A stretch of 64,000 nt of DNA, from contig CAIIXF020000001.1 in the NCBI GenBank assembly GCA_903813345.2, positions 8,432,001 to 8,496,000 on the forward strand, in the 5' to 3' direction. The translations under genes and the position numbers were made by a program. This document shows, piece after piece, positions 1-64,000 of this stretch. Every line of letters starts with the position of its first letter. Position 1 is the first letter of the stretch. This stretch comes from Owenia fusiformis. Taxonomy: Eukaryota. The notes under the pieces are model-generated. The model saw nothing but the letters and a program-made list of their open reading frames with translations. It was not told the DNA's origin and did not search any database.

Positions 1-1440
1 CTGCATGACACTTTCAATTTCTAAAATATTTACTCTGTATCCCCGGATTTTCACCTGAAAATCTCTTCGACCTTGGTAAAATATCCTCCCATCGACTATC
101 TTAGCAAAATCTCCCACTCTGAACAGAAATTCATGGCCTTCGCTTGGTAGGATTGTATTTTTGACAAACATGTTCATTCTGCTTATTTCAGTATAGCCAG
201 TTGTTAAGCAACCTCCACTGCAGAGCACTTCCCCAGTCTCACCCTTTGGTACTGGCTGTAAGTTCTCATCAACGATATACACATTCGAATTGTATGTTGG
301 GACTCCAATAGACATAATGTTGTCATTCATTTTTTTCTCAGCATCTTCCAACGATGAAAAAATATCGATGGTAGTATCACCCGCTGTCTCCGTGGAGCCA
401 TAACCGTTAATGAGGGTGTGCCCATCAGAGAAATAACTGAAGAAATCTCGAACGAGAACAGTTGATACAACCTCACCTCCGAGGATGATAAATTTGAGAT
501 GGGACAGGCGATTTTTGATTGGATGCATATTGAGACAGACCAACATATTTCGCAAAAGGACCGGAACACAGGCTAGTCTAGTGATGTTATATTGCTCAAT
601 TGCTTTGATCAACATCTCGGGATCTTGTTTCATTGCCCTTGGCAAAATAATCAAGGGTCGTCCCTTCAGTAACCATGTGTACATTTCCCTAATTGAATCC
701 ACAAACAACAAGTCTAACAAGGCACATCCAGTCTCATCTTGTTTGAATGGGGTTTTATCCCAGTAGTAATTGATTATGTTCAGCTGACTGGCATGGGTCA
801 GCTTCACTCCTTTAGGGGTGCCGGTGCTTCCCGAGGTGAACAGTGTGCAAATCAGTGGATTTTCCCCCGTAAGACCACTCTTCATCAGGGCAAAATCAGC
901 ATCAGTCAAGTTGGTATCTTCAACAGTTGTACAAGAGTCAGCTTCAATTTCATCAAGTATCGAGTCTATGTTTAACACAGGGACTGCTTGGATGGTCGGA
1001 TTGTTAGCATTAGATCCACATGCAAATATGCAAATCGGTTTGCATTCATCCATTATGTACTGCAAACGTTTTGGAGGAAAGACAGAACTCATAGGGGCAT
1101 ATGCACTTCCAAGTTTCAGTATGCTCATCAAAGCGATCACTCGTCTTGCACTGGGTTCCATAAACACGGATATTGTTTTGTCGGGGGAATTCAATGCATC
1201 TATACCGTTATCCACCATTCGTTTCAGTACAATTCGAGCAACCATATTTGCCCTTTTGTTGAGCCGTCCAAAGGTCAGAGTTTCCTCCCCAAATTGGACA
1301 GCCATTTGATTTTCAATTGGTTCCATTCCATTTGATGTATCAATTGTGCCTTTAACAGTGTTTTCAAATACTTTATGAATGAAGTCACCGCCGTTATCAT
1401 TCTCCTCTCCCCTAAGAATACTAAGTGGTCGTTCAGACAT
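1..1440 (-). CDS. ebony: Ebony-like NRPS paralog 1, N-terminal 480 codons (adenylation domain); continues beyond the left edge
   Basis: ATG at 1440 directly follows a splice acceptor (tttgcag|ATG). Colinear with 17017-18456 at constant offset 17016. Motifs LFTSGSTGTPKGV, FVDSIREMY, NGYGSTETAGD, FRVGDF, GRRDFQVKIRGYRV. No stop-terminated ORF is reported in this frame, consistent with the frame being open to the edge. Confidence 0.88.
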   Translation of the reverse strand, partial: MSERPLSILRGEENDNGGDFIHKVFENTVKGTIDTSNGMEPIENQMAVQFGEETLTFGRLNKRANMVARIVLKRMVDNGIDALNSPDKTISVFMEPSARRVIALMSILKLGSAYAPMSSVFPPKRLQYIMDECKPICIFACGSNANNPTIQAVPVLNIDSILDEIEADSCTTVEDTNLTDADFALMKSGLTGENPLICTLFTSGSTGTPKGVKLTHASQLNIINYYWDKTPFKQDETGCALLDLLFVDSIREMYTWLLKGRPLIILPRAMKQDPEMLIKAIEQYNITRLACVPVLLRNMLVCLNMHPIKNRLSHLKFIILGGEVVSTVLVRDFFSYFSDGHTLINGYGSTETAGDTTIDIFSSLEDAEKKMNDNIMSIGVPTYNSNVYIVDENLQPVPKGETGEVLCSGGCLTTGYTEISRMNMFVKNTILPSEGHEFLFRVGDFAKIVDGRIFYQGRRDFQVKIRGYRVNILEIESVMQ

Positions 1441-1519
1441 CTGCAAACATAAGAATGGCATATGCACTGTTTGAACTTAAAGTATAAAGTGGGCATAAAC
1501 ACAGTGGTTTTTATTAAAA

Positions 1520-1882
1520 CAATATGTTTTCTTTCAAGTGAAGTACCCATGATGATAAAAATATCAATTGAACAATTCGAAAAATTTTGAATAGGGACCC
1601 CATGACAACATTTTTTCAAAATATTGAACCTATTTAATCAAAAGAGAATCTTCCTTTTCTGATTTTTATTGCATGAAAAGATTATTCAACAAGGGGTCTA
1701 AAACATCCTCAAAAATATAAAGGTAATTGAGAGTCTAGTTTTGAAGTTATCAATTTTCGATGACCAAAATTATGCTGAAAACAATGGATAGCACGAGTTT
1801 TCCCTATGGGAAAAAATAACATGGGATATGTGGTTTTAACTTTAATGCATTTCAATACCCATCCCCTTTTCAAAAATTGTTA

Positions 1883-1923
<41 letters not shown>

Positions 1924-3230
1924 TCAAGTAATAATTTAATACAATTCAAGTACAAGCTTCATTAAATACAAGTAGTTCTTTCATATAGATATATGTACTA
2001 TGTATATAAATCATTTTTAAATAGTAATAATAACAATTATTACATGATCTTACTGACTCCATTCACACCCATTCATTACATTCGTGCATGCATTCATTCA
2101 CCCACTATTCATACATTGACTATGACACAAATTTGTAAAATAAGAATTTATTTGTGTATTCATAAAAGTCTATATAAAGCATGTATGTCTACACCCTTTT
2201 GATCAAGCAGCTTAACACTGTTCAAATATATTCTCAGATAATTGGAAAATTTGAAAAAGTAAGGTAATTCTTTTTCTAAAAAAGATTTGTGTATGACATA
2301 TTTCATAATTAATATGCACAGATTTAGTTCTGCACCTTTTTCTATATTCCCGATAATACCTAATAAAATATCATTTTCAGTTAGATTTAATTCTTTATTT
2401 AGTTTTAGTTTCCACCATTCAATAAATTGCTTCCATATATCTTTTGTTATTCTACACTTTACCAGCATGTGCTCCATGGTATGAGTATCATCACACCATG
2501 GACATTTGTCTGTCTGTGAAATGTTCATCATTTTTAATTTACGGTTGCACACTAGTGTATTCGTAAGTATTTTGTACTGAAAGCTCCATATTTTAGTTTC
2601 ATATGTAACCTTTTTTGCAAGTGTATAATAGTATTTCATGTCATTTTCATTTACATTGTTATTTTGTATCCACTTTGTTAGTGATGTGGGTTTCTCGATT
2701 TCTTTTTCAAGGATTTTGTTGTAAATAGCTTTACACGACAATTGACTAGGGTTAGGAACATTTTTCTTTGAGGGGTTGTTTTTCAATATGCAATTTTTAA
2801 GAGTTTTCCATTTTTTGGGAATAGCACTGAGTATGCTGGCATACTTTAAAAAGTCTATAGGAATGTTGAATTTTCGTTCAAGTTCTGTCAGGGATAAATA
2901 GTTATTATCTCTGTCTAGGATGTCATAAATTGTTGCAATACCTGCTTGATGCCATGTTTTATAGTACACCATTTTATTATTGACTAGAATGTTTTTATTA
3001 TTCCATATAACTTCATCTTTAACATCATTCCAATTATTGACATCAAATTGTTAATATAGTGTAGAGGAGATTTTTGATATGTTTAAATTGAGAAAAACAA
3101 GATCCTCTCTTAAGAAATGAGCCTAACATTTTTTTAAAGTGCCAAGGTGGGGTCCTAATCAATAATTTTTCAAAGAGTTAATTTGATATTTTACTATCAT
3201 GGGGACTTAACTTGAAAGAAAACATTGTAT
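1520..3230. mobile_element. Degenerate fold-back/MITE (inverted arms ~1520-1670 and ~3085-3230) split by a LINE insertion
   Basis: tgttttctttcaagtgaagtacccatgat...aatatcaa is imperfectly reverse-complementary to ttgatattttactatcatggggacttaacttgaaagaaaaca. Exact termini are not resolved. Confidence 0.55.
1887..3044 (-). mobile_element. 5'-truncated L1/Tx1-like LINE (ORF2 C-terminal zf-RVT region) in the 5' intron of NRPS paralog 1
   Basis: ORF 2160-2972 contains FQYKIL...CPWC..HTMEHMLVKC. Poly(A) tail is the T-run at ~1886-1921. 13-bp TSD aaattgttaatat at 1874-1886 and 3045-3057. Confidence 0.9.
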
Positions 3231-4184
3231 TGATGGCCAGAAATTACTCATGGTGAAAGATATGACCATCTAAAATGACATGGACCTTTCTATTTTATTA
3301 TTCCTTTAGTCTGTGAAAATGACATGGCGGTCACATCATTTTTCTTTGCGAAATTAAAACCTAACTTGAAAACGCAACTCTGCGGAGAAGCAAATCCCAC
3401 CTAAGAAAGCATATCTATTAAATGGCTTGTAATGTTGTACATTATATGGTAGAAATAACCTAGGAAATCATAGAATCGTTTTTCTGTTGGAAAAGTTTAC
3501 GGCCCATGTGACTAAATTGAGTGACTATCAAGATCAAATCTCTTTGTAAGTAGATGGCTTATTACCATAAGGAATTGGTATATAAAATTTGGAACAAATC
3601 TGGTAACTGGTTACTGGCTCTGAGTTATCACAAAAAAATCATAATTTTCCTGAGAAATGGTAGCCATTTTGAATTCAGTATTTCTTCATGACCATGGTCC
3701 TATGCCAATAACCATATTCTGCGTAACACAAGCCTCTACGTCAACGCGGGCACACGAACGAATGAATGAACGGACGGGCGGCTTGTCTATATCCCTACGA
3801 ACTCCGTTCGGTGGGATAAAGATAAGCAATCAAATGACCACGATACACTATAATTTGGAAAATACATTCAAATTTTACATACAAAACTATGCTATTGTAT
3901 ATTTCAGATAAACTAGTTGTAAACATGTGGCTTTAACTTCTAAGGCGGGTTTCAGCAATGAGAATTTTCACGAGTAAAATATCTCAGTAAAAGCACCAAA
4001 ATACAAGTGGTCATGCATTCTATTAGCCAAAACACAAGCAAGACAATATAAACAAACGATCCAAAATATGAAAATGTTCCATATAATATGCCACCGCGGT
4101 CCTTTGTTTATTAATTGAGGTTTGATTGACGTACAGCAAGAACATTGAAAGGAATATTCGGATTGTAGTATAAAAGTGACTCAC

Positions 4185-4340
4185 CCTTTCAAAGTTTATT
4201 CTCATGAATCCAAACTTTTCAAAATCAGCTTTAAATGAAATAATCGCAAGACAATGTACAAAGTTCAAGGTAGTGCTTGACAATATCATATGTACATATA
4301 CAAGTATTACGTAATGTATATGATAAAGGTGTACACTGCA
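4185..4340 (-). other. Putative non-coding 5' exon of NRPS paralog 1
   Basis: The start codon follows an acceptor, so an upstream exon is needed. A GTGAGT donor at 4179-4184 lies in a block (~3985-4342) homologous to ~20045-20382 upstream of paralog 2, where the donor is retained (20196-20201). The upstream boundary is a guess. Confidence 0.45.
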
Positions 4341-5334
4341 GGCCCGTAGCCGGGAGGTGGAGAAGCTGGTCCAGAAATTTGAAATAAAAATCTGCTCCAT
4401 CAAGCTGGACTGAAATATTAAGCATTTACGTATTTTATAATACCATTAATACTTGAGTTATAGTGAAAACATATATAAATAATATGTCACCATTTTAAAG
4501 TTAAAAAAAAGAGACGTAGCCTTGCCCAAATCGGTATTTATATTTATCATACATTTTTTCAAGTAAATTAATGATTGAGGACTGGACAAAGTTTTTAGTT
4601 GTTGCCTAACGGGAGTTAATATTTTCTGCCCTGTTTCACTACTTACTAGAAATTCTTAAGCCCATAAAACTGGAAAAGACTTGCATAAACATATGACAGA
4701 ATTAATCTCCTCATGGTAATTGTCAAAGTAAAAGGTTACTTACTTGGATTCAGCTTAATAAAGATGTAAAGACGGGGAAAGCAGTGGTGAAGCTCTCAGC
4801 AGTTCGTACGGAGGTTAGCATGTTAGATAACGCTATTATAATTACCCTTCTTCCTGGCTTCTGATTGGTTGACCTACTTCCGAAAGTTCTGGCGGTCAGT
4901 TTGAAAGTTTTAAAACTAGCGCAGAAGACTACTCATTGACCTTATCAAAATTTTCTCTATATTAACCCATTATAGATTACAATGGTTATTCTTTTAATTA
5001 TTCTTAAGGTTATTTTATTTCCATATTTGAATCATTTAACATACGATGATACATGAATACATGAATATGGAGAAACAGGCCTACGTTTGCACATTATTGG
5101 CTTGAGAAAATACATTTTATACAGTGGATATTTACATGTGCAATAATTTACATAGATGCAGTGTTCAGATAGGATGAAGATGAGTGATGACGTTATGACA
5201 TTTGGCAAAGTACCGTAGCTATGACACCGGTTTCACAATATTTTGTTAATAAAATCTGATGATAGATTTATAAGTATGGAGTTAAGCTTTTAATTATCTG
5301 ATCTTGGTCTTAATAGAAATCAAGATAAATAAAA

Positions 5335-6004
5335 CACGGTGTATAACCCAAACGCTCCTACATGCACGACGGAGCGTTACATTTACGCGGAAACGCTCCG
5401 AAGCGAAATAAAATGGCGGCTAATGAAGATTCCACTATGACCGTAAGTGTTGTTTCTCTCGTTTCTCTTACATATCACATGTTATGGTGAAATATTATGT
5501 ATCATTCGATGAACAATACCGTGAGCAAAGATCTTATTTATTCAACTTCTGGTGGTAAACTGTTATTTGCTTGATCAAAGCTCCGTAGTGTAGATCGAAC
5601 GAATCTGAAGATGACGTTTCGACCACAAATTACGAATGGAATTTGACTAAAATATACGTTGGTGCTCTAATCTTGGCTCAACTAATCACATGTATCGACA
5701 AAAGGGGTTTTGACCGGTAGAATGACAAATACGTTTTTGAATTTTGATAACTATACTGCTTCGTATAGCTCTTCCTAATTGCTTCAAACGTCAACAGCCA
5801 GCCACGTACAACATGAATATCACACCCATCGAATGGTATACTCGAAATATGTAACTCATACCTCTTATTCCCATTATTGGGGAAATCGTCAGACGGCTCA
5901 TCATTCCCGCCAGCCAGTTTTCCTACTCCGGAGCATTTCTTTGTTTAATTTCAGTAATGAAACGCTCCGTCGTGCATGTAGGAGCGTTTGGGTTATACAC
6001 CGTG
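5335..6004. mobile_element. MITE with CAC...GTG termini and 5-bp TSD (Transib/CMC-like)
   Basis: Perfect ~44-bp TIR cacggtgtataacccaaacgctcctacatgcacgacggagcgtt. TAAAA flanks both ends (5330-5334, 6005-6009). Confidence 0.88.
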
Positions 6005-6907
6005 TAAAAGAGACCGACTTGGGCAAAGCGAAAAGAAATGTTACATTTTGAATTATAAATCTGGCGCCGTTTTCAATAACTTTTACTCCTAGCGTTATTG
6101 GACTTCAAACAGAAAAGAAGGTTAGTCGCAAATGATATACTAAAATGTACTCATTGCATGGAGTCAGTTAATTTCCTTTGGAATAACGAAACATATGAGT
6201 TAAAAATAATTTGTGAAGTTTTCTTAGTGTTTTTTATGAAAAATAGCATGTCCCGAGGGAACTTCCGTGGGAGGGTGTATATCAAATTCTAAATGCGCAA
6301 ACTACTAAATGATTATCTCAATCATCAGGTGATGTTATGATTATAAATGTACCCGATAATAATTTAAGTCTAGTCACATTTCATGTGGTTGACGATCATT
6401 TTGCTACTAACATTTTCTGTTTCAGAAGCACCTAGGATTTAAGCGCATGAGACTTTGAATGGGGATCAGGATCCCGTGAATGAGGGCGGGAGCCCAAGTT
6501 AGGCTTACTGACGTTATTTGTTTGCTGATTTTTGCCTTATTGAATTGATCATCATACCTGACAATAACCCAACTCATAGCCGAAATCATGATGATTCTTA
6601 TTCACAATTGTTAGTGTGAGAGACTGAGATAGATGGCACAAACACAATAGTTTAACAGCTTTGAGCTGATATGTGCGATCCTCCTCCAATGAAGAAATAG
6701 GGCAGACTCAAAAAGTCCTCTACGCTCCTCTATGTTCATTGTGAGGAATATGTATCCCATGGACCTTTTATGTTGACTGTGTCTGGCGATAACTAATTTT
6801 TTATACTGCTCAATATATATTTATATAAAACTAATCGGTGATATTCATAGATTCATAGATTTAATTGTTTCTAAGACATTCCGTTTCTTTTCCAATATAG
6901 AGCACTT

Positions 6908-9900
6908 CACTCAAGCCACGAATCTCTTTCACATTTGATCAATATAAAAGTTGAAAAAATGAAATTTTAGATTGAGATATAAATGCATATACCATTAGCC
7001 ATGGGGTTTAAGAAGCGTTTCTCAAAATATTTTTATTACCCTTCAAACAATTACTTGATTGTGCATCAAAACGTAAATAAACTCTTAAATTGCTGGTGTC
7101 GATGATGGTGCACACATAGGCTTACATTGATTCATGTTTCAAAATAAATTTTGAGTTTAAAGATGAAATAATGTATTAAGTTTGAATTATTTAATCACAT
7201 GAACAAAAATGAATTGCAATAGTTGTTGTTTATCTTAACAAGAGAATTTTATTAAGATAATTATTGAAATACATTGTTTTGAGTTTCCCTAAAGGTAATT
7301 AATTTCAAGATTTCGTTTTCTAAGCTAAATAATATGCCAAGTCAATTCGTCGATCGACAAAATGAATGTACAAATTAGACACACATGTCTTCTTACATCA
7401 AAATACAACATTGTTACGAATAGGTCAATCACTCCTCCTTGTGATATTGAACAAATATTTCACTCTATTGAGGTGAATACCTGTACATCTTTCACAAGTG
7501 ATATTCCACGAAGCCCGAAAGTGCTACAGGTATTCACCGAAAATAGAGTGAAATATTTGTTTTATTATATATGCATGTACACTCTAACATCAACTTTTCG
7601 TCTTCAGATATTTTTACGAATCTACTCGGTTCGTCTGCCATTTTGACTTACACTTTACTAAATTATTTACACTGAACGAAAACAAATTCTTTGAAAATTC
7701 CCGGGAGTGTGGGATATCGCTAGATATCTCACGGTTGTCTTATCTGATTAGCATTGCCATTGAATATCGCCAGATATCCCACGACATGTGTCCCGGTTTT
7801 GACCAATCATAATGTCGCTAGCTAGATAGTGATATAATAATAAGTGTTATTTAACAGTGTCGCTGATGGTCGCTTAGGTTTTTAAACAATAACGCCATAA
7901 TTTACACATTTAAGGTCGTATTTTATTGCAATTAAAGCATGTAAATATTTCTCCAATGAGTATCCCCTTTACACGAGAACATTTCCCGGAATCATGAAAC
8001 CAGTCGTGGCATTTAGAGCACTTGGACTGATCCATTCGAAATGCGATTGTAAATACGAATAATAGTTGACACTGCATGCCTTGCAAATATTTACAGTGTC
8101 TGTTCTTTTTATCGGGCCTCTCCCTTTCTTCTTCTCTCTGAAGACTTTGAACTTGTAGATGGGGTTCTAAAGGCCGACGCTTCAATGTGGTTGAAAGAGT
8201 GGAAACGTCGTAGGGTGTCGATGCTTTACTTGACGTACTGGGTGTCGGGTGTGCTCGTCGTGTGGTCAGTTTTGGTTTTAAAGATGGTAGCTCGGTGACC
8301 AGCTTAGCTGCCTGCTGGGTCTTCCTCACGGTAATAAGGTTGTTCCTTTGCCAACCACAGGGTGAGAATGACATATCTGTTCTGCATGCGTCAAAATAGC
8401 ACGATAATTCTCGCGTTTCAACAATATTATCGGAAACCCCTCTCACAGCATTGATTCGAAAGGTACCTGGTAAGCTTACTGGTTTAAGTCCAGTCGCCTT
8501 ATCTTCAATGTTTTAATAATGCGTTCTGGGATTTCTTGGATTTTCATTTGTGTCCTGGCAGTTTCACTTTTAGACTCTGAGCGTTCCCTTCAGTCTGGCG
8601 TGTTTTGATTGTTTCTATATAGGCCTACACTTGGCGTATGCGTGCCCTGTATTCCCGGGATGCTTTGTTGTTCTTTTCTCTGATCTGTTGAAGAGCTTCA
8701 GCAGACAGGTTATTTCTCGGTGTATACGTTCTTGCTCTAAGTAGCCTTTGATATCTTTCTTTTTCTTTCTCTCCCTGTACTGTAAGCCTAGTCTGTAGGG
8801 AACGACGGCACTTCTTGGCGTTGGTGAGTGCCATATTCTTATATCATCAGAAAGGTCTGATAAGTAAGACAGATATACTAATGAGAGTGTGGGAAGTTAT
8901 GCACATTAATAAAATGTCACAAAACTGATTATCCCAATGAAATATCTATTGTTTTACAATAGTGGCAAGAAATACATTTCGTCTAGTGGTACACTGAACG
9001 AAACGTTTATGAATTAAGAAATATCGGGGAATGTGCATCTATATTTGTCAGTGATTTTATAAGACTATGAACTGCTCAATCATCCCAATTCTTGTGTCAC
9101 ATTACCTTAGCATTTTAAGACAAACAGAATATGCATCATAAGTAAATAACATGATCTGCTTAATAGATTCAATTTTACTTATCACTATACGTTGTAGTCA
9201 CAGTGAACAATATACTGTAGGCTAAATCCTTAGCTCGGTATCACTGTAAAATACTACACATACAACAAAATAGTCATTCAATGAATGTAAGTTCATTCAA
9301 CAAATATATAGCGTTCGATTATACATGTGATCTACTTAATATGTGGATAGTATTTTGGAGTCGTATGTGGTGGAGTCGTTGATGGTCGTAAATATCTCAA
9401 TCTTTACGTGGTCAAAGAATAACATCAACAAAGCGTATTTTTATATAATCAATATATATTGAGACAAACCGTCAACACCATTACTTAACATTGAAACCTG
9501 ATTTTGATTGAAATCAGAGTGCAAAGACAACGTACTTGTAGAGTCGATGATGATTTTGAAAAATAGTACTTTACGTCGAAAAATACGTAACAAGCTAAAT
9601 ATGTTATATTCAAATGTATTGTAAAAATGTTTTACATCCGTTAATAAGGCAATTTATAATTTAAAGAAGTAAACGAGGAATTATCATGAATAGTGCAGAG
9701 GCTTCTCGACACTGTTGATTTCAAGCATGGTGTCGATGATGGTGCCTTCGAGGGCTACACATACTTAATGTCGATTTTCCAATAGTAAATTAGCAAATAA
9801 ATTAATTCCAGCTAACGCACAATAGACACGATGCAGTCTTTGTGATGAAATAGTCAATTATTATAACAAAATACGTTTCAGAATATAAAAAGTTACTGTC

Positions 9901-10140
9901 AATCAACATAAGGGTGATCGGTTACAAGGCAAAAAATGATAGTTTGGAATGTTCGACGATTGATAATGCGTTCAGCTTTTATAACCCTGATATAAAAACT
10001 AAATGATATTTTGCAGGATTAAGAGACGTTTAATTTGATACCAAATACTCATGGTAGAGCGTATATTAAATAGCGGAATAAAAACATATAGTCATGTTAC
10101 ATAAAATTCGTTATAATGAAAGGAATACGTGGCTTGAGTG
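6908..10140 (-). mobile_element. Internally deleted Chapaev-like (CMC superfamily) DNA transposon
   Basis: TIRs cactcaagccacg(a/t)at..ctttca and 4-bp TSD ACTT (6904-6907, 10141-10144). Remnant ORFs: basic N-terminus at 8625-8834, and C-terminus at ~7910-8505 (LPGTFRINAVRG...RELSCYFDAC, ending in a PHD-like CSKCHDWFH...CFNC). Confidence 0.75.
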
Positions 10141-10379
10141 ACTTACCAATATTCACCTGGAAGAGTGATTCTTTAAGACCGTCGTGGAATCCAATGTATC
10201 TGTTGCAGTATATCTATCTGCTCACTTGGTAAGCTGTATGAGAAATGAATACAACCATGTCCACACATGACTTTATTGTATATTTTCTTTTTACTTTTTC
10301 TTTTGTATTTACTTGTTAAAAGACATTTTATCTGATGAGTTACTCCAATAAGTAACCTAATTATGATTCTACTCGAAAG

Positions 10380-11240
10380 AGTCCAAGAGTCACTCGGATG
10401 ATTTACTAAAATAAGACGAAGAGTGACTCATATGAGACACGGTTAATAAATGAGTAATGAGTCAATCAAATGAGTTATTGTAAATCACTCGCAGGAGTCA
10501 CTTAAATGAGTCAAGGAGTTACTGAGTTGATGAGTTACTCGAATGAGTAAATGAGTCATTCGAATGAGCCCAGGAATTGCTTATATGAGTTGATGATTCA
10601 CTCGAATGAGTAAATGAGACACTCTAATGAGTCGATGAGTCACTCGAACGAGTAAATGAGTCACTCTTATGAGTTGATGAGTCACTCGAATGAGTTGATG
10701 AGCCATTCTAACGAGTTAATGAGTCACTCAAGTGAGTAATGTGTAGTCACTCGAGTGAGTAAATGAGGAATGTGTCACTCTTATGAATTGATGAGTCACT
10801 CGAATGAGTCGATGAGCTACTTATATGAGTAATGAGTCACTCTTATGAGTTGATGAGTCACTCGAATGAGTAAATGAGTCACTCGAATGAGTAAATGAGT
10901 AACAACTCGAATGAGTAAATGAGCTTCACGAATGATTCGATGAATTTAAATGAGTACTGAGTCACTCTGATGAGTTCATGAGTTACTCGAATGATTGAAT
11001 GAGTCACTCTGATGAGTTGATAAGTTACTAGAATGAGTAATAAGGCACTTGAATGAGTAAAAGAATCACTCGAATGAGTCAATGAATTACTCAAATGAGT
11101 AATGAGTCACTCGGATATGCAAATATGAGTTACTCTTATGAGTTGATAAGTCACTCGAATGAGTCAATGAGCAATGAAAATCTAGCTTGAGTCAATACGT
11201 AACTCGGATGAGTCAATGAGTCACTCGAACGAGTCAATGA
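10380..11240. repeat. Degenerate ~21-bp minisatellite (gagtcactcgaatgagtaaat)
   Basis: Tandem units are directly visible and contain more than 15 TGAGTCA motifs. Confidence 0.92.
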
Positions 11241-11289
11241 TCGACAGACCGCCATTATATTTACCCAAAATGCCCAACTTTTTAAAACA

Positions 11290-12057
11290 TACGTTGGTGT
11301 TGCTGTATGCACTTGTCCTATCATCAGCAATGTGCCTGGTTTCATTGTTATTTCGGGTCTTTCAACATTGTATACCGCTCTACCAGGTGACCCCACCAGA
11401 GTGGTGTGAGACAAGTGTGTGCTATTCAAGCTAAATACTTCTTATTAGTGTCTTATTTTGTTTTCCAGTTATCTGCTCGTTTGATCCAGATCCATTTTGA
11501 TGCTTCCTCTGCTGATCTTGTGATACTTCCAATTTCTCTCTTTCTTGAATTGCCATTTATCCCTAAAATCCATAATGTTCTCCAGAGTGATTGTCCTGCG
11601 AAACCTCGACAGCCAACTTCTACTGGTTCACACCTGGCGGTGTATCCCTTATTTCTACACTGCTCCACTAGTTCTGCGTATTTTTCCCTCTTCCTTTCTT
11701 GAGCTTCTTGAATATTTTTCTCCCAAGGCACTGTCAGTTCAATTAATACTATGTGTTTTGATACTTGTGACATTAATACAATATCTGGTCTGAGAGAACT
11801 CTTCTGGGAATTTCAGCTGTTTTTCTAAGTCTACCATCAGGTTCCAGTCATTTGCTGTGTGTAATATTCCAGTTGGCTTCTTTACTTCCTTTGTTGTGTC
11901 CTCTCCAGCTTTAACGAAGTTAATATAACGAGTTCCCTGTTTCTTGTGTTTTTTCCTCATTTCTGTGTCGATGACTTGTGCTATTTCTTTCAGTACTTGG
12001 TCGTGTCTCCATCTGAATCTTCCATCTGATAATCCTTTGCTACAAGCTGTCATAATG
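11290..12057 (-). mobile_element. RLE-type non-LTR retrotransposon (HERO/NeSL/R4-like), 3' segment with restriction-like endonuclease and 3' UTR, frameshifted
   Basis: ORFs 11739-12071 (IMTAC..GRFRWRHDQVL) and 11453-11773 (LIELTVPWE..ERKREKY..VEVGCRGF). Confidence 0.85.
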
Positions 12058-13379
12058 CCGTATTTTATCACGTGAGTTCAGAGTGACATGCACGACATGT
12101 AAGTTTAGTCTGAGCTGATCGCGATGTTGAACAATTTCTTCTCGGAATTTGTCCAGAGAAATCAGCGATTCTAAATTAAGGTAGGATCTCCCATTTCTTC
12201 CTGTACAAGTTTTAACTTTTCTCTATCGAATCCTAAAGTTTTGGATGAAGATATGAAGCATACGGTTAAAAACGAAGCGATTAATTTGACGATCTGATTT
12301 TGCAATTTGCAATGGCCAATTTACTGCAAGTCTGCGTGTATTTGACAAGAGATAGCGCCAAGTCTTGTATCCGAATGCTTGTTAAGCCACTCAAAAACAA
12401 GATCCATATTTTCTAAAGGACGATTCTCGGTTTGGAGAACGAAGTTCATCAATCTAAATGAGCATTATCCCTGCTTCGGACAAATTTGATTTTTTTACAT
12501 AATATAGATTTGAATGTCCTCTTTTGAATAGTCATAATTTAATTTGGGTAATATTTCTAGATTTTTCGCAAAAAAATATTAGCGCAGTACACTTATGAAC
12601 TTTTTTCCCAAAATCGAGACTTGTATTTTATTGAATCGGTCTAATTGAGCGTTATCCCTGCTTCAGACCAATTTGTTATTTTTACATCTTGTAGATTCAA
12701 ATGTCCTCTTTTGAATATTCATAGTTTAATTTGGGTAATATTTCTATATTTTTCATGAAAAAAATATTAGCCCAGAAGACTGTTCTCCAAACCGAGAATC
12801 GTCCTTTGATAACTTTGCAGAGAGCCCGTTTTCATAACCTGTTTTCCGCGTCTAAATTCAAACTGAGTAGGATTATAGGATCGCTGGGATTCTCAGTCAA
12901 TGGCAACGGGTCTTCATTCCAGAACGCACATTTTTTTAGTTGATTCTCCGTCATAGTACTTGTCTAAAGTCCATATCTGCTCTTTTACTGGCATACTTGG
13001 ACATATTTCCCCTCCTTAAATTGTCCTCCTTAAATAACACCCTCTCGCCGATTTATATATAGCCATTTCCCAGAACCCGGGAGTCAGAATCGCTGATGTT
13101 TGCCATATTGAACATGTTGAAATATGTACTGTAATATCTGTAATACTAGGCATTGCCTGCTACGCGTAAGGGTCACGTGACTAGCGCGATACAGGAAAAA
13201 TGGGGAATTTCGAAACAACAATTTTTGGGCACTTTTATTGCAAATTTCAGGTATTTATAAGTGTTTGTGGTATAAAATATAATCCACAGATATACATGAA
13301 CATCCAAACTACATATTTTATTACGTTTTGGAGCCTTTTTTGCTTTTAAAATGACATCTTTAAGTTTGACATCCCTCCG
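12058..13379. mobile_element. 1.3-kb insertion without obvious TIRs, interrupting the RLE LINE
   Basis: Flanked by a 7-bp direct repeat cataatg (12051-12057, 13380-13386). LINE coding sequence resumes on both sides. Confidence 0.7.
12415..12808. mobile_element. Small nested MITE with an internal ~130-bp imperfect direct repeat
   Basis: TIR aaaggacgattctcggtttggagaac / gttctccaaaccgagaatcgtccttt. Internal repeat copies at ~12455-12583 and ~12642-12771. Confidence 0.75.
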
Positions 13380-14030
13380 CATAATGGCCACTGACTGTGC
13401 ACTATCGGCTAGCCCCATGGTGACTAGATTAGTTGGAGTTGGTAACACATCATATGTTGCTTTTAGCAGAAAGCTAATAGTTTGTGGCTGCTCCTTCCAT
13501 AAATCATTCCACGTTAGCTTTCTTTCTCTGACGCCTTCCCATTTCATCCATTTGCCTTGTTTCTTCATCTCAATAGCCTTAACTCGTCTTTCTTCCTCAA
13601 GACTCTCCCTTACCTCTTGCTGTATTAGGTCTCTCTTCTCGCGATCTGATGCTTCGTTCCAGAGTGGTTTACTACCGAATCCTAAACCCTGTCTTCCTTT
13701 GGCTACCCTCCCCACCAAAACCTTTTGCTCGAGCCTGTCCTCTGCTCTTGTTAGCTCCTCTTCAGCATTCCACTTCCTCCCAGTCTTCTCCTGGGTGCTG
13801 CTCTTGGAAATCTTGTTGTCTCTGGCGTTCCTTATCATTAAATTTTCCTGACTTTGGTGACCTTGTATTCTTCTGTCATTGCTTTGATTGGTAGGTGGAG
13901 CATGTTTGATTCTCCATAGAATCCTGCACTACTGAAGCTTTTTGGTACTCCGAACCACTTGCGAAGATACTTATTTGTTTTCCTTTCTAACATCTCGACT
14001 GTTGTCATTGGCACTGCATACACAAGCAGT
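13380..14030 (-). mobile_element. RLE-type non-LTR retrotransposon, upstream segment (post-RT region), disrupted
   Basis: ORFs 13838-14023 (LERKTNKYLRKWFGVP) and 13390-13838 (TGRKWNA...GRQGLG...QGKWMKWEGV...FLLKATYDVLPTPTNL). Confidence 0.85.
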
Positions 14031-15622
14031 TCTTAACTTTCAGATATAGAAATATCCCTGAAAATGACCGTGAGTTGTATGTAGAATGTAACATTTTATT
14101 CACTATAAGATTACACCATATGATCCAAAAATATGTTTTTCATTTTCATGGATAATCCACACAGATTAACACCCGGGTATTTTATTTCTAGAACTTCACA
14201 GTGCTTGGAATCATTGTTACGAGGTCTTTGAATAACAAGAATATCGTATTGAATAGGTTTTACTTATGGGAATACTTGCTTAAAGTCTCTCAGTGGTACC
14301 AAATCTAAAAAAATCATTTATGATCTTATGTCGCTGCGCTCAAGCGCACATAAATGTCAAGTAACCATTATACAACAAACTAGAGGAACTGTCCTGGTTC
14401 TCATGAATTAGACTCCTAATAACAAACCATTCAAAGTCACATAATCTAATATTTTGATATATTAGAAAAACAAAATACAAAATATCTGTTTCAGAATATC
14501 ACCACAAAATGAACAGGAGCAAAATAAGTTAGTATGTTGTTTCACTTGATCAGAGAAATAAGATCAGATTACACCATTTTGCATTAAGAAATCCAAATTT
14601 TCTTTTGGGAGAACCCCAACCGACCCATCCCCATGATTCGCCCTTGCAGATACCAAAAGTTTTCCAGCAATGTTCCATTCTCCTCGGTCCACCCATGGGC
14701 ATTCAATAGAGGTCCACCTGAAAAAGATTCTTCTGCCGCACACTGGGTGGGGCTAGAATACATGGGAATGTATCGGGAAGAGTCACTTAATTTCATGATC
14801 TAACAAGTAATTCAATTTGGATCAACTTAAAACACCATTGGAATGTAACCATATGATCTTATTGACATGTGGATTGTGATTTCACATTACAACTGTGATC
14901 CTTATGAGAGTAAATGAACTTTTAAAGGTTTTTCAACATTGTGTCAATGGGGATTTAGCCCGACCTTTTTTAGGCAACTAGAAAATCTTTAGAATTTGAA
15001 TAAAGGTAAGTAACGGTGCAAATCAAAGTTGTTTTGATAGAAAATTATACACAGACACAGAATTCAAATATGCGATCAAATAGAAGAAAATGTCTTCAAT
15101 GGTTAAAAATGCAGATCTCATTAGCCTAAAAACAAGACTTTAACGAGATTTATGGAAAAGAACCATTGTGCGCCATTTTTGGTGTTTTAGGCTCTTTTCA
15201 AGGAGGATTGGCTCCCAGAGTGCAACATCGATATTTTTGCCATATATGGCATGTTGTGATTACAAAATTCGAATGAAACAGCCCCCATTTTGTTCACTTC
15301 AACATTTGAATCGTGAATTTCGGTCTTATTTCCAAACGAAAAATTCCAAAACTCAGAGCGTAGATCCGACGAGAAGACCGTCAGCAGAGAATTACTCCCA
15401 ACCACACCAGTGACGGGGATATCCAGGTGCCCAGGTATTTTACCAGTATGTTAATAGCCCGGGGTTAATCGTAACATCTGGGTAAAATATTTGGATACAA
15501 ATAGACCTCCTTCTTGATGAAAATAAAAATTTGCTCCGACGGAAGTTCATCCATTTTGGTAAAAAGCGGCGTCTTTATATACAGGTGGGGACCAGTCCCC
15601 CTTAGTTCTTTAAACAGTTGGT

Positions 15623-18456
15623 TTAGTTCAATGGCTTTATCTGTGCTGCAACCACGAAGTCATCTTCCACCTTTGTGAAGTATGCTTTCCCCTCATATTC
15701 AAAGTTCTTGGCAGGAACTCTAACAATTGTCTTCCATCCAAACTCTAATTCAGCTAGTGCCTGCAAATAGGAAGCAAAAAAACATATCATAGATCAATTA
15801 CTACTTAGCAGTAGTAATAATTAGTAGTTGATAAGTAAGTTCACATTTCACGACCCAGCAAAGGAAGTTGACTTTCAGCTGGTTCACTCTAGACAACATA
15901 ATATCAAACGATTCAAAAGATCCCAAAGTTAGCTGTCCTTAATTTGAATGTATTACTTACTATAGTCACGGGGTGTGTGTTGACTGTTATAAGACCAGTG
16001 TATCCCAAACTCCTTGCAACCCGCATTGTTTCCACCTCGAGCATATGTATCAGTCGGATATTCTCAGCATCAGAAACGTATTTTGCAGTGGCCACCGAAC
16101 CTGACCACAACCACTTACCACCAAGCTCAGCAATTGCCTTCCTTGCTGGTTCCTCAGCTTGCATTACCAAAGCAGCTATAGGATACAGTAATTCTGGTTC
16201 AACTGCAACTTCGTAGTCGAGTTCAGAGCTGAGTAGCATTCCAGCAGCAACAACTTTACCAGTGACTCTGTTTACGACTCCCATGGAAATATTATCTTGT
16301 TCCAAAATTGGCCAGAATGTTTTCAGATGATGCATGTATTGCTCAAATGTACATCCAACATCAATGATCAGCAAATCTTTTCTAATGAAGGCATCAGAGA
16401 GAACGACCATCGCTTGGTCTTTATAGTTAGAATTTGTACAGATGTTAACCAATTCATATGTATCAGTGTCTATGACAGACGCTGGGACATTGTTGTCTTT
16501 CTTTTGCCTCAGTGTTTCAATAAGATCATGAAGGCTGGATGAGCCTAGAAAATCTGCAACCGTTAGCAAGACTCCTTTCGATTTCATATCAGCTATTGTG
16601 TACATAGCGTTTGCTGATGTCCCTCCATTCTGAAAGAAATCTTTTGTGATTATGAGTTTGGTCACCGGAATTTCGATGACCTTTGCAACAGACTCCAATA
16701 CCTTCATACCAAACTCGTCTTGTTTATATTGATGTAGTATTGTATTACTTTCTACGACTGTTTCATTGAACTTGTTTTCGTACATTGCCTTCAATGCCAT
16801 TCGGTCAATTTTCCCGGCAATCGCTTGAATAGGAAATTTATCAATTTTCTCAAAGTGCGGCATCATGTACGTTGGAAGATATTGTGAGCAGAATTCAGTA
16901 ACTGATTCAACGCTGGCTTCTTTTTCCTCGATAGCAGTGTAGAAAGCTACTAACGTTATCATACCACTGACAGAGTTATGAACTATAGTTGTGGCCTGGT
17001 CAACTCCAGGATGACTCTGCATGACACTTTCAAGTTCTGAGACATTTACTCTGTATCCCCGGATTTTCACCTGAAAATCTCTTCGACCTTGGTAGAATAT
17101 TCTCCCATCTACTATCTTTCCAAAATCTCCCACTCTGAACAGAAGTTCATGGCCTTGGCTTGGTAGGACTGTATTTTTGACAAACACGTTCATTCTGCTT
17201 GTATCAGTATAGCCAGTTGATAAGCAAACTCCACTGCATAACACTTCTCCAATCTCACCCATGGGTACTGGCTCTAACTTCTCATCAACGATATACACAT
17301 TCGTATTGTATATTGGGACTCCAATCGACATGATGTGATCATTCGTTTTTTTCTCAGCATCTTCCAACGATGAGAATATATCGATGGTAGTATCGCCCGC
17401 TGTCTCCGTGCAGCCATAACCGTTAATGAGGGTGTGTCCATCAGAGAAATAACTGAAGAAATCTCGAACGAGAACACTTGGTACAACCTCACCTCCGAGG
17501 ATGATAAATTTGAGATGGGACAAGCGGTTCTTGATGGAATGCATATTGAGACAGACCAACATATTTCGCAAAAGGACCGGAACACAGGCTAGTCTGGTGA
17601 TGTTATATTGCTCAATTGCTTTGATCAACATCTCGGGATCTTGTTTCACCGCCTGTGGTAAAATAATCAAGGGTCGTCCCTTCAGTAACCATGTGTACAT
17701 TTCCCTAATTGAATCCACAAACAACAAGTCTAACAAGGCACATCCAGTCTCATCTTGCTTGAATGGGGTTTTATCCCAGTAATAATTGACTATGTTCAGC
17801 TGACTGTCATGGGTCAGCTTCACTCCTTTTGGGGTGCCGGTGCTTCCCGAGGTGAACAGTGTGCAAATCAGTGGATTTTCCCCCGTAAGACCATCTTTCA
17901 TTGGGGCAAAATCGGCATCAGTCAAATTGGTATCTTCAACAGTTGTACAAGAGTCAGCTTCAATTTCATCAAGTATCGAGTCTATGTTAAACACAGGGAC
18001 TGCTTGGATGGTCGGATTGTTTGCATTAGATCCACATGCAAATATGCAAATCGGTTTGCCTTCATCCAATATGTACTGCAAACGTTTTGGAGGAAAGACA
18101 GAACTCATAGGGACATATGCACCTCCAAGTTTCAGTATGCTGATTAAGGCGATCACTCGTCTTGCACTGGGTTCCATAAACACGGATATTGTTTTGTCTG
18201 GAGAATTCAACACTTCTATACCGTTATCCACCATTCGTTTCAGTACAATTCGAGCAACCATATTCGCCCTTTTGTTGAGCCGTCCAAATGTCAGAGTTTC
18301 CTCCCCAAATCGAACAGCCATTTGATTTTCAATTGGTTTCATTCCATTTGATGTTTCAATTGTGCCTTTAACAGTGTTTTCAAATACTTTATGAATGAAG
18401 TCACCCGCGTTATCATTCTCCTCTCCCTTTAGGATACTAAGTTGTCGTTCAGACAT
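15623..18456 (-). CDS. ebony: Ebony-like NRPS paralog 2 (A-T-GNAT-like amine-condensing domain), 877 aa, two coding exons
   Basis: Exon 18456-15961 (832 codons; acceptor tttgcag|ATG, donor ATA|GTAAGT) plus exon 15760-15623 (ALAELEFGWK...IKPLN*). Motifs: A3 LFTSGSTGTPKGV, A4 FVDSIREMY, A5 NGYGCTE, A7 FRVGDFG, A8 GRRDFQVKIRGYRV, A10 AGKIDR, phosphopantetheine site DFFQNGGTS, C-terminal GYTGLITVNTHPVT. Size and architecture match the Ebony family. Confidence 0.92.
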
Positions 18457-19202
18457 CTGCAAACAAAAGAATGTTAAAATATTAGAATATATTGGTTAAT
18501 CCATTCACACATAGCTAGGCAAGGTGTGTCCGATTCCAGCCAATCCGTACACAGTATTTCATTATAACTGACTGCATTATATAACCAATGACGACACCCA
18601 ATGTGATTCGTTGAATGGTTGTCACGGTGACAACTTGACTCTACAGATTGAAATTGATGCTTTGCAAACTTGACCCTTGCAAAAAGTTTCATTGAAAATA
18701 TGTTCTTTCGGTAGTGATTTCGTATCTTTTAGAAAAATTGAAATGTGTGAAAATAATTTAAGCCCGAGACTTGATGCATTGTGGCTGATTCATTCCACTC
18801 AGCAGAAGTTGTTATGATTTGTAAACAACAATTAAGAGGAATGAATCAGTCCACAAGGACTAAATCCTTAAACTAATTAATCATAATATTATAAATTATT
18901 TGCATTGTTTGAACCGTTTCTACATGTGGATATGACATCCTTAATGTGAAACGCACTCATATTGTACAAAACATTTTTTGTGCGTCAAATATTCAAACCT
19001 AAAAATAAGCAACCAAAACTACACAGTACACTATTATATGGAAAAAATACATTCATGGTTTTCATATTAAGTTATATATAATATATATAATTTGTAAATG
19101 AAGAAACATGTTGGAATAATTTCTCTGCCTTTGTTTCGTTTTTTTATTATATTTAGTACGTACGCATTTTGACTTTTATACACATAATATATATATAATA
19201 TA

Positions 19203-20042
19203 CAGGGTGTTATTTTCGAAAGATTGTCAATTGGCTGAAAACCCCTAAATTAAAATGAATACATGCTTACTGCAAAGCACTTCGATCAAATAAAACTAAT
19301 TTATCTGGATTACATACATATATACAGGGTGTTCCATATGTATTTGTACATAAAATCATACATGTAGCATTGCCACCCTATCATGCTGAATATCATATTT
19401 GTTCCTTATGGAAAGTTACATAACATTGCAAGTTTCAGAATCCATGGAAGTCCCTGAAAAAGATACAAGGTATCAAAGTTAGTGGGTACAGGTCATTTCG
19501 AAGAGAATTTCTGGTCATTTTGAGGGCAATTAAAAGGGAAAATTAAGTTTCTGTATTGCACATTTTTTAGCAGTTGCCATCATGTCAGAGTTCAGTTCAC
19601 ACAAGTGTGATAGTTATTCACAAAGACATATAGATAGATTTCATGCAGTGGCTTATAGGGAGATTAGGGACCGTGGTGCGACCTCTATCACTAAAAATGG
19701 GTATGAGACAAAGTGAACAGATCACCGGATTGAGTCCAAAAATAACCAGAAGTTACCCTCGAAATGACCCCGTACCAACAAACTTTGATACCTTGTATTT
19801 TTTTAGGGACACCCATGGATTCTGAAACTTTGCAATGTTATGTAACTTTCCATAAGGAACAAAGTGATACATAACACGATAGGGTGGCAATGCTACATGT
19901 ATGAGTTTATGGGGGGTGCATACATATGAAACACCCTGTATACATCTGTATCCAGACAAATTATTTGAAGGGCTTTGCAGTTAGCATGTATTCATTTTAA
20001 TTTAGCGTTTTCCAGTCAATTGACAATCTTTCGAAAATAACA
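19203..20042. mobile_element. Tc1/mariner-type MITE (outer element; right terminus eroded)
   Basis: ta|cagggtgttattttcgaaagattgtcaattg mirrors caattgacaatctttcgaaaataaca. Arms are ~110 bp. Confidence 0.7.
19325..19938. mobile_element. Tc1/mariner-type MITE nested at the centre of the previous element
   Basis: TA|CAGGGTGTT...AACACCCTG|TA with ~190-bp imperfect inverted arms. Confidence 0.85.
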
Positions 20043-20869
20043 TGTCAGAAAAGCATCAAAATACAAGTGGCAACGCATTTTATTGGCCAAACCACAAGCA
20101 ATCCAAAATATACAAACGTTAGACTGCATCCGAAATATGAATGTAATTTTTCTCTATAATATGCTGCCGTGGAATTCGGATTTTAATATAAAGTTACTCA
20201 CCTTTACAAAGTTTATTCTCACAAATCCTAACAGTATTCAAAGTTAGCTCAAACCCAAAATACGTATGTAATTATGAAACAATCACAAAGCAATGTACAA
20301 TGTTCAAAGTAGTGGTTAACAATATCATATGTACATATTATTACGTAAGGTTAGTATATATGATAAAAGTGTACACTGCAGGTTTAGGTTCAGTGACCAG
20401 TTCATCAAGAAGGGTGAAAGAAAGTTGAACATCATAGTCATTCCAGTTTTTCTTTTTCTTTGCCAACCACACCATTTTCCTGCATTTGTTATTCTACAAT
20501 TGACTTGCAATGTCAGCCATTATAAATCTCCGAGTCTGTCGTGTCAATGACAAAACTTCCGAGGGAGGGTGTATTTCAAATTCTAAATGGGACTAAATGA
20601 TTATCTCAACCATTATCAGGTGATGTTATAAAGGTGCCAGATAATAATTGCATAAAATATTCACATATACGATAAAGTGGAAGGCGATCATTCTGATAGT
20701 AACATTTTCTGTTTGGCTAAGATTTAATTACCCTGCGTGCAGAGTCTAGTTAAACTACAATTAGACGAAGCTCTCTTTTAAGAAGTGAAGTCAAACGAAT
20801 GCAAAGGGTAAGATTTAATTTAAGCCCATCACGACTCTTTGAATTGTGAAATATATTAAGCACGAGGGT

Positions 20870-21148
20870 CAGGGGCGTAGCCAGCTTTCAGGCAGGGGGG
20901 GTGCGATCGCCGAAAATTTTTCAGTTTTCGGTCAGGGAGGGTGCGATTTTGCCATAAGCAACACAAAAAATTAAGATTTCTTTTGAATTTTACAAAAATT
21001 GATGCAACTTCCTTCAAAATTGAGCTAGAAGCTTCAAATAAAAAGCATTTTTAAAGCTCTTTTCTACCTCTATCCAATAGTCATATTTTCAAAGGTTATG
21101 GGGGGGGGTGCGATCGCACCCATCGCACCCCCCCTGGCTACGCCCATG
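20870..21148. mobile_element. hAT-like MITE (second copy at 24059-24338)
   Basis: Termini CAGGGGCGTAGCCAG / CTGGCTACGCCCATG with flanking direct repeat AGGGT. Confidence 0.75.
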
Positions 21149-21352
21149 AGGGTCTTGTATGAGACTGAATGGTAGTACCAGAGAGCCCGTGATTGAGGGC
21201 GGTAGCACATTGTACTTGCTCGCTAACTATTTTCCTTATTCAATGATTATCATTCTTACCAAAAAACCTTTTGGGCCCGGGTTTTTGGGCCTCCGTACAA
21301 TGCTAATTACATCCTTATTCCGAACACTCTCCCCTTTGCTATGGTACATGTA

Positions 21353-22002
21353 CAGGGTGTCCCGAAAGTATGACCCCCCCCCCCCCCCTAGGCAGACATA
21401 TACCAATGTTGTCATAGTATGTGTCATATATCATTTTAAAGCTTACCCAAAGTTACATTGATTCGCCAAGTATCATGGTTCAACTCTCAAATGTGAAAAA
21501 ATTACAGGCATTTCAAAATTTAGAGTTTGGTCAAAATTAAGTTCAATTTTCCACCAAATCGATAGTCAATGTGTCCTCTCGGGCCATTTTAACAGCAGCA
21601 ATTTTTTTCAGGTCGGATGGATATTGAGTTGGAAAAAGAGAATGGTAAGGGTAGAAAATCTAAGGAAACTCTTCTAAAGTGCCTCAACAGGTTTTAAGAG
21701 GGTTATAAAATTCCACACCCCTATTTGAAGGGCTTTTAAGGTCATAACTGAAAAGAATTGCTTGTGTTAACATGGTCAAGGGGGGACTCATTGACTAGTA
21801 ATGTGATGTAAAATTGAACTTTATTTTGACAAAACACCAACTTTTAAAATGACTGTAACTTTTTCCCATTTGGGAATTAAACCATGATACTTGGCAAATC
21901 AATGTAACTTTGGATAAGCTTTAAAATGATATATGACACATACTATGAGGACAGTGGAATATGTCTGCCTAGGGGGGGGGGTCATACTTTCGGGACACCC
22001 TG
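21353..22002. mobile_element. Tc1/mariner-type MITE (copies at 24543-25190 and ~54952-55556)
   Basis: TA|CAGGGTGTCCCGAAAGTATGACCCC...GGTCATACTTTCGGGACACCCTG|TA with long inverted arms. Confidence 0.88.
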
Positions 22003-22177
22003 TATATTCAAAACCTGGGACAAATAGCGTCATTCCGAGGCTTTTTGACTCTCACTTGTTCTACTATTACAAACAGGCGTCGGACAGGTGTATGGGTGTA
22101 ATGCATGCTTCAGGGCCGTCGGTAAATTTTCATAATATTCATATGAAGCCCTTGAGGTAAATAAACAACTGACAGAT

Positions 22178-22762
22178 ATGAATAAACAATCATGGCTCAC
22201 GCACATCAATGATGTACTTAAATATATTTACAATGGTACTTCACCGAACTATTTAAACTTAAAACCAAGAGAAATTAAGAAATTACTGGAAAATAGATAC
22301 ATACAATTTTGGGAAACTAAAATAAAATCAAATAATGGTAAATTGAGGTTTTATAAGATAATAAAAGCAAAATGGAACAAGGAACCCTACTTGGATTTAA
22401 TCAAAAATGAAATAGACAGAAATAACTTGACAAAGCTAAGAATTAGCGCACATAAATTAGAAATCGAAACAGGTCGTTACACAAAACCAATTACCCCTAT
22501 TGAAGAAAGAAAATGTTTAATGTGTAACAAGAAAACCGGTTCAGAATGTCATTACCTATTAGAATGCAATAAGTTAAAAGATGTTCGGTCAAGTTACATG
22601 GATAAAATAAAAAAACACTGTCAAAATTTAGAAAACATGAATAACGTGGAACATAAATTAATGTTTCTATTTAATTCAGAGGGAATAATATTAAATATAC
22701 TAGCAAAATATATATCTAATATTTTTATCGAGAGAGAAAAAAACACGAAATGCATCCAATAA
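22178..22762 (+). mobile_element. 3' fragment of a non-LTR retrotransposon ORF2 (Cys/His C-terminal region)
   Basis: LTKLRISAHKLEIETGRY...ERKCLMC...ECHYLLEC is typical of invertebrate LINE ORF2 tails. Confidence 0.8.
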
Positions 22763-22811
22763 AATCTTGCAATGATCAAGCACCCTTTGATTAGTTAATA
22801 TACTATATAGA

Positions 22812-23182
22812 TATGGTCATTTGATTATCTTTACTCAATAGAATTTTTAATTGGACTATAGCACTGTTCCACAACTGGATGACTCTAACTGCAGTTAGCT
22901 TCATTCAAGATGGTTGCCGAGATTCTTTCGTTTTCGATAAACCTCCGATTTCAGCTAAACTAAGTTGAATCTTGATTCCAAAAGTTTCGCCATGCAAATT
23001 AATAAAACTATGATTGTATTCAACCACAAATGAATGCTCTAACACCCATAATATTAGAGAATTTTAAAGAAAACGACTTCACTTAGAATGACTCTAACTG
23101 AAGTTGATGATCTACGCCATCATGACGTCATCATCAACTTCAGTTAGAGTCATTCTAAGTGAAGCCGTTTTCTTTAAAATTC
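22812..23182. repeat. 371-bp copy of 28934-29304 joining the two duplicated blocks
   Basis: Identical sequence at offset 6122. Junction microhomologies ta and attc. Confidence 0.92.
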
Positions 23183-26001
23183 ATTTTAATTTAGCGTTTT
23201 CCAGTCAATTGACAATCTTTCGAAAATAACATGTCAGAAAAGCATCAAAATACAAGTGGCAACGCATTTTATTGGCCAAACCACAAGCAATCCAAAATAT
23301 ACAAACGTTAGACTGCATCCGAAATATGAATGTAATTTTTCTCTATAATATGCTGCCGTGGAATTCGGATTTTAATATAAAGTTACTCACCTTTACAAAG
23401 TTTATTCTCACAAATCCTAACAGTATTCAAAGTTAGCTCAAACCCAAAATACGTATGTAATTATGAAACAATCACAAAGCAATGTACAATGTTCAAAGTA
23501 GTGGTTAACAATATCATATGTACATATTATTACGTAAGGTTAGTATATATGATAAAAGTGTACACTGCAGGTTTAGGTTCAGTGACCAGTTCATCAAGAA
23601 GGGTGAAAGAAAGTTGAACATCATAGTCATTCCAGTTTTTCTTTTTCTTTGCCAACCACACCATTTTCCTGCATTTGTTATTCTACAATTGACTTGCAAT
23701 GTCAGCCATTATAAATCTCCGAGTCTGTCGTGTCAATGACAAAACTTCCGAGGGAGGGTGTATTTCAAATTCTAAATGGGACTAAATGATTATCTCAACC
23801 ATTATCAGGTGATGTTATAAAGGTGCCAGATAATAATTGCATAAAATATTCACATATACGATAAAGTGGAAGGCGATCATTCTGATAGTAACATTTTCTG
23901 TTTGGCTAAGATTTAATTACCCTGCGTGCAGAGTCTAGTTAAACTACAATTAGACGAAGCTCTCTTTTAAGAAGTGAAGTCAAACGAATGCAAAGGGTAA
24001 GATTTAATTTAAGCCCATCACGACTCTTTGAATTGTGAAATATATTAAGCACGAGGGTCAGGGGCGTAGCCAGCTTTCAGGCAGGGGGGGTGCGATCGCC
24101 GAAAATTTTTCAGTTTTCGGTCAGGGAGGGTGCGATTTTGCCATAAGCAACACAAAAAATTAAGATTTCTTTTGAATTTTACAAAAATTGATGCAACTTC
24201 CTTCAAAATTGAGCTAGAAGCTTCAAATAAAAAGCATTTTTAAAGCTCTTTTCTACCTCTATCCAATAGTCATATTTTCAAAGGTTATGGGGGGGGGGTG
24301 CGATCGCACCCATCGCACCCCCCCTGGCTACGCCCATGAGGGTCTTGTATGAGACTGAATGGTAGTACCAGAGAGCCCGTGATTGAGGGCGGTAGCACAT
24401 TGTACTTGCTCGCTAACTATTTTCCTTATTCAATGATTATCATTCTTACCAAAAAACCTTTTGGGCCCGGGTTTTTGGGCCTCCGTACAATGCTAATTAC
24501 ATCCTTATTCCGAACACTCTCCCCTTTGCTATGGTACATGTACAGGGTGTCCCGAAAGTATGACCCCCCCCCCCCCTAGGCAGACATATACCAATGTTGT
24601 CATAGTATGTGTCATATATCATTTTAAAGCTTACCCAAAGTTACATTGATTCGCCAAGTATCATGGTTCAACTCTCAAATGTGAAAAAATTACAGGCATT
24701 TCAAAATTTAGAGTTTGGTCAAAATTAAGTTCAATTTTCCACCAAATCGATAGTCAATGTGTCCTCTCGGGCCATTTTAACAGCAGCAATTTTTTTCAGG
24801 TCGGATGGATATTGAGTTGGAAAAAGAGAATGGTAAGGGTAGAAAATCTAAGGAAACTCTTCTAAAGTGCCTCAACAGGTTTTAAGAGGGTTATAAAATT
24901 CCACACCCCTATTTGAAGGGCTTTTAAGGTCATAACTGAAAAGAATTGCTTGTGTTAACATGGTCAAGGGGGGACTCATTGACTAGTAATGTGATGTAAA
25001 ATTGAACTTTATTTTGACAAAACACCAACTTTTAAAATGACTGTAACTTTTTCCCATTTGGGAATTAAACCATGATACTTGGCAAATCAATGTAACTTTG
25101 GATAAGCTTTAAAATGATATATGACACATACTATGAGGACAGTGGAATATGTCTGCCTAGGGGGGGGGGTCATACTTTCGGGACACCCTGTATATTCAAA
25201 ACCTGGGACAAATAGCGTCATTCCGAGGCTTTTTGACTCTCACTTGTTCTACTATTACAAACAGGCGTCGGACAGGTGTATGGGTGTAATGCATGCTTCA
25301 GGGCCGTCGGTAAATTTTCATAATATTCATATGAAGCCCTTGAGGTAAATAAACAACTGACAGATATGAATAAACAATCATGGCTCACGCACATCAATGA
25401 TGTACTTAAATATATTTACAATGGTACTTCACCGAACTATTTAAACTTAAAACCAAGAGAAATTAAGAAATTACTGGAAAATAGATACATACAATTTTGG
25501 GAAACTAAAATAAAATCAAATAATGGTAAATTGAGGTTTTATAAGATAATAAAAGCAAAATGGAACAAGGAACCCTACTTGGATTTAATCAAAAATGAAA
25601 TAGACAGAAATAACTTGACAAAGCTAAGAATTAGCGCACATAAATTAGAAATCGAAACAGGTCGTTACACAAAACCAATTACCCCTATTGAAGAAAGAAA
25701 ATGTTTAATGTGTAACAAGAAAACCGGTTCAGAATGTCATTACCTATTAGAATGCAATAAGTTAAAAGATGTTCGGTCAAGTTACATGGATAAAATAAAA
25801 AAACACTGTCAAAATTTAGAAAACATGAATAACGTGGAACATAAATTAATGTTTCTATTTAATTCAGAGGGAATAATATTAAATATACTAGCAAAATATA
25901 TATCTAATATTTTTATCGAGAGAGAAAAAAACACGAAATGCATCCAATAAAATCTTGCAATGATCAAGCACCCTTTGATTAGTTAATATACTATATAGAT
26001 A
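23179..26001. repeat. Segmental duplication copy 2
   Basis: Mirrors 19990-22813, including identical ORFs (e.g. 25366-25950 equals 22178-22762). Confidence 0.95.
25366..25950 (+). mobile_element. Duplicate copy of the LINE ORF2 3' fragment
   Basis: Identical translation to 22178-22762. Confidence 0.8.
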
Positions 26002-26439
26002 ATTAGTTAAGCTTTTTCATTTTTTTTCTGTTTAAGCTGTACACTTTGCCCAAATGTGGGATACAAGTATAATAAAGCTCATAATAATATGATGATGGGG
26101 TGGTGACCTGATTCACAACCGACAAAACACAATCAAACACAACTAGTACCAAATTAACACAATACAAATTAATAAAATACAATCTGGCACAACCAACTAA
26201 AAACCAACATAACACAACTAGGCACAATCTGTTGTACGACCAATAAAACACGACCAAATAGGGACACGGACCATGTTATGTTCCATGTAAAGAACATAAC
26301 ATGGATTACCACCATACTCATGAGTTCGAACATCAGCAGCTATTATATGATTGACTTTGACACATGATCAGATAGTAAAATAGAGAAGGTCTACAACAGG
26401 ACTGGGATGTACAAGTTTGTTAATTTAACAATGCTACTT

Positions 26440-26492
26440 TAAAAAGATGGCAGCACTTCTGTATATTATATATGGGCGTAACCCGGAAGTAA
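26440..26492 (+). promoter_or_regulatory. Putative GGACT core promoter (YY1-like AAGATGGC, ETS motif CCGGAAGT)
   Basis: The motifs lie ~80-125 bp upstream of the ATG at 26568. Motif evidence only. Confidence 0.4.
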
Positions 26493-26567
26493 TAACAATT
26501 GACCTTGACATGTTTCCAGATGAACAAAATACAAAATCAATTTAGAATTTTCTCCAATATCTCCAAA

Positions 26568-26750
26568 ATGCAGAGGATATTTGTTTATGGTACCTTGAAA
26601 AAAGGTCAGCCTAACCATAAGTTCATCGCTGATGCTGAGAATGGAAGTTGTATTTTTATAGGAACTGGGAGAACAGTAGACAAGTGGCCACTTGTAATTG
26701 CTTCAAAGTACAACATTCCCTTTTTACTGGACAATAAAGGGCATGGGAAG
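26568..26750 (+). CDS. GGACT: Gamma-glutamylamine cyclotransferase, shared coding exon 1 (61 aa; alternative in-frame ATG at 26520)
   Basis: MQRIFVYGTLKKGQPNH...WPLVIASKYNIPFLL..GHGK carries the GGCT/AIG2-fold FVYGTL motif. Phase-0 donor AAG|GTAAAG at 26751. Confidence 0.92.
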
Positions 26751-26879
26751 GTAAAGAATCTGTTATGGTCTAAAAGAAAAATATTCTCTACGTGTTTGAT
26801 AAATACACTGTAACATGCAATTGATCATTTTGAATGAACTTTAGCAATTGTAAAAATGGACATAAAGAAACTGCACATG

Positions 26880-28053
26880 CTATCTATTGCAAGACTTATG
26901 CCTACCACAACCGTCGCCATGTAAATCAGTGTTTTTAAGTAGCGCAAGGATCCTACCATGACCGTGGTAGTGTTATCGTGTAAGCCTGGTATAACCGTGA
27001 CAGGCTGGTATAACCGTGACAATGCTGTATTATATTGCAAGGCCTGTCATGATCCTGGAAGTGTTATCTGGAAGCCTGGCGCGACCGTAGCCTTTATTGT
27101 GGTTTATAAGCGAACGTGAATATTAATGTATAGTAGTTATTTTGATTTTGACATGATTAAGGTAGTTAAACCCCATGATCATAGTATTAAACTGTTTAAT
27201 TGTAATGACGATCACTTAAAATTATTAAGGATATTCCTGGCATTAATGTCATACATATTTACTAGTCATTGCAATACATTATAACGGTCATAGTAGGACT
27301 AAGCCTAAAGTTCTACATTACCACCCTCATACCTGGCCTTGCAATACTATATTACATTGTCACGGTCATACCAGGCTTTGCGATCCCATAATACATCGTC
27401 ATGGTCATGCCAGGTTTTGAAATACACATTCTCACGGTCACTTATAGCAATTATAAATTTCTACATTACCACTCTCATACCCGAACTTGGAATACTATAT
27501 CACATTGCCACGGCGGTCTTACCAAGCCTTGCAATACTATATTACATTGTCACGGCCATGCCAGGCCTTGCAGTACTATATTACATTGCCACGGTCATGC
27601 CAGGCTTTGCAATACACATTGTCACGGTTATAGCAGTCCTAATCGTAAATTTCTACATTTCCACTCTCATACCTGAACTTGCAATACTATATTACTATAC
27701 ATTGTCACGGCCATGCCAGGCCTTGCAGTACTATATTACATTGCCACGGTCATGCCAGGCTTTGCAATACACATTGTCACGGTTATAGCAGTCCTAATCG
27801 TAAATTTCTACATTACCACTCTCATACCTGAACTTGCAATAATATATTACATTGTCACGGCCATGCCAAGCCTTGCAGAACTATATTACATTGTCATGGT
27901 CATGGCAGGCATTGCAATATAATACAGCATTGTCGCGGTTATACCAGGCTTTCACGATAACATTACCACGGTCATGGCAGGATCCTTGCGCTACTTAAAA
28001 ACACTGAATAACATGGTGACGGTTACGCCAGGCGTTAGTCTTGCAACAGATAG
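26880..28053. mobile_element. Fold-back element in the GGACT intron with an internal ~39-bp tandem array
   Basis: ~170-bp imperfect inverted arms (gtgtttttaagtagcgcaaggatcct / aggatccttgcgctacttaaaaacac). Internal repeats of cttgcaatactatattacattgtcacggccatgccagg at ~27335-27920. Confidence 0.8.
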
Positions 28054-28983
28054 GGTCTCAGAAACTGATAGAGCCCATGATGGAAATAACAAAGGGCAAT
28101 ACCAAAGTCAGCTGATTCATAATTTTATTGAGTTCTTATCAAACAAATATTTGGCCACCATATTGAATGATACTAACTGCATTTAGAGTCATCCAGCTGT
28201 GGAACAGTGAGTTTGGCTTACTCGAGTCTCTAGCTCTACTTGGCTAGAGGGGATTTCATTTGGAATACTGTGAACTCTATTTGAAAAAAGCTGGCCGTGA
28301 TGTCATAAATTTATTGAATATTTTAAAAATCTCCAGATAAATAAATCATTAATCAAACCGGACCCAGCTCGGCTCCTTGATGAGATTAGGTGCATTCATG
28401 CACCCTCTGGGTCTCTGAGGATCGTGTTGGCCCCAGCCTCTAATGCAAGTCCTTACGACAATCCAACGCATTAGAGGCGGTGTTCACCGTCTATGATGAG
28501 ATATGACATGATTTCATCAGAATTTCGTCTAAAATTAAAACAAAATGGCTCCAAGAAAAATGGCGATGTTCGAAAACTGGACGAAATGTCGTTAACGCCT
28601 GACATTAGTAACTGGCTGTAAATTTTAAGTTAGCAATCCAGAAGATGTGAACTAATACACTGATCACTTTATGTGTGTTTTGGAATTTTTGGTGAGGTAA
28701 TAAGACCAAAACTCACAATTCAAATTGTGATATGGAAAAATGGCGGACATATGATTTCAAATTTTATGATGACGACATTACATGACCAGTTGTTCATGCA
28801 GGAATATATCTGTACTGGAAGGCCACGATACAGTGGCCTAAGAAGGTAAAGTTTGGCTATCATATGTGTGGCCTCTTATATTTTGATGTTAGGCCATGAA
28901 TGAATGTTTCTATTTTTTCATATACTGTTGCATTATGGTCATTTGATTATCTTTACTCAATAGAATTTTTAATTGGACTATAG

Positions 28984-29501
28984 CACTGTTCCACAACTGG
29001 ATGACTCTAACTGCAGTTAGCTTCATTCAAGATGGTTGCCGAGATTCTTTCGTTTTCGATAAACCTCCGATTTCAGCTAAACTAAGTTGAATCTTGATTC
29101 CAAAAGTTTCGCCATGCAAATTAATAAAACTATGATTGTATTCAACCACAAATGAATGCTCTAACACCCATAATATTAGAGAATTTTAAAGAAAACGACT
29201 TCACTTAGAATGACTCTAACTGAAGTTGATGATCTACGCCATCATGACGTCATCATCAACTTCAGTTAGAGTCATTCTAAGTGAAGCCGTTTTCTTTAAA
29301 ATTCTCCAATATCGCGGTTGTTTGAGCATTTATTTGTGGTTATTTACCATCGTAGCTTTATTAATTTGCATGGCGAAACATTTGGAATCCAGATTCAACT
29401 TATTTTAGCCGAAATCGGAGGTTTATCGAAAACGAAATGATCTCGGCAACCATCTTGAATGAAGCTAACTGCAGTTAGAGTCATCCAGTTGTGGAACAGT
29501 G
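28984..29501. mobile_element. Near-perfect palindromic MITE with CACTG...CAGTG termini and 5-bp TSD (Transib-like)
   Basis: The whole element folds about ~29243. TATAG lies at 28979-28983 and 29502-29506. A related isolated end occurs at ~28172-28209. Confidence 0.88.
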
Positions 29502-30037
29502 TATAGAGTCTGAAAAAACATTGGATTGGATTGTAAAACTGAAAGCCATAGTACAGTGTAGTATTCCAGTTCCAGGTGACCATGGTGTTCCGCTTCCGTA
29601 TCAGTTCTCAGTCTAATTGAAAGCCAATGGTCAAGAACTTTATCAATAGAAACACTAACAATAATGTGTATCTTCGAAGTATCTTCTGTCTTCTTCGAAA
29701 TTCTATCAGCTATTGTATCAAAACCATCTTACTTGTGACCTCAAATGACCTTTGAATTACCCTGAGCGCAGAGGTTAGCTAAAAGTAATGAAAACTTCAA
29801 AAGTGCGAACAAAGCTTCAGTTATACATGTACGTACAGTATTGAATAATTGACCAACAACTGATCCAAATCAGAGAGTTTTGAATTCAGTACCTTTTGAA
29901 GAATTTTCACTAAGAAGATCGTTATTTTATATAGCTTATATATGACCTTTTCAGAGCGGCCATCCATGACCTCAATAATGTTGACCTTTTACAATCTCAG
30001 ATTTGAATAAGGTCCAATTGCTTACTTTTGATTCCAG

Positions 30038-30316
30038 AGAGTCACTGGTGAAGTCTACAGTGTCAATCCACAACTAAAGGCAATTTTGGACAAACTTGAA
30101 ATCAAATATCAAGAAATAGAACTAGACGTAGAGCTAGACAATCAACAAGAAGAAACTAAATGTTCATGTTATGTGATTAACAATTTTAAACAGGAGCTGA
30201 TGGAACTTGATCTACTGGAGAGCTACATCGATGTTGAACTACGATTTGTCAGACTTCAGGATAGGGAACCCAATGACTTTTATGATTATATAACTGATGT
30301 TCGCAATTTACCTTAA
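30038..30316 (+). CDS. GGACT: GGACT terminal exon 2a (gives a 153-aa isoform)
   Basis: Acceptor cttttgattccag|AGA, phase 0. Translates RVTGEVYSVNPQLKAILDKLE...CYVINNFKQEL...LESY...*. AATAAA downstream at ~30450 and ~30571. Confidence 0.8.
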   Translation, partial: RVTGEVYSVNPQLKAILDKLEIKYQEIELDVELDNQQEETKCSCYVINNFKQELMELDLLESYIDVELRFVRLQDREPNDFYDYITDVRNLP

Positions 30317-31245
30317 ACTAAAATTTCCAACTGGAGATTTGTAGTAATGTTTCCCTCATAATGACATGAATGAGTGCCCATGCATAGTTTTTAGACGACC
30401 CTTCGAAATTAGAGCGCTACAAGATGTTATCTGAGAGTCTGGAGCCATCAATAAAGCAGATAAAAGAATATCTGGTGTGCATTAATAGTGGACAGCAATT
30501 AGCAAATTGATTTTAATGCCTCCTTAAATGCTCTACAAAGGTTGTGTTATAACACATTTATGCACTAACTAATAAATTATTCTATTTAACCGAAAATTAG
30601 GAATTGAGCTTTGATAGTATTTTGTGATTGTCATAAAAAGTTAACATCACATGAATATTTATAATGACTAAATGTTTATTTATATGTGGGTATTGGTAGT
30701 ATTGTTTTATATTAAAAGAAACTCAAAAAACTATTTTGCACCTTCTTCATGGTGTTTATCAAATTATTTAGTACATTTACTAATATAGTAGTAATATAGG
30801 AAATATACATAGAACCTGAACTGCATAAATAATTAATCCTTTTGTTTTTTTAATTTTTTATTATAATATTCGATTAAATTGGACTAAAAGGATAACACAT
30901 TCTCTCATTCACTCCTTTCCTTTATGCAAAAGATAAGCAAAAAATGTCATTAAGTCATCAGTTTTGTCATGGGGTTTCTCTTGAAAGTCCATGGTTTTGT
31001 GAAGTGTTTGATGAATTGAATAATGAACATACCCTGTTTTTTATGTCAATTACAGCTGCAAAGGTAAACTAAAGGCCCTCTCTATCAGTTTAGTCAATCT
31101 GGAAAACTTTGACAAGATATGGAACACTATTGTCTCTGGAATACCATGAATATCACAGACAAGTAGTTACTGTATCATTCACGAAACCTTCTTGTTGGCA
31201 GGCACCTACAGATTCTTAAGCGAGAAAATACATTTTACTTTACAG

Positions 31246-31641
31246 AATGTCCTTGGAGAAATTTACGAAGTTGACTCAAAGATGGCAGCATTTCTGGATG
31301 AATTTGAGGATTGTCCAAAGTGGTACCAACGTGACCCCATTACTGTTGAACTTTTAAATGAACCTGATAACTCAGTCAGTATCAAAGATCAAGCCATGGA
31401 GGTAGAATCTGAAGTAAATAAAATAACAGGAACATCCACCCAAGAATGCATAGTGTATAAACTAAAGGCTTTCAAGGATGAACTTTCAAAGTTACCCACC
31501 ATCATGGATTATGATGGTTTCAAAGAACCTGTTTATGATAGTAAGGCAGACAATGAAATACCATATGGTATATACAACAATTATGATCCTATTGGTGATA
31601 CAGTAGATTCTGAAAAATTGAAGAAGTTGGGGATTGTATAA
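31246..31641 (+). CDS. GGACT: GGACT terminal exon 2b (gives a 192-aa isoform)
   Basis: Acceptor ttttactttacag|AAT, phase 0. NVLGEIYEVDSKMAAFLDEFEDCPKWYQR is the canonical catalytic segment. AATAAA at ~31859. Confidence 0.88.
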   Translation, partial: NVLGEIYEVDSKMAAFLDEFEDCPKWYQRDPITVELLNEPDNSVSIKDQAMEVESEVNKITGTSTQECIVYKLKAFKDELSKLPTIMDYDGFKEPVYDSKADNEIPYGIYNNYDPIGDTVDSEKLKKLGIV

Positions 31642-34600
31642 GAGGAGGAAATACTCCATAATTCATAGATGAACATATTTCTATGACCTAACCTCGAGAG
31701 GTTCATTTTGATTTGGAGATCTGTTCATCTTTGAAATCTGGAGTGTTCCCCTCCTCTTGGACTGTATGAAAAAAGTATGACAGCAAATGATGAAGAGTGC
31801 AAAATTGTGGAAGCATTCTTTGATTTTAAAGCAACTTTCATAATTTTTCAAAGTATACAATAAATCAGATTATAAATGGTCCATTTTGTATTTATGATTC
31901 CAAATGGAGCTATATACACAGAGATACATGTATATACAGACTATATTCATAAGATTTCTTAACCCTCGATTATCTGTTGCTGAATGTTTTGAAGTATTTA
32001 AAAATTGTATTAAACAAGAACTTTAAAGGGCCACTGACTTTAATGTAATATATTAAAGTATTAATAACGCATAGACATTAGAAGTAGCAAATAGAGTTCA
32101 CTTTATACAGCAGATAAATAAAATATAATATTATTTATATGTGAACAATTATAATCACATTTGTCCATCCTTCAAAGATCGAGCATCACTGTCCAAGTCC
32201 AAGGTCATGGAATAAACTGAAATACCATTGGATCAAGGAGGGTATTTGTCAGATTCAGATAGGATTTCTAGTTTAAATTCTTAACAACAGTTGTATACTA
32301 TTAAAATTTTCACATTCCATTAATTTAGTGAAGTTGATTGAATTCCATTATCTCCACAAATAAGTTTTACTGACATCCACTTCTTCAAAACTATTTCCAT
32401 TCATGTATACAATATTTTTAACTTGATAGAAAATTGGTGTGACAAAAAACGCTTGAGCAAATTGTAAAACTTGTAAACCTTACTCCATTGTCCTTTGTTG
32501 CCTCTTTAATTGTTGTTTATTTTAGCAGCATACTTTGTATATTATTTAGACCTCAGTTATACCTTTTACTTCAATTTTTGAGCCCTTTGGCCTGCATGTT
32601 TATATACTTTACATGTATTAGTTTTTCAGAACTATATACAGTTTGAAGTACGATATTACATATGTATGTTAAAACTACATGTACTCTACAGTAACAGGGA
32701 CCATTGTCACAACAAAATGGAGCAAGCAGATATTAGTAGAGAAATCTTAGAACATTTTCTGTGATTTTTGGTTTGAACATACACCGATACTTCAATGCAT
32801 TTACCTCAAAGACAATCAAAACTGTGATAAATGCAAGATGAGCAATCAACAGGGTAAAAAAAACTTTCAGTTATAATACAAATTGATTACTTTAAATTGT
32901 TTATGAAATATTATGATTTTATTTTGGTCATGTATGAATAGATTACTGCATAACATGCATATACAGCATTGACTGTCATTGTATAGTTTATTTTACTAAA
33001 GGTTGATAAGCCCAAGTGGGTTGGGTTGTATTTTTATAACAATTTTCTTTCATATTGTATTAATTTTATTGTAACTATTTACCACTGCAATGAAATAAAA
33101 TAAAATTGAACTAAATTTTCTATTAGCTGTCAATTTTTTAAATTTTAGAATGACCTAAGGAATAAGAAATGTCCAAAATTAGAATTTAAAAAGGAGATAT
33201 CCATTTTTTCAAAACTTTAAAAGAATACAAGCCATGCCTGAAAAGGAATGCTATGAGCAAAATATTTGTAGAATTCTGAAAATTTTCAATCAGTTACCCC
33301 CAGCCCCATCCATCCCTAGGCTTGTTGCCATCCTTAGTTTCTCCTTTTAAGCACTTTATTAACTTCAGTTCATTTTGAAAGATGGCTCTGCTACCTGGAA
33401 TAATGTGGTGAATCCCATCAAAACATCATTTATCTTTTGACAAAGATGCCATCTTTATAACATATAACCAGGATTGAGAATAAAAACAACCCTTCATGTC
33501 ACTCTCTTTACTCTCTTTATACTCATCTCCCAATCTTGAAAACGACAGACCTTTGGAAATCCAAAATGCTCTTATGATCAAAGCTAATCTGGGTCTTTTA
33601 GTTTGATGTGTTCTGATTACGATGTTTTTAATTCATATTCCTTTCCTTATTCCTTTTTTTAAACATTTTTAAAAGCTTTTAGAAGGCTTTTTGAGCATGC
33701 CAAAGTACCTTTTACTTCCAATGAGGAGGGGGACTTGGTCGCACATATTAGCTGTTAAAATATATTGTATTTGTAACATCTCTCTGATATGAAAGAAGGA
33801 ATACACTGGTTTAACAGTATGTCTAGCACTAAGATAATATGCAATAATAATTTTAGCTTTGAGAGTCGTTTTGTATGGATTTTTCAGTATGGGTGCAAGT
33901 ATGGCTGGGTGCAAGTATGGGTCATGGATATCATGTCACTCAGATTTAATTTTAAATAAAAAGGAAATCAAAAAATGAGTAGTTTTAAGATGGATCAATC
34001 TTTTAGTTTAGAATCATCATCACTAAAAGAAAAGCTCTTGAATATGTTGGATAATCTCATTAACAACTTTTATTCAACTTTATTTGTTCATTCCCATTTG
34101 TATCAGAATATATAGAAATCATAATTCTATGGAATGTTTGTCAAGTGGTTAAGTGGCTGGATCTCATGTATGCAGTTTCAATAAATGCTTGTGTGTGGGA
34201 TGACATGTATGTACAGATATTCATTGATTTGTAGACACAATTATTGTCCTATCCTGGTTTATTTTATGTTACACCATCATAATACATGTATGCTGATATA
34301 TTGAATGTATTTTGATATGTATATTGATATTTTGAAATACCCCTCCTACTTTTATTTGAGATGGAACATTTTAGATGCTCCAAAAATATGTTTGTTAAAT
34401 GATTGGTGACAATCTTTCCCCCCATATTTTTCAGTTGAAACACCCCCTTTAGTGTTTAGTGACAACATGAAAACTACCTCAATGAAATAGAACATATTGT
34501 AAGTCTAATTCTCATAAAAAGACTTTTGAATCAAAAAGTAACTGAGCAAAAATTTATATGTCAGGATTTTGTTTTAAAAGATAAAAAATCCATACTGTTT

Positions 34601-37600
34601 TCTTCGAGTCCAAATTTTTTACAAAGAAAACTCTCAATTTCTCTTTATTTGGTACTCAAAATGCAGTCAAAATATATTTTAACTACATGTATAATTAAGC
34701 AATGTGTTTATTTTTACCACATTTATTTTCGAATTTAAATTTTTAATAAACAAAATACATCCAAAGCCAATACAGCAGCAGCATAATATATATACAGAAT
34801 TATATTCATCATAATGCATATTAAAGTGGCAACAAAGAATTCTGTTTAAGGTGTAAATGTTGGAAACAATCCTCTCCTAGCATACTAATTTTGTTAGCTG
34901 AAAATGTTATTATCTGAAAAGGAATTGGCTTGTTCGATCATATAGGGAAATTATTGAGTATTTAAAAATGGAGAAATATCCAAAGTAATTAGAACTGCCA
35001 TATAATTAAATCAGAGGATTTTTTAAGCTTTGATATTTCTCGAAAAGAATGTTTGTACCAAAGTCTTTTGATTGTGAAGTTTTGTTTTTAGGAAAAGAAT
35101 TATTATAGAAACTGCCCTTTAAGAAAATATATCATTTGATCCTAAAATAATGATATGATGTATATCAAGGGGCGCTTATCTGTCATTAGTAACATGATAT
35201 TCGCCAGAAATAATGAATGTCATTACCAGGGCATAAATTTTTTTTTCTATAAATCTTGAACGACATGAATGCCTGATCAATCCCCGGGATCAATCATCTA
35301 ATTTTCAATCTCATTATGAAAACCAGTTCATGCCTTGGAAATGCCTTGTTTAGACAAAATGACCAAATTCGTTCCAGAGTACATTCAAAACAAATACAGT
35401 ATGAACCCAGGAATGGTTACAATACTGTCATTCATATGGAGCCACATTGTACACATCCCTGATCCCTATGTTAATATTAATACAACCAACAAGTACCATG
35501 TTTTATCAAGTTTTATCGCCTAGGTGCATATGCCTTAATCTTATCACTAGGCTAATTTTGCATTATCTCTCTTTGCACAAGGTAATCATTGGGGGAAATA
35601 TAAGGCATAGTTCAAGCACATGTTCAGTATTGCAGCCGACAAAGCCACAGATGAACAACTGAAGGATCTACTTGACAAAGAATCAGTCACATTGCTGATA
35701 CAGACACAAAGGGAGCCTAACCATTAACCAAAACGTGGATCGATAGATATTAACAATAGAAGATTTCCTGACTGAACGATGATGTAGTGTGTAAGTACTA
35801 ATTTTATCAAAATCATTTATCAAAGTTATTTCTTTCTAACATTATCAAACATATTTATTTCAGCATTATGGGATAATGGGTTCATAGGGATCCATAATAT
35901 TTTGAAGGGAAATTATTTTTGAAACAGCTTGGTACATTCATTTTGAATTTAGATTAACAGGAATAACCTATGGTACAATACTGCCTATTTGAAATATTGT
36001 GGGTTTTGAATATGAAGTTCTATTAATGGATATTTCAAAGTGGAGAATAATAGATGTTCATTTCAGTATTTCAACCTACTAGTTTTTGGAAAATTGATTA
36101 GTTTAAGTTCAGCTTAAGTCAAATCAATGTCCTATAACACATCTTACTTAAGACCTTACACAAACTACCTTTATAGGAATTTCATTGTTTGGAAGAAATC
36201 ATTTCTTAGTCAGTAGAGATTGGCTATAAAATGAAAAGTTGAACAATATTTGTTGTTATCAAGCATGGGGAGAAAGTCAACCCCCCCCCCCCCCTTAATA
36301 TTCTCTAGTCTGTATCAATATAGAGAACATAAAGGGAGGGGTGACTTACACCCCACATTATCAAGCAAACATAGGTGTATTTGTTGATGGACCTTTAAAT
36401 GATTTAACTGTCTGAACAATCCCATATTACAATATATTCCTAGGTTTATTCAGAGTACATTATTCAACTAATAATGAAACCAAATACTCTGATCTGGTTT
36501 GTTGGAATATTTATTTATTTCATTGGTCATTAATTTTACAAGTTGGTGTGGCAATATCTCCCATTATCTTTCCATACTTAGTAACAGAGTCTGGTAAATT
36601 ATTTGGGATTGATGTAAAGTTGATGCATCCAAGGAACAAATAAACCAAAAGTTAATAATTGACTGACATGACTGATAACATCCTCTTATGTATTTCCCTA
36701 TATCTACCAACTGTAATCACTTGGCAACTATCTGAAATTTTAGTGTTAGATTGTGATAAAATTCAAGTACCTATAAAATGCTAATGAAATGAGGCCATAG
36801 ACAATGAGCAATATGTCACCTGTGTTAATTGGTCTCACCAAAAGCCACACCTGTAGATTAGAAGCTCAAGAGGCCATGCATTCTGAATTTATTGGCCTCT
36901 TCAATATTCTAGAATTTAATCATTTGTTCAGAGCAGACTCCATTGATCAGTCAATGTTTTTCAAATCAGATATTGACTTTTGAGGTATCAAATCAATGTA
37001 AGAATCAGAAATAAAAAGATTCATCCATTTCATCTCATGCGATCTAAAATTGTGAATTCCCAAACATACAAAGATGACCAATTGTCTAATGTACTGGGCC
37101 TTAATTTCATTCAAATCTCACAAACGTAAGATCAACTTAGCAACAAGAAAATGTACTCAATCCATTCATCTTTTCATCTTTGAATTTTAGGTTATTCCCC
37201 TCTCACTATAATATTTTTAGGAAATGTCAAAATGGTCAAACATCCTGTTGCATTATGGGAAATATAATCCTCTAGTATATCCTAGATGAGAGGTCATCAA
37301 TAATTGCCTTAATGAGGTTGATAAATATGATTACCATACACCATTACATGTGTAAAGCTGAATGGTCAACAGCTCAACAAATATGTGGGGAGGGGACATA
37401 AATATAGGGCTTCAGACTCCAGGTAATCAAATATAGATTTACTCTAGACTGTAGTCACATTTATGAATGGGATTAAAATATCAGATTTTATCAGATGTAG
37501 AATGGGCATCAGTGGGGTTCAGTTCACTTAGGAAATGACATCCTAACATTGGAACACACACATTGTGAATAAATTAGTTTACAAGTCATACCTTCAGTTG

Positions 37601-40600
37601 AACAGACCAGTATCATATTGTTAAACCAATGTAATCCTTCAGTCATATGTGATACTTTGAAGGATCAAGATGAACCAGTAGAGCAGAATAATCATACATC
37701 ATGTCAAATAACTATTGATTTCTCAGGTATAACATATTGGAATTCTACATCAGCAAAATCTTCATCAACATGATCCAAGTGCAATTATTTTCGGGAATAG
37801 TGGCATTATATTGTGTTTCAATCAAATATTATGCTGCTATTCACGAGGTGCAAGGCACTATTCAACTTGAGACGTGCGGTACTACAGTAACACAACTAAA
37901 GAAGAAATATTCATCAATGGTACTGGAAAGGTACTATTCAACTGGACCATTCGAATATCTGTTAAATGACATCAACTTCCCAGCTTTGATACATGACAGG
38001 AAAACTATCATATGATCAATTTCATATGCTCTCAAAATTAATTTATGAAACTTGAAAATTGAATTTTTTAACATTATGTACATTGTGACAATGTGAAAAT
38101 GATTCTTATAAAGGGGCATATTCCAATTTTCAAAAAATGCATAGCTTAAACTAAACTGTTCATTTTAACATGTTTAAAGTCAAATGAATTGTTGGACCTT
38201 TTTACATTTATCACTTACATGCAACAAAAGCTATTTTAGTTTATTTAAATTGGTGGTATGTTGATTTTATTGTTCCCTAGAAATTCACAAACATATACAT
38301 CTCAAACTTATCACTATAACTGTATATTGGCTGCTTGAGACATCTTCCTGTACTCAGTGCTCCATTCTCTGAAACACACCTACATATATATATTCAGAGG
38401 ACATAAACTAACAGATTTTCAGCATATAAAACATTCTTACATTATTTATTCTATGGGCTACCTAGAATCAGAAAATTTCGTTTACTTGTTTATGATTTGC
38501 TATAGTAAACCTTTTGATGCTCTGAGCACAGGAGGATGTCTTAAAAAACCTGATTATTTTACAACACCAACATGAGTATGTTACATCCTTGTTTTAAAAT
38601 GCTGAAATATGCTGTCTTAACGGTTACTGCAACTTTGACATCAAGGCAACTTTATACAGTTTATCATATACTTTACATATGTTAACTTCACACAAAGAAA
38701 CACTGCAAAGTTACCATAACATAACAAGGGGCATCCCAATGGGGAAAATTACTTCAAGAAGTGTTAGTTTTCAATGACAGAAATGAGCGATTAACAATGA
38801 AGAAACACAAAAATTCTACAGAAAATCATCAATAAAATGAAAGATATACCACTTACCATTGGGAGCCCCACCTAGGAATAGAGTAAACATGAACAGGGTA
38901 CAATTTCATCATTTATAATTGATATTCATAAAACCTATTATCTAAGAATTCGAAAAAACTAATAGGCACTGTTAAGATTGGCAAATGTGAAACTACTGTC
39001 TATTTTCACAATTCCATATTATTTGGCACCTAAACCGAACCTTTGTATAACAAATAGTATATATTTCTTGTTTTTGTAATCACTCTTAAATAATTTCATG
39101 AAAATTCACTCGTCCCCTTGAAGAACATTTGAAATTTGATGGGTCTCTGGGAGTTGGTCAGGGTAACGGCATTGCATAACCAACTGCCCAAAAATAATAT
39201 TCAAAAGTGTGCAGTAACATTGTCTTAAAATAATATGTGTGATGTGCATGACTTAACAAACATGTAAATAAAAAATTAACACAACCTTAAATAATTGCAT
39301 TGCCATATCAATGTACTTAGCTATGGCACAGCATTGATCCCAATTTACATTGAAAAGTTTACTCAATGCCACAAAATACTCAATAGTTTTTCACATCACA
39401 TATTGCATTCTATTTTGTATTTTTAAAAATCTTTTTATTGATGAAATTATTTTGAAATCGCTTCCTATTCCTCACTCAGATTTTACATATATACGAAAAT
39501 AAAATATAATTGAATACTAGAAGGGGCCATACCAAAATGAGTCACACCATGCACCACAAACTAGTGGTCAATATATTGATTCTATAAAGATGTGGATAAC
39601 CTTGATATCTTGATGTACGATATAAATTTTGGACTGGTGGAGCTATCAATTAGCAAAGGGTGTTATGTTGTGACAATGAAGAGAATTTACTATTTAGGCA
39701 TCTTGATATGGTCCCTTTATGACAGCAGTTACCAATGGAAGAAAATATCATATTTCACTAAGCACATACTGGAAATATGCATTTACAGGGCATTCAATAA
39801 GTATTGCTAATTTTTATTAACTCTTGTTATCTTGCTTTTTTCTTCATGAAACTTTCAAAACATGAGAAACACATATCTGACCTTATTCTATCCAAATTTC
39901 TGGACAACTGACCTAGTATTGACAAAGTTATGGTTACTATGGTGTCTTGAGATTTTCAGAGAATAAAGTCAAATATATGTAGCCGATGTTGTGAAGGGAA
40001 AGCAAACAGAACAAAAGTTATAGCAAAATTAGCAATACTTATTGAACGCCCTGGAGATAAGAATTTTTCCTATTTCAGATCTTTCACTTTTAATGTTTCA
40101 ACTAGGCCTATTAGTATATAAAAATCAAAAATCTGACAAAGAAAAAATGTTGATGATGATTAATAAAACAAATGACTCATTTTGATGAATGTACACTTGA
40201 CAAGTTGTATGGCTACACAAAACTAATATGTTCTTTTGAAGGTGCACACTCCAATGATAAATAAATATTGTTTTACATTTTATCATCAATATCATGTGGC
40301 ATTCCACATAAAAGTCATTAAAAGAAAATACTTTATTGTCATGTTCTAAAAAGCTAACAATCCCCACATAGTTTGTATGAGTGGGAGGTACAAATATGTT
40401 CTCCTTGTTTATATGTTAAATATCAAGTTATCTAAATGCTCATAATTTATGTTAACATTATTTGAAAATGTTCTAATCCCGTTTGTAATACACACATCCT
40501 CCTTATCAATAGAGTCATTTGCCTAGCAAATAATTTTGAGACAATTTCAACATGTTCAAGTGGACAAATATTAGGAACAATTTCCAACTTGTGTAACACA

Positions 40601-42461
40601 CAGATTAATGGTGACAAATGATAATGTAAATCTATGATGTCTGCAGTTAACACATCATTTCAATGTAAACTATAAAGTACTACAACATTTCTCAGAGAAA
40701 ATATGACGTTTAAAGTTACATATAAACTTTTGGCAAGGACATCATGAGCAAACAATACATTATATAGCATTCCCACATCCCAACATTAAAGCAATAGAAA
40801 TGTCTCACCATTTTTTATCAGTGAGTTTGGTTGTACATGTACAATATATATAACCTGTAATCAATGCAGCACTTCCTTCAATTATCTGAACTTTAAAAAT
40901 GTTTATGCACATAAAAAAAGTTAAAACAATTAAAACCAAAACCTAAAAATAAAACTGGTCCATTTTTGCAAGACTAGCTATTTAGGTTAGATGTCAAATA
41001 TATGCCTAATGCCTATACAGTAATGCGCTTTTACAAAATATATGGACAAAGGTGCAAAGAGATATTTGATGCATAGACAAATATGAGGTTTATGAACCCT
41101 CAACTGAACACAAATGCAAGCATGATACATTGATAACAGATATATAGATATCACATGACATTGCATCAGGTCTCTACTAGTTCCCATCCTTGGCCCAAGG
41201 GTATTTCTTATTCCAACATGTCCAAGGGTATTTCTTATTCCAAGGGTATTTCTTATTCCATACCCTTAAAGCAAGCTTGGGTACTTTCATTTTAAGGATA
41301 ATAAAAATAGGCCATAATCTATTGGAGAATGTGTAAACTGCGTTGGGTGCATTGTCCAATCACACCTCATATTTGCTGGAACTTTGTTAATCTACAAGTT
41401 TTCAAGAGAACTTCTATTACTGTTCCCCTCTCAATTGGTACGTCCTGGGACAAATTAACAACTATTTTCCTTATATTGTTATTAGGTGAGTAAATACGAA
41501 GAACTGGGGAAAACTTATCCTTAGAACTGTGCAATACCATAATTCTACACACATACAAATTCTGTTAAAACTTGGTATTTTAACTTCCTTATAATCTTTT
41601 TAATCAATTTTGAGCAGAAATCAAAGGGAAGGGCAACACATGAATTTGAGGCAATACTATATGAACAATAGCATTAGACATAAACTTGTTTAGTGAAACC
41701 ATAACTAATGTAACATATTCTGAGAGCACAAGAACTAGTGATGGGGTAAAAAAAGTTGTGGGATGTTGTTATTTCAAACCAAAAATGCTATGACACATTC
41801 AGATATAAATGCAAAGTAACAAACTGGCCATTAATGATGCAAGATTCCCGTATTATAGGTTTATGGGCTTTAGAACGGATTCAAAGAGAAAATCTGGCCC
41901 ATCAACAGGTTTACTTCACTTCACTTTTAGTTGTCAACTAAACTGACAGTTTTTTCATTGAACAATACATGTATGAGATTTCTATTTGCCCATGATTGAA
42001 TCTCAGTTCTGTCAGATTTTCCAATGAACCACCGTTTACTTGTCAATACAATCAACCTATAACATTCACTATCAGAGTCTATGGGTTGCTATCATACATG
42101 CCATACTAGCATTTACCATATTGGCCCATTATGGGAACCACACAATATCTCATCTAATCTCATATCCTTGAGAAATGTCCTAAGAAATGCAATGGGTTTG
42201 CAGGAAGTCAGCACCTTATTTCTATCATTTTGGTCCAATAAACCACCAGATTTTAAAAATGCACATATCCAATATGCAGTTTATATGTGATTTTCTGGTG
42301 TTTCAAATGTACCTTGAGGTCTTTTAGATAAACCAGTGAGGTTTAAAATGTACCTTAAGATTTCCTAGTAGCAATCCATCATGATTGTCAACTTAGATAA
42401 TCTCTTCACATTATTCTCATTAACCATGTTAAAACCCTAGTTTTCCAGTGTTCAGTAATTG

Positions 42462-45400
42462 CTATGCAGTCTCCTCAGCTAATAGTGATTCTTCTGCTGG
42501 GTTCCTATGACCTGCAAGAGAAGGCGAAAAGTTGTCAATTCTATTCACATGAATACAACAGAATGTTGAGAGACTTGTAATGCATCTAGACTCTAATCCC
42601 CTTGTGAAAAGCTTAGTGAACTAGATGCAAAATAATATTAAATTGAAAAGGCTATTTCAAAAAATAGAAATAAGATATTTTTCAATCTAGACATTCATAT
42701 TGTAGTGATATGGATTATGGAACTGCATATTCAAAGAAAAATATAATATTTGACTGTTGAAGTGATCTAGTCTTCGCCTAGTCTCTGCAACATGTCTGTT
42801 TCAAAAACTGCTTTTATTAGACAGTTTGTCTCCATAATGGAGATGCTACACAGAATACATAGAAGACTAAGACACTTAGTTGGGTGTGTCATGATCTAGA
42901 GTAAAGTACTGTATTGACAAATCCTTGCAATATTTGTTTAGCTTTCATAATATGATTATCTATTTGTTAGGCTTAGAATTATTTGAACAAATTATACACA
43001 TGCAACCCACTTAAAGGCCAATGTAAATGCTATACATATGTAAAACCTGTGAATTTGAACACCTCTAAATATAAACTTTTTACAGTCCCATCTTATTCTC
43101 CCCTGTCAAAACAACTTTATATGTGAAGATCTGCTATGAATGAATTGTAAATAAATACCATGTATGGTTTACAGAACATTCCCATAATCATAAATTAATT
43201 CAATTCTCACCATACATGTATCTTATTAAGTCAATACACCACAGTCATTGAAAATCAGAGATGTATTGTTTTGGCACACGGGCATTTCTGCGTCATATCA
43301 TACAATACTTTAAATCCAAGATGTCTCAAGAACAGCAATGACTCAAGAATGAACACCAATCTTACAGAGAAATTATGTGTGAAGCTCTGCTTTTTTAACA
43401 CTTTCTTGACCAGACCTTTGATTGGTATATGTGCACCTTAAAGGATATTTCACTTTAGAAATTTGCAATTCATAAATAAAAGTTTTCCTTCCAAATATGT
43501 ATAACTTCGCTAAATTAGATAAAATTTTAAGCAGACCTGTGTTTTCGAAAAAATAACACAAAAAACCATCCCTCTTTTTCACTTCAATCCCATTCCCCCA
43601 TCCCCAATCCTTGAATTTTCACTTACCTTTATCTCTCTGGAAAATGTCTATTGTTTGGCTACGTTTAGTTGGTGATTTCTGTGGCACATGGGTATAGTTA
43701 ACGTGGGGATTTTCAGGGATGAATATCGCCACTAGCAAAGCTAGCATGACTAGAACAGCTCCAAAAGCAAATGGTGGGCCTGGGATTATATTCTGAAAAT
43801 TAAACATGTCAAACAATAACATCAATTATAAAAGTTTTGTATGCATAATTATCTGACACTATAAGATCTGAAATTTCTTTTGATGTAAGCAAATTCTCCC
43901 ATTGCACCAAATAATCCAATTTAATATCAAAAACATACTGTACTCCTGGTAAATTTTGACGCTATAAAATTTCGCGATTTTTTAAAATTGCAATTTCGCG
44001 GCTATTTAATTTCGCGGATTTGAGTTGATGACATTTCGCGGATTGCACAAGTTGAATTTTTTCCTCCAGCTCTGTAAACTCCATATTGATAATATTAATA
44101 TTCTTACATGCCTTTTACATATGCATGAGCTTAGCAAGTACATCATTCAAATGTTGATATAAAATTGAACAATACCCCATGTTAATTATCACCCAAAAAC
44201 ACTGGATGAAACGTTTTACACCGAACGAAACATATCAAAAGTCCCGGGTCAAATCCCCGGGGATTTAAAAGACAAATTTCGTGACGATTAATGTTCGCGA
44301 TTTTACTACATTCGCGAACAAAGCGGAATTAAATCGCACGCGAACCATACCCGGAGTACAGTACTCAATATGCAAGTAAAACATGTGCAAGTAGAACTAC
44401 CCTTTAATGTAAGATGAGCAAAATATTAGTTTTCATATTAAAGCATTGAGCATTCTGTTAGTAAAGATTTGCTGCTTCAACTACTAGGGTGCAAGATAGG
44501 ACACCATTCCCACAGCCACATCGTACAAACCACTATGTATACACATAGTTAATGTTAGCTTTTATGCAAGTGAAATGGACCTTACAAAAACTACTATTCA
44601 GGGTCATGATTTCTCTTAGTATGATGATTGCAAACTTAGCTAGCTAGATGAGGCGTTGGCCAACTTAGACATTTAAAAAGCTAGTTTGTAAACTGCTTTC
44701 ATGCCAAAAAAAGTGATCACATTCATGTCCCACTGTTGCAATCACCCAGTTGCAAAAAAGAACAAGACCTGCACAGTTGTTTTTGTATGGTGAGTGTTAG
44801 CAGAAAGAGAAAGTTAGGAGGGACATCTACATACGTTTAACTTGTCTACCTGGTACCGTTCCCAAAGTCCAGATGTCTCAGGATTCGAAGTATTTACAGC
44901 ATTTACAATAATAACATCATTCTTTTTTGACCCTTCAAGTGGTGTATTGTTTTCATTAAGGTCAACGTGGAATAGGAAGAATATGAATCCATAGAGAGCT
45001 GGTCCAAGGCCATTGCACAAGCCTCTAATGCCCGTAATGACTCCTTGTGCCACACCTAAAACACAACAACATGAACAATATATAGAACAATATATTTTAT
45101 ATCTTTGATCATTTAATAAGCTTTCCACTAATATTATACTATAAATTTCTTTCAAAATTAGAATCATTTTTGTAAAATTTGTTTACAATCTCAATGGTGA
45201 AGAACAACAATAGTCAGATACAGCAATCAATACCAGAGAGGATTTGAATTCTTGATGAAATGTGCTCAACAACAAAGGTCTTTAAACACATACCTTGCTG
45301 GTCAGGGGGTGCATGAGCAGAGACAAATGCACTGATGGCGGGGTAGGTGATACTTCCCATGGATGCCAGACAGCCTGCTGTCCACATCATCCTAAAGCAG

Positions 45401-48400
45401 AAACAAAAATTCTTAAAAAATTGAACAGAAATTTTCTACCTGACTGTCTCTTCAACTATTGAATCATAATAGATTTCTTTGAAAAACGAATAATGTTATT
45501 CTAAAAAGTAATGCGTTACCATGTTTTTGATCCAAAACCATAGCAGGCAAGCTGAACCATCTCAAAACTGAGACCAACCATGATTGAGTGCTTTGGACCT
45601 AAATACTTCATTAGTAATGTAAGAATGGCAGTCTGGAAATATATAAAATATATATACAAGAATGAAAAGAGGAATTGTCTAATCCACTTGTCTGTTTGGT
45701 GAGATATGAGAACTTGTGGACAGCATCTACATTACAAAACACATCATCTTTTAACCTCAAACAACCATGATGCAACTCCATTGTATTCCACATTAAGAGA
45801 AGTCTTGCATCAGGCCCTTTCTCACTTTCTCACAAACAAACCCGAACGCAAACAAACACTAATGCTACTTTTATCTTTGTTATAGAGAATACAGAGAAAG
45901 GCTATAATATCTGACACAGTGAATCATTTTCATAACAAATTGTAAAGAAATTATATAAAGCAGCGATAATATACTGCCAATTTACCTGAGCTAAAACTGA
46001 TAAGACACCTATAACTGCAATAAATGATGCGACAGACTCCTCAGAGAAACCCATGACCTAAAATAAATAATTCAAATAATAATCCTGTCATACATACTGT
46101 ATCTGGGTTTAGAATCTTCTTTAATAGACTTCTTTACATTTTGAACATGGTTGGGGAATCTCTATGACATTTATTTCATTTGAAGGTTAGTCAAATCTTA
46201 AGAAAACTAAGTAAGATATTGTTAAACTTTCTTCAAATAACTACAATCCATGAAGTTTATCAGCAAATTAAATAAAATCAAAGACATCAAGTAACCATGG
46301 AACAAAACTTACGAGTCTTAGGTAGACGAAGAAACATGAGTATTCGCCTGCCTCAGGTAGGTAGGATAGAAACACTGTTACACAGAGCATCAGGATCAGA
46401 TGGTCCTGACCAATCTTTCGTAATGCCTACAACACAGTACATGAAAATAACATTCAGCTATCACATTAATAAGATGAGGTAAAACAACTAATAAAGTAAA
46501 CATAGCTATTTATGACATAAGTAATATAATACTAGATAACAGCAACGCCAAAGCGTAGCAAATCCCATCGAACAGCCATGGCTGGCATTTTTACAAAGTA
46601 TATAGCAAAAAATGGCAGCCATTTTTCGAAATGGCCACCTTCTATCAAAAGTGTCATAAGACAGTGTGACATGCTTATAGTATTCACATACCAAATATGA
46701 ACAAAATCACTCCACTACTTTTCGAGTTATAGTAAAATACGTTAAAATGGCGGCCATTTTGAAAAATCTTTCGTAATGCCTACAACACAGTACATGAAAA
46801 TAACATTCAGCTATCACATTAATAAGATGAGGTAAAACAACTAATAAAGTAAACATAGCTATTGATGACATAAGTAATATAATACTAGATAACAGCAACG
46901 CCAAAGCGTAGCAAATCCCATCGAACAGCCATGGCTGGCATTTTTACAAAGTATATAGCAAAAAATGGCAGCCATTTTTCGAAATGGCCACCTTCTACAA
47001 AAAGTGTCATTTGACGGTGTGCCATGCTTATAGCATTCACATACCAAATATGAACAAAATCGCTCCACTACTTTTAAAGTTACAGCAAAAATTGTAAAAT
47101 AACGAGTAAATGCCGCCATTTTTCAAGATGACTGCCATGAGCTTCTTTATTATCTACATTTCTAGCTTTATTAATGTCCTATAATTGTTTTACATTAAAA
47201 ACATATTGCTTTTACAGTTTCACATATTGCACCTAAACTACTGTAAAATCGGCACTAAAATGGCCGCCATTTTTAAATGAGTGGCCATTTTGAAAATTGG
47301 CTTTCGAGCAGGACTTCTACCCCCATAGGGTATGTGTGTACAAAATATGAACAAAATCGGACCAACAGTATTTGAGTTATTGTCCGGACGGACGGACAGA
47401 CAGATGGAGGCGTTTTCCCTATATCCAAACTTCGTTCGATGTGATAATAATATCTCTGCAGTCAGTCAGTTTAATATCTCATTGATCTGTTTTTCATGTT
47501 TGACAAAGTAATTTTACTGAACCACTTTAAATTGCCAGATAGGGCTGCCATCTATTTTAATGAATTCATAATCATATCTAAATAAATGAAACCTACATGC
47601 CATCTATTTTTGTCATATTTTACAATAACAATTAACAAATAGCTCTGTCATCTTTTTCTAAAATTCAACATCTATCTTCAAAATTGATCAACTACTGTAT
47701 CGATTCAAAACATTGATGTCCACGAAAGTATTATGTTTGGGAAATGGGTGAAAGGTATTTTTGTGACACCCTGTTCTTGCTCATCTAAGTTTTTCAATAA
47801 TTTATTGTTTCATTAAAGGTTAAAGTCAGAATGTGAATGACCAATCTAAAGAATATAACCTAGATGTAACTTACCCCGAATGGGTCTGCTTTTTCCCAGG
47901 ATATCTGAGATCCCCATGATGCAGGTCTCATTTTCTCTGGTAATGATTCAGGCACCGCAACCATTATAAATAATATGTCAAACATTGCTATAGCTGCAGC
48001 TAGGGCTACAACAAGGTTATCGCTATAAACTTTGCCTAAATAAGCACCAATTGCAGGACTTGTCACTAAGCTTGCTGCAAAAGTAGCAGACACCTGCAAA
48101 AACATAAAAACACATGTAAATTATCAAGAGAGCTTGCAACAATGATTTGGTAACTTTATTTTAAGAAGATTTCTAAAATGTATAATATAACAAGAAATAT
48201 GTGTAGTCACCCAAAGTTTATTGAATTGTAGAATTTGGCTACCGTGGCCCCCTCTAGCAAATGTACAAAGGAGAATCCAATAAGAAGTGGTTTTCATGTG
48301 ATCCCATTTACAAACTTTATCAAAAAGATCTAATGTCAAAATAAAATGATAGCCAACCAAAAGTTAACCAGTTTTAAGGCTTAGTTCCCTATAGACATGT

Positions 48401-51400
48401 GTTAAAAAATCTATAGATTAGACAATTATCTTTCATGCTTTCAAATTTCTAACTGACCAGTCCATATGCTGAGCTGCGCTCTTCTTCAGTTGTGATGTCA
48501 GCTACATATGCAAACACAACACTGAATGTTACTGCGAAGATTCCAGATATTGAGATCATAGCAAAGTACCACCTAAAAAACAAAGTTAGAAAATATTACT
48601 ATAATGTCATACATTTGCAGTATTTTAGAACAAGCCATATTTTAATTTGCATAATACATAATACAATATTTATCATAGGGGGATCTTTAAGTGTTCATAA
48701 CCAAACGGGTTACTTCTGAGCTAAGGTAAATATGCAGGAAATACAGAGTAGAAGGACAATATCATCCAATTGTGCCAGACTAGGCATATGTTACAAGAAG
48801 GTCTCTAAGTATTAATAAAATAAAACAAGAATGTAAAGATAAAGGTCAATATGGAGTTGGCAATTACTTTGAATTCGATATCAGGTTATAAGATACATGT
48901 TACAAGTCATAATATACATTTGAGCTGCAAATAATTTTCATGTTTTTATGTTGATGTAATAAAAGGGTTTATTCCCATTTCGCCACTTCCCATTTTGCCC
49001 CTTCCCATTTCGCCCCTCATTTATTCCCATTTCGCTCCTTCCCAATTGGCTCCTTTCCCATTTCGCCCCTTTCCCATTTTGCCCCTTTGCCGTTTCACCC
49101 CTTTCCCGTGTTGCCCCCTTCCCATATCGTCCCTTTAGCTTTCCCTTATCGCCCCTTCCCATGTCGCCCCTTCTCCATTTCACCCCTTCCCATTTCGCCC
49201 CTTCCCATCTCGCCCCTTCCCATTTCGCCTCACATGAACTAAGGTCAAGGTCATTCCAAGGTCAAAGGTCAGTATCTAGGTATTTTACTTTTTAATAAAT
49301 GAGGGGCGAAATGGGAAGGGGCGAAATGGAAATGAACGAGGGGCGAAATGGGAAAGGGGCCAATTGGGAAGGGGCGAAATGGGAATAAATGAGGGGCGAA
49401 ATGGGAAGGGGCCAATTGGGAAGGGGCGAAATGGGAAGGGGCGAAGGGGGAATGAGGGGCGAAATGGGAAGGGGGCATAATGGGACGGGGCCGAAATGGA
49501 AGAGGGGCGAAATGGGAAAGGGGCAATTTGGGAAAGGGGCAAAATGGGAAGGGGCGAAATGGGTAGGGGCCAAATGGGAAGGGGCCAAATGGGAATAAAT
49601 GAGGGGCGAAATGGGAAGGGGCAAAGTGGGAAGGGGCGAAATGGGAAGACACCAATAAAAGGTATTTAAAATATTCATATGCTCTTAGCTTGGAAAAGGA
49701 TCATATTTATTAAACATTTTTGAATAAACCTGACTCATATTAAATGAAACATGATTATTCTACAGCTCCTTAGAGGAAAGTAGTGAAAGGCATGTTTACT
49801 TACCATGGGCTAAACTTCATGAGTGGTATAGGGGCACAAGTGAATGTGACAGTAAGCAGGAGAAATGGCTTGCGGCCCCATACATCTGATAATGCTCCTA
49901 TTAAAGGGGCACTCAGAAATGATAAGATTCCCTGAAAATACAGAAAAATGTACTTTACATGTGCATTTAAACATTTGGACGGGATTTGGTGAAGCCATCT
50001 ATTCAACAATCTCTGTTATCGAGTCTGTCAGTTAGTCAGACATACATGTATTTGCTTCATATTATACTATATTATAGGTACCCTTTGCATACATTTGAAA
50101 AAGTCTCAAAATAAACGGGAATTTTTAATAGGTATAGAACTTCTTTGAGTATAAGCTGTTTCACAAACTACTGTTTTAATTTCAAAATGGTCACAATATT
50201 TTTGGGGGATTTCTAGTTGTTAGTGGTATATAATACCATATTCATTCGCTTAAATCTCTGGCCACAGTCCCCATCTACTTGTAAAGTTGAGGTATGTTGG
50301 GAGTCATAATGCCTTGAAGAAAAACCTTCACCTTATTGTGACTTTATTTGCATATAAAAATCAATAGTGCAAAATGACAGGTGTATGCCTATGCACTATG
50401 CAGGTACAAGTATATTAATTGGATAAGGGTGAATGTACTAAATGCATATTTTGTTTTTTAATAACTAACTGAATTATGATGGCAAAGTAAGGTCACAGAG
50501 ACTTTAGTTTTTTCATATTTTCCTTCATTGTATGTATTACCAGCATCCATAAAGCTACTCTATATAGCTAGATGTAATTTCCTCCAATTTTAACCAACAT
50601 AACCATCTATACATGAGACTGATTATAAAATAGAGGAAAATAGGAGTTAGACCCATTACATAAACAGTCAATGGGCATATTGAATTGATTCAATTAATTA
50701 ATTTTGCAATGAAATCATTAACTCATATCAGCTGAACAAACTTCCCTTATGAATTCCATCCAAAAGTTTCTTGACATTTTTGAACACATTTGACCTTAAC
50801 ACTGAAGTCACAAGGGGTATATCTCTAAAAAAAAGAAAATTGGAAAAAGTTCATATTTTGAAGGGTTCACTTTTTTTTAAAGATAGGTTCACAGACACAA
50901 GTGTTTGTATCTACAGTGCTGTTATTAGTGCCAATGTACTCCCCATGTACTACACACTATACTGTACCCTTATATCAATCATACTGTCTGTTTAATATCA
51001 AATTAAAGAATGAAAATTAATTAAAAATAAATCATCAATTTGGAGATCAAGAAAGGTTGACAGATTGCCAATTTCATTACATTATTCATATTTAAGTGTA
51101 CTACTCAAATGATGGCCTTCAACATAAGAAGCATATGTTTTAACTGTCAAGGTTTAATACTCACACCACATGAGTAGTCAAGAGCTATTGTTGCCACTAA
51201 TGAGGAGAGTTCAAGAGTCACTTTTAAGCTCTTTTATACTAAGATCATAATTCTCAAGAAAGTTTGAATTAGACCAATAGTGAAACTAAGATAAGGCTAT
51301 AAATTTAGTACATGTGTATGTTGATAAATGATAATGTGTACAGGTACTTACTTTAACACCCTGGACTAAACCATTCATCAGAAATGTGTGATTTTCAAAT

Positions 51401-51995
51401 GTGTCGTTTAATACCTGAAAAGACAAAATGTACTGTCATTATTTCAAATAGTATGTATTAAATTGTTCTGAAAGACCATCTAATCATCTAAACATTCACA
51501 CGTTCATATTACTGATATGGTCTGGGGGGTATGTCAAAAGGCAAGGATCAAAGAATCTTAATCATTACCAGTACCATATACAGGCAATTTTTAATTTTCA
51601 ACTAGAAACATCAAATTAGTTTATTAACACTGGAGTCACATCAAAGATGCTCCTGGATGACTCTTGGATGATTCACTAGTTGAATTACCGGATTATGAAG
51701 TAGTTGTCATATTTTCACCAAAAAAACAAATTGATTGGGTCAGTGCTTATGCTGAAACTGACTGAATTGGAAACCTTCTTTTAAGATATTTTTCTAAGGC
51801 ACACATTAAAACATATGTATTCTACAATGGTACATGTATATATAAAAAATTATGATACTTATAGTAAAAGAAGACAATTGAAATACATATTATACTTACA
51901 TTAATCATTGGGGCAGTGAGTAAGCCCCATGAGAAGAATTCTAGGAATATTACAACTAAGGCATGGTACACACTTGGCTGTGAGAATGTTGAAGT
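42462..51995 (-). CDS. MFSD14: MFS transporter MFSD14 / hippocampus abundant transcript 1 (HIAT1) homolog, 12 resolved coding exons
   Basis: Exons 51995-51900, 51414-51352, 49931-49804, 48572-48458, 48093-47875, 46426-46313, 46057-45986, 45632-45520, 45391-45294, 45055-44850, 43792-43627 and 42511-42462 are all GT-AG and phase-compatible. Sequence includes PSVYHALVVIFLEFF, GALSDVWGRK (MFS motif A), YLPEAGEYS, GIRGLCNGLGPALYG, PGPPFAFG and a C-terminal EESLL. The first exon(s) are unresolved. Confidence 0.95.
43936..44363. mobile_element. MITE in an MFSD14 intron
   Basis: Termini tactgtactcc / ggagtacagta with subterminal aatttcgcg repeats. Confidence 0.7.
46412..47125. repeat. 353-bp tandem duplication that includes an MFSD14 splice acceptor
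   Basis: aatctttcgtaatgcctacaacacagtacatg... starts at both 46412 and 46765. Confidence 0.92.
48966..49653. mobile_element. Fold-back element with inverted arrays of a 16-bp unit (atgggaaggggcgaa), GG termini and 8-bp TSD (Merlin/MULE-like)
   Basis: C-rich array at 48970-49230 and G-rich array at ~49297-49650. AATAAAAG lies at 48958-48965 and 49654-49661. Confidence 0.82.
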
Positions 51996-52869
51996 CTGAA
52001 ACATAAAAATAAATATATAAAAGAAAATTCAACTTAGTAGACTATCAGGGGTTTTCTTCAGTAGTCTGACAACAGACAAAACAAGAAAAAAATGTTGAAA
52101 ATAATAATTTTAGTGTGGAAACAGTTAACCTCCTCAAAACAAATTTTGGGACAAGGCATTATTAACATGCAAAATGTAATTTGTTACAGATGCCGAAAGC
52201 TGACCACTAAACACCAACTGCCAAATAATGTCCACGAGAAAATCACCTGTTGTCAGTAGATAATGAAATCCCTGACTATATGCATGTAAGAAAACCATGT
52301 GAGACCATTATGAGGACCCATGTGTTACAAAACATAATTTCTAGAATAAATGTAAGTCAATGTATCAGAACACATGACAGAGCACATATATAGGAACACT
52401 AGCCACTGAAATATACATTCTTGTATATGGCATTCTTTATTCAAATATTTCAATCAAAATTGTATGAATTCACTTCCAAAACAGTTTATCGATGCTTTGA
52501 TGAACACAAAGATCTAGATTTCATCATTTTGTTGCTTTATACTTTAAATAAATAAACAGGTCCATTTCTCTTTAATTTTCAAAATTTTGTATTATCCTCT
52601 GTGAACTCTAACATTTAACTGTAATCATATCCACTATAATGACTTAAAACAAACTCGCAAGTTGCGACTATTGACGATGTAGTCAACACGATTATTGGAG
52701 ACCCTCCATGAGTCAATAATGTGACTGTATATCTATTAACTGCACCACTAAATAACATATTGCTAAAGACAGAATTCTAGACAGATATGCACGAGGGATG
52801 AGGGTATGCTTAATATAATTGTTTTCATAAAAAGCAACCGAGGAAAAGTACAAATAAGAACTAATGAAT

Positions 52870-53088
52870 ACATTGGCGACTTCATAGCTTGCACAGAGAT
52901 GGTCTTGGAAGATGGTAATTGATTTGCTGTTCAATAGATTACACTTTTATCACAAATAGAAGACACAGTAGCAGAGGTCCGGTAACATATATAAAAATAA
53001 TCGCATGTGAATCCCCCTGGAGAGAAAAATCTCCTCTTCTTAGAACTCATTATCATACCTGTTCCTTGACCTATGCACAGTAGCCATT
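52870..53088 (-). CDS. MFSD14: Candidate first coding exons of MFSD14
   Basis: ATG GCT ACT GTG CAT AGG TCA AGG AAC AG|gtatga (~53088-53060), then aacag|C AAA TCA ATT ACC ATC TTC CAA GAC (KSITIFQD, from ~52926). The second donor is unclear and could be GC. Confidence 0.35.
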
Positions 53089-53243
53089 CTACTTTCACTT
53101 TTCCAAATAATGCTTGGATTTTCAATGTCTTACTTGCTACTTGGGGGCTGCCATATTAAAATTCCCTGAATCTAACTTTTACACCAGCCGACAATTACCG
53201 AGCAATTATCGAGTCATACAGTAATATGTATGTATATAGTGCA

Positions 53244-53394
53244 CATGGGCATAGCCAGCAATCGGTCCCTCCACCCCAAAAAAAAAGAAAAAAAATTGTA
53301 AATTTGTTGAAAAACATTTACAATTTATAGTTTGAAATGCTTAGAGTGCACCACCACCCCCCCATCTCCCTGACAAATGCTGGCTATGCCCCTG
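53244..53394. mobile_element. Short hAT-like MITE
   Basis: Termini catgggcatagccagca / tgctggctatgcccctg. Confidence 0.6.
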
Positions 53395-53929
53395 TTGCAT
53401 TTGACTCGATTAATTCTCCTTTTCGCGGTTCGCTCTTTGAATCAGAATGTTCGCAAATATGCACTGAAAAAGCACTGAAAAAGGACAAAATTTGATTGGT
53501 CAATATTTTCCCACTATGCATTTCGCGTAGCTATTTGTGTGACACAAAAGTTCTAAATCAAACTAGTTACTCAATTTTGTTTTTACACCCGCACGCTAAA
53601 TAAAACAATGACACCATCGTAAGTATTCTTCTTTGTCATTGCTTTAATAGTCAGTATACCGAGTTTAATCAATAAAAGATTGTACAATGAACAACAAAAT
53701 TCGGAAACGAGTACTATAGATTTGCTTTTGGACCACTGAACAGATTGACCTAGATAATAGCGACGCGTCTTCTTTGGTCTACTGCTGAGTTGTTTGTGGG
53801 TTTTCAACGTAACTCTATAATGTAATTTGAAGATGAATACTTTTATTCAGTTGTTGCATCGATGTCGCAGTTTGTAGTGCGGTAAGATTGGCATGAAAGT
53901 TTTGAAAGTCGAATGGAATTGTTTTTTCC

Positions 53930-53962
53930 AATATGGCGACTAGTCTACTGATCACGTGACCT
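53930..53962 (-). promoter_or_regulatory. Putative MFSD14 promoter motifs (E-box/CLEAR-like TCACGTGAC next to a YY1-like ATGGCG)
   Basis: aatatggcgactagtctactgatcacgtgac lies upstream of the gene in a locally CpG-richer stretch. Motif evidence only. Confidence 0.35.
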
Positions 53963-54221
53963 TCTCTTCCTGAATATTTTCTCACTTTTCAATTATCGTT
54001 TTCACCACGCTATGAATTAATACAATGAAAAAAATAGCTGTTATATTAATATTAATGAGAGATCAATCGTTTCTAATAATTTTTTCTGTACTCTCATACA
54101 GGAATATGAACGAATATATCGTTTGAAAAATAGGTGTGAAAATCCCCATGTTAAACCTATGAGGGAAAATAAGGAAGTATAAATTTGTTCCTTCGCGAAC
54201 TGCATCATGGGAAATATTTTG

Positions 54222-57200
54222 CCCTTATACACGCCTAACCATCGACAAGGTACAGTCACGTGACAGTGACAAAATATGCCGTAGTACACTTTTGATGTAC
54301 AATGTCATTTCCGCCATTTTATATCGCCATTTTCTAGAATGAGGAAGCGAGGTAAGAACTAGCATTGATTTGATCAATATTGTGTCAGTTCATCATCAGG
54401 CAGTTGTTGCATTCGATTTGTAATTAAATTGCAAATATGCATATCTACTTCAAATGATCCTCAGCAACTTCAATATCTTGTTATAGATCTACCCAGTACG
54501 TCAGGGATCTCTAAATCTTGACTGAATTTCGCAAAATTCTCTCTAATTTTTGTTTTGCTATGCAAATAACAGCCAAACTACGACTAACACAACTTAAGAT
54601 AAGTATACAAATATACATCCAGAGTTAATGCAAAACCGCTTTTTACTTTGGATGCTACTACGAAAAACAGATAATGTATGTTGTCAACTCGAATGTATGT
54701 TGTCACATTGGCCTTACAGATCTCAATTCACAGTTAATTTTACATGAATGAAATGCTATAATGTACGTGTAATAGAAGGAACATATTTGATAATAAAGTA
54801 ATAATTTATAATAATAGGGCTGGCATATCGAAAAATTTACTCTAATATTTTGTCCGTTAATCAATAAAATTGTCATTGATATGATTAAATTTCAATGTTA
54901 CTAATATTTTTTTAGTATTCCATAACCCTGGCTTTTGAACTTCTGCACTTTCCCCCCTAGGCAGACATATACCAATTTCTCCATAGTATGTGTCATATAT
55001 CATATTTAAGCTTATCCAAAGTTACATTGATTTGCCAAATATGATGGTTCAAATGGTAAAAAGTAACAGGCATTTCAAAAATTAGCGTTTTGCCAAAAAG
55101 TTCATTTCAGTATCCTGGAAACAGCCCTGACCTGAATTTGACAGAAAATATGGATGCTATTCTCGAAGATAATATATGGATATCGAGTTCTAAAAAGATG
55201 ACGTTTAGGGTAGATACTCCAAGGAAACTCTTCTTATGCCTTAAAAAGGTTTTATGAAGATTACAAAACGCCATATCCCTATTTGAAGCCAGTTTAAGAT
55301 CATATATGGAAAGTATTGCTGCTGTTAACATGGCGGCTAAGGAGACATACCGACTATTGTTTTGGTGTAAAACTGACTTTAATTTTGTCCAAACACTAAC
55401 TTTTGAAATTTCTGTAACTTTTTCCATTTGTGAGTTGAACCATGATACTCGGCAAATTAATGTAACTTTGGATGAGCTTTAAAATGATATACGACACATA
55501 CATGGAGACATTGGTATATGTCTGCCTATGGGGGCCCATAATTTCGGGACACCCTGTAGCATAAAGTCATCTTGGATTAGCTAGTAAAGATCTCTCCATG
55601 AACTCCTTAAGATTATTAAAATTCATAAAAGTGCAACTAAACATAACGTAACGTACCGACGTCGAGTGGTTAAAGAGGTCGGAAGAAAACACGCCGTGGT
55701 CACATATTAATCACCATATTAATACTTTCATAAAATAAAATAGCATTCAACGAAAAAATCACTTTTACCTGTTTATCTGTACTAGGGATACAGGAGCATG
55801 TTCGTTGAACATCACTTGTAACGCATAAAACCCTTAACAGGGTTCGTACACATTTTTCAAAATGAATTTCCCTGACATTTCCATAAAATAAATAAAATTT
55901 CCAGATCTAGTTATCCTTGCACGGCCTCTAAAAAGTCTCTTACAACTGTATTATTTAAAAGACCAGACTAAAAACATTGTGAAACATTTTGGGTTTATCC
56001 TTTAGTACCATTTCTCATGACTCAACTTTACTTCTACAGGCCGTTATTCACCAATTTATTCCTGATACATTATATTCTTAATTTTACATATTTACGAAGT
56101 TTAACATACATATACAGGGACAAAGTCAGCAAGTGTCAAGGGGGTTCATTTTTGGGGGTTTGCATCACTGCAAGTGAAGGACAAACAAAAGGGGGGTACG
56201 GGGGTTCACCCCCAGAAATTTTTCAAAATTGACAATTGTATATGGTGCATCCTAAGCATTTCAAACTATAATTTGTTGATGTTTTGTAATGAATCCAAAT
56301 AAAAACTGAAACTTAAAAATGTTGATCTAAAGAAAAATAGCAACTCCTACCTAATGAAACATATTTATCGAATACTATCATTGTGAACATGATATGAAAA
56401 ATGGCAAGTGTCTTCTTGAGCAGAGGCAGCAACAAAAGCATTGGGATATAAAATTTTAACCAAATCTGTCAACTGATATTTGAGATAGATAAATAGACTG
56501 AATACTAATGGACTGTCGAACAGACAGCTCCTTAATATGAATACAATTTTAAACTGAAAAGAGTTTTTCACCTCCCACCCCCCTCAGATTAACCCCTCAA
56601 CAAACCATGAAACATATACCAGTAATTAACTTTGAATGGCCTTAGACTAACTTACTACAGTACATGGAAAAGCATTGTATTGAACCATCTATACATATTC
56701 TTTATTGTTCAGTTTCAGTATAATGTTCACACTGTTCTAAACCAGATTTGATGTCATTCAATCAACCCTAATGAAAAGATTTGCAATTTGTGGAAACAAC
56801 TAAATGTTCGATTTTGGATTTCATTGATATCCTATCATAGCCTTAAATGTATTTTGCTGGAACATTATTTTTTGAACAATGATACAAAATTCCCTGACAT
56901 TTCCCTGACACATCTATTGTTTCAAAATTCCCTGACATTTTTGGCCCTTTTTGACCCAATTTTGAAATTCCCTGACATTTCCAGCACCTGGAAAAATAAA
57001 TCAACTTCCCTGACATTTCCAGGTGTGTACGAACCCTGCTTAATGCATTTTGAAATTAAATCATTGCAATGTTTAATATTATAACTCATGTATTTCAATT
57101 ACAGGGACAACATACACTGTGAGTTGACAACGTACATTTCTGATTTTTTAAATTATATCAAATGCATGAATGTTTATTAAATGTTCACCTGTCCTAAACT

Positions 57201-57590
57201 GTGTAGTTTAGAGAAACACATTCTCATAAAAATATTCGACACTCTGAGACGTCAGGGGAGAAAATTATCAAAGGAAATGTGTAAAAAACAACATTTTTCC
57301 AACCGAAGAATCGAATGGGTAGACTAACAACGAAAAAAATCGAGCACTGCTCGAAGATCTTTTAACGTTATTAGAAAAATAAATGTCTTTGAAATCGAAT
57401 GCACGCAAAATCAAACATAAAATCCTTTGTGTTCTCCTAAAATTTATTTTTGAAAACCTGCATCGAACCTACATCATGGTCTTCGCTCAAAATCAGTTAA
57501 TAGTGACATAGTACATCAAAAGTGTACTACGGCATATTTTGTCACCTGTCACGTGACTGTACCTTGTCGATGGTTAGGCGTGTTATAAGG
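54222..57590. mobile_element. Non-autonomous long-TIR element (Mutator-like) carrying nested MITEs
   Basis: ~85-bp inverted repeats at 54223-54307 and 57505-57590. Imperfect 9-bp flanking repeat aaatatttt / aaagatttt. Confidence 0.62.
55838..57038. mobile_element. hAT-like non-autonomous element with a 5-bp TSD (hAT5-type)
   Basis: TIR cagggttcgtacaca / tgtgtacgaaccctg, CTTAA on both flanks, and repeated subterminal ttccctgacattt motifs. Confidence 0.85.
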
Positions 57591-57977
57591 AAAGATTTTC
57601 GCGTCTTCTCTTTTGAAGAGAGAACAACGATTTCGAGAATTGTGACTGAACTGAGCTGAAGTCATTAGGCTCAAGTCAGAATCAGAGTTGAAAACAAAAA
57701 TCGCTTTTCAAACTTTTTAATCCAAACGAATGATTACTCAAGTTGCCAATTCATTGTACCACCACTACTAAATTACTATGTTCTTCCACAACTGTCTACT
57801 TTTATATCCCTAACTTCAATCATGTCGACTGTCAACTATTGCAGTTTGGACCATAAATTAATGAGTCGATTAGCTGAAGTGAGGATTTCCCATGTTAAAA
57901 ATAAGAGAATTTTCAAGAGGCTATACAAAAGTGGATGACAGTTTCACTGTTCAGTATCAAGAGAGGTAACGGACGTG

Positions 57978-58744
57978 AAGGACCAGTCTTTTTCCTAATA
58001 GGTTTACATGTTATACCTTGACTCCATTCTCTGTATTTCAGAACATTTTCAGTTTAATCTCTCTATAACATTACAATAAATCAAAAATTGATGTCAAATT
58101 TGATGAATTTAAAAAAATAGTAGAACCCATGTAAACCAATGGGAAATGGTTGGGTTGCCAAATGTCATATGAGAAAACATTCATCCATCCAATTGCTCTC
58201 AAAAATGGAATTTAAATAGACAACTGAATTTGGTAACTTTGTCTACAACAAAAAATTGATTTGTTTCTCAGGGTTTAACAGAGTTATGAGTTTCAAAGTC
58301 AAAATTATTTCTCAATAAACCTCTCATTAAAATAACACAGGGGGTCAAAAATAAGTTGTCAAAAATACTTTGATGCTCTGTATCGTTAATTCTCACGAAA
58401 GCATTACACTAAGCATGCAGAAAGTAAAACAATTCAATTGTCTATTCAGAAATTATTTTTGATATATGTTTTACTGAATAGATATCCAAAAATCTGATTT
58501 GCCTCAAATCCACCTTTTCCCATTGGTTAACATGGGTTCTACCACTTTCTTAAAATTACTCAACTTTGACATCAATTTTTGACCTTTTGTAATAGAGAGA
58601 TTAAATTGGAAATTTCCTGAAATTATAGAGAATAGAGTCAAGGTACATATCCATTTGCATTATCTGTTTAGTTCGGGCTTAGAAAATAGAGTTCAAACAT
58701 ATAGGGTTTAAAATGCAAACCTATGAATAAAAAGACTGGTCCTT
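57978..58744. mobile_element. Fold-back MITE with long imperfect inverted arms
   Basis: Termini aaggaccagtcttttt / aaaaagactggtcctt. Internal arms (tagaacccatgt.aaccaatgggaaa / tttcccattggttaacatgggttcta) also pair. Confidence 0.75.
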
Positions 58745-61127
58745 AACCTTTTTTGAGGAGTATATGTTAAATGCTTTGATATTTGGACTATATCAGGCAT
58801 ATATGACATGGAAACTCTGGAGTATGATCATTTGTTCATATACCATGCGAAAGCACAACAATTCAATGATGGGATTTTAGTGGGGTGAGATAACCGATAT
58901 GTGGTGATGGGGTAACGTTATGAGAGTTTATAATTGAGAGCAAAGATGACCAGTTACTGTACATGTGTATTGAAAACTAACATGACTTACAGTATCATAC
59001 ATTTCCCAATTACCTTTCCTTAGCGGTGGAAAATATTGTTGAACTGTGATGCCCAGACAAGATATATGAACAAACATAAACCTGATTTGGTAACATCAAC
59101 TATAAAGTGGTTTAATTCGATGAAAGGTAAAAATATCGAATTCCACAACATCTGTCCTCCATCTTAGATGCGAAGGTTACAGCCGTTACCTTCACTGAAT
59201 ACTGACCAGTGATTTTACAAAATGTGAAATATACAAATTTTAGGGGATAGTACCTAAACAATATTGGAAGCTATGGGCTATCAAACCATCATGGTTTGGA
59301 AATGGTGATAGAAAATCGACCACTCCTTTATTCCGTCCAAGATTGTTTGTAACCAACATCCCTAATTTCAACACTAGAGTACAGGGAGGCAATGTCGTCC
59401 ATGCCCGGCGTCCATGTAGGTAATTTTCGGAAACTCATTCGTCATTGCAGTCATTTGTCCGTCATTGCCTCCCTATCCTCTAAATTGACTGTCTATGGAC
59501 TTTGTGTCCTGGTTCCAAAGCCTATATGCCATGATACGCTCAAGTACATAGTAACTATTTGATATACAATATAATCAAATCATCCATTGAATGACATCAG
59601 CCTGTTCTCATTTTAGCGAGATATTTTTTGAACTGATCTGAACCTGAGAAAATTATGAAATATTGTTCACAAATTATCCTTCTACTCACATCTTCTGCAT
59701 CTTTCGGACCCCTACGTTTACCCCAAGATATACTTCCAACTATCCGCTTTCTTTTTTTACCCAACATTTTAGTATTTATTCTTAATAGACATCATAATTG
59801 AAGAAAATTTATGAAAATGATAAAATTTGTTGTCGATTTGCAGTCTCCATTTTTCGTGACGTGTGAGGTCAAATAAAATTACATGAAACCAGTTCCGAAT
59901 CATACATACATCTTAGTCAAAGTTCATATTCCACCAAACAAATGGCTAACAGACATAACAAGATAAACCACGGTGAACCGTTCTAACAAACTATTAAGGG
60001 TTCATTTAAAATAATTTCATCAAAATATTTTTGGGAAGTGAACCTTGTAGATCCCCTTTGAGTCACAATATCAGCTGCCTTGGATCCACATTGGAATTTA
60101 GGGACCTGTCATTGTTGAGAGCATTATTGACTGTTTTTCAATAAAATAGTAGAGTCTAGATGTTTTCAAATAAAATTTTTAATTTTCTAAAATAAACCAT
60201 GTGCAAACATTTGATGCATTGTATAAAAACTCTTTATGATATCCATGGGCTCTATCAGGTTGGTAGTCATTTGAAGTCCATGGTGATATCCAACAATGAA
60301 CAAACTATTGAAAATGAAACAATGATATCGCTTGAATGTTAAAACCGGGGTAAAAACCTCATAAGACAAAAAATTACTCTGTTGATGGTAAAGTGGTCAT
60401 TAAAAAAGAATCATTTGACTGCAATTGCAATACCATTAATGAGTGAATATGTTTTTGTTAAGAAAAAAGAATACTACAATCATGTAGTATGTAAAATTCT
60501 TAATGTTAGGTCACTGAAGGTCATTCTGAAATTACTGTCATGTTTGAAGCTTGGTTATCTTCTGAAAGTTGGATATAGTCAAAGCTGGGATCAGTATGTT
60601 TGTTAATTAAAGTCTTAAGGTAGGCATGTTGGGCATCTGGTTCAATTCAATCAACCACACAATTCATTCTACTCTGCCTACCTTGATCTTCGCACCTGGG
60701 TAGCCTAAACCCAAACTTGAATCAACCTTCATTCAATACAATGAACAAACAAAACATCAATTTTTTTTTCATTTTCATTATTTTATTGGATATTATTTCA
60801 CAGGGCATTCAAAAATCTCCAATTTGTTAATTCATATAAAATTATATACTAGGCCTAGTCTATACAACTAGCTGTAAATAAAATAATTTGAAATTTCCCC
60901 ACCTTGGAATCAATATTTTGGTATCATTCACATATATTTCGCCAATGTACTTGAGGGTGTAACTGTGTATGGTGTATTTGTAACAATAGCAAGGATCAAG
61001 AGACAATGTTACAATTACTTATTTAAAAAGCCCAAATGCAGTAGTTTGAATCTTTTAAACATGCTAATGTTAAACAAGGCATTTACCATGACAAAATGTC
61101 ACCACCTAGTTGCCCACAATATTATGT

Positions 61128-61710
61128 TAAGTCAGATTTGAATTTCTGAGAACTTGTAGATGATTTTGAAAAATTAATTGGTCAATTTGAAGCAAGTTGA
61201 AAAAATGTTTGACCTTGCGAAGATCATTGAAGGTCAAATCTTTTTTGACCCTGAGAATGTCATCAAAGGTCAAATCTATAGTCAGATTTGAACTGTTGAG
61301 AACTTGTAGATGGTTTTGAAAAAACAAAATTAGTCAATTTGTTTCAATTTGACATTTTGACCTTTTTTGACCTTGAAAAGGTCAAATCTCAAGTCAGATT
61401 TGAACTTCTGATAACTTGTAGATGATTTTGAAAAAAAATTGGCCAATTTGAAGCAAGTTGAAAAAATACCTTTTTAGCCCTTTTTGACCTTGAAAAGGTC
61501 ATTGAAGGTCAAATCTTAAATATAAAGTCAGATTTGAACTTCTGAAAACATGTACATGATTTAAAAAAAATTGAAGTCAGTCTAAACAGTATTTGTTAAG
61601 TTATTGGAAGTTGTAAGAATTTGTTACAGATGCCGATCACCAACCACCAACCGCCAACCTCCAACTGGAGACCATAACAATATGTCACCACTTTTTGGTG
61701 GTGACATAAC
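61128..61710. repeat. Tandem-repeat element (four ~110-150-bp units) ending in a hairpin, Helentron/HINE-like
   Basis: agtcagatttgaacttctgagaacttgtagatgattttgaaaa occurs four times. Terminal stem-loop tatgtcacca-cttttt-tggtgacata at ~61681-61708. Confidence 0.6.
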
Positions 61711-62687
61711 AAACTGAATTTTGAATTAAAATAATGTTAATTCCATAACTGGCAGTGGTATATTGAAAGTATACTTGCCAATATAGCCAAACAAACATAT
61801 TACAGTCACACCTAATGTATTGAACACCTCTCTCTAGTGAGCACTTATCACTAGTGGACACCCTTGCTCTGCACAAAGTCTACTGACTTCTGCATAAATT
61901 ACCCTCTCTGTAATAAACACATACCTACAGAGAACATTTTTTGTGGCCCCATAGATGTTCAGTATTCACAGGTTTTACTGTATTTAAATTTGTCAACATG
62001 GTCATGGTCCATACATTTTCAATAGTTATCTTGGAATTTCCTTGCTATAAAGAACACATGTTGGTTGATATGACAAATAAAGAAATCAATTTTAACCGTG
62101 AGTTATAAGGATGTCAAATGTCATTAAACAATAAGACAGTTGGTTTTGGGACTCTGAAAAATGTTCCTCTCACAGAGGTATTCCACTGGAGGTGTGCTAC
62201 TTCACTGGTTTCACTGTATTTGTTTATGATATTCATAGGCTATGCCTTCCTATTCAATTGATGTGGGGTTTTTACCATGCAAGAAACTTCAATGTATGTG
62301 ACAGTTTATAATTTCCAGTATGCCATTTAAAGGGCCAACAAGAAATCACAACATATTTTGAAGCATAAATTTTTTTTTATAATCTGTTTTATTTCATTAT
62401 ATACAAGTACAAATAGTTTCTGATATAAGTGACCAATCGCTATGGAAGGATAGCATTATAGGTTCACTTTAAGCATAAAATTGACTATAGTATTTTTCAC
62501 ATTATTGACAATGTTAAATAAATGAATGTGTAAAGAATCAAATGCAGAATATTGGGCAAAACTGAGATCTGAACATACATATAATATACAGTAAAACAGG
62601 TGTATGTAAATATATTTCTAAATTGAACATCTCAAATGTAGCAGACTTTCAATCTTATTTTTGGATATTTCGTTGACTCCTTATAGG

Positions 62688-62798
62688 CAGGGGCGAAGGA
62701 ATAATGTACGCAGATATGCAAATTATAATAAAGAAAATTTAACACATTTCCTTATACTTATTTGTGTAGGGTTGAATTTACACCTTTCTACGCCCCTG
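62688..62798. mobile_element. Short hAT-like MITE with a 6-bp flanking repeat
   Basis: tatagg|caggggcg...cgcccctg|tatagg. Confidence 0.65.
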
Positions 62799-63340
62799 TA
62801 TAGGTAGTCATCATCAAAAATAGGCCAGATTTAGCTGTATTGTAAATGGCATAGTAATTTGGGAAAACGTATACCACATTGGCAATAAAATAAAGCATCA
62901 ATTTCCATGAATGAAAACTGAGTTTACTAAAACCCTAGGAAATCAAATGAGAACAGAAAAAGATTAAGAATAAACAAAATGATCTGTCTATACATCATAC
63001 CTTTATAATAAATGGCATTAGTAAATATTGACCACACACGTTTAACCTAACTGGCCATTTGGTTTGTGCTCATTGCACACTGTATGAGATAAAACCCTGC
63101 AATGACTCTCAATATTTATAGTATCACTTGAAATGCGTTTTAATCAATTACTTTGATTTCAATAGCAGCTCGATGATGCATAAAATGCAGTGAGACACTA
63201 TTTAAACAAAATGTACAATATCTGCAATACAGTGTGTATATTGTTCCATTCTTGTCTATTATTGCAGTCTCGCTATATGTAGTCGTATTAATATAAACTG
63301 AGCAGATGAGCGTGTATCATCATCATTTAAGTGCATAATA

Positions 63341-63648
63341 CTACCTCCTTCCATCGTATTGATTTCTATGTTGTGATTCATTATTATATGATCCCCTGGC
63401 CATTTCATCTGGCTTTTGTAATAAGGGTCCTTGGGGTCCATTTCTGGGATTATTTGAAATATTTTGGTTTTCTATAGTTTCATTGTCATCTTTTCCTCCA
63501 CCTAGACCATATGCATGTAAACTGGAATAGTCTGTGTGGTAAATGTCACTGTTCATACTGTTTTCCATGTTGTCTGGGGGTGGCATATTACCTTGGGGAC
63601 CCCCTGGTCGACCTTGGCTCATGTGAGTATTGTTGGGAGGACCATCAC
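63341..63648 (-). CDS. Probable terminal coding exon (G/P/N-rich, low complexity) of an unidentified gene extending beyond the right edge
   Basis: GC-richer open frame DGPPNNTHMSQGRPGGPQGNMPPP...QYDGRR* preceded by a ttccag acceptor. No family recognised. Confidence 0.5.
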
Positions 63649-64000
63649 CTGGAACATTTCCAACATTATATAAATGCAACATAAATTCATTTATTTATTT
63701 TCAGTGGCCAGGCTTATACCATTTTTTATATCTCCGACATATTCCCCACTCTTTGATAGCAATGACTAATAAAAATGACAATTTCTCTGGGAATATTAAA
63801 TAAACAATATGTAATAATACATTTTTTACTATTAAAACCTCTAAAAGAATGAAGAATTTGTCAATTTTCTAAAAAATTACAGAAATCATGTGTGTACTTT
63901 TCAACAAAATCAAGAGACTGGAACTGTATTCAGTAGATTCAAGATATTGGAAAATCAACATCTCCCAAAGGGTCCAAATTTGGTACGGTCATAACTTATG

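Follow-up and report, generated by a model that had tools for sequence, protein, structure and literature searches.

Ebony-family synthetases with an atypical predicted acyl pocket beside a gamma-glutamylamine cyclotransferase gene in the annelid Owenia fusiformis

The closest described system to the synthetases analysed here is Drosophila Ebony, a beta-alanyl-bioamine nonribosomal peptide synthetase (NRPS) consisting of a single A-T-CN module. Ebony acts in the insect Ebony/Tan cycle, which pairs an amide synthetase with an enzyme able to reverse the reaction. The likeness of that cycle to an NRPS/gamma-glutamylamine cyclotransferase (GGACT) couple is conceptual: Tan and GGACT are different enzyme families, and the Drosophila ebony and tan genes are not adjacent. 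Bacterial gamma-glutamylpolyamine synthetases are glutamine-synthetase-like enzymes. Among lophotrochozoans, passages of PMC11214079 describe Ebony-family members in Schistosoma mansoni (Sm-NRPS) and planarians (nrps), whose products act as signals; these flatworm enzymes were shown to use beta-alanine, yielding beta-alanyl-tryptamine, and the planarian paralogues differ in expression. Gamma-glutamyl conjugation of monoamines in gastropods is covered in passages of PMC6454038, and a passage of PMC7954447, citing Sloley 1994, refers to gamma-glutamyl serotonin as “a known annelid metabolite”, in line with what the first-pass annotation of this DNA had said of molluscan and annelid chemistry.

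The 64,000-nucleotide stretch analysed here (the window) comes from the marine annelid Owenia fusiformis and holds the genes for NRPS-B, NRPS-A, GGACT and an MFS transporter. The first-pass assignment of an Ebony-type A-T-CN NRPS, a GGACT and an MFS protein was borne out by Pfam, a match to PDB entry 6dym and the protein atlas. The features are as follows:

1..1440, minus strand: NRPS-B, first 480 codons of a tandem copy that runs past the window edge (Pfam, tblastn)
2160..13928, minus strand: inter-NRPS spacer with retroelement remnants (Pfam scan of ORFs)
15623..15760, minus strand: NRPS-A exon 2, aa 833-877 plus stop, end of the CN domain (tblastn, 100% identity)
15761..15960, minus strand: NRPS-A intron, 200 bp, GT..AG (tblastn and sequence reading)
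15961..18456, minus strand: NRPS-A exon 1, aa 1-832 (tblastn with P0005, 100% identity; Pfam)
19990..26001, no strand: two copies of a tandem repeat unit, filling most of the NRPS-A/GGACT spacer (self-BLAST)
26520..26750, plus strand: GGACT exon 1 (PF06094 profile 1-53, E 1.3e-8)
27314..27949, no strand: minisatellite with 39-bp and 155-bp periods in GGACT intron 1 (Tandem Repeats Finder; self-BLAST)
30038..30316, plus strand: GGACT last exon 2a (PF06094 profile 54-110, E 2.2e-7)
31246..31641, plus strand: GGACT last exon 2b (PF06094 profile 55-90, E 1.5e-7)
43619..52028 (approximate), minus strand: MFS transporter exons (ORF translations; MFS_1; protein atlas)

NRPS-A (15623-18456, minus strand) is an Ebony-type NRPS of 877 aa encoded by two exons, similar in length to the insect proteins P0027 and P0017 (859-861 aa). 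Its public protein, P0005, aligns to the window by tblastn at 100% identity in both parts (aa 1-832 to 18456..15961, aa 833-877 to 15760..15626), exon 2 having an AG acceptor and a TAA stop at 15625-15623. The minus-strand ORF 15913-18495 matches Pfam AMP-binding (E 2.1e-62), AMP-binding_C and PP-binding, and exon 1 spans the adenylation domain, the carrier domain with its Ser614, and most of the Ebony-type CN domain, which selects the amine. As in Ebony, the phosphopantetheine serine is present, and the sole PDB match of the C-terminal part is the Ebony CN domain itself (6dym, E 3.6e-9). All invariant catalytic motifs are present, and P0005 retains 21 of 26 strongly conserved T+CN columns, the invariant Ser614 among them; judged by these residues, the carrier and amine-selecting domains are canonical, unlike the acyl pocket. 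The AlphaFold2 model of NRPS-A has a mean pLDDT of 84.9, and its A-T part superposes on solved NRPS modules (for 4d4i, target TM-score 0.93 and rmsd 2.4 over 527 columns).

The NRPS-B fragment matches Pfam AMP-binding (E 1.9e-61) and its aa 1-480 are 90.8% identical to P0005 by tblastn, the gene being partial in the window. At the DNA level, 1-1457 duplicates 17017-18473 at 94% identity, stopping just 17 bp upstream of the ATG, and self-BLAST found no sequence common to the upstream regions of the two genes. By sequence comparison, NRPS-A and NRPS-B are a recently duplicated pair of single-module Ebony-family genes, and both are divergent from GGACT, as had been claimed for at least two NRPS genes. 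Between them, ORF 2160-3050 has a zf-RVT match (Pfam, E 4.4e-6), ORFs 4023-4445, 7910-8512 and 13173-13928 match nothing in Pfam at E<=0.01, and no cellular gene was recognised in 2160..13928.

In a 37-row tree P0005 falls among the animal Ebony-like proteins, a clade separated from the cyanobacterial-type outgroup with an SH-aLRT of 100; the P0005 branch is somewhat long (0.96, versus 0.56-0.65 in its nearest kin). Owenia has at least six Ebony-like genes. The paralogues P0007, P0125, P0127 and P0129, located on other chromosomes than the pair, share the architecture of NRPS-A at 29-36% identity, and P0007 is among its nearest relatives in the tree. Ebony, in the same clade, is 28-31% identical to NRPS-A.

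The main difference from Ebony lies in the acyl pocket. We read the specificity code in GrsA numbering, checking the columns against alignments to solved A domains, and compared it with 44 other sequences, comprising Ebony-family members and four outgroup homologues. The code is VDRAILGGDK in P0005 and P0002 and VDCVWCFGDK in insect Ebony. The residues with which the family holds the amino group (Val235, Asp236, Gly330, Asp331 and Lys517) are retained, whereas the five variable positions 239, 278, 299, 301 and 322, which are C, V, W, C and F in Ebony, are replaced by R, A, I, L and G. NRPS-A and NRPS-B are identical at all code positions, and their pocket is unique in this comparison: Arg239 occurs in none of the 44 other sequences and Gly322 in two. 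Two of the replacements, Phe/Leu/Tyr322 to Gly and Cys/Ser301 to Leu, change side-chain volume greatly. Just upstream of these positions, the pair has also lost the family-wide signatures NRLxWQW and KT(S/A), which Ebony has: R222, W225, Q226, K241 and T242, each 86-97% conserved in the family, are all replaced, and two conserved positive charges (R222 and K241) are gone. The four Owenia paralogues, unlike the pair, retain these signatures and have family-typical codes (VDTVVTLGDK, VDTVFCLGDK, VDSVVCFGDK and VDTTVSLGDK).

Residues absent from 35 other family members occupy 4 of 9 code positions in the pair versus 62 of 494 other A-domain positions (Fisher p 0.02). Eleven of 12 control sequences have none or one such position out of nine; P0132 has a count similar to that of the pair (4/9, p 0.057). 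The long branch of P0005, together with 12.6% unique residues elsewhere in its A domain, means that some of this enrichment reflects divergence of the protein as a whole. Even so, the altered code is the same in both copies despite a dS of 0.14, at a dN/dS of 0.30 (480 codons), which suggests that the new pocket is under constraint. Because this pocket is unlike that of every other sequence examined, a donor other than beta-alanine, possibly an acidic one, is plausible. The pair probably no longer uses beta-alanine, and the donor predicted from its residues is possibly a carboxylate-bearing amino acid. The logic that links code to substrate derives from bacterial A domains. A domains activating Glu have Lys at 239; the aminoadipate domain of ACV synthetase, in which the distal carboxyl is activated, has Arg at 239; and in VinN basic residues bind the extra carboxylate of 3-methylaspartate.

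The GGACT gene is typical of its family. All three exons match PF06094, the family of human and mouse GGACT (A2LD1; PDB codes 3jud, 1vkb and 2kl2); each alone exceeds the Pfam cut-off, and all three splice phases are compatible. Translation is annotated from 26520; in alignments, the Met shared with other GGACTs falls at 26568. Exon 1 has the YGTL motif and the Ile50 equivalent, matches aa 1-77 of the public protein P0179 at 100% identity and is 50-67% identical to the listed GGACT-family proteins. Unlike human and mouse GGACT, the Owenia gene has two alternative last exons. Exon 2a, the last exon of the publicly annotated protein (P0179, 169 aa; tblastn 98.9% identity; E 3.3e-23 against mouse GGACT for exons 1+2a), encodes a divergent tail that lacks three residues after the Glu82 equivalent and is just 28% identical to Lingula and frog GGACT. 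Exon 2b, missing from P0179, has an AG acceptor in phase 0 and encodes a longer C-terminus and a more canonical second half (36-37% identity to Lingula and frog GGACT, E ~1e-13), with equivalents of Glu82, Tyr88 and Tyr115 in the PDB alignment to mouse GGACT. From the active-site residues named in a passage of PMC2954230, equivalents of Tyr7, Gly8, Thr9, Leu10, Ile50, Glu82, Tyr88 and Tyr115 are kept; that of Tyr143 could not be placed in the alignment to mouse GGACT. The product of this locus is the sole Owenia protein among the 120 GGACT matches listed (340 significant). GGACT isoforms of the brachiopod Lingula have the same two-last-exon layout, so the two isoforms are not particular to this locus. 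By sequence, this is an ordinary conserved gamma-glutamylamine cyclotransferase orthologue with both isoforms intact.

NRPS-A and GGACT are direct divergent neighbours whose start codons lie ~8.1 kb apart (18457-26519). Their proteins have consecutive accessions (CAH1772778.1 for P0005 and CAH1772779.1 for P0179), consistent with zero annotated genes between them, and the Pfam scan assigned no ORF of the spacer to a protein family; the description of this interval as holding only repeats stands. Its repeat copies (19990-22813 and 23179-26001) are 99.9% identical over 2.8 kb aligned at an offset of 3.19 kb, each with a 208-aa ORF (22136-22762 and 25324-25950) of identical translation for which a Pfam search found no family, and further pieces of the spacer recur elsewhere in the window (self-BLAST). 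The two genes are separated by 8 kb of repeats, not by a compact shared promoter.

The reading we prefer, to which we give about an even chance, is that an Ebony-family pair with a rebuilt pocket has changed its substrate, that GGACT lies next to it by coincidence and that the MFS gene has no relation to them. By analogy with the family, the adenylation domain would use ATP to activate a small amino acid, which it would load as a thioester onto the phosphopantetheine arm at Ser614, and the CN domain would pass the acyl group to a free amine, releasing an N-acyl amine. The substrate would most likely be a beta- or gamma-amino acid with an extra carboxylate, such as Asp used through its side-chain carboxyl or Glu through its gamma-carboxyl. 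Coincidence, and not a selected gene cluster, is the default view of a GGACT gene that lies 8 kb off, beyond a stretch of repeats. Were a gamma-glutamylamine the product, one would expect GGACT to break it down whatever the location of its gene.

We think it rather unlikely, though deserving of weight, that the pair are ordinary beta-alanyl-amine synthetases whose pocket has drifted or been compensated in a fast-evolving recent paralogue, next to an unrelated GGACT. All characterised family members use beta-alanine according to passages of PMC11214079, and the retained amino-group residues fit that donor. In the pair, Leu241, Asp243 and Arg251 stand in place of the Lys241, the Ser243 and the neutral residue 251 of the family; the changes K241L, S243D and T251R resemble a charge swap on a long branch, in which Arg251 could merely pair with Asp243, so the pocket changes could be compensatory with the substrate unchanged. 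With at least six Owenia genes, redundancy could also relax constraint. Against drift stand the enrichment of unique residues in the code, the large volume changes at 322 and 301, and the persistence of one altered code in both copies. Decay of one or both copies, leaving no current enzymatic role, seems very improbable. It would suit the low RNA depth (~0.2-3, with ~6% of each run read, and with assignment to copy A or B uncertain at 95% likeness), the lack of an intron-spanning NRPS-A read among the reads listed, and the finding that NRPS-B is missing as a separate protein among the 120 matches listed. However, the frames are open over 877 codons in NRPS-A and 480 in NRPS-B, the catalytic motifs and Ser614 are intact, and transcription follows one strand along the whole gene body: over 15976-18474, bins with coverage number 15/17 in run X14, 17/17 in X15 and 4/17 in X16, and coverage in the opposite direction is zero in 17/17 bins of all three. 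With open frames, the same code and a dN/dS of 0.30, both copies appear functional.

The first-pass annotation had proposed a make/break pair, in which the NRPSs form gamma-glutamyl or related acidic acyl amines and the neighbouring GGACT, in a Tan-like role, returns the amine and 5-oxoproline. An acidic donor is plausible given the altered pocket, but the link between NRPS and GGACT is positional alone, and we consider the make/break reading improbable. Arg239 and the smaller residues at 278 and 322 would suit a longer, carboxylate-bearing substrate, and the family Asp residues for the distal amino group are retained. Gamma-glutamyl monoamines are reported for gastropods and an earthworm in passages of PMC6454038 and PMC7954447, and our literature search found no gene named for a gamma-glutamyl-monoamine synthetase. 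The two genes are immediate neighbours, and GGACT is intact in both isoforms. Yet both the GGACT orthologue and its isoform layout are conserved, the upstream region of NRPS-B differs from that of NRPS-A, and Arg251 may be compensatory. A beta-aspartyl substrate would be at least as good a fit to the retained beta-amino-type pocket, and its product could be neither cyclised nor cleaved by GGACT. No named mollusc occurs in the 12 named clusters obtained from 23 Ebony-family proteins looked up, so the classic gastropod gamma-glutamyl synthetase is probably another enzyme type.

The MFS gene, which had been named as the next gene after GGACT, is convergent with it and ~12 kb further on. Its position as next gene holds insofar as the 9 ORFs scanned in between matched nothing in Pfam at E<=0.1 except for one weak, chance-level match (E 0.067). 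One of its exons has a sub-threshold MFS_1 match (E 1.5e-4, 21.2 bits versus a cut-off of 33.4), and a second exon reaches a protein-atlas score of 0.94 with MFS_1 clusters; the encoded transporter presumably resembles MFSD14/HIAT1.

The minus-strand ORF at 15913-18495 (860 aa) is 100% identical to the Owenia protein P0005, an 877-aa "unnamed protein product" on a 62.2-Mb scaffold, and tblastn of P0005 places the corresponding Ebony-type NRPS gene, NRPS-A, in two exons. This match identifies the stretch as nuclear DNA of an annelid. A second, partial copy, NRPS-B (partial sequence P0002), runs off the window edge; its ORF matches AMP-binding with E 1.9e-61 (Pfam).

Features of the NRPS genes and the DNA between them:
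18456..15961, minus strand: NRPS-A exon 1, aa 1-832 (tblastn of P0005)
Between exons 1 and 2, minus strand: NRPS-A intron of 200 bp with GT..AG ends
15760..15626, minus strand: NRPS-A exon 2 (tblastn of P0005), with the stop at 15625-15623
1440..1, minus strand: NRPS-B, aa 1-480, 90.8% identity to P0005, continuing past window base 1
2160-3050: zf-RVT ORF between the NRPS copies (Pfam)

The DNA duplication pairs 1-1457 with 17017-18473 at 94% identity and ends 17 bp before the ATG; the upstream regions of NRPS-A and NRPS-B are therefore unrelated. Over 480 codons the copies differ at 44 amino acids and 88 nucleotides (dS 0.143, dN 0.043), and the dN/dS of 0.30 argues for purifying selection on both since the duplication. 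The ~14 kb between them holds retroelement remnants. Also found here is a 200-aa ORF (7910-8512, minus strand) that matches no Pfam family at E<=0.01 and has a Cys/His-rich C-terminal stretch, which we take to resemble a PHD-type zinc finger.

The domain content of NRPS-A is that of an Ebony-type enzyme. Pfam detects an adenylation (A) domain (PF00501, E 2.1e-62, plus PF13193, AMP-binding_C) and a carrier domain (PF00550, PP-binding, E 2.3e-4, 21.8 bits where 20.8 is required), and the sole PDB match of P0005 aa 680-853 is the amine-selecting CN domain of Drosophila Ebony (6dym, E 3.6e-9). All invariant A-domain columns are kept in P0005: T202, S203, G204, G207, P209, K210, Y347, G348, E351, G443, D444 and K549. 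In the carrier and CN domains it keeps 21 of the 26 columns with at least 75% conservation, among them Ser614, the predicted phosphopantetheine-attachment serine, whose column is 100% Ser; the conserved S724, E807, N826 and T831 of the CN domain are also retained. An AlphaFold2 model built from a 34-sequence alignment has a mean pLDDT of 84.9, and in Foldseek its A-T part matches solved NRPS modules and A domains.

The C-terminal 180 residues of exon 1 were used as a query against 1.84 billion representative proteins. This gave 50 relatives, and 27 of these measure 700 aa or more. Names were carried by 12 clusters, from 23 Ebony-family proteins, and cover Owenia, the nemertean Tubulanus, a scorpion, a springtail, an ostracod, a lobster and a priapulid; molluscs are not found among these 12. 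At least six Ebony-like genes are present in Owenia: NRPS-A, NRPS-B, those encoding P0007 and P0125 (37.3-Mb scaffold), and those encoding P0127 and P0129 (39.8-Mb scaffold). Spread over three chromosomes, they represent a sizeable expansion. The accession numbers of the latter four are hundreds apart and they therefore do not appear to form tandem pairs.

A maximum-likelihood tree was built from 37 rows; 9 of the 46 sequences were omitted: P0002 because it is partial, three as near-duplicates, and five for lack of alignment in the A domain. These five matches to the C-terminal domains (P0143, P0147, P0148, P0149 and P0168) are unaligned at the A-domain pocket and were likewise dropped from the signature, residue-count and carrier-plus-CN analyses. 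The animal proteins split from four cyanobacterial-type homologues with an SH-aLRT of 100. P0005 groups with P0006 and with Owenia P0007 at 86, on a branch that is not starred, and this group is nested in a 19-row clade (98) that also contains nemertean proteins. The first-pass annotation had called the two genes Ebony-like NRPSs, and the matched A, carrier and CN domains together with this placement in the Ebony clade bear that out. An earlier survey also places annelid A domains in the Ebony clade, as stated in an excerpt of the paper (PMC10531068).

An origin of this intron-poor gene by horizontal transfer or contamination was considered and rejected: it contains a spliceosomal intron, is flanked by animal genes on a 62-Mb scaffold, and clusters with other animal Ebony-like genes. 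Four of the homologues (P0039, P0047, P0052 and P0114) are cyanobacterial or other non-animal proteins of 814-888 aa that cover 90-94% of the NRPS query. They share the shifted-Asp pocket and the NRxxWxW and KT signatures (KT in three of the four; P0114 has TS), and the C-terminus of P0114 carries GNAT acetyltransferase Pfam domains. There are hints here that the A-T-acyltransferase layout of Ebony may have bacterial counterparts.

The most distinctive feature of the window pair is its acyl pocket. The ten NRPS specificity positions (GrsA numbering) were located in P0005, and the columns were checked by HMMER alignments to solved A domains. At these columns domain 1 of 8xjz_C has D, V, W, H, V, S, L, I and D, in agreement with the serine code.

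Specificity codes of the window pair and of other Ebony-family and homologous A domains
P0005 and P0002 (window): VDRAILGGDK
Insect Ebony: VDCVWCFGDK
Owenia P0007: VDTVVTLGDK
Owenia P0125: VDTVFCLGDK
Owenia P0127: VDSVVCFGDK
Owenia P0129: VDTTVSLGDK
Cyanobacterial homologues: VDWIWVLGDK

The family norm is a small polar residue at 239, Val at 278, Trp or Val at 299, Cys or Ser at 301 and Phe, Leu or Tyr at 322. P0005 and P0002 do not fit it, having R, A, I, L and G at these positions: Arg at 239 occurs in none of the 44 other sequences, and Gly at 322 in two of 44. With Val235, Asp236, Gly330, Asp331 and Lys517 retained, the variable wall of the P0005 pocket is rebuilt: residues 278 and 322 are smaller, 301 is larger and 239 is basic. 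Residues of P0005 that are absent from 35 other family members occupy 4 of 9 pocket positions versus 62 of 494 elsewhere in the A domain (one-sided Fisher p 0.02). As a control, the same count gave 0 or 1 unique position of 9 in 11 of 12 sequences; the remaining one, P0132, had 4.

Changes extend to the signatures NRLxWQW and KT(S/A), which lie just upstream of the A4 motif, are 86-97% conserved in the family and are shared by the cyanobacterial homologues. In P0005 and P0002 alone, R222, W225, Q226, K241 and T242 are replaced by I, Y, Y, L and L. The specificity code is identical in NRPS-A and NRPS-B, and position 223 is the sole difference between them across 218-256.

The one-place shift of the Asp in this pocket is a typical feature of A domains for beta-amino acids. 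Carboxylates on the substrate are associated with a basic residue at 239: Glu-activating A domains have Lys239, and the ACV synthetase domain for aminoadipate, whose target is the distal carboxyl, has Arg239. In VinN, basic residues bind 3-methylaspartate. Because of these precedents for basic residues at or near 239, aspartate activated through its beta-carboxyl or glutamate through its gamma-carboxyl would be reasonable guesses for the substrate of the pair. A different reading starts from Lys241, Ser243 and the neutral residue at 251 of the family, which have become Leu241, Asp243 and Arg251 in this pair. These substitutions resemble a charge swap, with which the substrate could be unchanged; that both copies are still beta-alanine enzymes we consider rather unlikely, and if so they would represent an ordinary lineage-specific duplication adjoining a housekeeping gene.

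NRPS-A appears to be transcribed at a low level. RNA reads, from ~6% of runs X14 and X15, were mapped to 14800-19200 only. Depth over the exon body (15976-18474, 17 bins) is 0-3.2 in the raw RNA-seq of X14 and X15, and non-zero bins number 15 of 17 in X14, 17 of 17 in X15 and 4 of 17 in the sparse X16; reads were placed at 95% likeness, and part of them could stem from NRPS-B. The first mate always lies on the plus strand and the opposite direction is zero in 17 of 17 bins in all three runs, which fits a minus-strand NRPS-A mRNA in a stranded library. At this depth no intron-spanning joint is listed in NRPS-A in the three RNA runs, and the evidence for its splicing is therefore the public annotation together with the GT..AG ends. 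A search of sequencing runs with the NRPS stretch listed no RNA run, and 12 contig runs contain 0.67-0.76 of its words. Run X1 covers intron and intergenic DNA, so it behaves like DNA and is uninformative on expression. Two peaks flanking the gene, at 15094-15387 and 18475-18768, reach an RNA-seq depth of 65-130 versus ~1 for the gene itself; they are marked as dispersed repeats since most of their reads fit only partly. With 'opposite strands' joints at 15218-15355, they look like transcribed dispersed repeats with an inverted-repeat structure.

The direct neighbour of NRPS-A, non-homologous to it and with 8.1 kb between the start codons, is the gene for gamma-glutamylamine cyclotransferase (GGACT).

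Features of the GGACT gene and its flanking spacer:
26568-26750, plus strand: GGACT exon 1, annotated upstream ATG at 26520, PF06094 profile positions 1-53
30038-30313, plus strand: GGACT last exon 2a, second half of PF06094, AG acceptor in phase 0
31246-31638 (or to 31641), plus strand: GGACT last exon 2b, second half of PF06094, AG acceptor in phase 0
27314-27949: minisatellite in GGACT intron 1, 39-bp unit, 16 copies, 155-bp higher-order period
19990-26001: tandem repeat in the NRPS-A/GGACT spacer, 2.8-kb unit twice, offset 3.19 kb, 99.9% identity

PF06094 is matched on all three exons above the cut-off of 22.8 bits (exon 1 35.8, exon 2a 31.9, exon 2b 32.4). The public protein P0179 (169 aa; E 3.3e-23 to mouse GGACT, 1vkb) joins exon 1 to exon 2a and does not contain exon 2b. 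Identity to the GGACT of Lingula and frog is 36-37% for exon 2b (E about 1e-13) and 28% for exon 2a (E 4e-5 and 0.037), which also has a 3-residue deletion following the Glu82 equivalent; judged by these matches, exon 2b comes closer than exon 2a to the canonical second half. As a query, the 163-aa ORF of exon 2b, which included intron-derived residues, gave 19 candidates, none significant. Two Lingula isoforms, X3 (P0188) and X2 (P0189), have their first 66 residues in common and then diverge likewise, which suggests that the alternative last exons predate this locus; mutually exclusive GGACT last exons may be old in lophotrochozoans.

The catalytic site of mouse GGACT, as given in an excerpt of PMC2954230, comprises Tyr7, Gly8, Thr9, Leu10, Ile50, Glu82, Tyr88, Tyr115 and Tyr143. 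Eight of these nine could be placed, and all eight are conserved in both Owenia isoforms, the Tyr143 equivalent lying outside the aligned region. Exon 1 is 50-67% identical to GGACT-family proteins among the matches listed, and among the best 120 of 340 significant GGACT matches Owenia is represented by P0179 alone. The gene is, by every appearance, an ordinary, conserved GGACT. Its identity thus agrees with the first reading of the sequence, as does its adjacency to the NRPS genes with repeats between: P0005 and P0179 have consecutive accessions, and no protein family was found in the ORFs of the 8.1-kb spacer. Both copies of the 2.8-kb tandem pair encode the same 208-aa ORF, which is Cys/His-rich in its tail and matches no Pfam family; the pair arose by a very recent duplication or is an artefact of the assembly, and the spacer also contains other repeated pieces.

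The first-pass annotation had gone further and proposed that the NRPS pair could make gamma-glutamyl or related acidic acyl amines which the adjacent GGACT cleaves. The pair would then be the first Ebony-family acyl-donor switch, to the gamma-carboxyl of glutamate, and an annelid gamma-glutamyl-monoamine synthetase, with the GGACT next door regenerating the free amine: a cycle similar to insect Ebony/Tan but assembled from different parts. The chemistry is coherent. Excerpts of PMC6454038 and PMC7954447 report gamma-glutamyl monoamines in gastropods and an earthworm, as the proposal held, and the accessible part of PMC4919911 has GGACT acting on gamma-glutamylamines. The reference list of PMC4472778 includes work on a gamma-glutamylhistamine synthetase from Aplysia; our literature search found no paper that names the gene of this synthetase.

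What links the NRPS genes to GGACT is position alone, across 8 kb of repeats; the upstream region of NRPS-A is not common to NRPS-B, and GGACT is conserved with its own history. A beta-aspartyl product would fit the pocket as well, and GGACT could not cyclise it, while gastropods, the classic gamma-glutamylating animals, are absent among the named Ebony-family matches. We regard the cleavage of the NRPS product by GGACT as improbable, and the glutamate-specific synthetase with its recycling neighbour as a similarly long shot. A changed acyl donor in NRPS-A and NRPS-B, with GGACT a coincidental neighbour, has about an even chance of being correct.

Ebony-family products serve in transmitter inactivation, cuticle building or reproductive signals. 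In the excerpted text of PMC11214079, all characterised enzymes of the family, from flies, schistosomes and planarians, join beta-alanine to an amine. What is new here, as far as sequence can tell, is a duplicated Ebony-family paralogue with a remodelled pocket, in an annelid whose expanded family has at least six genes. If the altered pocket, kept in both copies, goes with another acyl donor, it would widen the chemistry of the family and indicate unknown N-acyl-amine metabolites in annelids. The pair would also be a candidate enzyme for conjugating monoamines with gamma-glutamyl (or beta-aspartyl) groups in an ATP-dependent reaction. Biochemical work on gastropods and earthworms has described this activity from the 1980s onwards, and in the literature searched we found no gene named for it.

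Downstream of GGACT, nine ORFs match no Pfam family bar one weak, chance-level match (E 0.067). Beyond them lies the following:
43619-52028, minus strand: putative MFS exons

One exon of this gene gives a sub-threshold match to MFS_1 with E 1.5e-4 (21.2 bits against a cut-off of 33.4), and another has an atlas score of 0.94 to MFS_1 clusters; the gene may be MFSD14/HIAT1-like. One of its introns contains a low-complexity block (48935-49700) that is open in several frames on both strands, encodes Pro/Ser/Phe-rich repeats and yields many spurious ORFs of 60-143 aa. At the far window end, a 117-aa ORF (63341-63694, minus strand) rich in Pro, Gly and Asn and with no Pfam match may be an exon of a further gene.

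What the first reader, a model, noticed from the sequence alone, without database searches (positions are those of the whole stretch)
17392..17721. Adenylation pocket appears re-tooled from beta-alanine to a larger, probably acidic substrate
Manual alignment to GrsA-PheA numbering gives the code V235 D236 R239 A278 I299 G301 G322 G330 D331 K517 (from FVDSIREMY, RLACVP, IILGGE, NGYGCTETAGD). V235/D236 and G330/D331 are the Ebony-type beta-amino-acid signature. Insect Ebony, recalled from memory as FVDSIAELW / RLVLVP / WVCSGE / NFYGSTE, has A239, V278, S301 and F322. Three residues shrink to Ala or Gly and an Arg appears at the pocket floor, which fits a substrate with an extra carboxylate (Glu via the gamma-carboxyl, Asp via the beta-carboxyl, or beta-Glu). 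Both paralogs share this code.
Basis: partly seen in the sequence, partly recalled or inferred. Interest (0 to 1): 0.82.

Follow-up and report, generated by a model that had tools for sequence, protein, structure and literature searches.

The report
Annelid Ebony-like synthetase with remodelled acid pocket
Two neighbouring copies of an Ebony-type amine-acylating enzyme in the worm Owenia fusiformis carry an acid-binding pocket unlike any relative examined, so they may attach something other than beta-alanine, possibly glutamate, to amines.

Summary
The gene at window 15623-18456 (minus strand) is an Owenia fusiformis Ebony-family synthetase with an adenylation domain, a carrier domain and an Ebony-type C-terminal domain. 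Its ten-residue specificity code reads VDRAIGGGDK. Six arthropod Ebony orthologues read VDSVVSFGDK. R239, A278, G301 and G322 occur in 0 of 35 other Ebony-family proteins. R/K239 and G322 occur in 0 of 66 other VD..D-type adenylation domains. The tandem paralogue shares the nine code residues that lie inside the window.

Both copies look functional. dN/dS between them is 0.30, 83 of 98 family-conserved columns are kept, and strand-specific RNA reads cover the gene at low depth.

The interpretation (a larger, acidic substrate) is plausible but untested. V235, D236, D331 and K517 are retained, so an amino-bearing acid is still expected. An Arg at the pocket floor has precedent in alpha-aminoadipate domains.

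A new piece of context: 8 kb upstream, divergently oriented, lies a gamma-glutamylamine cyclotransferase (GGACT) homologue. GGACT splits gamma-glutamyl-amines, which fits a gamma-glutamyl analogue of the Ebony/Tan cycle. This could be coincidence.

No orthologue with this code turned up elsewhere. Drosophila Ebony and the schistosome NRPS could not be fetched. Verdict: a new variant of a known kind, and only biochemistry can decide the substrate.

The parts
15958..18456 (-). Exon 1 of Ebony-like NRPS copy 1. The ATG at 18456 is preceded by TTTGCAG, which looks like a splice acceptor. The exon ends at ...ACT ATA followed by the donor GTAAGT.
15761..15957 (-). Intron (GTAAGT...TTTGCAG). Depth is 0 in all three RNA runs for the bin 15768-15884.
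15623..15760 (-). Exon 2: the last 45 residues (ALAELEFGW...KPLN) plus the stop, matching the C-terminus of P0004.
16786..18327 (-). Adenylation domain (residues 46-559 of P0001): Pfam AMP-binding 46-418 (E 2e-62) and a weak AMP-binding_C match at 476-538.
17392..17721 (-). The stretch named in the finding, holding code positions 235-331: V 17716-17718, D 17713-17715, R 17704-17706, A 17587-17589, I 17500-17502, G 17494-17496, G 17419-17421, G 17395-17397, D 17392-17394.
16810..16812 (-). Lys517 equivalent (in GKIDR, motif A10).
16513..16704 (-). Carrier (PP-binding) domain, residues 587-650. The GGTS serine is residue 616, at 16615-16617.
15916..16542 (-). The part of the C-terminal Ebony-type amine-selecting domain encoded in exon 1. 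It matches PDB 6dym 'Ebony' with E 2.6e-9.
1..1440 (-). Tandem paralogue: its first 480 codons, running off the window. It is 93.9% identical to copy 1 in nucleotides and 436 of 480 residues are identical. It has the same nine code residues (codons at 376-702).
26568..26750 (+). GGACT-like gene, exon 1 (MQRIFVYGTLKKG...GHGK, donor GTAAAG). It matches human and mouse gamma-glutamylamine cyclotransferase residues 2-62 with E 2.2e-16.
31246..31641 (+). GGACT-like 3' exon, version b (NVLGEIYEV...EFEDCPKWYQR...). It matches GGACT residues 63-138 and keeps the residues aligned to Glu82 and Tyr88.
30038..30313 (+). GGACT-like 3' exon, version a (RVTGEVYSV...). It has the same phase and a canonical acceptor, is more diverged, and is three residues shorter around the Glu82/Tyr88 stretch.

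Best explanation
Shown: the gene and its tandem copy encode single-module Ebony-family synthetases. Each has an adenylation domain that activates a carboxylic acid as acyl-AMP, a carrier domain that takes it as a thioester, and an Ebony-type C-terminal domain that transfers it to an amine. Also shown: the copies arose inside a spiralian clade whose members have Ebony-like pockets (T/S239, V/L278, S301, F/L/Y322). On a fast-evolving branch they acquired R239, A278, G301 and G322 while keeping V235, D236, I299, G330, D331 and K517. Inferred: the pocket no longer fits beta-alanine well. Three bulky or polar wall residues have shrunk and a guanidinium now sits on the floor next to the two retained aspartates. 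That arrangement suits an amino-dicarboxylic acid entering with its side-chain carboxyl at the AMP site, its alpha-carboxylate on R239 and its alpha-ammonium on D331/D236. The leading candidate is glutamate activated at the gamma-carboxyl, followed by aspartate at the beta-carboxyl or beta-glutamate. The product would then be a gamma-glutamyl (or beta-aspartyl) amine. The neighbouring GGACT homologue could split such a product back into amine plus 5-oxoproline.
For: Family membership: Pfam A and T domains; the C-terminal 209 aa match PDB Ebony 6dym at E 2.6e-9; the protein falls in one clade with insect Ebony, apart from bacterial NRPS outgroups, with SH-aLRT 100. Pocket: the code is VDRAIGGGDK against VDSVVSFGDK in 6 of 6 arthropod orthologues; the four new residues are absent from 35 of 35 other family rows, and R/K239 and G322 are absent from 66 of 66 other VD..D-type domains. 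Derived state: the sisters P0137, P0139 and P0141 (SH-aLRT 97) read VDTLISFGDK, VDTVVSLGDK and VDTVVSYGDK; the end branch of P0001 is 1.4 against 0.66-0.87 for them. Function retained: both ORFs are intact; dN/dS is 0.30 over 480 codons with all nine code residues identical; 83 of 98 columns conserved at >=90% are kept and most of the 14 changes are conservative; RNA reads lie only in the orientation expected for a minus-strand transcript, are absent from the intron bin, and include reads carrying paralogue-specific bases. Precedent for a basic residue holding a distal carboxylate: the code DPRHLALLAK is assigned to alpha-aminoadipate (PMC12283262 section 12); aminoadipate is adenylated on its delta-carboxyl in ACVS (PMC7884236 passages); VinN binds 3-methylaspartate as a beta-amino acid with K330/R331 (PMC11253843 passages). 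Context: a GGACT homologue with Y-G-T-L and the residues aligned to Glu82 and Tyr88 lies 8.1 kb upstream, head to head. Gamma-glutamyl conjugation of monoamines is a named route in invertebrates, and a gamma-glutamylhistamine synthetase activity was described in Aplysia; both were seen only as a citing passage and a reference-list entry.
Against: All three characterised family members use beta-alanine: Drosophila Ebony, and the schistosome and planarian NRPSs (PMC11214079 passages). The beta-amino signature V235/D236/D331 is intact here. R239 could fold back onto D331 or D236 and fill the space freed by G301/G322/A278, leaving a small pocket. No coordinates, docking or assay were available. 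No protein above 34% identity other than the window's own was found among 7940 scored candidates of a 5.8-billion-protein collection. The code is therefore lineage-specific and cannot explain gamma-glutamyl conjugation across molluscs and annelids. A dN/dS of 0.30 and 14 changed conserved columns (3-6 in the sisters) also fit relaxed constraint. GGACT is a widely conserved enzyme with its own role in breaking down gamma-glutamyl-lysine, functional gene clusters are rare in animals, the 8 kb between the genes is full of retroelement remains, and the genome was not available to count GGACT copies. RNA depth is low (0-3 with about 6% of each run read) and no splice joint reached the listing threshold.
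Confidence: 0.4

Rival explanations
1. The enzyme is still a beta-alanyl-amine synthetase, or takes a similarly small omega-amino acid such as GABA. On this view the four changes are compensatory repacking: the long Arg side chain fills the room left by G301/G322/A278 and pairs with D331 or D236.
For: V235, D236, I299, G330, D331 and K517 are retained. All characterised family members use beta-alanine. The branch is long, so many positions changed (39% best identity to any relative).
Against: Positions 239, 301 and 322 never take these states in 35 family members and almost never in 66 VD..D-type domains, including bacterial ones at much greater distances. Owenia already has at least four other Ebony-like genes, one with the near-canonical code VDSVISFGDK (P0005). 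A redundant beta-alanine enzyme kept as two copies under dN/dS 0.30 is therefore less expected.
Confidence: 0.3
2. The pocket takes an acid that is not an amino-dicarboxylate, for example a plain dicarboxylate (succinate, malonate), a sulfo- or phospho-acid, or a bulkier beta- or gamma-amino acid. R239 would bind any distal anion or simply reshape the cavity.
For: The same pocket data apply.
Against: Keeping both D236 and D331 argues for a cationic group on the substrate. An anion-only ligand would be repelled by the two aspartates. The GGACT neighbour would then be a coincidence.
Confidence: 0.2
3. The pair are decaying duplicates with a degraded pocket and no selected acyl substrate.
For: The end branch is about twice as long as in the sisters. 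Fourteen of 98 conserved columns are changed. RNA depth is low.
Against: Both copies have long intact ORFs, canonical splice sites and all core motifs (A3 SGSTGTPKG, A5, A8, the A10 Lys, the carrier Ser). dN/dS is 0.30, with dS 0.14. All nine pocket residues are identical in both copies. Both copies appear to be transcribed.
Confidence: 0.1

Closest known systems
Drosophila Ebony and its arthropod orthologues (beta-alanyl-bioamine synthetase)
   Same: Same three-part architecture. The C-terminal domain matches Ebony's solved domain (6dym, E 2.6e-9). The protein sits in one clade with them. V235, D236, G330, D331 and K517 are shared.
   Different: The code is VDRAIGGGDK against VDSVVSFGDK, differing at 239, 278, 299, 301 and 322 (299 is I here against V; I299 also occurs in other family members, so it is not one of the four unique changes). 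Identity to the arthropod rows was not measured directly; best identity to any relative is 39% (P0137). Drosophila melanogaster's own adenylation domain was not available, so named sandfly and beetle orthologues stood in for it.
Flatworm Ebony-like NRPSs that make beta-alanyl-tryptamine (Schistosoma mansoni Sm-NRPS, planarian nrps)
   Same: They are spiralian single-module Ebony relatives that conjugate an acid to a monoamine (PMC11214079 passages).
   Different: They use beta-alanine. Their sequences were not obtained, so their codes were not compared. Chen et al. 2022 (PMC9058237) is not held.
Adenylation domains that take aminoadipate (ACVS module 1; bacterial code DPRHLALLAK)
   Same: Arg at the third code position. 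In ACVS the substrate is an amino-dicarboxylate activated at its distal carboxyl.
   Different: They are unrelated branches of the NRPS tree, with different residues at 235/236 and no Ebony-type C-terminal domain. The resemblance concerns mechanism, not membership.
VinN-type beta-amino-acid adenylation enzymes
   Same: They bind an aspartate derivative as a beta-amino acid and hold its extra carboxylate with basic residues (PMC11253843 passages).
   Different: VinN keeps Asp235, shortens the beta13-beta14 loop and uses K330/R331. The window protein has V235/D236, a loop of the family's normal length and its Arg at 239.
The Ebony/Tan conjugation and deconjugation cycle, and GGACT (gamma-glutamylamine cyclotransferase)
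   Same: A synthetase that masks an amine is paired with an enzyme that releases it. The neighbouring gene matches human and mouse GGACT and keeps Y-G-T-L and the residues aligned to Glu82 and Tyr88.
   Different: Tan is a hydrolase of another fold. Whether Owenia GGACT ever sees a product of this synthetase is inference from adjacency alone.

Membership tests
Ebony-family single-module NRPS | Adenylation domain, then carrier domain, then the atypical C-terminal amine-selecting domain in place of a standard condensation domain | tested here: met
   Pfam AMP-binding E 2e-62 and PP-binding 21.8 bits against a cut-off of 20.8, with no PF00668 condensation hit. The C-terminal 209 aa match PDB 6dym Ebony at E 2.6e-9, the only PDB hit at E<=10.
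Ebony-family single-module NRPS | Groups with insect Ebony to the exclusion of bacterial NRPS modules | tested here: met
   The 36 animal rows form one clade against 4 bacterial outgroup rows, with SH-aLRT 100. P0001 lies inside it, sister to P0137/P0139/P0141 at 97 (quick IQ-TREE). P0001 has a long branch.
Ebony-family single-module NRPS | Beta-amino-acid signature: non-Asp at 235, Asp at 236, Asp at 331, Lys at 517 | tested here: met
   V235, D236, D331 and K517.
Ebony-family single-module NRPS | Beta-alanine pocket lining as in the arthropod orthologues (small 239, V/T 278, S or N 301, large hydrophobic 322) | tested here: not met
   The window protein has R239, A278, G301 and G322. Each state is found in 0 of 35 other family rows.
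Ebony-family single-module NRPS | Activates beta-alanine and transfers it to biogenic amines | not testable with these tools
   This needs an enzyme assay.
Functional adenylation and carrier domains | Core motifs A3, A5, A7, A8, the A10 Lys and the carrier serine | tested here: met
   SGSTGTPKG, NGYGCTE, FRVGD, GRRDFQVKIRGYRV, GKIDR and GGTS (Ser616) can be read in the translation. The motif names are recalled from the NRPS literature.
GGACT (gamma-glutamylamine cyclotransferase), for the neighbouring gene | Catalytic-site residues Tyr7, Gly8, Thr9, Leu10, Glu82 and Tyr88 of mouse A2LD1 | tested here: met
   FVYGTLKKG in exon 1 and EFEDCPKWYQR in exon 2b align to residues 2-62 and 63-99 of chains 3jub and 2kl2. 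The residue list comes from PMC2954230 passages. Ile50, Tyr115 and Tyr143 were not checked. Which 3' exon is used is unknown.
Adenylation domains that activate the side-chain carboxyl of an amino-dicarboxylate | Regiochemistry of activation (omega- rather than alpha-carboxyl) | not testable with these tools
   Only the Arg at code position 3 is shared with an aminoadipate code. This is a resemblance in mechanism, not homology.

The most novel reading that the evidence does not exclude
The tandem synthetases are gamma-glutamyl-amine synthetases that evolved from a beta-alanyl-amine synthetase through four pocket substitutions. Together with the divergently oriented GGACT gene 8 kb away they would form a small animal metabolic gene cluster: ATP-dependent masking of a monoamine as its gamma-glutamyl amide, followed by release of the amine plus 5-oxoproline. 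That would be a gamma-glutamyl counterpart of the insect Ebony/Tan cycle. It would also be the first gene assigned to a gamma-glutamyl conjugation of amines, an activity long described biochemically in invertebrates.
Probability: 0.2. Interest if true: 0.85.

Novelty: new variant of a known kind. Interest (0 to 1): 0.6.

Why it matters
Every animal Ebony-type enzyme characterised so far attaches beta-alanine. A natural member with a re-specified acid pocket would show that this animal NRPS family can diversify on the acyl side as well as the amine side. It would give a four-residue natural path for re-coding a beta-alanine domain. If the substrate is glutamate, it would supply a candidate gene for gamma-glutamyl-amine formation and a rare example of a functionally linked gene pair in an animal genome. 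The test is cheap: one recombinant protein and a panel of acids.

Tried and rejected
1. The exhaustive representative search with P0001 returned the window's own protein plus 149 giant multi-module synthetases whose summed scores swamp single-module relatives. It gave no family information.

2. The third homologue search, using a six-sequence profile, was capped at 8000 word-sharing candidates. It listed mostly bacterial NRPSs and no new Ebony-family member, and it even missed P0137, P0139 and P0141. The family sample therefore stays at the 36 animal proteins.

3. The alignment to 1AMU (GrsA) was never printed, because 1AMU ranked 9th and 15th. Numbering rests on the LgrA and 8xjz alignments plus motif anchors.

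4. Izore et al. 2019 (PMC6386674) and Chen et al. 2022 (PMC9058237) are not held. Richardt et al. 2003 was seen only in reference lists. Ebony's published pocket analysis was therefore not read.

5. A literal search for three recalled codes (for aminoadipate, iso-Glu and iso-MeAsp domains) found 0 papers. Those codes remain recollections and are not used as evidence.

6. The bursatellin paper (PMC11869996) and the kasichelin paper (PMC12305651) turned out not to bear on Ebony-type pockets.

7. RNA holders: no listed holder is on record as RNA. Run X1, guessed to be RNA, covers the intron and is probably DNA.

8. The whole genome is not held. GGACT copy number, and synteny around the other Owenia Ebony-like genes, could not be checked.

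10. Structure prediction was not run, because the tool returns no coordinates and so could not show where the Arg side chain points.

11. A literature check for the gamma-glutamyl idea: 19 papers hold at least 3 of the terms 'ebony', 'gamma-glutamyl', 'nonribosomal peptide synthetase' and 'monoamine'. None of the 12 listed holds both 'ebony' and 'gamma-glutamyl'.

12. Supplementary tables were not opened, for example Table S5 of PMC10531068, which lists annelid Ebony-like hits. They may name this gene.
Full report
**What is there.** The finding lies inside a minus-strand ORF, 15913..18462 (849 aa). The window is AT-rich (30-42% G+C in 2-kb windows) and gene-poor. The ORF is 100% identical to an 'unnamed protein product' of the annelid Owenia fusiformis (P0004, 877 aa).

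The annotated protein starts at the ATG at 18456 and leaves the ORF after ...HPVTI. I located its last 45 residues at 15623-15760. The junctions are canonical: donor ATA|GTAAGT and acceptor TTTGCAG|GCA. The gene therefore has one long exon, a 197-base intron and a short 3' exon.

Pfam finds AMP-binding (residues 46-418, E 2e-62), PP-binding (587-650, just above its cut-off) and a weak AMP-binding_C match. It finds no condensation domain. The last 209 residues of the ORF match a single PDB sequence at E<=10: the C-terminal domain of Drosophila Ebony, 6dym (E 2.6e-9). The protein is thus an Ebony-family adenylation-carrier-transferase enzyme.

A second copy lies at the left edge of the window (1-1440, minus strand). 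It is 93.9% identical in nucleotides, and 436 of 480 residues are identical.

**Checking the code.**
- HMMER alignments to LgrA and to chain 8xjz_C are ungapped through the A4 motif. They place V on Asp235, D on 236 and R on 239.
- The 8xjz_C alignment is also ungapped through A5 and places G on 322, G on 330 and D on 331. The LgrA module-2 alignment has a 6-residue gap right after the A5 'TE', so it supports 322 only.
- A MAFFT alignment of 38 rows and an independent HMM alignment of 1298 adenylation domains give the same reading: V235 D236 R239 A278 I299 G301 G322 G330 D331 K517.
- The finding's coordinates run exactly from F234 to D331.
- The paralogue has the same nine residues, eight of them with the same codons; G330 is GGC here and GGT there. 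Its K517 lies outside the window.

The GrsA alignment itself was never printed, so the numbering rests on motif anchors. That is a small weakness.

**Comparison with relatives.** Five insect sequences share the code VDSVVSFGDK. Three carry insect species names, two of them annotated 'ebony' (Phlebotomus, Holotrichia); Ignelater is labelled 'hypothetical protein', Anoplophora 'uncharacterized protein', and P0146 is unnamed. An ostracod sequence has the same code, making 6 of 6.

Its recalled A239 is not seen in these six rows, which have Ser; one unnamed fly-clade row has Ala. Either way the residue is small.

The rest of the sample falls into two spiralian groups:
- a large clade with N301 and A330 (VD[VI][VTI]xNxADK; 21 rows including Lineus 'ebony-like', Capitella and Owenia P0133);
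- a smaller one with S301 and G330, like the arthropods.

R239, A278, G301 and G322 are each absent from all 35 rows not derived from the window. Among these, 0 have R or K at 239, 1 has A278, 2 have G301 and 0 have G322. These 66 include many bacterial VDWV[IV]SLADK domains, a code I recall as the bacterial beta-alanine code. The window's code is unique among all 1298 domains.

**Direction and tempo.** In a quick IQ-TREE analysis the 36 animal proteins separate from four bacterial outgroup rows (SH-aLRT 100). P0001 is sister (97) to P0137, Owenia P0139 and P0141, whose codes are VDTLISFGDK, VDTVVSLGDK and VDTVVSYGDK. The four states are therefore derived.

P0001's end branch is 1.4 changes per column, against 0.66-0.87 for its sisters. 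Best identity to any relative is 39%. On so long a branch, four changes in ten positions is not remarkable as a number. What is remarkable is where they fall.

**Is the enzyme alive?**
- Both copies have intact ORFs and all the core motifs I could read: A3, A5, A7, A8, the A10 lysine and the carrier serine.
- Between the copies dS is 0.143 and dN is 0.043, giving dN/dS 0.30 over 480 codons.
- P0001 keeps 83 of 98 columns that are at least 90% conserved in the rest of the family. It changes 14, mostly conservatively (Y>F, W>Y, L>I/V/M). The sisters change 3-6.
- In three RNA-seq runs from one study (about 6-12% of each run read), reads cover the gene body at depth 0-3. They lie only in the orientation 'first mate on +', which in most stranded libraries means a minus-strand RNA. 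The bin inside the intron has zero depth while the bin over exon 2 is covered. No splice joint reached the listing threshold.
- Some reads carry bases specific to the paralogue: 17782 and 17807 in 3 of 3 reads in X14, 18022 and 18289 in 2 of 2 reads in X15. Others do not: 18142-18148 in 0 of 2. Both copies therefore seem to be transcribed.

Together this argues against decay and for a maintained, fast-evolving function.

**What the pocket might take.** Established knowledge of adenylation domains (recalled: Conti 1997, Stachelhaus 1999; restated in PMC12283262) puts these ten residues around the substrate side chain, with 239 at the floor.

V235, D236, D331 and K517 are retained, which implies the substrate still carries a cationic group placed as in beta-alanine or somewhat deeper. 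Three wall residues have shrunk, and a guanidinium now sits beside the two aspartates. An acid-plus-base pair at the bottom of an enlarged pocket is what one would design to hold the alpha-amino-acid head group of a dicarboxylic amino acid entering tail first.

Precedents read here:
- A bacterial code assigned to alpha-aminoadipate is DPRHLALLAK, with Arg at the same code position (PMC12283262, section 12).
- ACVS module 1 adenylates aminoadipate on its delta-carboxyl (PMC7884236, passages).
- VinN binds 3-methylaspartate as a beta-amino acid and holds it with K330 and R331 (PMC11253843, passages).

These are resemblances in mechanism, not homology. I could not model or dock anything, because the structure tool returns no coordinates. 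The obvious alternative stands: the Arg may fold onto D331 and refill the cavity.

**The neighbour.** Scanning the other ORFs of the window against Pfam (26 ORFs of at least 90 aa; 150 of the 194 ORFs of 55-89 aa, so 44 were not scanned) gave retroelement fragments and two weak single-exon hints. The one clear result was three plus-strand pieces matching PF06094, GGACT.
- Exon 1 (26568-26750, MQRIFVYGTLKKG...) matches residues 2-62 of human and mouse gamma-glutamylamine cyclotransferase at E 2.2e-16.
- The piece at 31246-31641 matches residues 63-138 at E 3e-8.
- Y-G-T-L and the residues aligned to Glu82 and Tyr88 are present. These belong to the catalytic site listed for mouse A2LD1 (PMC2954230, passages).
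- A second, more diverged version of the 3' exon lies at 30038-30313, with a canonical acceptor in the same phase.

The gene starts 8.1 kb from the synthetase's ATG and points the other way. The space between them holds a perfect 3.19-kb tandem duplication with retroelement ORFs.

From memory (Oakley et al. 2010, seen here only as cited), GGACT converts gamma-glutamyl-amines to the free amine and 5-oxoproline. This is exactly the reverse step needed if the synthetase made gamma-glutamyl-amines, much as Tan reverses Ebony in flies.

Gamma-glutamyl conjugation is listed among invertebrate routes of monoamine metabolism (a passage in PMC8402476 citing Sloley 2004). A 'gamma-glutamylhistamine synthetase' of Aplysia appears in a reference list (PMC4472778). 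I recall reports for an earthworm but did not see them.

I cannot put a number on the coincidence, because the genome is not held. If GGACT-family genes are few in a genome of several hundred megabases, a chance neighbour within 10 kb is unlikely. However, I noticed this neighbour after forming the hypothesis, many other neighbours would also have looked meaningful, and animal genes rarely cluster by function.

**Limits.**
- Apart from the window's own protein, no hit among 7940 scored candidates exceeded 34% identity. The code is thus an Owenia-lineage novelty and cannot be the general enzyme behind gamma-glutamyl conjugation in molluscs and annelids.
- Drosophila melanogaster Ebony's adenylation domain and the flatworm enzymes, both makers of beta-alanyl conjugates, were not obtained.
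- Two key papers are not held, and supplements were not opened.

**Verdict.** The family assignment is secure. The claim that the pocket has been re-tooled away from beta-alanine is the best reading, but it is inference; I put an amino-dicarboxylate bound by its distal carboxyl at about 0.4. The specific picture of gamma-glutamyl plus GGACT is the most novel reading the evidence allows, at about 0.2.

In the open literature searched, none of the 12 listed papers (of 19 holding at least 3 of the 4 terms) connects Ebony-type enzymes with gamma-glutamyl conjugation. A survey of animal NRPSs notes annelid members of the Ebony clade without discussing their codes; the terms 'Stachelhaus' and 'Owenia' occur 0 times in its main text (PMC10531068).

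Noticed in passing
window 26568-26750, 30038-30313, 31246-31641 (+): A GGACT (gamma-glutamylamine cyclotransferase) homologue with one 5' coding exon and two alternative or duplicated 3' exons. Both 3' exons have canonical acceptors in the same phase. Version b keeps the residues aligned to Glu82 and Tyr88. Version a is three residues shorter in that stretch.
   Followed up: partly
window 19990-26000: A perfect (100%) tandem duplication with a period of about 3.19 kb. Each copy carries an identical 208-codon ORF (22136-22759 and 25324-25947) with a Cys/His-rich retroelement-like tail. It is either very recent or an assembly artefact.
   Followed up: partly
window 2163-3050 (-): An ORF with a zf-RVT (reverse-transcriptase zinc-binding) match at E 4.4e-6. 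This retroelement remnant lies between the two synthetase copies.
   Followed up: no
proteins P0006, P0008, P0124-P0136, P0138, P0140, P0142-P0145: A well-supported spiralian clade of 21 Ebony-like proteins, including Lineus 'ebony-like', Capitella and Owenia P0133, has its own pocket variant with Asn301 and Ala330 (VD[VI][VTI]xNxADK). The arthropod type has Ser301 and Gly330. Its substrate is unknown to me. Owenia has members of both types, at least six Ebony-like genes in all.
   Followed up: partly
window 18457-18463 (-): The synthetase's ATG is immediately preceded by TTTGCAG, a good splice acceptor. This suggests an upstream non-coding exon or a spliced leader. Similarity between the two copies ends at the ATG when compared without gaps.
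   Followed up: no
window 17782, 17807, 18022, 18289 and others: Of 18 listed read or contig differences between 17572 and 18407, 12 equal the paralogue's base. Reads from the second copy are therefore being laid on the first even at 97% likeness. This is useful as evidence that both copies are expressed, but it is also a caution for any expression estimate.
   Followed up: yes
window 27305-27993: A tandem array of units about 155 nt long (6 copies, 60-100% alike) inside the first intron of the GGACT-like gene.
   Followed up: no
window 49803-50015 (-) and 46509-46706 (-): Weak single-exon hints, both below the Pfam cut-offs: MFS_1 (E 1.5e-4; best PDB match MFSD10 at E 0.03) and SNAPC1 (E 0.007). 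The local G+C rise at 48-50 kb may mark a gene start.
   Followed up: partly
protein P0160: An unnamed 711-aa protein in the fly branch of the tree has a divergent code, ADAVVSFCEK (A235, C330, E331). This is another Ebony relative whose pocket departs from the canonical one.
   Followed up: no

Follow-up and report, generated by a model that had tools for sequence, protein, structure and literature searches.

Mammalian gamma-glutamylamine cyclotransferase (GGACT/A2LD1), a small enzyme of a family that cleaves L-gamma-glutamyl amines with release of 5-oxoproline, is represented by five PDB entries (1vkb, 2kl2, 3jub, 3juc, 3jud), and the substrate-binding list given in PMC2954230 comprises Tyr7-Gly8-Thr9-Leu10 and Ile50, with Glu82 as the catalytic residue and Tyr88, Tyr115 and Tyr143 in the pocket. 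In the brachiopod Lingula anatina, RefSeq isoforms X1-X4 (XP_013395288-90 and XP_023931735) join one N-half to two homologous C-halves: X1/X3/X4 and X2 share 66 identical N-terminal residues and then continue into C-halves that are 27% identical over 70 residues. One C-half is of the LDxFE...P type and the other of the LDxLE...P type, and there are additional C-terminal splice variants of the F-type exon. Tandem full-length GGACT occurs, for example, in a 340-aa model from Pinctada imbricata (P0005) and a 342-aa model from Tigriopus (P0007), where LDxLE and LDxFE types stand side by side.

The use of homologous neighbouring exons as alternatives is known as tandem duplicated exon substitution. 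In a survey of the human events (Martinez-Gomez et al., 2022; PMC9741552), 77 of 236 swap C-terminal regions, and regions of this kind are reported to have a tendency to avoid ligand-binding residues. One supplementary file of that survey lists neither GGACT nor A2LD1, and a literature search on GGACT alternative or duplicated exons, CG2811 and Tina-1 found no paper on such an architecture.

Here we describe a locus in the annelid Owenia fusiformis that carries one GGACT/AIG2-like N-half and two homologous, intact C-half terminal exons. We read it, with a probability of about 0.6, as a single gene of the GGACT family in which a tandem duplication of the last coding exon lets either exon 2a or exon 2b complete the domain.

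Materials and methods

The window, that is the whole 64 kb stretch of DNA analysed, was scanned in six frames with an N-half profile (3543 pieces) and with a C-half profile built from 89 homologues, Owenia being left out. Matches to Pfam family PF06094 were judged against its gathering score of 22.8 bits. Conserved columns were defined as those at least 85% conserved across the 89 homologues, which gave 16 columns, with the 79 other columns as contrast. The tree was computed from 54 rows and 100 columns, the rows having been hand-picked from 161 proteins; P0023 (truncated) and P0016 (a sequence without the anchor motif) were left out.

Results

Layout of the locus

The profile scans found exactly one GGACT N-half and two C-halves in the whole window, and together with PF06094 they agree with the original prediction of one phase-0 exon 1 followed by two homologous, intact last exons. 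The features are as follows.

26520..26567, + strand: upstream in-frame ATG and 16 codons, the start of the deposited Owenia protein P0004
26568..26750, + strand: coding exon 1, common to both forms, GGACT N-half (PF06094, N-half profile)
26751..30037, + strand: intron from exon 1 to exon 2a, 3287 nt, mostly occupied by two inverted-repeat elements
26880..28053: inverted-repeat element 1, with terminal inverted repeats of 123 nt and a 39-nt unit present 13 times in tandem
28153..29501: inverted-repeat element 2, with 57-nt inverted repeats and a 250-nt palindrome (28984-29501)
30038..30316, + strand: terminal exon 2a, divergent GGACT C-half, 92 codons and TAA (PF06094, C-half profile; part of P0004)
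30317..31245, + strand: spacer, 929 nt, holding the 2a 3' UTR and poly(A) region and also the end of the 2b intron
30450..30455, + strand: AATAAA nearest to the 2a stop on its 3' side, at a distance of 134 nt (a second AATAAA lies at 30571)
31246..31641, + strand: terminal exon 2b, canonical GGACT C-half, 131 codons and TAA, unannotated (PF06094, C-half profile)
31859..31864, + strand: AATAAA nearest to the 2b stop on its 3' side, at a distance of 218 nt

Exon 1 runs from the ATG at 26568 through 61 codons to 26750, where it ends in phase 0 at the donor AAG/GTAAAG. It scores 35.8 bits against PF06094 (profile positions 1-53) and 113.2 bits against the N-half profile, of which it is the sole match in the window. 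Counted from 26568, Tyr7-Gly8-Thr9-Leu10 and Ile50 stand at their GGACT residue numbers, in columns that are invariant across 90 sequences; the YGTL loop, Ile50 and Glu82 have numbers identical to those of mammalian GGACT. The deposited protein P0004 is 100% identical to the exon 1 translation and starts 16 residues ahead of it, in an extension predicted by AlphaFold2 with low confidence (pLDDT 51, residues 1-10).

The two last exons are adjacent, on the same strand and in the same phase, and the predicted acceptor, stop codon and AATAAA were located for each. The 2a acceptor is TTTTGATTCCAG/AG at 30037/30038 and the 2b acceptor TTTTACTTTACAG/AA at 31245/31246, both in phase 0, with TAA stops at 30314-30316 and 31639-31641. 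Against PF06094, 2a scores 31.9 bits (profile positions 54-110) and 2b 32.4 bits (positions 55-90), so that all three exons lie above the cut-off and cover complementary halves of the profile. The C-half profile gives 44.6 bits (E 2.6e-12) for 2a and 76.3 bits (E 3.3e-22) for 2b, with nothing above 5.0 bits in the rest of the window. In Owenia, in contrast to mammalian GGACT, a phase-0 intron interrupts the domain behind residue 61, and the C-half exists in two versions. In Lingula, the isoforms begin to differ immediately past the point homologous to the end of Owenia exon 1.

That there is no second exon 1, between the last exons or elsewhere, also held across the whole window: after 26568-26750 the next N-half profile match reached only 7.6 bits (E 0.66) and the next best tblastn hit E 0.37. 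Neither method found exon-1-like sequence in the 929-nt spacer, and the open frame 5' of the 2b acceptor has no in-frame ATG. A scan of the spacer for bacterial-type promoters and terminators, irrelevant to a eukaryote, returned 6 where 5.9 were expected, and Rfam had no match in 24000-34000. A Pfam search of 143 ORF pieces (62 aa or longer) from the surroundings of the locus showed no domain-bearing + strand exon nearby.

The sole Pfam match of those ORF pieces was a sub-threshold MFS_1 at 49803-50015 on the minus strand.

The two terminal exons compared

Exons 2a and 2b are 25% identical (E 0.013-0.03), and their open runs of 92 and 131 codons have probabilities of about 1.7e-3 and 1.1e-4, respectively, given 0.067 stops per codon in this neighbourhood. 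Both place Glu at residue 82, as predicted, in the motif LDKLE in 2a and LDEFE in 2b; this column is invariant in the alignments.

Exon 2b bears out its description as canonical. It matches 14 of the 16 conserved columns against 22 of the 79 others (Fisher p 1.2e-5), has the complete conserved E-x-x-P-x-x-Y-x-R loop, keeps Glu82, Pro85, Tyr88 and Arg90 as well as the equivalents of Tyr115 and Tyr143, and aligns to residues 63-99 of mouse GGACT (2kl2/1vkb; E 5e-9). Its internal loop and its unusual C-terminal tail, on the other side, are both much longer than those of mammalian GGACT.

Exon 2a departs further from the family. The predicted shortening of its loop by about three residues was seen in two alignments, three residues being missing after the catalytic Glu, so that the loop is shorter than in mammalian GGACT; 2a alone among 15 aligned sequences has this gap. 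It lacks the loop Pro, which is kept in 89 of 89 aligned homologues and in both Lingula versions, unlike in Owenia 2a. It has Glu where 94% of homologues have Arg, Asn for Asp (93%) and Phe for Tyr (88%). In the pocket, the Tyr88 and Tyr115 equivalents are kept and Phe occupies the Tyr143-equivalent column, as it also does in Lingula X2 and a sea-urchin protein. Conserved columns match at 10 of 16 positions against 17 of 79 others (p 1.9e-3). Taken with the figures for 2b, this pattern is that of long-term purifying selection in both exons, and is compatible with a recent death of either.

The structural model of isoform a (P0004) has the full GGACT fold (pLDDT 88.8, pTM 0.83), with the loop region (residues 91-110) at pLDDT 90-97, and superposes on mouse GGACT, a member of the same Pfam family, with TM 0.87 and rmsd 1.7 A over 145 columns (1vkb).

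An exhaustive phmmer search with 2a gave 10 matches. The nearest relatives are the ORF fragments P0125, P0128 and P0129, which match PF06094 at positions 54-113 only and are likewise without the Pro and the Arg; this shared absence suggests a maintained subfamily rather than decay. At the homologous phase-0 position relatives, too, switch exon: these fragments are C-half only, and the Lingula isoforms diverge at the corresponding point. Two further candidates, P0124 (5219 aa, 14 stretches) and P0126 (3766 aa, PDZ only), were rejected as apparently compositional, Glu/Leu-rich matches. A word-based protein search with 2a alone returned nothing, an artefact of its length window, which ended at 161 aa and so excluded the 169-aa P0004. 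An ESM Atlas search with 2a returned GGACT clusters only, with scores up to 0.81, which we treat as a lead only.

In the tree, 2a falls in a supported clade (99/86) with C-halves of other organisms and is therefore not a lone decaying copy. The placement of 2b is unresolved and its terminal branch longer (1.82 vs 1.08 for 2a). AU tests did not reject 2a and 2b as one clade (p-AU 0.111), nor the 2a group with the Lingula X2 exon as one clade (p-AU 0.096). These results are compatible with an old as well as a young exon arrangement, and with the C-half pairs of Lingula and Owenia being orthologous or not.

Deposited annotation

The sole Owenia protein deposited for the locus, CAH1772779.1 (P0004, 169 aa), consists of exon 1 and 2a, a gene model that supports the use of exon 2a. 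Among the best 120 of 341 matches to exon 1 (proteins of 108-2000 aa), P0004 alone matched at 100% and no protein joined exon 1 to 2b; a word-based search likewise found no protein containing 2b among database proteins of 72-230 aa. Since no 2b protein was present among those searched, the junction 26750>31246 (exon 1 to 2b) is one that we infer. The Owenia annotation, as described in PMC9977687, drew on many RNA-seq samples, allowed more than one isoform per gene (26,966 genes with 31,903 transcripts) and is reported to have RNA-seq support for 99.29% of transcripts; no 2b isoform was deposited in it. The suggestion that 2b is the housekeeping form goes further than this evidence, the only deposited model being one with the divergent 2a.

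Discussion

The Owenia locus would add one case to a known class, in which duplicated terminal exons serve as alternatives, and is tidy rather than unusual. Its layout resembles the C-terminal class of tandem duplicated exon substitution; unlike the tendency reported in PMC9741552, the catalytic Glu and three of the pocket tyrosines lie in the region that would be swapped. Pinctada and Tigriopus have the same two types side by side with an N-half of its own for each C-half, whereas Owenia has one N-half only.

Exon 1 would supply the gamma-glutamyl-binding YGTL loop and Ile50, and 2a or 2b the rest of the domain, with the catalytic Glu82 and the pocket-lining Tyr residues. As a stop and a poly(A) signal belong to each of the terminal exons, selection between them would be a competition of the alternative-last-exon type, in which splicing to the proximal acceptor and cleavage at the proximal poly(A) site are set against 795 nt more of read-through to the distal acceptor. 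Use of 2b is supported indirectly by its 131-codon open frame, its 14 of 16 conserved columns and the Lingula isoform pair. Both products would presumably be enzymes. That they differ at the amine (leaving-group) end of the pocket is a reasonable expectation from residue positions, because the swapped half carries Glu82, Tyr88, Tyr115, Tyr143 and most cavity residues; 2a could equally code for an enzyme that is weakened or inactive. Should both junctions be used, an enzyme of about 150-190 residues would swap its whole catalytic half and retain its substrate-anchoring half, and nature would thereby offer a compact test of how specificity depends on the GGACT pocket's leaving-group side.

The missing Pro, the three substitutions at conserved positions and the unique post-Glu gap would all fit a 2a that is a degenerate partner, spliced in to give a weakened or inactive GGACT-fold protein while 2b is the real enzyme. 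We consider this rather unlikely, given that 2a keeps Glu82 and the Tyr88 and Tyr115 equivalents, that its loop is modelled with high confidence within a complete fold, that P0125, P0128 and P0129 share the absence of Pro and Arg, and that Phe in the last Tyr column recurs in Lingula X2 and a sea-urchin protein. More doubtful, and offered tentatively, is the idea that the 2a lineage and its Pro/Arg-less relatives form a GGACT subfamily of their own, which has a leaving-group pocket of altered shape and acts on another substrate. Splicing and polyadenylation would then let a single promoter and a single gamma-glutamyl-binding half serve two enzymes.

Exon 2b might instead be an unexpressed relic, either of a whole-gene tandem copy that has lost exon 1 or of an abandoned two-exon choice, with exon 1 + 2a the only product; its long branch, extra loop and odd tail are consistent with this, as is the deposition of the 2a isoform alone in an RNA-seq-rich annotation. 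An open frame as long as that of 2b, with its conserved Glu82, Pro, Tyr88, Arg and Tyr115 and Tyr143 equivalents, a good phase-0 acceptor in the homologous place and an AATAAA of its own, makes a relic unlikely, and the spacer bears no trace of a lost exon 1, so that exon 1 would need to have gone long ago while 2b came through unharmed. That 2b belongs to a separate transcription unit, with a first exon outside the window, too diverged or non-homologous, is highly improbable. Neighbouring genes can capture GGACT exons in annotations, since the Callorhinchus 'TMTC4 isoform' proteins P0067 and P0118 carry a GGACT domain; but according to PMC2954230 a C-half without the YGTL N-half cannot fold or bind substrate, neither strand has another N-half within the 26.5 kb before the locus or the 32 kb after it, and the Pfam scan of ORF pieces offered no domain-bearing + strand exon as a partner.

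A tandemly duplicated last exon within one gene remains our preferred reading. As the Owenia proteome carries only the divergent form, leaving the canonical catalytic exon unannotated, orthology and gene-family analyses that use this proteome see an atypical GGACT.

Gene anatomy

The original prediction described a gene for gamma-glutamylamine cyclotransferase (GGACT) with one first exon and two mutually exclusive catalytic last exons, and it had read this architecture correctly. The observation is real, and every checkable detail (exon limits, phase 0, acceptors, stops, AATAAA signals and Glu82) proved accurate. Three coding pieces lie at 26568-31641 on the forward strand, with only 929 nt between the stop of 2a and the acceptor of 2b:

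26568-26750 (+): exon 1, 61 codons, ending in phase 0, donor AAG/GTAAAG
30038-30316 (+): exon 2a, 92 codons and TAA, acceptor TTTTGATTCCAG
30450 (+): AATAAA, 134 nt after the 2a stop
30571 (+): second AATAAA after the 2a stop
31246-31641 (+): exon 2b, 131 codons and TAA, acceptor TTTTACTTTACAG
31859 (+): AATAAA, 218 nt after the 2b stop

Each piece separately passes the gathering score of the Pfam family PF06094 (22.8 bits): exon 1 with 35.8 bits (profile positions 1-53), exon 2a with 31.9 bits (54-110) and exon 2b with 32.4 bits (55-90). Both terminal exons are homologous and intact, each open to its own TAA, and residue 82, counted from the ATG at 26568, is Glu with either. Mouse GGACT (2kl2, 1vkb) was matched by the sequence of exon 2b (E ~5e-9); a sequence search of solved structures with exon 2a gave no match.

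Deposited protein and annotation

Exon 1 is 100% identical to a 169-aa protein deposited for Owenia fusiformis (CAH1772779.1, UniRef100_A0A8J1USM8), the only protein at 100% among the best 120 of 341 matches, the next being at 67%. This protein is exactly exon 1 plus exon 2a, so the deposited model uses the divergent exon; no 2b-containing protein was found among database proteins of 72-230 aa. The Owenia annotation (31,903 transcripts, 26,966 genes) came from a Mikado/Augustus/PASA pipeline, with 99.29% of annotated transcripts supported by RNA-seq, according to the part of PMC9977687 consulted. There are two candidate in-frame start codons, 26520 (deposited model) and 26568; the upstream one adds 16 residues, which lack a counterpart in most homologues and have a pLDDT of 51 at residues 1-10. 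Elsewhere, two Callorhinchus milii proteins named ‘TMTC4 isoform’ (P0067, P0118) carry a C-terminal GGACT domain, so some vertebrate annotations fuse GGACT coding sequence to the neighbouring TMTC4.

Indirect signs of constraint on the terminal exons

With 0.067 stops per codon locally, a frame would stay open by chance with a probability of ~1.7e-3 over the 92 codons of 2a and ~1.1e-4 over the 131 codons of 2b. Across 89 aligned full-length homologues, conservation reached at least 85% in 16 columns of the C-half; exon 2b has the consensus residue in 14 of them and in only 22 of the 79 others (Fisher p 1.2e-5), and exon 2a in 10/16 and 17/79 (p 1.9e-3). Such column patterns appear to be the trace of long-term purifying selection, and would be compatible with a recent death of either exon.

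An exhaustive phmmer search with 2a of 1.84 billion representatives returned ten proteins at E ≤1e-3: seven GGACT sequences (33-48% identity), the deposited Owenia model and two very large proteins (P0126, P0124), which were set aside as probably compositional matches (P0126 has a PDZ match only). In a Pfam check of five 2a relatives, P0125, P0128 and P0129 were C-half-only ORFs and P0127 and P0130 were full length; a maximum-likelihood tree of 54 C-halves clusters 2a with the former three (support 99/86). Exon 2b takes no resolved position in that tree (branch 1.82 versus 1.08 for 2a). AU tests rejected neither a clade of 2a and 2b (p 0.111) nor one uniting the 2a group with the X2 exon of Lingula anatina (p 0.096).

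Pocket residues

The mouse catalytic site comprises Tyr7, Gly8, Thr9, Leu10, Ile50, Glu82, Tyr88, Tyr115 and Tyr143, within a cavity formed by residues 79-84 and 133-144, as stated in the portion of PMC2954230 consulted. On that description, exon 1 supplies the first five site residues, and the terminal exon the other four and most of the cavity. Exon 2b is canonical, as had been proposed, with Glu82, all three Tyr and, in the E-x-x-P-x-x-Y-x-R loop, both Pro and Arg. Exon 2a retains Glu82 and the next two Tyr columns, and alone among 15 aligned sequences it shows the predicted gap of three residues after the Glu. It also lacks the loop Pro (present in 89/89 homologues) and has Glu for Arg (94%), Asn for Asp (93%) and Phe for Tyr (88%). 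Its three closest relatives (P0125, P0128, P0129) are likewise without the Pro and Arg but have no deletion.

It is reasonable to suppose that the pockets of the two products would be unlike on their amine side. The losses in 2a could instead point to a 2a product that is weakened or inactive, a live alternative. The structure predicted for the deposited isoform, a further indirect line on constraint, is confident (pLDDT 88.8, pTM 0.83) and superposes on mouse GGACT 1vkb with TM 0.87 and rmsd 1.7 Å over 145 columns, and also on 3jud, 3juc and 3jub (mouse and human GGACT together). Weighing the losses against this fold and the retained site residues, we judge it unlikely, if well worth considering, that 2a encodes a degenerate enzyme, a judgement independent of how the exons are joined.

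Proposed use of alternative last exons

We favour, at a probability of roughly 0.6, a single transcription unit whose last exons are alternatives. The exon 1 donor would join the proximal acceptor and the transcript would be cleaved downstream of 30450 or 30571, to give the annotated 2a form, a route documented by the deposited model; or the proximal acceptor would be skipped and the proximal poly(A) signals read through for 795 nt more before splicing to 31246, to give the canonical 2b form. We infer the second junction because 2b is intact, constrained and in the correct phase, the window holds no other N-half, and Lingula offers a precedent. In RefSeq, one ‘gamma-glutamylaminecyclotransferase-like’ gene of Lingula, placed on a single contig, has four isoforms (X1-X4). 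Their N-termini are identical over 66 residues, and the isoforms split directly after the counterpart of the end of Owenia exon 1, into a common LDDFE-type C-half (X1, X3, X4) and an LDLLE-type C-half (X2); a brachiopod annotation thus already has this design of a common N-half with two C-halves. Unlike Owenia, the Pinctada imbricata (340 aa) and Tigriopus (342 aa) models have an N-half of their own for each C-half.

Exon 2b might instead be a relic, given that its column pattern would allow a recent death and that only the 2a form is deposited; set against its long open frame and complete catalytic residues, this seems improbable. That 2b uses a separate upstream exon beyond the window is very improbable. 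An N-half profile (112 homologues ≤230 aa, Owenia protein included), run without filters on 3543 stop-to-stop pieces (≥12 aa) from six frames of the whole 64-kb window, scored 26568-26750 at 113.2 bits and the runner-up at 7.6 bits (E 0.66). Tblastn with exon 1 over the window gave no second copy (next best E 0.37), bearing out the claim that no second exon 1 is visible, and no ATG lies in frame within the open stretch that precedes the 2b acceptor. A C-half profile (89 homologues, Owenia left out) matched exactly two sites in the window, 2b (76.3 bits, E 3.3e-22) and 2a (44.6 bits, E 2.6e-12), with no further C-halves (all else ≤5.0 bits).

Homologous alternative terminal exons are an already described class, to which Owenia GGACT belongs. 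According to the sections of PMC9741552 consulted, 77/236 human tandem duplicated exon substitution events exchange C-terminal regions, which tend not to overlap ligand-binding residues; compared with these, the Owenia gene is somewhat unusual, since the catalytic residue lies in its exchanged part. We found no description in the literature of alternative duplicated terminal exons in GGACT, and neither GGACT nor its other name, A2LD1, occurs in one supplementary file of PMC9741552.

Genomic surroundings

The intron before 2a (3287 nt) consists mostly of two inverted-repeat elements, both apparently non-autonomous, without which the three exons would span ~2.5 kb:

26880-28053: inverted-repeat element, 123-nt terminal repeats, tandem array (39-nt unit, 13 copies)
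28153-29501: inverted-repeat element, 57-nt repeats, near-perfect palindrome (250 nt, 92% complementary)

Directly upstream of the gene lies a direct duplication (~19990-22762 and 23179-25950, period ~3.19 kb) with 287-300-nt blocks 100% identical and a 208-aa ORF per copy, without a Pfam match; it is either very recent or an assembly artefact. Both of the closest genes that could be recognised lie on the reverse strand: an adenylation/carrier-domain ORF (15913-18495) and a weak match to a major facilitator transporter at 49803-50015 (MFS_1, 21.2 bits, below the cut-off of 33.4), which may be an exon of an opposite-strand transporter gene downstream. The long intronless ORFs at 15913-18495 (complete, 860 aa) and 1-1476 (−; continuing past the window edge) share 90% identity over 487 aa and AMP-binding, AMP-binding_C and PP-binding (carrier) domains; they are tandem NRPS-like or Ebony-like adenylating enzymes in an annelid genome. 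Between them, a 296-aa ORF at 2160-3050 (−) with a zf-RVT match (27.7 bits, cut-off 27.5) is probably a retroelement remnant.
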